Assembly (NCBI GenBank): GCA_048213135.1
Contig: PS015167.1
Span: 80,930 to 132,118 of the forward strand
Direction of reading: 5' to 3'
Source of the DNA: Reclinomonas americana ATCC 50394
Taxonomy: Eukaryota
Length of the DNA stretch: 51,189 nucleotides
Shown here: positions 1 through 51,189 of the stretch, piece by piece
Numbering within the stretch: the first letter of the stretch is position 1
Layout of the letters: each line of letters starts with the position of its first letter
Notes under the pieces: generated by a model
What the model saw: the letters and a program-made list of their open reading frames with translations, nothing else
The model's database searches: none
Told to the model about the DNA's origin: nothing
Made by a program: the position numbers and the translations under genes

Positions 1-79
1 ATATCGACAGGAAATTTTGCGGTTTTTCGGCACCACCAATTTTTTCGCACAGACGCGCGTGAGAGTCGATCATCACAGC

Positions 80-323
80 ATGTCGCTCGCCGACCGCGCG
101 CTCTCCAACGACGCCGACCTGCGCTCCTCCTCCTCCTCCTCCGCCTCGGGGCCGCGCTCAGTGTCGGTTCCGCGGCTGAACCTGGCCTCGGTCGGCCTCT
201 CGCCATCTTCCCCGCGCTCCGGCACTCCGCCTCCGCCACAGTCGGTTCCCGGTCTCGGCCCGCCGCAGCCTTATCATGTCATTGCCGCGCAACAGCAGCA
301 GCAACAGGCGACAGATCATCCAT
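80..323 (+). CDS. First exon of an unknown Ser/Pro/Gln-rich protein; the remainder is lost in the 580-1511 gap
   Basis: ATG at 80 (MSLADRALSNDADLRSSSSSSASGPRS...QQQQQATDHP) with GC-rich coding-like composition. It ends at donor gttgagt (324), followed by a (GT)n-rich intron. Confidence 0.55.
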
Positions 324-2950
324 GTTGAGTGTGTGTGTGTGTTTTGTCGTCAAAGTGTCCGGTGTCCATCTCCCATGGCAAGGGGGGCGGAGCCATCTCT
401 TGCCTTGCCACGCGCTCTTTGTGTGTCTGTGTGTGTCTGTCTGTGTGTGTGTGCATGTGACTGAGAGAGAGTGTGTGTGTGGCACGCGCGTCGTTTGTGT
501 GGAGGCGGGCCCTGTATTGCGGTCTCATGTGTGTGTGTGCACGCGCGCGTGTGTGTGTTCTTTTGTTTGTGCGTGTGTGNNNNNNNNNNNNNNNNNNNNN
601 NNNNNNNNNNNNNNNNNNNNNNNNNNNNNNNNNNNNNNNNNNNNNNNNNNNNNNNNNNNNNNNNNNNNNNNNNNNNNNNNNNNNNNNNNNNNNNNNNNNN
701 NNNNNNNNNNNNNNNNNNNNNNNNNNNNNNNNNNNNNNNNNNNNNNNNNNNNNNNNNNNNNNNNNNNNNNNNNNNNNNNNNNNNNNNNNNNNNNNNNNNN
801 NNNNNNNNNNNNNNNNNNNNNNNNNNNNNNNNNNNNNNNNNNNNNNNNNNNNNNNNNNNNNNNNNNNNNNNNNNNNNNNNNNNNNNNNNNNNNNNNNNNN
901 NNNNNNNNNNNNNNNNNNNNNNNNNNNNNNNNNNNNNNNNNNNNNNNNNNNNNNNNNNNNNNNNNNNNNNNNNNNNNNNNNNNNNNNNNNNNNNNNNNNN
1001 NNNNNNNNNNNNNNNNNNNNNNNNNNNNNNNNNNNNNNNNNNNNNNNNNNNNNNNNNNNNNNNNNNNNNNNNNNNNNNNNNNNNNNNNNNNNNNNNNNNN
1101 NNNNNNNNNNNNNNNNNNNNNNNNNNNNNNNNNNNNNNNNNNNNNNNNNNNNNNNNNNNNNNNNNNNNNNNNNNNNNNNNNNNNNNNNNNNNNNNNNNNN
1201 NNNNNNNNNNNNNNNNNNNNNNNNNNNNNNNNNNNNNNNNNNNNNNNNNNNNNNNNNNNNNNNNNNNNNNNNNNNNNNNNNNNNNNNNNNNNNNNNNNNN
1301 NNNNNNNNNNNNNNNNNNNNNNNNNNNNNNNNNNNNNNNNNNNNNNNNNNNNNNNNNNNNNNNNNNNNNNNNNNNNNNNNNNNNNNNNNNNNNNNNNNNN
1401 NNNNNNNNNNNNNNNNNNNNNNNNNNNNNNNNNNNNNNNNNNNNNNNNNNNNNNNNNNNNNNNNNNNNNNNNNNNNNNNNNNNNNNNNNNNNNNNNNNNN
1501 NNNNNNNNNNNCCATATTTCTTTCTTGGAGCTGTGTGGCGAAGTGGGCAAGTCACTGATTCATACTGTTTGCATGATTATACGCGAGAAACTGAGGTATT
1601 CAAATTGCAAGAATTGAAGGAAGTCGAGTGTTGTTGCATTGCAAATCGAATTGCGGCAAACAATACCCACAAGCGAAGAGCCTTAGCGATCCACAGAGAT
1701 AGCAACATCGTGGCGTGAGAATCAACATCTTGTGCGAGAAACTGAGACACTGGAAATTACAGCATGCGCAATCGCAGAAAGTCGAATTCGAATTCTGGCT
1801 CGCGCAGCCACAGCAGCATCAACAACAGCACTGTATGCATTCACAGCGCAGCCGCCAAGTAGAGCCGGAAACAATGACATCTCAACTGCAGCGCGACCAG
1901 AAAGCCGATTTCGAAAGTTGGATTGCCAAAGTTGGAATTCGATTTTCATGCTTTGCGCGGAAGACATATCTCTCGGAGTGTCGCGACTTTGACACCTACG
2001 CATTCGAGCTAGAACAGCAACTCGCAAATTAATCTCACGAAATGTTGCAGGTTGTCTCGAGCTCACGTGGAGCTCGGGGCTTCGATTTCGAAAACAGGAC
2101 CCGCTGCGCAATTCCGAAATTGTAAAAGCTGCGATCCGCATAGCTACGGTGCATGAGACGATGGAGACTCACACGTACCGCAACCAGAAGAGCGAACGCC
2201 GCAGCGGGCCCAGATCGCTGCTGCTTCGGAAACCGAATTCGGTGACCAGATTTGCGAAGGCTGCAGCTTCGAATTCGCCCCTGCGATATCGAAGTCGAAG
2301 CGGATCGCGTCACTTCCAAGCTGTGCATGACTGCGGTGACTTGCCATAAGTCACCAAAATATGCAGCTCGGAAGTCCAAGTCTGCAAGTGTCGGGTGCAA
2401 GCGCCGAACGATTTGAATATCGATGCTCTCGGTTGCATGAAAGTGTCCGATCAATACCACGTCGCTGCAGACCTTTTCGCTTTGCTCCGGCTTCGTTCGA
2501 ATACTGCTCGGCCTCCTGCTTGCACTTGCATACGTTCGTTTCTTGGAAATCCGCCGGAATATCGAATTCGAAATCGAATCGAACAGAATAGCGCCATGCC
2601 CGACTTGTCCCGGTCGCATGCGACTGCATAGCAGTCACAGCTGGTGGTCCTCTGGACTCGGCACAGGGCGTCTCCTCTCGGCGCATGCACACAACTTCCA
2701 AATCGGACATGTCCGATATCAAGAAAAAGCGCCCTTTCCTCCCTTCGCAGCGACCCATCCACTCTCTCTCTCCCCATCACCATCATCTCTCACTCCTACA
2801 CCACCCTGTACAACTTCAGCACGGCCGGTGAGTCGCGCGAGCGAATGTCCGGAATTTGCCTCGCGGCTCCCACCTCAAATTTTTGCGCGCACAACGCACA
2901 ACGCGCCCCTCATCCCTCTCCGTGTGTGTGCGTGTCAGGTGATCAAGAGG

Positions 2951-5900
2951 ATGGCGAGCGACGACGTCACCACGCCCACACTCGATGGTCTGTCACCACC
3001 ACACCAAGAGACAAGAGAGAGAGTCCCTCTCATCACTCACTCTCTCTCTCTCTCACTCACACACACAGAGAGCTTCTACCTGCTCTTCACCTACTACTCC
3101 GGCCCCAAAGGCCACGGCAACGAACTGAGCTCCACCTCCACCACCACCTCCTCCTCCGCCTCCAAGAAACCCGCTCTGCCCAAGTCGCCTCCACCCCGCC
3201 TCCCGCCCAAGCTGAAACCGGGCGAGCAAGGTGGAGGCGTGCAGCGCGCCGCCGCCCGCGGTGTCCTGTGGCGCGGCGGCTGCTTTGCCCTGCGACGTGA
3301 CGAGCTGGCGATGCTGCGCCGCGGAGGACACGTGCCGAGCAGCAGTAAGAAGAAGCAGAAGAAGAAGAAGAAGCTGAAGAAGACGACACCGACAAAAGCG
3401 AAGCAGGGAAAGCAGGGTCAACGTCGGGATAACGCCGATGGTGAGGGAGGTGACGGTGTCGATGTCGACTCGGAGGGAGGTGATGACGACGACGACGATG
3501 ATCACGATGATGAGGAGGGTGAGAGTGACGCGGAAGATTTCGATGATGGTGACGACGATGGTGATGATGATGAGTGGGGCGAGGACGACATGCCGGCGGT
3601 GCACATGCTGGAGGCGGAGATGATTGATGTGCTGGAGTCGCAGCGTTTGTATTTTGGCGCGTTTCGGCAGCTGGTGCGCGACATGGGAGTGCAGCCGGAG
3701 CATTACTCGTCGTTGACGTTGCACAAGCTGTTTAGCACGTGCTCCGGAGTGGAAGATATGTGAGAGGGAGGGAGGGAAAAGGAGGGAGGGAGGGGGGGAG
3801 GGCGAGAGGGAGAGGAGAAGAGCTACTGATGTTTCGCCACGTTATGTTGATCCTCGCGCTCTTTCTCTGAGCGCAACACTCATGCCGCCACGTCTTCTAT
3901 TCGTGCCTCATGTGTCTTCCTCAGTCTGTGTACTGGTCGTCATCCCTTGTTCATCTCGCCCTTTCTCTCAGCGCAACAACTACGATCTTTATGTGCGCAC
4001 TGTCACTTATACGAATGCCGGCGACTTGACTTTGTCACGAGAGAATGGAAAATGTGCCTTGAACTTGGGGTCTTTCCTCAACTCTTTTTTCTTGTTATGT
4101 TGCAGCATTCCACGACTTCGTGCCTCGTGTATCCTCCTCACGCAGTTGACATCGATGTTCGGTCGTCCTTTGCTCTGCATCTTCTCGCACCCTTCGCCAT
4201 GCCGCTGTTGACGTCCTTGACAAAGATCTGTTCTCAACTGTATCACCCTCGCTCCAAGACTGTCTTTTCGTGCTCCTCGTCGTTTGGCACTCCGCGTACG
4301 ACTTTCTGCACTCTTCTTTCCATATGCAACCTGTGTCGCGCTTTGCTCTCTCCTCCCACATGCTGACTGTCGTGTTTCTTCCCTCTCCCTCGCACGTGGC
4401 TCGCCATTCATCACCTTTGAGGAGCTGTGCGTGGCCATTGAGCAAATTGTCGACGACTTCCTGCCGCACTTTGCGTCGCCAGCCACTCGCTGGCTCTTTG
4501 TGCACCGCGAAAAGGTGGTGCCGCTGCTCACACAACACAAGGTAACGCCAGCCTCACGTCCCTCTCCTCTCTCCACTTTGCACTCACTCTCTCGGCTGGT
4601 GTGCAGGGTGGCGAAGCGTACATTTACCAGCAGCCGAAACGACCAGACGAGTTGGACCAGCCGAATGTTCTCGGCGTCTTCAGCATGTACGAGCCGGCGC
4701 TGCTCAAGGTGCCTTTTGATTGTCTCTCATTGCCTTCAGCATTCACTTGCCTCCCCTCACACTCCTCGGCAGATGTTCCTGCACTTTGCATGCATGTTTG
4801 ACGAGGATCGCGGTCAAAATCCAGACGGCGACGAGCTGATGAACGAGGAAGAGTTTCTCGAGTCGCTCAGCGTCTTTGGCGTGGTACCAAAGGAGCTGAC
4901 AGCAAAGGATGCGCATCGAGTTGCGTCTTCTTCTTAGATTATGTCTCTCTCCGTTTCTCTCTCTTTCTCTTCATTGTCTCTCCGTCCCTCTGTCTCTCTC
5001 GCCCCTCTCCGCAGTCACGCACGCAATGTCTCGTTCACTGTCTCTCCCTCTCCGTTTCTGCCTCTCTCAGACTCTTTTCCTTTCTCTTTTCCTCTCTCTA
5101 TGCCTTTTTCTTCTCTCCCTCGTCCTCTTCCTCCTTTCTCCTTCTTCTCTCTGTCTCTCTCTCTCTCGTTCCATTTCCTCGCTCCATCTTTGCATTCTCA
5201 CTCTCGTTTCTTTGTTTCCCTGTCCCTCTGCCTCTCTCTGCCTCTCTCTCTCTCCCTCCCTACCTCCCTCTCTCTCTCCCTTCCTCCCTCTCTCCCCCTC
5301 TCCCTCCCTCCCTCCTCCCCCCCTCCCTCCCTCCTTCTCCTTCCCCTTCTCACCTCCCTTCCCTGTCTACAGGTGTTCGAGGCCGTCAATGTGGGCGAGG
5401 TGGCCGACGCCAACCTCAGCGACCTCGATTTCGGCGAGTTCCAAGAGTGCCTCGGTCGCATCGCACTCATTATCTTCTCGCGGCCCATGTACGCCGACTC
5501 GCACCGCACACCGATGGACAAGGTGTGCGCGCTGTTGGACCACATGGATACCGCGTACTTGCGTCTCTTCGACATTACCATGCAACAAGAGATTGCCCGT
5601 GCGAAGCGCCAGACCGTGGCCGTCGATCGCGAGATCGACGTGCGTGTGTCGCTGGCGGAGTACAGTTGCGGAGGGGGAGGCAGAAGGGAGGAGGGGGAAT
5701 GAGAAGAAGAGAGTGGGATAGCATGCTGTCACCAAGGCAGTCCTCGCATTTCCGCATGTGTTTTTACTCGATTTTGCTCTCGGTTGCTCGCTCTCTTCTT
5801 TCAATACCCCCTGCCGCATTTCTCTCCCTCCTGTTATTCTGCTCCCCTTCTCATTCGCCACGTACCATGCCCAACAGTGGCGGAGGGATTTGGTGAGCGA

Positions 5901-8900
5901 GGACAGCAGAGAGCAGGGAGAATGAGAAGTGACAACTTGCTCTGTCATGTGTGCTCCACTGTTATCGCTTCTCATACCTTCCGTTTCTCCCACCACTTCT
6001 TTGTCTCTCCTGTCTCCCCCTGCTTCTCCTCTTCCTCTCCCTTTCGCCACTTCTCATACCCTATAGTTGCGGGGTGGGTGGGCGAGTGATGACAGAAGTC
6101 AACAGAGAGAATAGAGAAGCGAAGACATGCTGTGTTCATGTATTTCGTGTTGTCGCTTTTTGTTCTCTCCTACATTGGCGAAGGGGTCGGCGAGTGGTGG
6201 CAGAAGTGAGCAGAGAGAAATGGAAGGAAAGAGAGTGAGGTGATGCCCCAGAAACACTTTCTCTCAGTCTCTCCTCCCACTCCCGCTATCTCCTTTCCCT
6301 CCTCCTCCTGCTCCATTCTCCCTTTCCCATGTGCTCACCATTCTCCCACCACGCACCACAGAGGACGACTTTGACATCAACCTCCGCTCGCAACTCGGTC
6401 GCGACAGATACAACAATGTGATGCGATCAGGTGAGTTCACCACCCAACCCACTCACCTCATTGTACTATCCCTTCTCCCTCACCTCCCCTTCTCCCCTTC
6501 TCTCCCCCAGTACCCATGCGAAAAGTGTTCCGCGAATTCACCTCGCACGAATTCGGCTACAACACGCGCTACCTCGGTCTGCGCGAGTTCCTCACATTGG
6601 TGCGCACCAGCAAGCTGCTGCCGTTGGACTTGTCGGCGGTGGACGAGCCGCAGGAGCCGACGTTTGTGTACGGCGTGCCGATTTCGTCGGCGCTGACCAC
6701 GATGCCGGCGAATGAGATGGACCCCAAGTTCCTCACGCACTGGGCCGAGTCGCGCTTCCACCAGTGCGCACTGGCCACATACGGTAAAAACTCCTCACTT
6801 TGTCTATTCGTCAGTGTCTCGCCCTTTGCTCAACTCACTGTGCTGGTGCAGAGGGCGAACCTCACATGGAATATCGACATTTCATCGCCGCCGTGCTGGC
6901 GATTGCCGAGTACCGTGTCAACTACGAAAAGACGTCGCGGTGGACGGTGGCCACGGCCGAGACGCGCCACTTGATGGGCCCTGAGGATCTGGCGCGCGCG
7001 TCTCAAATGTTTGTGCTGTTGTGGCAGTGATAATCATCCCTTGGCTATCGTTCACATGTTGCGTTGCGCAGGCGACGAGCTCGCAACGAGCGCATCACCG
7101 TGTTCGATCGCTACCAGCACCTGCGAAAGAGATTTGGGCCCTCTTCCACCTCGCCCACCGGCGACGAGGCCGCCGACGCCTCGTCACCACGCACGCAGTC
7201 GTCAGCGACCGAGTCGGAGGTTTGTCTCCAGCAGCAAGGAGAAGTGCGCCCTCCTCGCTCACCCCACCTCTGTCCTCAGATCTCCATCGACTCCTCCTCC
7301 GACGGCTTGACCATTCGCAAAATGCCACTGGTGGAGGTCTTTGATCATGTGATCACCGACGTGGTGGAGCGCTACAACAAGGGCAAGATCCGCCATTTGC
7401 CGCCGACCGCCACCGCCACCAATGCCAACGTACCGTGGTCGTCGGGCCCGTCGGGAGCCGTGACACCGCGCGCCGACAGTGCCTCCGAGCACAGCGGCAG
7501 CGAGACCACGACACGCACGTCGCCCAACGATGTGGACCGTCGGGCGCGCCCGGCATCGATTCTTGTGGAGGAGACATCGTCGCACTCAAGTGTTGCGCCG
7601 CCGTCACCCGCACTGACGCCATCGTGGCGCTTCCGTGCACCGGCTCCCGAGATCGATGCCAGCACCAAGCACTTGCCCACACCGTCGGTGGGCCGGCGGC
7701 AAGAGACGCGCGTGGTGGCTGTGCGTGGCGGACCGCACGACAAGTTTGCCCCACATTCGCTGCACCGACCGGCGTCACCGACTTCTATCGTGAATGACAA
7801 GGTGCGCGATCTAGTCGGCCGTCAGCGTTCGCGGAGAACGTCGGTCGTTTCGCAGGCCAACTCGACGTCGACGGGCTTCCTCACCTCGCGCAAACAATCC
7901 ATGATTTCACTGTCGTCGCTGGTGGCCGGTGCCGGAGGAAACACCGGCGGTGGTGCCAATGTGATTGTGCAAGCGCCCATGCGGGGTGAGCTGGCAGGGT
8001 CCATGAAAAAGTCGGCACTGGCTCGCGCTGCCGCGGGAAGTGGACTGCCGCCCGCACCAAGTGGACCGTCCTCCGTGGCGCCGACGCTGGATGCCGACAA
8101 GCATCGTTTCCAGTTTGCCCGTGTGTCGAAACTGTCGTTGGTGCGCAACCTGAGCTGTTCTTTGCTCTCTCTCTCTTTTCTTTCGCCCACTGAATTCGTT
8201 GCACGTGTGCAGATTTCCAAACGCGACCACCGTGAGCTGGTATTGCACAATGGTCCGGTGCGTGTGGCGGAGATTGCCGACCGCGCCGGTCACATTATCA
8301 CCACCAAGTCGCAGTCTCGCTTCCGATCCGAGGCACATCGGTGTGTGTATTTTGCGTGCCGTCACGTGTGTTTCTTGTCGTGCACTGACACTCTCTCTAT
8401 TCTTACGACCCACGTCAGTATGTTTGATGTGCAAATCTTTGACGCGTCGGTGGAAGACATTGTGCTGCAGCACGTGTTTGTGGCGAACTCGTTCCAGGAG
8501 CTGGTGGATCGACTGCGCATGCACGGCTTCGATTTCGCCGCGCCAGTGCAGGAGCGGACACGCTCCCTTCTCGCCTACACGCAACTTGGTCGCGCCTGGC
8601 GACTGCATCTCATCGAACCCGGTGAGGGGGAGATGACAGAGGAGGAGCAACTGCTCACCAATGATGCGCGCATCGAAAAGAGGTGACGTGTGTGCGCGAG
8701 CGAGGAAGCTGAGATTATAGTTGGTGTGCGACTCACGTGTTGTGTTGTGACGCGCAGAATCGGCTTCCTCATTGACAGTCCTGGGCACTTTTCGTTGCTC
8801 AAGTGGCAGCCCACGTACGACTGCGCGTTTTCCGACGAAGTTGCGTGTGATTGTGCAAGTGTGCATCGATCGCAGTGGCTCACCTCCTGGGTGTCACAGC

Positions 8901-9058
8901 ACTCGCTCACACTCTACGAGGAAGACGATCTGAGCGACATTTTCTTTGCGTGTTTCGAGGCGTACCAGGTCGCCACCTCCTGGGCCGACTTGAGGAAGCG
9001 TCTGCTGGACAACCACATCCGCCTGGAGCCACACATCTCCGGCGTGAAACGAACCTGA
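2951..9058 (+). CDS. Large multi-exon protein with several degenerate EF-hand-like helical modules, an acidic tract and a Ser/Pro-rich linker; function unknown (5' end uncertain)
   Basis: Exons join in frame across GT-AG introns, e.g. ...TLD|ESFYLLFTYYS..., ITFEELCVAIEQI, LMNEEEFLESLSVFGVVPKELTAKDAHR|VFEAVN..LDFGEFQECLGRIA, YLGLREFLTLVRTSKLL, MEYRHFIAAVLAIA. Stop TGA at 9056-9058. One acceptor (4396) is non-canonical. Confidence 0.7.
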
Positions 9059-9300
9059 ATGTGGTGTGTGTATTAAGTATGCTTCTTGTTTATCGCACTG
9101 TGATATAAATGTTACATGATGGTAGTCCTTCGAGAGAGAAGGGGGGAATGCCGAACTGTACATTTGTTTGCTCGCTCAACAGAGAGTATGACAATATTCA
9201 CACGCCAACGCGTGGTGGGGGGAAAAGGGGGCACAAGAAACCAGTAACATAGAAGCAAAAGGAGAATCAGATTGGAGGCTGTGTGGTGCGGCCTCTCATT

Positions 9301-12300
9301 TTAGTGCGTGGACTCGACTTTTCTCCGTGCCGTGCCTGCGACACATGCGCAAGAGAGCCTGGTAAGCATCAGATGCGCCTCACCACTTCCCATCACCTCC
9401 ACTCACCGATATCACACGAGTTGACCTTGGAGGCGAAGCGCAGTGAGTTGAGGCTCTCCTGCATGTGCACCTCGGTGGGCGAGATGTTGACAAACATCAG
9501 CGTCTTCGAGTTGCCACCCAGTGAGTTTTGCAGCAGGTGTGTCAGCTTCGAGTTCCGGTACGGAATGTGGGCGCTCTTGTTGGCCAGGGCGGCAATGACA
9601 TCGCCGAGGCACGACAGCGACTTGTTGATGTGCTGCGTCTCGATCTTGCGGTCGCCCGTGTGCTGCGTTTGCTTCAGGCGCTCCGAGCCGGCCAGGTCAA
9701 TGAGGTTGAGCAGACCGCGGCAGGCCTGCAAGAAGGAGAAGGGAAGCAAGAGTGAGACATATGTTGAGAACAGAAGAAAAAAATCATTGCCACAGTGCTC
9801 ACCTTGCCAGTGGTGGCATTCTCACCACGAATGCGCAGCTGGAACACAGAGTGCGAGCGTGACGAGTGTGCATTGCACTTGGTCTCGGCCCATGCGCGCT
9901 GCTTCGAGGCGCGCGTCAACAGAGCTGCCACCTGGGTCGGATGACGGACTTCCACTGCGTCATCAACAACAGCCATGTGAGTGACGCGCGAGGAAAGAAG
10001 CACGAGTGTCGCGCACAACGCACCAATCTCCAGATTGGTGACATAGATTAGACCCTCGCGGTCGGCCTTGATCTCGTACTTGTGATCAGTGCCGGGCTCC
10101 GCCAGCAGATCGTTGATGGTCTCGTTGTAGATCTCGAGGAACGAGGCCTCCAGCGTGTACTGCCAGCCGTGCTCACGCAGGCGCTGAGCCACGTCAAAGA
10201 TCTTGTTGACCTGATTGGGAGGCAAGAGCAACAAGTGAATAGTGCGCAAAGGGAGAGCATTTAAGACACAAGTTCACAAACAAGAACACAACACAAGAAC
10301 ACTGTAACACGCATTTGCTCACAAACTATACGACACGACACAAACAAGAAAACACAATAAACATCAGGGACCGCACTTCATGTACAGCAAAGATACACAA
10401 GTATACAACAAGAACGCCTAACCGAGTTCACGAACAAGAAACACAATGAAATAAGGGATAGAACGTTGACATATGATGACACGTACACAGAGACACACAC
10501 CGACATAGACACACAAGAATACGCATAATATGCAACGCAACAGTGCGCGGAATGACACCCATCATCGACGGGTCCGGCTGCACTGGCATCATCGACGAGC
10601 TGGCGCCACCCTCCTCAAAGACGGACGGACCCTCCATTGTGAAGGTCTTGCCGCTACCCGTCACGCCATAGCTGTGCACCATCACCACGTCAGCCAAAGA
10701 TCGGCAACAGTAGAAAGGGTGGCTATAGGCAATGTTCGACGCAACGCAAACACGCAGACATTGTAGCCGTCGAGCGCGCTCTGCACGAGTTGTGACACCT
10801 CAGTGAACACCTCCTCCTGGGTGGCGCGTGGACCAAACACATGGTCAAACTCGAAGCGCCACTTCTTGCCGTCGCGGTAGTCGCCGGCGGCCGAGGTTCC
10901 CTAAAGAAGGAAGAGCAGTGAGCTGCAATTGAGCATGCCATCAAAAGGTATTGGTGTGGATCCACGCACCGATGGGCCCGAAATCTCAATGGCGTTCTCG
11001 CAGTCCGTCGGCACGTCGATCGGTGCAACGCTCTCGGCCACCTCGTCGGCTGTGTTGAGAAGAGAGAATAGGAAATAGCCATGAGCAACAGAACAGTGAA
11101 TGAAGCCAACGCTATCTCACAACTGAGAATGACACCCAGAGCCCACTATGTCTCCACAGACTCCATCTCCTCTCCGACACTCACCAATGGTGGGCCGCAC
11201 ACGGCAGTACACACGAATGTTGCCCTTCAGCTCCTGAATGGTGTTGTGCAGCTCGCGGCGCACCATTTCATCCTCGCGACGACGCTGCTCCAGCTGCGCA
11301 ACCTCCTCCACACGAGCGGCCACGGCGGCCTCCAGGTTGGTGATTTGCTGTGCGCGACTGACACACAACTCCTCGGCCGCCTGCGCGATTGGCGTCGGTG
11401 TCAGCGCGCACCAACTCTGACATTGCACAACGAATGTAGCGACGCAACAGACAACGAGGCGCGAGTGGCCGCCAGCTGCTCCTGCAGCGACAGGCGCATC
11501 GACTGCATCTCCAGGCTCATGGTGTTGCGCACCGAGGCGATTTCGGCGTCGGCCGCATGACGCACACGAGTGGTCTCCTCGTGAGCGCGCGTGACATCAT
11601 CCTGTGCAGCTGACAAGCGGGCCTTGAGCGCGCTGTTCTCCTGCTCCAGGCGAGCCACCTCGCCCTGCGTCGTCATCAGTCGAGTGGAGAGACTGTCCTT
11701 CTCCACCACCTGCAGGTGCAGGCGGTGGCGCGTCTCGTGCAGCTCCTGCAGCATGCGTCCATTGTCTTCGCGCACCGTGTCGAGCTGAGCGGCTGCGCAC
11801 ACACGTGTGAGACGACGGTTGAGTGCTACAAATACAGTGCAGGAGGACGGACCCTTGGCGCCGCTCTCGACTAGGCGTTCCTGCAGGCTGGTCACCTGCT
11901 GGATTGTCGAGCGCATCTGCTCTTGCAGCTCCCTGTTCAATGTCTCCATGTCGGCGAGTCGGCCCTGTGAACAGCGAGGAGTGAGATACGCAAGGAGAAG
12001 ACAAGCACCGACGGATCTACCTTGACGTCCCACGCCTGGCGACTGCCACTGCTGCCAGAGGCGGCAGCCGTCGGAGCAGCAGCAGCAGCATTGCTGGCTG
12101 ACGCGCCCGACGACGCCGTGGGAGTGCGACGGCCACTGGCCGACGCTGGCTTGGTGGCGGCGACGGTGCGCGAGGCCGCGGTGGTGCGCCCGTTGAGAGC
12201 CGTGTTGGCTGCCGTCACAGAGTTCGAGCCGCTCGGAGTCGTGCGTCCACTGGTGCTTCGCTCGCGCGGTGTGAGTGATCCACCAATGCTTCGCGAGCTC

Positions 12301-25014: not shown

Positions 25015-26575
25015 ATGTTGTCGAAGGCGCATTGCGTGTCTCTCTCTCTCTCTCACTCACTCACTCACACTCAATCATCTCACACAGGTACTGATGGGCC
25101 ATGCTGGCGCAGTGACATCTGTCGCCATCACCCCCGACAGTCAGCACATTGTCAGTGGCGGTGGAGACAAGACAGTGCGTGTGTGGTCACTGGTGAGCGG
25201 GGAACACGTGCGACGACTGGAGGGACACACTGACGCGGTGCGTTCTGTCGCCGTCACTCCCGACGGTCAGCTGGTGGTGAGCGGAAGTGCTGACAAGACT
25301 GTGCGTNNNNNNNNNNNNNNNNNNNNCGCACTGTTTCGTCCTCACTCCCACTCATTATGTACTGCCCGTCGGGAGTGACGGCGACAGAGTGCACCTCAGC
25401 GGTGTGTCCTTCCAACCGTCGCACCTCCTCGCCACTCGCCAGTGACCACACTCGCACGGTGTTGTCAACACTCCCACTCACCACAAACTGGCCATCGGGA
25501 GTGACGGCAACAGACCACACTCCTCCAGTGTCACCGTCAAACTGTCGCACTTCTGCTCCACTCGCCATCGACGACACCCCTACAGTCATGTCCTGACTCC
25601 CACTCGCAATGAGCTGGCCGTTGGGTGTGACGGCCACAGAGTGCACCCAGTGTGTGTGTCTGCCCGCCACCAGCACCTCTGCACCACTCGCCAGCGACCA
25701 CACTCGCACAGTCCTGTCCGCACTCCCGCTCACCACATGCTGACCATCGGGAGTGACAGTGACAGCAAACACTTTTCCAGTGTGCCCTTCCAAGCGTCGC
25801 ACTTCCTCTCCACTCGCCAGTGACCACACNNNNNNNNNNNNNNNNNNNNNNNNNNNNNNNNNNNNNNNNNNNNNNNNNNNNNNNNNNNNNNNNNNNNNNN
25901 NNNNNNNNNNNNNNNNNNNNNNNNNNNNNNNNNNNNNNNNNNNNNNNNNNNNNNNNNNNNNNNNNNNNNNNNNNNNNNNNNNNNNNNNNNNNNNNNNNNN
26001 NNNNNNNNNNNNNNNNNNNNNNNNNNNNNNNNNNNNNNNNNNNNNNNNNNNNNNNNNNNNNNNNNNNNNNNNNNNNNNNNNNNNNNNNNNNNNNNNNNNN
26101 NNNNNNNNNNNNNNNNNNNNNNNNNNNNNNNNNNNNNNNNNNNNNNNNNNNNNNNNNNNNNNNNNNNNNNNNNNNNNNNNNNNNNNNNNNNNNNNNNNNN
26201 NNNNNNNNNNNNNNNNNNNNNNNNNNNNNNNNNNNNNNNNNNNNNNNNNNNNNNNNNNNAGTGTGGTCACTGGTGAGTGGTGCGGAGGTGCGACGATTGC
26301 AGGGACACACTCATTTCGTGTGCGCTGTCACCGTTTCTCACGATGGTGAGCATGTGGTGAGCGCGTCTTGGGATACGTCGGTGCGGGTGTGGTCCACGCC
26401 ACGTGCTCTTGCTGCGAAGGAGCTTGCGGCCGCACGATCGGCCACGGAAGCCGTCAACGAGCTGCTTGCCGAGGACGAGGACGACGATCGCGAGTGGATT
26501 CTCGTCGATGTTGTGCTGCGGTGCTTTGTGCTGGAGGATGCCGAGGTGATCGGGCGGCGGGCGGGGGGATGGTGA
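25015..26575 (+). CDS. WD40 repeat protein, array copy 1 (about 7 blades; middle contig 25327-25829 inverted in the assembly)
   Basis: Micro-exon MLSK 25015-25026, GC-AG intron, exon 2 from 25088. Flipping 25327-25829 gives a seamless in-frame join at both ends. Tail ...REWILVDVVLRCFVLEDAEVIGRRAGGW*. Confidence 0.85.
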
Positions 26576-26723
26576 TTGTTGTGCAATGAACCTCTGCAGT
26601 GAAGAAATGCTTCCTTTGTCGCTTCAGCAAGAGCGAAGGAGAAACGGGAATGATGGCGGGAAAAACAACTCATACTTGCTGAGTCACTCACCTACCACTC
26701 TCACGCTCACTCACGAGAACTGC

Positions 26724-27841
26724 ATGTTGTCAAAGGTAGATGTGCGCGTGTGTGCACGCAAGTGTGTGTGCGATGGTGTGCTTGCCTCACCACGTGTACC
26801 ATCTCACAGGTCTTGAACGGCCACACTGATGGTGTGTTGTGTCTCGCCATCACCCCCGACAGTCAGCACGTCGTGAGTGGGAGTTTAGACAAGACAGTGC
26901 GCGTGTGGTCACTCGCCAGTGGCGAAGAAGTGCGCCATATGAGGGTTCCCGAGGAATTCGTCACGTCAGTGGCCGTCACGTCAGTGGCCGTCACTCCCGA
27001 TGGTCTGCACGTTGTGTGTGGCAGCTGGGACTGGACAGTTCGTGTGTGCTTGTTTTCAGGCGAACAAGTGCGAGTGTTGGAGGGACACACAGGATGGGTG
27101 TGGTCTGCTGCCATCACTCCCGACGGGCAACACGTGGCGAGTGGAAGCGAAGACAAAACGGTGCGTGTTTGGTCACTGGCGAGTGGCGAGGAGGTGCACA
27201 GGCTGGAGGGACACACTGGAGGGGTGCGCTGTGTCGCCATCACTCTCGACGGGCAGTACATTGTAAGTGCGAGCGAGGACGAGACGCTGCGTGTGTGGTC
27301 ACTGGCAAGTGGCGAGGTGGTGCGACGTTTGGAGGGTCACGCCAGCGATTTATCCGTCGCTGTCACTCCCGATGGCCGGCAAGTTCTCGGTGGGAGTGTG
27401 GGCAGGACTGTGCGAGTGTGGTCACTGGCGAATGGAGAGGAACTGCGTCGATTCGAAAGACACACCAGTGAAGTGGCGTGTGTCGCCTTTGCTGTCGATG
27501 GCCTGCATGTTGTGAGTTGCTGTGATGATAAGTCAGTGCGTGTGTGGTCACTGGCGAGCGGTGAAGAAGTGTGGCGGTATGAGGGCCACTCGGAAACGGT
27601 CTGGGCTCTCGCTGTCACGCACGATGGTCTGCACGTCGTAAGCGGCAGCGAAGACAAGACGATCCGTGTGTGGCCCACACCCCGCGGACTCGCCCAACAC
27701 GAAGTCGCTGCCGCGCAGCTGGCCGTGCAGGCCGTCAACGAGCTGCTTGACGATCGCGAGTGGATTCTCGTCGATGTCGTGCTTCGGTGCTTCGTGCTGG
27801 AGGATGCCGAGGTGATCAGACGACGCGTGGTGGGATGGTGA
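26724..27841 (+). CDS. WD40 repeat protein, array copy 2 (7 blades, complete)
   Basis: Micro-exon MLSK 26724-26735, exon 2 26810-27841. Repeats of GH..V..VA.TPDG..VVSGS.D.TVRVWSLASGEEV and the same C-terminal tail as copy 1. Confidence 0.93.
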
Positions 27842-27982
27842 TTGTTGTGCAATGTAACTGTGCAGTGAAGTATAGCGCTTCCTTTGTCACCTCAACAAGA
27901 GCGACGGAGAAACGGGAATGGCGGGAAACGGAGACAATTGGCTGTCATACTCACCACTCTAACGCTCACTCACGAGAACAGA

Positions 27983-28728
27983 ATGTTGTCAAAGGTTCGC
28001 GCACGAGGGATTCGCGCGCGCGCGTGTGTGTGCATGCCTCACCGTGAATGGTGCATGCAGGTCTTGAAGGGTCACTCTCAGGTGGTGTCGTGTCTCGCCA
28101 TCACCCCCGACAGTCAGCACGTCGTGAGTGGGAGTGGCGACGGGACTTTGCGTGTGTGGTCACTGGCAAGCGGAGAAGAAGTGCGGNNNNNNNNNNNNNN
28201 NNNNNNCGTATGATGGTCGACAAGCAATTTGTCGCGTCTGTGGCCATCTCCTCCGATGGTGTTCATGTTGTGTGTGGCAGCTGGGACTGCACAGTGCGTG
28301 TGTGGTCACTGACGAGTGGTGAGGAAGTGCGGCGACTGAAAGGGCACACTGGTAACGTGTGGTCTGTTGCCATCACTCCCGACGGGCAGCTCGTGGCGAG
28401 TGGAAGCGAGGATAAGAGTGCGCGAGTGTGGTCACTGGCGAGTGGCGAGGAGGTGCACAGGCTGGAGGGTCACGCTGGAGGGGTGCGATCTGTCGCCATC
28501 ACTCCCGACGGTCAGCATGTGGTGAGTGGAAGTGGCGACGGAACGCTGCGTGTGTGGTCATTGGCGAGTGGCGAGGAGGTGCGACAATTGGCGTGGTACA
28601 TTCCGGGCTCCCTCGTTATCGCTCGTGATGGTGAGCACATTGTGAGTTGCGGTGACGACGTCGACACGGCGGTTTGCGTGTGGTCGCTGGCAAGTGGAGA
28701 GCGATTGCGTCTGTTTGAAGGACACAGT
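27983..28728 (+). CDS. WD40 repeat protein, array copy 3 (3' end lost in gap)
   Basis: Micro-exon MLSK 27983-27994, exon 2 from 28061; same repeat consensus as copies 1 and 2. Confidence 0.88.
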
Positions 28729-29016
28729 NNNNNNNNNNNNNNNNNNNNGGCCAGTTACAGCTGGCAACAGTGCTCCAGAGCAGATGTTGGCTCGGCTGCA
28801 GTTGCAGCTGACATTGGTGTCGCCCATGCAGCAACCCGATCCGTACTTGCGGGTTCCGCGTCCCGACGTTCCTTGCCTCGGTTGCAGCACCTCTTCTTGC
28901 TCCTCTTCTCTTTCTCTCTCTTTGCGCCTCCACATACACAACACGCAACTGCGCTGCAGTTTGAAAAAAAAGTTGTCATGGCGCCCCGCAGCGTTCGTTT
29001 GTCATCGAAACGAAAC

Positions 29017-31007
29017 ATGGCGACCAGCAGCGATGAGCTATTCACCAACGGTCTCGCTCTTCGCCCACTGCCGCCAGACACACACACATACACTCACTCT
29101 GCACCTCTCTCACACACAGTCACTCACGCCGGTCACGACATGCACGCCCTCGTCGCCTTGACGGTCAGCTCCGTGCACACTGACTCACACACTGACTGAC
29201 TGCCTCTCACACACGCGCTCTCACACAGCTCTTCCGCGACAAGGACATCATTGGCACACTAGGCGCGTGGCGACGCCTGGCCATCTGGACCGAGTCGGCG
29301 ACTGTGCACACGAGCGTAGCCAAGCAAGTCGACGCCACCTTTGTGCGCAATCTGTGCGCGCTTCTTCGCGGCTGGTGCACGCTGCTCGCGCGCGAACGCG
29401 GCCTCGGCACCCCGCTCAACTCGCCCCGTCGATTCACGGCCGTCGATCGCGATGTCATGGTCATTATAAGCAGTGCTGGAGAGGGAGCTGCAGCTGCACC
29501 ATTGGATTTCGATCAGCACGAGCAGCAACGAGAAGACGAAGAAGTTGAAGATGAATCCATGCTGCAGCAGCTGTCTCCGCGTGTTCGACATGGGCGGCGA
29601 CGAAAGATGACTCTGCGCGAGATGAGCGTGGCTGCGTCGTTGGCGCTCCGAGCGCTGCGGAATCTGTCACTGGTCAGTCGGCTGGTGCGCTCCACGGCCG
29701 CGGCCAAGAGCAGTGCGACGGGCAGTGTGACGGGGGCGCTGATTGGGTACTTGACGTTGGCGGTGGAGGATACTGAGTGGATGGAGTCGGCGCGCGATGA
29801 CTTGCGCGGAGGGGATGCGTTGGATGCGGCGACGCCGGCGGGGGAGGAGGAGCTGGCGACGATTGCGGCGCAGGCGTTGCAGAATGTGTTGGCGGATCAG
29901 CCGGTGGCGCGCGATGATTTCAATAAGGCGTTGGGCATGCCGGCGTTGGTGCGGCGGAGATGGGGATGGAGGCTTGCTCTCATTGCGTTGCTCTTGCTGA
30001 TTTTTGTTTTCTTTCTTCGTTGTCGCAGGTGGAAATCATGCAGCATGCCACCAGTGCGCGGTTAACTGTGGCGTGTCTCGGCGTTCTTCTCAACACTATG
30101 ATCGGTAAGTGCCATCTCCTCGGTTGCCCGGTTTCTTTTCGTCTCGATTATCCACATGCTTCTCGCCGTTTCGCCTCCTTTCCGTCTCCTCTCCCATTTC
30201 CCCCATGTCTTCCCCCATGTCTTTCCCCTTCTCTTCTCCCTTCTCTTTCCCCTTCTCTTTCCCCTTCTCTTCTCCCTTCTCTTTCCCCTTCGTCTTCCCC
30301 CGTCGTCTTCCCCCTTCGTCTTTCCCCTTCTCGTCCCCCTTTCTTTTCTCCCGCGCTCTTCCCCCTTCTCTTCCCCAATCGTCTTCCCCCTTCTCTCCCC
30401 CCTCACACAGGCCACCCCGTCAACGCCCTCGACGCCTGGCGCCTCGGCGTCGTCCCCATTCTGTGCCACCACCTCAGCAACCCATTTGTGCGCGTGCGCG
30501 AGCTCACGGCGTGGTGCATCGAGGGGCTGTGCGCCCACTGTGGCAACAGCGCCAAAGCCGACGTGCGTGGCTGCGGAGGTGTCGATGCCCTGCTGGATCT
30601 CGTGAACGACCACCGATGTCCGTCGGTGCAAGGTGGGAAGAAGGGCGATATGCAGGCTCATTTCCATTCGCGCTGACCTCGCGTGGCACAGAGCACACGG
30701 CATGGGCACTCCATCGTATGATGAGCGACCACGATGGTTTATACTTTCATGAATTCTGGCCTTTTTTGCCGCCCGTCGTCTCACCTCCTCTCTCCCTACT
30801 GCAGCTAATATAATCGAGGTCATCAGGCTCGGTGGCGAGGATGTGCTGGCGAGCGTCACGCGGCGATTCGAGGACGAGCTGGCCGCCGCGGACGACCCGC
30901 TCACCGTGCCGCAGGTGGAGATCAAGGGCTCGCTGCAGGAGGCCTGTCTCGACATGTGGGAAATAATTGTGCAGTGGCGCGAGACGACACGGTTACGCGG
31001 TCACTGA
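29017..31007 (+). CDS. Armadillo/HEAT-like helical repeat protein
   Basis: Seven in-frame exons. ARM-like segments: AASLALRALRNLS, AAQALQNV..FNKALGMPALVEIM, GVVPILCHHLS..VRELTAWCIEGLC, GGVDALLDLV..VQEHTAWALHRM. Stop TGA at 31005-31007. Confidence 0.8.
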
Positions 31008-31143
31008 AACTACAAGAGACGTGGCTCGCCCGCCCTCACCCATTTTATTTCCATTGTGTTGTTGTTTTTTTGTTGTTTGTTTTGTGGGAGTACCCAAGAA
31101 AATTGCCGAATCATCGTACAAGCCTGTTTCCCTTTTTCATTAC

Positions 31144-33938
31144 CTAGTACACGGCGCGACGGCCCGACGGTGGCGACATGATGCCGGTATGCTGCGCCTC
31201 GTGCTCCGACAAGACCGACGACGGCCGCAAAAACAACCCGTGATGCTGCTTGCAGTCGAAATATTTCCGGCCGTTCACCCGCCCGTCATTCATGCCGTAC
31301 GCCTGGTCCAGCTCAACGCCAATCCACAGACCGTCGGCAAACTCGGGGGTACCGACGTAGCGCACCGTGCCCTTCAGTCGGCGTGAGGTGGCCAGCACAC
31401 GATCACCGACCGTGACATGCAGCAGCTCACTCGATTCCGACTGCACAGACGACGCCACCGAGGTCATGGAGGTCGGTGAACCTCGCATCGCTGCGGTCGT
31501 GGCGGCGGCACCACCAAACGGAGCAGGTGACGGAGAAGGCGTAAAGGCCATGGTCGCCAAGTTCATCGTGTGCGTTCCGTCAGTTGCCCCCGAGGACTGT
31601 GGTGGTGGTGGTGGTGGTGGTGGCGGTGGTCGATAATTCGCACGCACAGCGTCGTTGTCGTACGGTCGCAGCGCATCGGCCATGAGGCTAAATTGCTGCG
31701 TGCGCATCCACAGCGCGCATTGACCCAGCAGGCCCTCCTGCGAAAGACAAGCGAGTGAGCGCAGGTTTCCCTCTTTTGCCATGACTATCTCCACTCACCA
31801 GCTCAGCTATTCTCTTGGTATCGCCCTTTGGCGGCAGCGGCGCGCGCGACATCTCAAACGTGAAACTCCCTGGCGACTCGGAGCGACTCTGCGGCCGCTC
31901 TTGCGACGTCGGCAGCGACGGCGTGCTCGTCACCGTCGGCGAGCCCCACAAGCGCGGTGGCGACGACGAGTGACCCACCAGCGTGTCACCCGAGTCCGAC
32001 GCCGCACCATCCATCACAGCGGCCACGGCCGCGCGTGTTGCTGCAGCGTCGACTGTGTATGATACGAATAAGCGAACTGGTACACTCATCAAAACTCTGC
32101 TCCTCGACGTACCGAGAGAGGCGTCGAGACGGGCCTCATGTTCGCGCACTTGCCTCTCGAGGGCCACCGCCCGCAACCGCAGCGGCTCGATCTTGTCAAT
32201 CACCACCTCGGCGCAGCGCGACACGGCAAGTACCCACTGGCACAGCGCAGCGGCGGCCTTGGAGATTTTGACCAGGTGCAGTGGGGCACGGGCGAGTGAC
32301 ACCTGCCCGTTGCCAATGGCCAGCGTGATCTGTCCCAGCAGCTGGCGCAGCTTGGCGACGCGCTCGGGACGCAGGCGATCAAAATGAAAATCGGTGAGAC
32401 GGCGCATAAAATCGGCGTAGTTGCCCATGAAGCGCTGCGCCTGCAACCACGTGTACTGCCGACCGAGCAGGAGCATCAGCGGGTCCATGACCACGTGGAT
32501 CTGCGAGATGGAGTGGAGGGAAAAAGGGTGAGCCCGTTTGCGGTCAGAAGAGAGACACAACACGGGATATCCCAGACGCTGCCCTCTTTGTCATCCTCAC
32601 CTGCATGGGGGGCTTCTCAAACGCCCTCAGCTCCTGCACCTGCGCCTCGGAGGGCAGCGGGCACTGATGTATCACTTGCGCGAGCTCCGGATACAGCTGC
32701 GTCTTGGCATTCGACAGATCCGACTGAGCGCCGGCCAACTCCAGCCGCATCACGCGCAAATCCGACTCCAGCATCGACTGCTCCGTTAGCGGGGGTTGCG
32801 GGGGAGAGGGCGACTGCAGCGGGTGCAGTGGTGTTGATCTTGCCGTCGACGACGAATCCAGTGCGGCAATGGACGACGCGGCGGGTGATTCTCCGCGCGA
32901 AATCGCACCATCGTACCACGGTTGCGACGACGAGGAGCGCGACACCGAGTTGGAGATGGTGGTGGGCGGCGCGCGGGCCCACTCATCGTCATCCTCGTCC
33001 TCCTCCTCTTCCTCCTCCTCTTCTTCCTCCTCCTCCTCCTGCTCCTCATTCTTCTTGTACTTGTCGTCACGCGCCGCGACGGCCGCCGTCACCGCCATCA
33101 TCGTGCGATCAATGTGCTGCAAGAAGGCATCCTCACGCGCAGCAACCGCAGCCGCCTGCGCTCGTGGCGACGACGCAGCCGCAGTCGGCGACGACTTGCT
33201 CGCCATCATCATCAACGCCATTTCTCGCTCTGCATGCACAACGCCGAGTGAACACACACACGCGTCGACGACAGCACCACCAACCACTACTCAACGAATG
33301 CTCTGCAAATGCTGCCTCTCGCGCACCACATCGCGCTTGCACGCCTCCAACTCTGCGCGCACCGGTCTCGCCCGCAACCACGCCCTCCCAAACGACGCAC
33401 ACGCCTCACACCACGCCTGCAACGCTCGTGCCTCGGGCGGCACTCCTCCCACCACCAGCACTGTAGACACAGGAGTCGTCGCAGGTGGCGGTGACGACGA
33501 CGAGGAGCTGCCTCCACCTGCAATCAAATTCGCCGGCACCGGCTGCACTGTAGACACTGCCAGCGCCTCTTCCACGCGATCCAGCACCGCAGGCGTGAAC
33601 TGCGCCGGATCGTACTCCATCAACAGCGTATAGAAGCCCGTCTGCGACATGGCCCGTCGCAGCTCCGTCCACGCAGTCGCCCTGCCCAGCAGCATCGAAA
33701 ACGCCTCGAGCAGTGGCACGAGTTCCGCAGGCAGAGTGGTGTGCGATCGCAACGCAGAGAGCGATGCGCGGTCGATGCTCGCTCGCATCGTCGCGCGCCA
33801 GTGCTCACACTCGGCCTCCACGCGCTGCACTTGCGTGGTGAGGTGCAGGCGTTCGCTCTCGGCGCGCATCAGACGCTCAATTGTCGCCGCTTGCTCGGCG
33901 GTGCGGAACGGGTCTGTCGAGAGGAGGCGGTCCACAGA
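31144..33938 (-). CDS. Protein with two dynein heavy-chain stalk/microtubule-binding-like modules and a C-terminal CAP-Gly domain (first exon not located)
   Basis: Module 1: LSALRSHTTLPAELVPLLEAFSMLLG..WTELRRAM..F...LMEYD..ARALQAWCEA..ARPVRAEL. Module 2: VQELRAFEKPP..IHVVMD..MLLLG..TWLQAQRFM..FMRRLTDF..KISKAAAALCQWVLA..KIEPLR. CAP-Gly: VGDRV..GTVRYVG..FADGLWIGVELD..GMNDGRVNGRKYFDC..HGLF. Confidence 0.85.
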
Positions 33939-34771
33939 CTGTGAAGAGAGGGAAGAGGTGAGGGAGAGAGTGTGTGAGAGAGCGGGCCCGGTTGATGACG
34001 GATAAACCCGCGCCTAAAATCGATCGCCTCTTTTCTCTCTCACTTACACACACTCTTTCTCACACACTCACTCACTCACTCACTCACTCACTCTCTTTCA
34101 CACACACTCCGCACACCAATCAATCACTCAATGCATTTCTCACTCCCTCACTCACTCTCCCACTCTCCCACTCACTCATTCGCTCACACACTCACTCACT
34201 CACTCACTCACACACTCCCGCACACACTCACTCACTCTTTCACTCACACACTCACTCCATTTCTCACATTTTCGCTTCCCCACACTTTCACTCTCCCACA
34301 CACTCATTCACGCTCTTTCACACTCACTCCCTCTCTCTCACACACACTTTCACTTGCTTCCACTCACATCACCGTCGCTCATTGTTTCTCGATATTAGTC
34401 CACGAAATTTCACTTGCAAACATTGACATTTTTGTGGTTCGTCGGAACGCGATCGCCACCTCCCTCTCTCCATGTGTGTGTCGCGTTCCTTTTGCGCACG
34501 TGCATGCATACTCCCTTGTGCATCATCGCTTTCTTTTGTGTGTGATTTTTGTATGTGGGGAATGTCGGGTTTTTTTGTGAGTGCGTGCGTCCCGAGCACA
34601 ACCACCAACCACACATGCTCTTCTCTCTGCGTGTGTGCGTGTGTACGCGTGCGCATGTCTCTCTTGCTCTTGCTTGTGTGCACACACACGCACTCGTGCT
34701 TCTCGCTGTCGTGCTTGAGAGCCGCGCCATGTCGACTCACTCTCTTGCACACGCACAGCCTCTCTCTCATC

Positions 34772-36745
34772 ATGTCAACTCCACTCGGCACCTCGCGATT
34801 CCCCGGCTCTCCCAGCTCCGTTCGCGGTGGTCCGTCTTGCCTGTGTAACAACACACACACACAGGTCGCGCAACCCGTTGTCTCACATTACTCTCTCTGT
34901 GTGTGTGCAGGCTTGATGGGCTCTCCGAACGGCGCCGCCAGTGCCGCAGCAAAGGCGTCGCCGCGAACGATTCTTGAGCCACTTTGTTGCGTGTTTTACT
35001 CGTGTTTTTTCATGTGCATGTGAGGTGCATTTGTTTGTTGATTTTCCGTGTGTGTGCCTATGTGCAGCGGATATGCGTGGATCGCCAGCAAGTGGAGTGC
35101 GGTCGCCGACAGGACTGAGCCCGCGAGGTGAGAGGAGTGATATGAGAGAGAGAGAGTGAGTTTGAGAAACGTGCAAGTTTTGCAAGACAGGCAGCACTGA
35201 GAGCTTCCTGTGCGTTCTCTTTCGCGTGCATGTGTGTGTGTGTGTGTGCGTGTGTGTGTGTGCGTGTGTGCGTGCGTGCATGTGTTTCTTGCCTGCTGAC
35301 TGTGAACGGTTGGTTGTTTGTTTCTGTTGTTTGTGTGTAGGTGATGCCTTGTCACCTGCGCAGTCGAAGCTGGTGCGTGTGGCGGAACAGGTGGTGGGAA
35401 GCTCGTCGGCTGTCATTCAAGACACACGAGTTGCGTCTTGTGTTTGCAATGCGACGTGCATTGTCGGAATAATTTACTGATCGTGGTGGTGTGTGTAGGC
35501 GCGAAGGGAAGCGGAGGAGCGGCGTTATGCGGATTTGGAGGATATGGTGCGACAGGTGGCCAAGGATCTGCGTGCGGAGCAGGAGGTCCGCAAGGAGACG
35601 CAGGACAGCTTGGAAGTGGTGCGTGGCAGCAACGATGTCCTCTCTCTCCTCATCCCTCCCTCCCCTTGTCTCTCTTTCGATCACGTGTCCATGACTATGC
35701 AACTGCAAACTGAGAACGGTCGATTGTCGTTGGTGTGCGTGTGCGTGTGTGTGTGCGTGTGGTGGGCCATGTCGCAGAAATTCCTCGCCACGTTGACCGG
35801 CATCGAGCGCAAGGGCTCTGATCAGAACGTGTCGGTGCGTGACGCGTTGGAGACGCTGGTTGCACGCGTGTCGATGCTGGAGAAGGAGAAGCAGGACGAG
35901 AAGGTTGGTTGTTTTATATTGCTGTGTTCGGTATTGTTATTGGCCGGTTCTGATATCTTGCCCCCCCTCGACATGCACAGCAAAGTCGCGACTACTTTGA
36001 GCAGCAGATCCGCGATCAGTTCACCAAGATGTTGGAGACGCGCTCGGAGGCCGACGAGGTGTTCCGTCGTCGTCTGCAGGAGGAGAACGCGCAGATGCGC
36101 GAGACGCTGACGCGCGAGAACCAGGTACGCCCACCACATGTTTCTTCTCACCTCGTACTTCATCTCACTCACCGCATACTCTCATTCACAGAGGATTCTG
36201 TCGCAATTCGACCCCATTTTTGCCACCATGGAGGACGTGAAGCGGCAAATGGCGCAGGATCGCGAACGACAGGTGTTGCTGTCGGAGCAGATTGAGCGTC
36301 TGGCGGGACAGATCAAGGCGCTGCAGGCACAAATGCAGGACGAGAAGAACAGCCGACTGGAGCAGGAGGTGATGCTGGTGAAGAAGTCGGAGGAGGACAT
36401 GCGACGAACACGGGAAAAGTTCGACACGGAGAGCAAGGCGCGCGACATTTCGCTGCAGACCATTCAGCGGTCAGTGGAGTCGGCCATCACCAACGTCCGC
36501 GAGCGTCTCCAAGTGTCTATCGACCAGCTTGACGAGTTTGTCAAGAGCCGTGTCGCCAGCCTCGATTCGCGGCTGGAGGAGCAAATCAAGGTGTGCACTC
36601 TTGCCAACTTGTCTCCCATGTTTTTCTCTCTACTCGTTGCTCAACCACGCCGCAGATTCGTGAGGCCGCCGAGGAAGACATTGTCAACAGTCTCGGCAAC
36701 TCCATTCTCGCCATTCAGCAAACGCTGCAGGACATGGGCCGATGA
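34772..36745 (+). CDS. SF-assemblin/beta-giardin-like striated-fibre coiled-coil protein
   Basis: Ser-Pro-rich head, then SPAQSKLVRVAEQVVG, a long coiled coil, and C-terminal IREAAEEDIVNSL..IQQTL typical of SF-assemblins. Nine in-frame exons; stop TGA at 36743-36745. Confidence 0.72.
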
Positions 36746-37183
36746 GCAGTCCACACTGGCGGTGGAATGTGGCCGAGGGGAAAGTGAGGTGGTGGGGAGG
36801 CCGGGGCGGAGAGAGAAAAGACTGCACACCATTGTTGCGCGAAAGCCTCTTGGTGTGTGTGCGTCATTTTCCTTTTCCCCCCCAGGCCTCACCGCGGTTT
36901 CCCAACTGCTGCCGCCGCTGCTTGTTTTCCCTTTTTTTGTGTTGTTGTGTTCGATACACTTGTCTCTCTCTCTCTCCTTCTCGGTCTCGCGTGTGTGAGT
37001 CCATCTTGCCTCTTCTCTCTCCTTCTGTCTCTCTCAACAGTGTAACATCAGCTGTCACCATGTACTTCAAGCGTGTGTTGATCATGGGGAGTTCCATGGC
37101 TTGAAGACAAACATCACCAGAGCGCCCCCTTTGCCCCAATCCCCATCACCGAATGGCACACACTTTGCCGCTGCTTTTCACTG

Positions 37184-37558
37184 CTACTCGGCATTGCCGT
37201 TGTCAGCGCGCCCGTCTCCGTCGTCATCCTCGTCTTCGCCCAAGTACACATCCTCAATCACGGGAATGGCCGCGACCTTGGTCGACAAGCGCGCGGCCGC
37301 CGACGACGTCGTCGTCGTCGCCGTCGTCATCGTCATCGCCGTCGGCACATCACTCTCACTGACCAGCGCCCGCTCGCGCGCCCACCGAATCAGACGTTGC
37401 CGGAAGGCCACATTGGTCAACAAGCACTCGCGCTTCTCCGCCACCAACCGCACCGCCGGGAACAAGCCACGCTGCTCATGCCACGCCGAGTAGGCCACCA
37501 CCATGGCCCCACTCCGATTCACCCCGGCCATACAGTGCACCAGCGCGCGTCCGCCACT
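37184..37558 (-). CDS. Dual-specificity phosphatase, C-terminal catalytic part
   Basis: GGRALVHCMAGVNRSGAMVVAY..AVRLVAEKR..LTNVAFRQRL (CX5R motif). Confidence 0.9.
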   Translation of the reverse strand, partial: SGGRALVHCMAGVNRSGAMVVAYSAWHEQRGLFPAVRLVAEKRECLLTNVAFRQRLIRWARERALVSESDVPTAMTMTTATTTTSSAAARLSTKVAAIPVIEDVYLGEDEDDDGDGRADNGNAE

Positions 37559-37580
37559 NNNNNNNNNNNNNNNNNNNNTC

Positions 37581-38021
37581 ATGGGCAGCACACGGAGCAC
37601 GCTGGACCACGCGGACCCCTCCGAGCCGCTCCTCCTCCAACACTTTGCGCATGTCATGCGCGAGGCCGCCGAGGCGCGCACAGCCGCGCTTCTGGCCGGC
37701 TCAATCCCCCCTCAACATCGGCGGCTCACACCCGTGCTTCCACACCTCTTCATCAGCGGCGTGCAAGAGGTCTTTGACGAGCGCGCATTAGACGAGGCCG
37801 GCATCACACACGTGTTCTCCATGGTCGGCTCGCCAGAGGTGTGGCGATCACAAGTCATGGACTCGCCACCGGTGAATCACGCCGAGGCGAGCGGAGCAGT
37901 GGTGGAAGGCCAAGAAGGCGGCGGGCGTAAATTCGCCTGGGTGGACTCGAATGACGAGAGCGAGTACGACATTATGCAGCACTTTGAGCAGGTGCGCGAG
38001 TTTGTGGAGGCGGCGCGGGAG
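37581..38021 (+). CDS. N-terminal part of the same dual-specificity phosphatase, on an apparently misoriented contig
   Basis: LTPVLPHLFISG..LDEAGITHVFSM..DSND..DIMQHFEQVREFVEAARE joins in frame to SGGRALVHC when the contig is flipped. Confidence 0.88.
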
Positions 38022-38304
38022 NNNNNNNNNNNNNNNNNNNNTTGTTGATTGTGTGGAGTTGCGTGTCCCGCGTGATGTCCCGCTGCAGTCGTACGCTCGT
38101 ATCGAGCTCGAGTGAGCCCGAGCTCAGCGAACCGCTGCTGCCACTGTTTCGTCCATGCGAAGCTCGACGTTGACGATCTCGTGCATGTTCGTGGCAGATC
38201 CATCGCTGCTGTCCGTCCACTCTCGTTATAGTTGTCTGCAAGCGCTCTCCAGCACGTAACAGACAACAGCACAGCGAACCCGGCGAGCGCAGAGACAACA
38301 CTAC

Positions 38305-39114
38305 ATGGCCGCACAGCGTCCTCCTCAGTCGTTCTATCACCACTCCACGGGGGAAGCCGTGGATGCGTGCACAGTGATTGGCACCGAGATGCCCACAGGT
38401 GAGCTCTCTGTCTCTCTCCCACTCTCTTCTTACACACTCTCACTCACTCGTAATCATGATCAGCGGCGGCGATTCAATACGCGGTCAACTCTCTCAACGT
38501 TGGTGCGTGCATGCATGTTGTCTGTTGTGAGTGACTGTCGTGCTGATGATGGTGATGGCTGCAGGGCTCATTGTGTCGCTGATGGCCGAGAACAACATGG
38601 ACGCGGTGTTTGATGAAGCCAAGGTGGTCGTGGAGCGGTTGTACTTGCCCGTCCGCGACTACCAGCCGCCGACAATGGACCAGATTCGCGAGTTTGTGCA
38701 AGCGGCGTTGCGGACGGTGCATCCTGCGCCGGCCGCGGCCACCGACGATGACGATGCACGGGCGGGAGTACCGGCGGGCAAGAACGTGCTTGTCCACTGT
38801 CATGCAGGTTTGCGTACGCTGCGAGTCACCAACAACCGCTCCATCCCTAGGCCTGTCGCGATCGATCGTGCGCAAGTTACTGAGTGTGCGCCACAGGCAT
38901 CGGTCGCACTGGCACCATGATCTCGTGCTTTCAGATGGCCCGCTCGCAGGCCCACCCCGAGCTGCAGCTGCCGATCCAGTCGGCACGCGACGCCGTGCTC
39001 CTGGTGAGGAGGGTGCGACCAGGCTCTGTGGAGACCAGTGGACAGTGGGCGACTGTGGTGGCGTATGCAGCGGAGGACCTCGGTTTGCCTGCTGGAGCGC
39101 CCCAGTGCCCATGA
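38305..39114 (+). CDS. Small CX5R protein phosphatase (DUSP23/Cdc14-like fold)
   Basis: YLPVRDYQPPTMDQIREFV, NVLVHCHAG|IGRTGTMISC, AVLLVRRVRPGSVETSGQ; four exons. Confidence 0.9.
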
Positions 39115-39736
39115 TGTGATGAACTGGGACCAATCGTTGCTGTGGCTCGGCTCGGTGTAGGGCTGCAAGACCTTCCCAGACTTCTCGTCTGTTGTGCTCT
39201 GATGCTCACTCACGGTGTGACCACCATGCCATGCATCATTGTTGTTAGTTCAAATACGTGAAGTTGTTATTGTCTGTTGCTGCCGTGGGTTCTCTGGTGC
39301 AGTTGAAGCACGCGACGTCGCATTCGTGGTCGCAGTTTCGCGCAGTTTCCGTAAGGACCTGATTTGTTGTTGCAGGACCAGAAAATCTGCTGTTGTTTGT
39401 GGATGGAAGCGCTGAGCACTATAGCATGCATTCTTCAAGAGGAGGACTTCGAAGTGGGTGATACCGATCGCGATATCGCAGCTGAGCCTCTCGAGCTCTG
39501 AGTTCGAACAAAATAAGCAAACTGTGGAACCCCATAGCCCCGCTGGGATGCGTGTGTTGTGGGCGTTGGCAGAGACAGCGACGTCAACGACATTCGACAA
39601 ACGCACCCGACCGTTACATTGCGCGCGAAAACGGTCCAAAAACAACTTGTGCGCGCACATCGACGCCCGCCTCTCTCGCGCCCTCTCATTAACCCCTCAC
39701 TCGGCGAGGAGAATCACGTTGCGCAAACAGCAAAAG

Positions 39737-39777
<41 letters not shown>

Positions 39778-39943
39778 AATCGCTCGTTGCTGCTATTGTG
39801 TGCACACGCAAACACACACTCCCTCCCTGCTCCTCCACCGCCCTCTCTCTCTCTTCCTCTCTCACCACTGCGCGTGTGTTTCGCGTCTCACAATGCGTGT
39901 TGCATATCGCGCGCAGTGTGCACCACCACCAACAGGAGGCAAC

Positions 39944-40630
39944 ATGAGTGCCTCCACCAACTCCAAATTCGGCGCTCTGGCCACTCTCGTGGTGGCCTGT
40001 GTGCTGTTGCTGACGCTGCTCGCGACGCAAGCAGATGGAGGTGAGTAGTCATTCTTCTATCGTGGGTCGTGCGTGCGAGTGAGTGTGAGTGCATGTGTGT
40101 GTGTGTAACAGAGAGAGAGAGAGAGAGAGAGAGACGCACACACACACACACACAGAGTGAGAGGGAGAGTGAGCTGTCTGTGCGTTGTGGACGTGTCGTC
40201 GTTCTTCAAAAGAGGTTCAGTTCTGCGTGAGGCAGCTTGATTACCCACTCTCATTGTCTGAGAAAATGGCGCGAATCGTGGAACCAATAGTACTCTTTGC
40301 TGTGTCGCAGCGCTGGACGCGCAAGTCGTGCTTCTGGCTCCGTCGGACTGTGTTGCATTCACCACCGGTGGCAAGCTGCAAGTCGTCGATCTCACTGGCA
40401 CCGGCCTGGACACCATCTACAACTTTGGAAGCACATTCTCGGTGTAAGTCTTGCGAACATACTGATCGCAGCGTGGTCAATATTCGTGTATGTCTCCTCC
40501 ATCGTTTCCCGCACCTTTTTTCTCGGCCTGTCAGTCACGCATGCGTGCACTGGTCTGTGAGCGGATGTCCCACAGCAGCGAATTCCTTTTCACTGGACGC
40601 GCTTCCTTGTTTTGTTGTCATCATTCTCTT

Positions 40631-40662
<32 letters not shown>

Positions 40663-43600
40663 GCATCCCGTTCTCTTGGTTTCTGATGCGCGCGCTCTCT
40701 CTCTCTCTCATACTCACCCCCCTCTCTCTCATTCTCTGTCTCGTTCTCCCCCCGCGAGTGTGTATGCGACACCATCTGCCTGTCGTAGTCGCAGCGCGCA
40801 CTTCACTCTTGTCATCGCCCTTTTACTCTCTTCTCTTGTTCTCATTCCCCTTTCCCTCACATTGTGATCTCCCTCCGCCCACGCAGCAACGACGCCGGCG
40901 GCAACTTTGCATTCGGTTCCAACCTCTTCGACCTGCAGGCGACGACACTGCGACTGCAGTTCGACTCTGCTCCCTCTGCTGTCTTTGATCTGCACTTCTT
41001 CCTGTTCGCGGATGGCGTGAACACCGGTATTGATGTGTGGATCGGAGCAACATGCATCGACACGCCACTGATCAAGGTCACGCGCGGCGGCTGCTTTGAG
41101 GACTTGCAGATCGTCCCTGTGATTGGCAGTACTTTCGTTGACTTCCCCGGTGCGTTGTCGTGCTCAGTGTGTTTGACCTTGTTTGCAAGGAGACAGACCC
41201 TCACGCTGACTACAAACTCCCACGCAGTCCGACAGTACGCACTGTTTACCGACAACAGCGGCGCTCCCTTCGTGATCTGCAACCCGAGCAACATCAATCT
41301 CCAAGTGACGGTTCTGCTCGATAGCGTGACTGACTTGGGAAACGAAAAGCTGTCCTTCCAGACCACTGTGCAGCGATTCAGCAGCAGCACACCGTACTAC
41401 CTGTGCATGCGTCGCAGTAACACCAGCAACTGGGCCTATGTCGGTGCGTGCACTTGCGTGTGTGTGTGAAGAGGAAGGAGGGCCTCGATTCACATGTTTG
41501 TTTTTGTTCTCTCTGCAGGTCCGGCGGTCTATGTTGGCGGCGTGTGTACCAACACAATCGCACGTATCCAGCTCCCTGACCCAACTGGTTCGGTTGCGTG
41601 CACTGCCCCACGCGATGTCATTGTCTCTGGTTTCGGCATTGAGAACGGCAACACCGCGGTGAGTCGTCGACCGTGACAATCACCAGCTGGCAATTCAGAC
41701 GTCTCACGTATCCACCCTCCCTCCCTTCACTTCCCTTCTCTCCCTCTCTCCCCACAGTACCAAGTCGCCACCGACCGGACGTGTGTCACCCCTACCGCAG
41801 TGGCCACCGTTAGCAACCCGGTGTACAACGGTTCAACATTGGCGCTGACCTTCCAGGTGGCCAGCTCTTCTTCGGCGACCTTCTACCTGTGCAGCACAGA
41901 TACAACGACCGACGGTGGCCAGTAGTTTCGTCGAGTTGCTGAGTCTTGTTTCACCTTCCATACGCTCTCACGCTGCCTCCGCTGGTTGTGCAGCACTTGG
42001 ACTGGCTCCGTTGTCCGTGTGGATGGGCCATGCATCGCAGCCGGCGTGTTTTCGAACGCATTCCCACTCGCGCTGACGCCTGGCACGTGCTACTCGGACA
42101 CCCAAGCCATCTCTGTCAAGGGAAGCAGCTTCCTGGATCCCACGCTGCCGGCAAATGTCGCCAAGCGCTATGCCATCTTTGACGAAGACACATGCACGAC
42201 GCCGCGATCCGGCTACATGGTTGTGGCTTCGTTGCGTTCATGGCTGCATTCGCTCGGTAGAAGTGCATTTTGCCGTGTCTCACCGTCTCTCTTTGTATCA
42301 GTGCCTCTGGTGCAGTGTGGAGTGCCACAAATCAGCGGCTGTTGATCACACTTACGTCGGCTGTGAGCACCAATACTGCTCTCGGCTACGTGGTACGTAT
42401 GGGTGTCAAGCGCCCAGCCATTGTGTGACGTGCTGTTCGGTTGACCGTTTGTGCCACGCTGCAGTGCTTCAAGAGTGCTGATAGCGGTACGAACTGGATG
42501 TTCACTGGCGCGTCGATTGTGGTGGACGGAGCGTGTGTCAATCGACCCAAATCGATCTTGCTGACGGATCCTGCGTGTCCGGCGGCCACATTGACTCGCA
42601 CGTTCACTCTTGTTGGTGCTGATTTGTCGACATCTAGCACAGTTGCGGTGGATGACGTGTGAGATGGGTTGCGTCGATGGTGTGCCTGACACGATCTCTT
42701 TGTGTGTGTGTCCCATGCGCAGTACCGTGTGTTCACGGATGTGGCGTGCTCGTCCACTGCCAGTGCGCCGGTCACGACGGCATCGCCCACGTCTGTCACT
42801 GGCACAACCAGCATGTCGCTTGTATTGGCATCGGCCACGCTGGTTGCCGACGCCGATCTGTATTTGTGCTCGTCGACTGCAGCTGCGAATGGCAGCTATT
42901 CTTGGTCTGGTGCGGTCATCCGCAATGATGGATCGTGCATCTTGAATACGACGTTCTCCGGCAACCCGAAGATCCTGCTCACGTCTGGTGCTTGTTTTGT
43001 CCGACAGTTGCGTTCCGCTTGTCCATTCATTCATTCATTCATTCGCTCTGTGTCTCACACCGACGCATGGCACTCACGCCATCGTTCTCTGTATCGCAGA
43101 CGCACGGTGGCAGTCGTGGGTCAGACACTTCCGGATCCGGCCATCCTGTCGGTGGCTGTTTTCGGCTCGAGCTTCAAGACTGTGGCAGCGTATCCGAACC
43201 AGGTGTACGCGCTGTCGCCGTCGGCCACGTGCGACACACTGGACACGTCAATCTCTGTGTCGCGACTGTCTGTCGACAGTGCGATGATGGAGACGCTCAG
43301 CTTCAACACTGTCAGTCGCTTGACATCGTCGGCCACTGCGCTGTACTTGTGCGTTCGCAACCTGACGACGCAGAGCAACTATGTCAGCACGGTGAGTGAG
43401 AAGGATGAGGAGGGCAAGCATTGTATACTTCGGAGGTGTGCTCACTGCGTGTGTGAATAGGGCNNNNNNNNNNNNNNNNNNNNNNNNNNNNNNNNNNNNN
43501 NNNNNNNNNNNNNNNNNNNNNNNNNNNNNNNNNNNNNNNNNNNNNNNNNNNNNNNNNNNNNNNNNNNNNNNNNNNNNNNNNNNNNNNNNNNNNNNNNNNN

Positions 43601-46600
43601 NNNNNNNNNNNNNNNNNNNNNNNNNNNNNNNNNNNNNNNNNNNNNNNNNNNNNNNNNNNNNNNNNNNNNNNNNNNNNNNNNNNNNNNNNNNNNNNNNNNN
43701 NNNNNNNNNNNNNNNNNNNNNNNNNNNNNNNNNNNNNNNNNNNNNNNNNNNNNNNNNNNNNNNNNNNNNNNNNNNNNNNNNNNNNNNNNNNNNNNNNNNN
43801 NNNNNNNNNNNNNNNNNNNNNNNNNNNNNNNNNNNNNNNNNNNNNNNNNNNNNNNNNNNNNNNNNNNNNNNNNNNNNNNNNNNNNNNNNNNNNNNNNNNN
43901 NNNNNNNNNNNNNNNNNNNNNNNNNNNNNNNNNNNNNNNNNNNNNNNNNNNNNNNNNNNNNNNNNNNNNNNNNNNNNNNNNNNNNNNNNNNNNNNNNNNN
44001 NNNNNNNNNNNNNNNNNNNNNNNNNNNNNNNNNNNNNNNNNNNNNNNNNNNNNNNNNNNNNNNNNNNNNNNNNNNNNNNNNNNNNNNNNNNNNNNNNNNN
44101 NNNNNNNNNNNNNNNNNNNNNNNNNNNNNNNNNNNNNNNNNNNNNNNNNNNNNNNNNNNNNNNNNNNNNNNNNNNNNNNNNNNNNNNNNNNNNNNNNNNN
44201 NNNNNNNNNNNNNNNNNNNNNNNNNNNNNNNNNNNNNNNNNNNNNNNNNNNNNNNNNNNNCGATTCGAACCAGTGCACGACGGGTCAGCTGGCCACTGTG
44301 CGCATCCGTGCTGCAGGGTCGCCGGTGTCCACATCGACGACGCAGAGTCTGATTTTCGACACGAGCAATCAGACGACTCCGCTGGGCGCTGCGATGTTTT
44401 TGTGCCAGACGCGGTCGAACGGCAACTGGGGATACGTGGGCGTGCAGGTGACCATCACCGGCACGTGCGTCAGCACTCAGCCGACCATCTATGCTGGCCA
44501 ATGCAATGCAGGTTTGCTGTGCGAGGAGTGTGTGTTTCGTGATCGTCAGATACTGACGTGTGATTGCGATGACGTGCAGCTGTGGGTGGTCCGTACACGC
44601 AGAGCGTGGCGGTTGAGGGATCGAACTTCACTGTGACGGCTCCGCTCGTGGCTCCAGTGTTTGGACTGACGACGTCGGTGCTGAGTACTGGACTGTGCGG
44701 AACGCTGGCGACGAATCCCACTGTGACTCCGACGATCAACTCTGCGACATCGGCCACATTGGTGTTTGGCAGTGTTGCGGGAGATGTGGCGACGGGCACG
44801 TACACGCTGTGCGCGTCGACCAACGGCGGCACCACGTACACGCCGACTGGCGCCACTGTGACTGTGGCTGGTCCGTGCGCGGTGTCCCCGACCAGCATCC
44901 TGCTGCTGACCAACACGCTGACGCAGCCGGTGGCGATCACTGGCGGTGGGNNNNNNNNNNNNNNNNNNNNNNNNNNNNNNNNNNNNNNNNNNNNNNNNNN
45001 NNNNNNNNNNNNNNNNNNNNNNNNNNNNNNNNNNNNNNNNNNNNNNNNNNNNNNNNNNNNNNNNNNNNNNNNNNNNNNNNNNNNNNNNNNNNNNNNNNNN
45101 NNNNNNNNNNNNNNNNNNNNNNNNNNNNNNNNNNNNNNNNNNNNNNNNNNNNNNNNNNNNNNNNNNNNNNNNNNNNNNNNNNNNNNNNNNNNNNNNNNNN
45201 NNNNNNNNNNNNNNNNNNNNNNNNNNNNNNNNNNNNNNNNNNNNNNNNNNNNNNNNNNNNNNNNNNNNNNNNNNNNNNNNNNNNNNNNNNNNNNNNNNNN
45301 NNNNNNNNNNNNNNNNNNNNNNNNNNNNNNNNNNNNNNNNNNNNNNNNNNNNNNNNNNNNNNNNNNNNNNNNNNNNNNNNNNNNNNNNNNNNNNNNNNNN
45401 NNNNNNNNNNNNNNNNNNNNNNNNNNNNNNNNNNNNNNNNNNNNNNNNNNNNNNNNNNNNNNNNNNNNNNNNNNNNNNNNNNNNNNNNNNNNNNNNNNNN
45501 NNNNNNNNNNNNNNNNNNNNNNNNNNNNNNNNNNNNNNNNNNNNNNNNNNNNNNNNNNNNNNNNNNNNNNNNNNNNNNNNNNNNNNNNNNNNNNNNNNNN
45601 NNNNNNNNTTTAGCAACACTGCGCTGACAGTGTTCCACCTCTTCAACGACTCCGCATGCACTCGTGACCCGGCAACTCTTACTGCGATCACTATTTCTAC
45701 TTTCACGTCTGCCACCTCGGTGATGCTCAACTTTGACACTGTATCCACGCTGTCCGGTTACAACGGGCTCACACTGTGCCAGTCAACCAATGGCGGAGTG
45801 TCGTACAGCCCGGTGCTCTTCTTGTCGGTTTCTATCTGTGCGTTGTTTCCGTCGTGTTCGTTTTGCAAGGCAGCATTGTAATGCGTTGCTGGTGTGCAGT
45901 GTCTCCGACTGTCTCATCTGGCGTGTACACGGTGCCGTCGGGCGTCGTGGGTGCCACGATCACTGTTACCGGTGTCGACCTGTCGGCTTTGACACCAGGC
46001 GCCAGCAATGTGTTTTACGTGTCTTCGAGCTCTACTTGCAACGGCACCCCACGTGCACACACCACCATCACTGTGGGATCTGCCGTGCTGAGCGGACTGG
46101 AGCTGGTTGTGGACACACGTAGTTCGTGCACTACGCTGGCCACGCCTGGACCGTACCGTCTGTGTGGAAAGCTGTCGGCCACCAGCAATGCCGATGTAGA
46201 CTTTGGCAAGTTTGCGGTTTCTGGTGGGTTGTTTTTGTCGCAATTTTGTGTGGGTTTTCTTCTGCTTGCTTTTGCTCAACATGCGCGCGCGTGTGTGTGT
46301 GTGCAGCGGCTCCCAAGTCGACTCCCAGCCTTGGTTCGGCCGACGGCCTGACTCCCAACACGCCGGCGCTTGTGCGGCTGCTTGGTCGCTTCTCCAACTG
46401 CATCAATGTGGGTCACTTTCTTTCGCTCATTTATGTCGAGTCTGGCTTGTGCTGCGTGTCGCTCATACGTATGTTGAAACCTGCAGTTGAAGGCAGTCGT
46501 GTTTGGCAAGGATGTGTGCGACAGCGCGGCGACAGTTGGCACGTTTACTTCGTCGCTGCCGAGCAATGATCCGCTTGCTGGCGAAGTGGGTGTGAAGCAC

Positions 46601-48132
46601 TGCGGCACCGATGGTACATGCACGTCGTTTGGAGCCGAGGCCACGTTTGCAAGCAGCGGTGCCTATCAGATCTGCTATCTGAAATCCGACGGCACCACGT
46701 GGGCGTCTGTGCCTGGTGGTGTGATTGCAGTGGGCACTCGTTGCGTGTGCATTGCATTTGGTGGTGATTGTGGTTCACAGCTCTGCCGTTTCCACTAACA
46801 CGCTCGGTTCTTGTGTTGTGCAGATATTGTCGCGTCGTCGGTTGCTGCCGATCCGATGTTCCCCGACTGGGTGAATTCGAGCTTTGACGGCGGCACTGGA
46901 AGTCGCACGTTTGAGACGCAGATTGAGTGGGATCCGACGAACCACTCGCGGTTTGGTTTGTAATCGTTTGCTTCGTTGTTGTTCAGAGGAATGGGTTTCT
47001 TACTCGGGTGTGTTCACCCAACAGCTGGCGTTCCGGATGTCCTTGTGGGCATCTCTGCGTTTGCTGTGGCAGCGCTATCGGACTCTCACGTGTATTGCTC
47101 GACGTCGGTGTGCATTTCGTTGATTCTCAGCGAGCCTGTGTGGACTCTGATGTGTTATTCACGATTGTGGTGCAGCGTGTCGATCGACACTTCATGACAC
47201 TGCGCTGCCTGGCATACGCGAGCGACAGCATCTCGAATCTGCAAGTGAATGTGCTGGCGCATTATACGCCGCGCAATCTGGGTGCCAGTGCGCAGGGCGT
47301 TGTCAACTACTCGTCACAGACGCGCTCCGATTGGTTCTTGCTACCGCCCTCAAGTTTGCAGTTGAAGAATCCCGGTCGCGATCAAGCCATCAGTCTGTCT
47401 CTCCCTGGCTTCAACTCGCCGCCCACCGTTGTGGCAGCGCTGCGTCACTTGCATCTTGACGGTCGTCGCCCGGCACACTTTTCTGGCACTGTCGAGGGTG
47501 TGAATGCCCAGTCGTTTATTCATCGGTATGTAAGGTTGCGAGCGTCTGTCGTCGTGTGCCATTTTGTCTCACCAGCGTGTTTGTGTTTGCACGCGTGCAG
47601 CGGGTGGGCGTATGCCGACGCTCGTGTGTCGCGACTGGCGTACTCGTGGATCGCCATGCAACCAACAGGCAATGCCAGTGGGTTTGGTCTCCAGGGTGGC
47701 GAGGTTTGTGTGAAGCGGACTGTTGACGTGTTACACGAGGCACTGATTGCGTCTCTATCTCTCTCTCTCTCTCTCTNNNNNNNNNNNNNNNNNNNNNNNN
47801 NNNNNNNNNNNNNNNNNNNNNNNNNNNNNNNNNNNNNNNNNNNNNNNNNNNNNNNNNNNNNNNNNNNNNNNNNNNNNNNNNNNNNNNNNNNNNNNNNNNN
47901 NNNNNNNNNNNNNNNNNNNNNNNNNNNNNNNNNNNNNNNNNNNNNNNNNNNNNNNNNNNNNNNNNNNNNNNNNNNNNNNNNNNNNNNNNNNNNNNNNNNN
48001 NNNNNNNNNNNNNNNNNNNNNNNNNNNNNNNNNNNNNNNNNNNNNNNNNNNNNNNNNCATGAATGGATGTTGGCAGTGCCTGGACCCACGGCACCGGCCG
48101 TTGACTACTCTTGGGCTGCGCTGGGCCAGTAA
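39944..48132 (+). CDS. Large secreted Thr/Ser/Cys-rich repeat protein with tandem beta-sandwich-like modules and C-terminal H-type-lectin-like domains (paralog A; three internal gaps)
   Basis: Signal peptide MSASTNSKFGALATLVVACVLLLTLLATQADG. Recurring modules with Y/F.VF.D..C and Y.LC.ST.GG..Y/W. C-terminal FNSPPTVVAALRHLHLD..VEGVNAQSF..WAYADARVSRLAYSWIA and VPDVLVGISAF. Ends DYSWAALGQ* with no transmembrane segment. Confidence 0.75.
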
Positions 48133-48853
48133 GATGGATTACGCAGCTACTTGTATGCATCTCTCTCAACTCTGGACTGCTGCTCTCTGTGCTTCGTCGT
48201 CCCATCTCTATCCCATTCGCCAAGTTCATGATCAGCACAGTATGATAAAAATGGTTCTTCTGCGTATTCTGATTTTTAATCTGGACACAAGGAGTAGTTG
48301 CCTGGCCAGGTCGTCGGAAGCGAGGGTGAACACAGTGGGGAACACGGACCAAGCCAAGATCATTGCTCTGAAATTGCAACCTGACCGTTACGGCGATTTC
48401 GCGCGCGCGCGAAACTTGCTCCATCTTGAATGCAGCAGACTCTTCGTTTCAATAAACTGGGGAAGTTCTTTAGTTTCTGAGCTTGTTCCCCATGAGGCCC
48501 GCGTCGCAAACCCACTTATCCACTTGAACTCGAACACGTCTTCGTATCCTATCAAGAAGTTTCCATCCATCCGTTTGACCTCACCCTGTTTCCACGCACG
48601 GCGACGAGGCGGGGAGGCAGAGGCTGCGTACAGTACACACCATCGAATGCCTGCACACTCTACTTTGTGCACACACACGCCGTTGTTGCCCGCTCTGTGT
48701 TCATATGCGCTCCTCACTGGCGCACATTCTTGATCACTCACGCACTCGCTTTCTTCTGCTTCTCTTCTTCGTGGGGTGCACTGCGTATGCGCAGCTTGTC
48801 TCACACTGCGCCTCGCCACTCCACAGGAGCAACAACCAGTCAAGAAGAAAAAA

Positions 48854-51189
48854 ATGAGTGCCTCCAACAACAAAATGGTCGCACTCATCACCCTCGTGAT
48901 CACCATCCTGATGGTGCTGACGATGCACGCAACACACGCTGATGGAGGTGAGTGGTAGTGCAGGTGCTGGCATGCATGCCACTGCGCAGCAACTTCATAT
49001 TTGTGGGGCCCTATTTGTGTTGCTCGTTGTGTGCACTTTCTTCTTTCTTCGCCTTGATGCAATGTTGCGCTCTGGCTGTGTGCGCGTGGCGGCACCTCGC
49101 TGCGTTGCGGTGATTGTGGTGTTGCGTCAAAAAGTCGATGGGCACAAACTAATGTGCATGTTGTTGTCTTTGCTGTGTCGCAGCGCTGGACGCGCAAGTC
49201 GTGTTTTTGGCTCCGTCGGACTGTGTTGCATTCACCGGCCCCGGTGGCAAGCTGCAAGTCGTCGATCTCACTGGCACAAGCCTGACCACCATCTACATGG
49301 GCACCACCTTTTCCGTGTACGTCTCCTTCCCTTCGCAAGCTTACTGGAGTTGGTGTTTCTCTTTCTCGCTTCTCTCTCTCTCTCTNNNNNNNNNNNNNNN
49401 NNNNNCCTTCTCTCCCTCCCATCCGCCTTCCCTCCCTTCCCGTCTCTCTCCATCCATTGCCACTTTCTTACCCTCCCTTCCCTCCCTTCCCTTCCCTTCC
49501 CTTTCCTATTCCCTTCACTCCCATCCGCCTTCCCCTCGCTTCCCTGTCCTCCCGTCCCTCCCATCCGCCTTCCCCTCGCTTCCCTGTCCTCCCGTCCCTC
49601 ATTCCTCCGGTCCCTCTTTCCCAACAGTACCAAGTCTCCGCCGACCGGACGTGTGTCACCCCTACCGCTGTGGTCACTGTCAGCAACCCGGTGTACAACG
49701 GCTCAGCATTGGCGTTGACCTTCCAGGTGGCCAGCTCTTCTTCGGCGACCTTCTACCTGTGCAGCACCGATACAACGACCGACGGTGGCCAGTAGTTTCG
49801 TCGAGTTGCTGAGTCTTGTTTCACCTTCCATACGCTCTCACGCTGTCTTCGTTGGTTGTGCAGCTCGTGGACTGGCTCCGTTATTCTTGTGGATGGGCCG
49901 TGCATCGCAGCCGGCGTGCTGTCCAACAGATTCCCGCTCGCGCTGACGCCTGGCACGTGCTACTCGGACACCCAAGCCATCTCTGTCAAAGGAAGCGGTT
50001 TCCCGGATCCCTCACTTCCGGCAAACATCGCCAAGCGCTATGCCATCTTTGACGAAGACACGTGCACGACACAGCGATCCGGCTACACGGTTGCGGCTTC
50101 GTTGCGTCCACGGCCTCTTGCGAACGAGAAGTGCATTGCCGTGTCTCACCGTCTCTCTTTGTATCAGTGCCTCTGGTGCAGTGTGGAGTGCCACAAATCA
50201 GCGGCTGTTGATCACACTTACGTCGGCAGTGAGCACCAATACTGCTCTCGGCTACGTGGTACGTATGGGTGTCAAGCGCCCAGCCATCGTGTGTGACGTT
50301 CTGTTCGGTTGACCATGTGTGGCTGTGTGCAGTGCTTCAAGAGTGCTGACAACGGTACGAACTGGATGTTCACTGGCGCGTCGATTGTGGTGGACGGAGC
50401 GTGTGTCAATCGACCCAAATCGATCTTGCTGACGGATCCTGCGTGTCCGGCGGCCACATTGACTCGCACGTTCACTCTTGTTGGTGCTGATTTGTCGACA
50501 TCTAGCACAGTTGCGGCAAATGACGTGTGAGATGGGTTGCGTCGACGCTATGCCTGGCACGGACTCACTGCCTATGTCACATGTGCAGTACCGTGTGTTC
50601 ACGGATTTGGCCTGCTCGTCCGCTGCCAGTGCGCCGGTCACGACGGCATCGCCCACGTCGGTCACTGGCACAACTAGCATGTCACTTGTATTGGCATCAG
50701 CTACGCTGGTTGCCGACGCCGATCTGTATTTGTGCTCGTCGACTGCAACGGACAACGGCAGCTACGCTTGGTCTGGTGCGGTCATCCGCAATGACGGATC
50801 GTGCATCTTGAAAACGACGTTCTCCAACAACCCGAAGATCCTGCTCACGTCTGGTGCTTGTTTTGTCCGACAGTTGCGTACCGCTTGTCCATTCATTCAT
50901 TCGCTCTGTGTCTCGCACCGGCGCATGGCACTCACGCCATCGTTCTCTGTATCGCAGACGCACGGTGGCAGTCGTGGGTCAGACACTTCCGGATCCGGCC
51001 ATCCTGTCGGTGGCTGTTGTCGGCTCGAGTTTCAAGACTGTGGCAGCGTATCCGAACCAGGTGTACGCGCTGTCGCCGTCGGCCACGTGCGACACACTGG
51101 ACACGTCGATCTCCGTGTCGCGACTGTCTGTCGGCAGCGCGCTGATGGAGACGCTCAGCTTCAACACTGTCAGTCGCCTGACATCGTCA
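48854..51189 (+). CDS. Tandem paralog B of the secreted repeat protein (runs off the window end)
   Basis: Signal peptide MSASNNKMVALITLVITILMVLTMHATHADG; 49628-51189 is near-identical, exon by exon, to 41758-43330. Confidence 0.8.

Follow-up and report, generated by a model that had tools for sequence, protein, structure and literature searches.

Candidate second class of 5′ splice sites, GTTGCG(T), with a putatively shifted U1 register in a stretch of Reclinomonas americana DNA

Introduction

Can one genome begin its introns at two kinds of donor, offset from each other by a single nucleotide, and how would the second kind be recognised? The question is raised by a stretch of 51,189 nt from Reclinomonas americana (hereafter the window), for which a first-pass annotation had listed 20 donors starting with GTTGCG or GTTGAG. 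In mammals, U1 pairs outside its canonical register only exceptionally. A lineage whose commonest single donor heptamer is a shifted one would show that register shifting can be made an everyday element of a splice code. Such a lineage would offer a natural system for learning how U1, U6 and Prp8 set the cleavage site after an out-of-register first pairing, and it would add to the short list of examples in which U1 and its donor sites have evolved together.

Results

All 20 motifs were found at the listed coordinates and strands, 18 of them GTTGCG and two GTTGAG. The full heptamer GTTGCGT is read at 16 of the 20 sites, which account for 16 of the 29 such heptamers in the window; a third-order Markov model predicts 11.2 in all. 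Of the two hexamers, only GTTGCG is enriched (66 copies versus 42.6 ± 6.5 in dinucleotide shuffles, none of 100 of which reached 66), whereas GTTGAG is not (30 versus 37.1 expected). T is the sole base enriched at +3 in heptamers of the GTNGCGT type, with no enrichment in the window for GTAGCGT (0 versus 2.6), GTCGCGT (8 versus 14.5) or GTGGCGT (10 versus 18.4).

We ranked all GT/GC-AG alternatives within ±45 nt with profile hidden Markov models (HMMs) built from kinesin-14 and gcvT homologues, and the GTTGCGT donor came first at all five testable sites (10745 and 10541 in kinesin-14; 16018, 17917 and 18247 in gcvT) by margins of 4.5–7.2 bits. In the kinesin-14 motor region, the intron at 10672–10745 (minus strand; GC/GTTGCGTC, where the slash marks the cut; CAG acceptor, 74 nt, phase 2) led the next alternative by 7.2 bits, and the one at 10211–10541 (minus strand; ACT/GTTGCGTT, CAG acceptor, 331 nt, phase 0, joining IPRT/VNKIF) led by 5.6 bits. 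A donor-blind gene model agreed at both. The gcvT sites were scored with two HMMs, of 19 and 112 sequences, respectively. The donor of intron 1 at 16012–16018 (minus strand; AC/GTTGCGTT) lies on a contig that is inverted with respect to the remainder of the gene, with its CAG acceptor ending at 16677 on the plus strand, and it led by 5.5 and 5.0 bits. The margins were 6.6 and 7.1 bits for the intron at 17917–17993 (plus strand; GCT/GTTGCGTA, 77 nt, phase 0), and 5.3 and 4.5 bits for that at 18247–18311 (plus strand; GTC/GTTGCGTG, 65 nt, phase 1).

These rankings bear on a very unlikely reading in which the boundaries are off, either by a one-base slide (TT...AGN), or because a GC-AG intron starts three bases on (GTT/GCGT), or because the motifs are non-donors that reflect composition. 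By our own reading of the sequences, the slide would leave the protein unchanged at four of the five pinned sites and the mRNA unchanged at two, and it would bring back the rule of a G at −1. Misplacement may also be suspected where introns run into N gaps (2 of the 20 sites) and at several sites with weak codon scores. However, the slide demands TT starts and cuts after AGN everywhere, whereas every site fits GT...YAG exactly: all 20 start with GT, and the 16 variant introns that could be delimited have an in-frame YAG acceptor. The base after AG is, moreover, equally G-rich in variant and ordinary introns (6 of 13 versus 12 of 26). A GC start at +3 falls short by 5.0–7.2 bits at four of these five; for 18247, where the listed alternatives do not include it, the strongest competitor is 4.5–5.3 bits behind. 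Nor can composition yield GTTGCG donors at 5 of 13 homology-pinned junctions from a background of 4 among 720 GT sites inside intron bodies (binomial 2e-8). We read the GTTGCGT sites as a real second donor class, that is, as exon-intron boundaries of a distinct sequence type. The claim of a distinct and frequent second class, found alongside ordinary donors within single genes and joined to normal YAG acceptors, is supported.

Beyond the five sites ranked first by the HMMs, the first-pass list has 13 donors that were placed by other means, and the introns of the remaining two, 324 and 14733, run into N gaps. Twelve of the 13 are based on frame continuity, gene-model runs or paralogue indels (4920, 5665, 11448, 13625, 33295, 34986, 35430, 42231/50101, 43007/50873 and 46740). 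The thirteenth, in an EF-hand gene at 19746–19815 (minus strand; CTT/GTTGCGTG, 70 nt, AFVSL/DADGSGALNEEEF), was placed by eye from the spacing of the EF-hand helix and loop, and has a weak codon-usage score.

Two of the twelve lie in the kinesin gene. The coiled-coil intron at 11381–11448 (minus strand; TCT/GTTGCGTC, 68 nt) was placed by frame continuity and has a CTGAC branch motif 20 nt upstream of its CAG; its context score is the best among all 96 GTTG[CA]G sites, although later gene-model runs preferred a 38-nt alternative. The N-terminal intron at 12887–13625 (minus strand; ATC/GTTGCGCA, with no T at +7, 739 nt) is a weak candidate, proposed by class-aware models only and without homology. 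In the SF-assemblin gene, the head-domain intron at 34986–35067 (plus strand; TTT/GTTGCGTG, 82 nt, phase 1) follows from a frame that opens at the ATG and continues across SP-rich head exons, and from the class-aware model, with a weak coding score. The intron at 35430–35498 (plus strand; CGA/GTTGCGTC, TAG acceptor, 69 nt, phase 0) follows from frame continuity by eye, and its context score exceeds that of 95% of random GT sites, but with another acceptor. At 33230–33295 (minus strand; TTC/GTTGAGTA, 66 nt, phase 1), the unspliced frame stops at a TGA within the motif, and splicing to the CAG at 33230 keeps the downstream frame open, here without homology.

Three further introns on the plus strand were placed largely by gene models. 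That at 4920–5372 (CGA/GTTGCGTC, 453 nt) emerged from donor-blind, trained and class-aware runs; the very first runs took a donor at 4884 with the same acceptor. At 5665–6361 (ACA/GTTGCGGA), the donor was picked in all runs, including the donor-blind ones, and the acceptor is either 6361 or 6510. The intron at 46740–46823 (CTC/GTTGCGTG, 84 nt, CTAAC branch motif) is supported by the trained model and by frame continuity, but the class-aware model preferred a G/GT donor 33 nt downstream. Of the two sites at N gaps, the putative donor at 14727–14733 (minus strand) follows a five-codon first exon, ATG GAC GTC GAT CAC/GTTGCGTA, and its intron would cross the gap; the claimed donor at 324–330 (plus strand; CAT/GTTGAGTG) has the motif, and the sequence up to the N gap at 580 offers no acceptor that it could use.

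The remaining sites lie on the plus strand in the two copies, A and B, of a surface-protein-like gene. The pairs 42231/50101 and 43007/50873 stem from one recent duplication, and the list therefore holds 18 independent sites rather than 20. The copy A intron at 42231–42301 (TTC/GTTGCGTT, 71 nt) differs from copy B by two 2-nt indels, both within the intron and starting where the heptamer ends; its non-independent counterpart at 50101–50167 was delimited by paralogue alignment. The second copy A intron, 43007–43099 (ACA/GTTGCGTT, 93 nt), contains an 8-nt indel relative to copy B and was found by the trained and class-aware models; its counterpart at 50873–50957, likewise non-independent, was placed by paralogue comparison and the class-aware model. 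We found an additional pair, absent from the earlier list, with a GTTGCGG donor at 42642 and 50510. The copy A intron spans 42642–42722 (ACA/GTTGCGGT, 81 nt) and its copy 50510–50588; substitutions and a 2-nt indel between the two start immediately 3′ of GTTGCGG.

How frequent the class is was estimated from crude gene models, in which GTTGCG occupied 4 of 44 introns when the model was donor-blind (joint first among donors), 9 of 47 after unsupervised training of the donor hexamer table, and 10 of 64 when the model was class-aware. Five GTTGCG donors were kept despite a penalty equal to that of any non-consensus site, and several GTTGCG boundaries were misplaced by donor-blind models. With the pinned junctions at the upper end, the class makes up roughly 10–40% of the introns that could be delimited, and the share of a fifth to a quarter given by the first-pass annotation is plausible within the limits of such models. 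Gene finders trained on a single donor matrix can be expected to mis-annotate a sizeable share of exons in this genome.

The variant donors differ from the ordinary ones both in sequence and in rigidity. Across 19 independent variant sites, T at +3, G at +4 and G at +6 are invariant, C stands at +5 in 17 and T at +7 in 15, whereas the ordinary donors of the window vary at +3 to +6, favouring C at +4 and often C at +6. The ratio of GCG to GAG is 17:2 in the variant class and about 10:11 in ordinary donors, the latter tallied by hand from gene-model lists (Fisher 0.007). G at −1 is found at none of the 19 variant sites but at all eight pinned ordinary donors (Fisher 4.5e-7). The two classes share the other end of the intron: by eye, in 13 variant and 13 ordinary introns, CTRAY-like branch motifs lie 17–33 nt upstream of the YAG (CTGAC, CTCAC, CTGAT and CTAAC in variant introns). 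Intron bodies are richer in G (0.26 versus 0.18, p 0.009) and poorer in C (0.23 versus 0.33, p 0.006) in 13 variant than in 26 ordinary introns, a comparison in which the ordinary set was partly chosen by our own gene models and falls into clusters from single genes.

Several protists and algae carry introner families whose ends are conserved, and a heptamer as unusually invariant as this one would suit mobile introner copies with a terminal GTTGCGT. An alignment of 11 introns, however, shows conservation in no more than its first 6–7 columns and averages 40% identity per column, and the variant introns differ in length and in their 3′ ends. Such an origin is highly improbable and, for recognisable copies, is largely refuted.

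We then calculated pairing with the U1 5′ end by RNAduplex, whose energies leave out pseudouridines and proteins. The standard U1 end gave a mean of −1.2 kcal/mol on variant donors versus −6.3 on ordinary ones, and 8 of 16 variant sites took the +1 register at energies near zero. When the U1 end was AUACGUACCUG, with G at position 5, the +1-shifted register was taken by 15 of 16 variant donors, at a mean of −5.1 kcal/mol, and all 14 ordinary donors paired canonically, at a mean of −8.2 kcal/mol. With none of the four U1 ends did RNAduplex predict a bulged duplex at the 16 variant sites.

Discussion

The reading that we prefer, and to which we give an even chance, is that these are genuine U2-type GT-AG introns with a second, rigid donor class, H/GTTGCG(T), on which U1 pairing would be shifted by one nucleotide and U1 itself would be non-standard. 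That a sizeable minority of introns begin with GTTGCGT suggests two modes of recognising intron starts in this cell. The heptamer may be regarded as the ordinary junction G/GTGCGT with one change (GGTGCGT to GTTGCGT) and a cut one base further 5′, and the +1 G of the intron would therefore sit where the exon −1 G lies in ordinary donors. The first pairing would be shifted but not bulged: G+1 opposite C9 of U1 and U+3 opposite A7, U+2 left without a partner, and positions 6–3 of U1 pairing with GCGU. It would require a U1 5′ end with G, and possibly also C, facing the CG, so as to read ACG(U/C)AC in place of ACUUAC. U6, U5 and Prp8 would afterwards fix the GU at the true start of the intron, just as they do at ordinary donors.

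The first-pass annotation had offered either a routinely bulged register or variant U1/U6 snRNAs or altered U1C, Luc7 or Prp8. Its altered U1 gains weight. A heptamer this rigid, with C strongly preferred at +5, demands a partner that has G opposite the C. A search of the 51,189-nt window for snRNA genes gave no match, and the non-standard U1 is accordingly a prediction and not a finding. Two observations count against this reading. An ACGUAC U1 should pair with GTTACGT at least as well as with GTTGCGT; since GTTACGT occurs once in the window (1.2 expected) and at none of the delimited donors, the invariance of G+4 is unexplained unless position 6 of U1 is C. In addition, exon positions −1 and −2 of 13 variant introns do not mirror the preferences of ordinary donors at −2 and −3, with A at −2 in none of the 13 versus A at −3 in 12 of 26 ordinary introns.

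Known mammalian sites give a partial precedent. In the shifted-register sites of Roca and Krainer (2009), as summarised in the accessible part of PMC4856993, the intron starts with GU, U1 pairs displaced by one without needing an exon G, and cleavage is set later, regardless of the U1 register; the same text gives shifted and bulged registers as proven in human cells. The +1 G replaces the exon −1 G at those sites, and the variant class likewise lacks a −1 G. However, the mammalian sites are, in that account, a handful that read AAGU(AU) after the shift and use standard U1, whereas here the motif is a rigid GCGU with no standard-U1 pairing.

The other option, ordinary U1 (ACUUAC) with one U bulged at +2/+3 and used routinely in this lineage, appears unlikely. 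The motif does read GT+T+GCGT, with an extra U right after GU followed by a consensus-like donor, and a U beside a U may bulge at either position. In humans, the bulge +2/+3 register has been validated by experiment and was predicted for 68 5′ splice sites (Roca et al. 2012, as reported in the accessible part of PMC4856993). But this register keeps the pair between the −1 G and C9, and the human sites, as described there, retain exon-side pairing. Zero of 19 for G at −1 would have a probability of about 5e-14 at a frequency of 0.8. A at +5 would also suit standard U1 better than C, yet C leads. The bulge is disfavoured because of the missing −1 G, the enrichment of T alone at +3 and the failure of RNAduplex to bulge at any site, where standard U1 gave its near-zero energies instead.

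A second snRNA of its own, whether a U1 paralogue or another small RNA, with a 5′ end ACGCAAC fully complementary to GUUGCGU, while ordinary U1 serves the ordinary donors, is possible but on balance doubtful. The variant motif varies far less than ordinary donors do and comes with no exon consensus, as reading by perfect complementarity would predict; the hypothetical end pairs at −11.3 kcal/mol with variant donors and at −4.5, in mixed registers, with ordinary ones, against the weak pairing of standard U1 with the former. The G-rich, C-poor bodies of variant introns point the same way, and Physarum has standard plus modified U1 candidates in the accessible text of Roy and Bowser (10.1101/2022.06.08.495308). 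Against this, no such RNA lies within the window, branch-site type and acceptor are common to both classes, and a single altered U1 that serves both classes by a change of register is the simpler assumption. If true, two donor codes would stand side by side, an analogue of the major/minor split newly arisen inside the major spliceosome.

For the altered U1 that we prefer, the Archamoebae offer a comparison. According to the accessible text of Roy and Bowser (10.1101/2022.06.08.495308), the Entamoeba U1 5′ end is AACAAAC, matched to a lineage-wide atypical donor, and Mastigamoeba balamuthi has a U1 candidate ACGUAC with GUGCGC donors, a bias towards +4C and +6C that the ordinary donors of the window resemble. 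The difference is that those species are described with one donor consensus and one register, a second shifted class not being described in the accessible text, and that U1 is predicted here. The +4C preference alone is no proof of an altered U1, because Thecamonas and Mamiellales, in the same source, pair +4C donors with standard U1.

The variant introns also resemble U12-type introns in having a long rigid motif from +1, without an exon consensus, beside ordinary introns in the same genes. U12-type introns are marked by RTATCCTT at the 5′ end and, a short way upstream of the 3′ end, by the branch motif TCCTTAAC. A U12-type identity was rejected, since the donor is GTTGCGT and not RTATCCTT, and the CTRAY-like branch sites lie at the usual distance, as in ordinary introns. 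The usual share of minor introns is also far below that of the variant class here.

Enrichment of GTTGCGT in the window

The first-pass annotation had placed 20 donors that begin GTTGCG or GTTGAG at 324, 4920, 5665, 17917, 18247, 34986, 35430, 42231, 43007, 46740, 50101 and 50873 on the plus strand and at 10541, 10745, 11448, 13625, 14733, 16018, 19815 and 33295 on the minus strand. We indeed found every one of these motifs, as 16 GTTGCGT, 2 GTTGAGT, 1 GTTGCGG and 1 GTTGCGC. GTTGCGT occurs 29 times on the two strands where a third-order Markov model expects 11.2, and 16 of the 29 are claimed donors. It is the most enriched GT-heptamer once microsatellite words are set aside (GTAGGTA, GTGTGTG and GTGAGTG take the top ranks because of microsatellites in introns and between genes), and the other three GTNGCGT words stay at or under expectation. 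The two-motif class as proposed held in one half: GTTGCG is enriched (66 against 42.6 +/- 6.5 expected, a count attained in 0 of 100 shuffles), whereas GTTGAG is not (30 against 37.1). Claimed sites also filled the top six ranks of all 96 GTTG[CA]G sites under a context score blind to the donor sequence.

Further GTTGCGT heptamers lie at 8840, 28949 (minus), 48933 (minus) and 49121, outside the gene models, with a base other than G at -1 and low context scores. Small exons or untranslated regions that went unrecognised might have their donors here.

Donor status of individual sites

Thirteen exon-intron boundaries could be fixed by profile HMMs of kinesin-14 (45 homologues) and gcvT (19 homologues, then 112). 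Within +/-45 nt of each, all GT-AG and GC-AG alternatives that kept the frame and were free of stops were scored (112 in the kinesin motor region, 115 in gcvT). The gene model with GTTGCGT donors scored highest at 12 of the 13 junctions; the sole exception, 1.2 bits behind, was an ordinary donor that falls in a variable loop. The five variant junctions led the next alternative by 7.2 bits (10745, minus) and 5.6 bits (10541, minus) in the kinesin motor and, with the 19- and 112-sequence gcvT profiles respectively, by 5.5 and 5.0 bits (16018, minus), 6.6 and 7.1 bits (17917, plus) and 5.3 and 4.5 bits (18247, plus). The runner-up was a GC start three bases on at four of the five, and another GT or GC site at 18247.

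For other sites the evidence is of different kinds. The boundary at 19815 (minus) in an EF-hand gene was fixed by eye from helix-loop spacing. At 33295 (minus), splicing is needed if a TGA inside the motif is to be avoided, and a CAG 66 nt downstream leads into the open frame that follows. With 34986 and 35430 (plus) in the SF-assemblin gene, the frame runs unbroken from the ATG across an SP-rich head. The pairs 42231/50101 and 43007/50873 (plus) belong to the copies of one recent duplication, whose 2+2- and 8-base indels start right after the heptamer; these indels support intron status for both pairs, the paired copies not being independent of each other. The same paralogue alignment yielded a further GTTGCGG pair beyond the 20, at 42642/50510 (plus). 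Sites 324 (plus) and 14733 (minus) are putative donors whose introns enter N gaps.

Among GT sites in predicted intron bodies, GTTGCG accounts for 4 of 720. Against that background, its use at 5 of the 13 pinned junctions would arise by chance with a probability of 2e-8 (binomial), and the TG/CG-rich composition of the introns therefore does not explain the excess of donors. A search for RNA runs covering 4093-14092 listed none. From DNA, homology and statistics, on which the whole analysis is based, we consider that the window holds a real and statistically strong second donor class.

Share of the class in gene models

The share of the class was followed with a self-written Viterbi gene finder (codon usage, the GT...AG rule, an intron penalty and gaps). 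GTTGCG made up 2 of 31 donors in a first pass that used no donor information, and 4 of 44, as joint first hexamer, once learned intron composition and an acceptor model were added. It became clear first (9 of 47) with a donor hexamer table drawn from the model's own output and reached 10 of 64 in a class-aware model; 5 GTTGCG donors were still kept when the motif was penalised as non-consensus. These counts are rough and give only a bracket for the class share, since the model is crude: it merges or splits genes, and donors slide by 3-24 nt when it has no donor model.

Two in-frame, stop-free stretches, 9955-10023 (minus) and ~35618-35777 (plus), are skipped by the gene finders, the Viterbi model included, as reading through them lengthens the open frame. 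They are shown to be introns by kinesin homologue spacing and by TG-repeat content in the SF-assemblin gene, respectively.

Features separating the two donor classes

The clearest difference lies at the last exon base. G at -1 is found at 0 of 20 variant sites (19 independent ones with the pair 42642/50510) as against 8 of 8 HMM-pinned ordinary donors (Fisher 4.5e-7). The two classes, G|GTGCGT and |GTTGCGT, differ by one base, the cut being one base further left in the variant. Formally, the variant introns could be slid by one base, so that the exon ends in G and the intron reads TT...AGN, which would leave the protein unchanged at 4 of the 5 pinned sites and the mRNA at 2 of the 5. However, such a slide requires two unprecedented rules together, whereas GT...YAG is exact at every site, and the base following AG is equally G-rich in both classes (6 of 13 variant, 12 of 26 ordinary introns). 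We regard the slide as improbable.

Variant donors are near-invariant. In ordinary donors, positions +3 to +6 are variable (GTGAGT, GTGCGT, GTACGC, GTATGT, GTGTGT, GTCCGT, GTCCTT and others). The ratio of GCG to GAG is 17:2 in the variant class compared with about 10:11 for ordinary GTGCG/GTGAG donors, hand-tallied from the model lists (Fisher 0.007). The remaining intron signals are shared: variant introns end in ordinary YAG acceptors and, as proposed at the outset, lie in the same genes as ordinary donors. By eye, CTGAC, CTCAC, CTGAT or CTAAC stands 17-33 nt upstream of the acceptor in both classes, and median intron lengths are 77 nt (variant) and 69 nt (ordinary). An origin from mobile introners was rejected, as 11 variant introns align in their first 6-7 columns only.

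In composition, variant introns carry more G and less C in their bodies (G 0.26 vs 0.18, p 0.009; C 0.23 vs 0.33, p 0.006; 13 variant and 26 ordinary introns), a contrast to be taken as a lead only, the set being small, 13 of the 26 ordinary introns having been chosen via our own models and introns being clustered by gene. Several variant introns end in GGTGGTG-like runs, not in a pyrimidine-rich stretch.

G at -1 is near-constant among the ordinary donors of the window. The rule is strong, not absolute, since the ordinary GTGCGT donor at 20085 (minus), pinned by EF-hand spacing alone, has T at -1 (AFKKAD|TDGSGQLEKEE). The gene with this donor begins MGAA..., a possible N-myristoylation signal. 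Ordinary donors prefer C at +4 (11 of 27, hand-tallied) and frequently have C at +6 (GTGCGC, GTACGC, GTGAGC, GTGTGC), for example at 8141, 16836, 22601, 36125 and 36591. In this they resemble the +4C/6C donors of Mastigamoeba, Thecamonas and Mamiellales (bioRxiv 10.1101/2022.06.08.495308).

Predicted pairing with U1

Human cells are known to use U1 in shifted registers and with one-base bulges (PMC4856993), and there the bulge +2/+3 register accounts for 68 predicted sites out of 10,248 first predicted for any bulge or loop register (PMC4856993, 2016). The first-pass annotation had suggested, as one of its options, that a bulged register may be in routine use. We paired each donor (-3 to +9; 16 variant, 14 ordinary) with candidate U1 5' ends by RNAduplex. 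Standard U1, AUACUUACCUG (PMC4856993), gave a mean of -6.3 kcal/mol on ordinary donors, all canonical, and of -1.2 kcal/mol on variant donors, in inconsistent registers. This value, together with the missing G at -1, speaks against a bulge on ordinary U1, and the energies indicate that the human-style bulge or shift on standard U1 is not transferable. After the extra U, human sites read AAGU, whereas the variant donors of the window read GCGU.

A U1 with G at position 5, ACGUAC (flanks assumed), gave -5.1 on variant donors, 15 of 16 shifted by +1 and 0 bulged, and -8.2 on ordinary donors, all canonical. The hypothetical end ACGCAC gave means of -7.1 (variant) and -8.6 (ordinary), and the hypothetical full complement ACGCAAC gave -11.3 (variant) and -4.5 (ordinary, registers mixed). 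Since G at -1 is absent, T required at +3 and C preferred at +5, we propose that the variant donor would pair in the +1-shifted rather than the bulged register, with a partner carrying G opposite +5. Reading of the variant class is probably displaced by one base and would involve a non-textbook U1-type RNA.

That partner may be a dedicated second RNA fully complementary to the variant donor, which agrees somewhat better with a G that never changes at +4 and with the absent exon signal. It may instead be the lineage's only U1, serving both classes, a reading that has economy on its side and is a better fit to their common branch and acceptor signals. Pairing of the donor with the 3' part of its own intron was also considered and gained no support, ACGC being at about chance frequency there (ACGCAA-like words were sought by eye). 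An Rfam scan of the window at gathering score returned 0 matches, hence no snRNA lies there, and the 10 sub-threshold matches at E <= 1 include 0 spliceosomal snRNAs.

The U1 5' end is reported to have changed along with the donor consensus in Entamoeba and, as a candidate, in Mastigamoeba; the Mastigamoeba balamuthi candidate reported by Roy and Bowser is ACGUAC. Both standard and modified U1 candidates are stated for Physarum, and Thecamonas and Mamiellales have a standard U1 yet +4C donors (bioRxiv 10.1101/2022.06.08.495308). The excerpted text of the Mastigamoeba genome paper gives 60.7% GC, 3.4 introns per gene and no minor spliceosome, and makes no mention of donor classes. No description of a GTTGCGT/GUUGCG donor class was found in the main texts of the literature searched.

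Gene content and assembly

The eukaryotic window of 51,189 bases is interrupted by 17 N stretches, 4,650 N in all, has a GC content of 45-60% per 5 kb, and its genes are intron-rich. A Pfam scan of the longest 150 of 168 high-GC3 open pieces (the 18 shortest left out; source pool, 754 pieces of at least 40 aa) matched a kinesin motor, both gcvT domains, ankyrin repeats, CAP-Gly, SF-assemblin and two dual-specificity phosphatases. The kinesin has a top identity of 79%; the gcvT exon search returned no close named relative, and the SF-assemblin exon search no match.

The minus strand at 16010-16475 carries the first conserved exon of gcvT (Pfam GCV_T positions 1-52), and the remainder of the gene is on the plus strand at 16678-18526. 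We suspect an assembly artefact: the small contig 16010-16475, which has N runs on either side (15462-16009 and 16476-16537), appears to sit in the scaffold in inverted orientation. The tandem duplication 41757-43460/49627-51189 carries a gene that is rich in cysteine and threonine and matches no Pfam family. It is recent, judging from aligned columns that are mostly identical, introns included, and the copy at 41757-43460 is followed by further exons to ~46960. Long microsatellites, (CT)n, (CACT)n, (CTAC)n, (GAGT)n and (TG)n, occupy introns and intergenic stretches at 13880-14460, 15180-15460, 17270-17640 and elsewhere.
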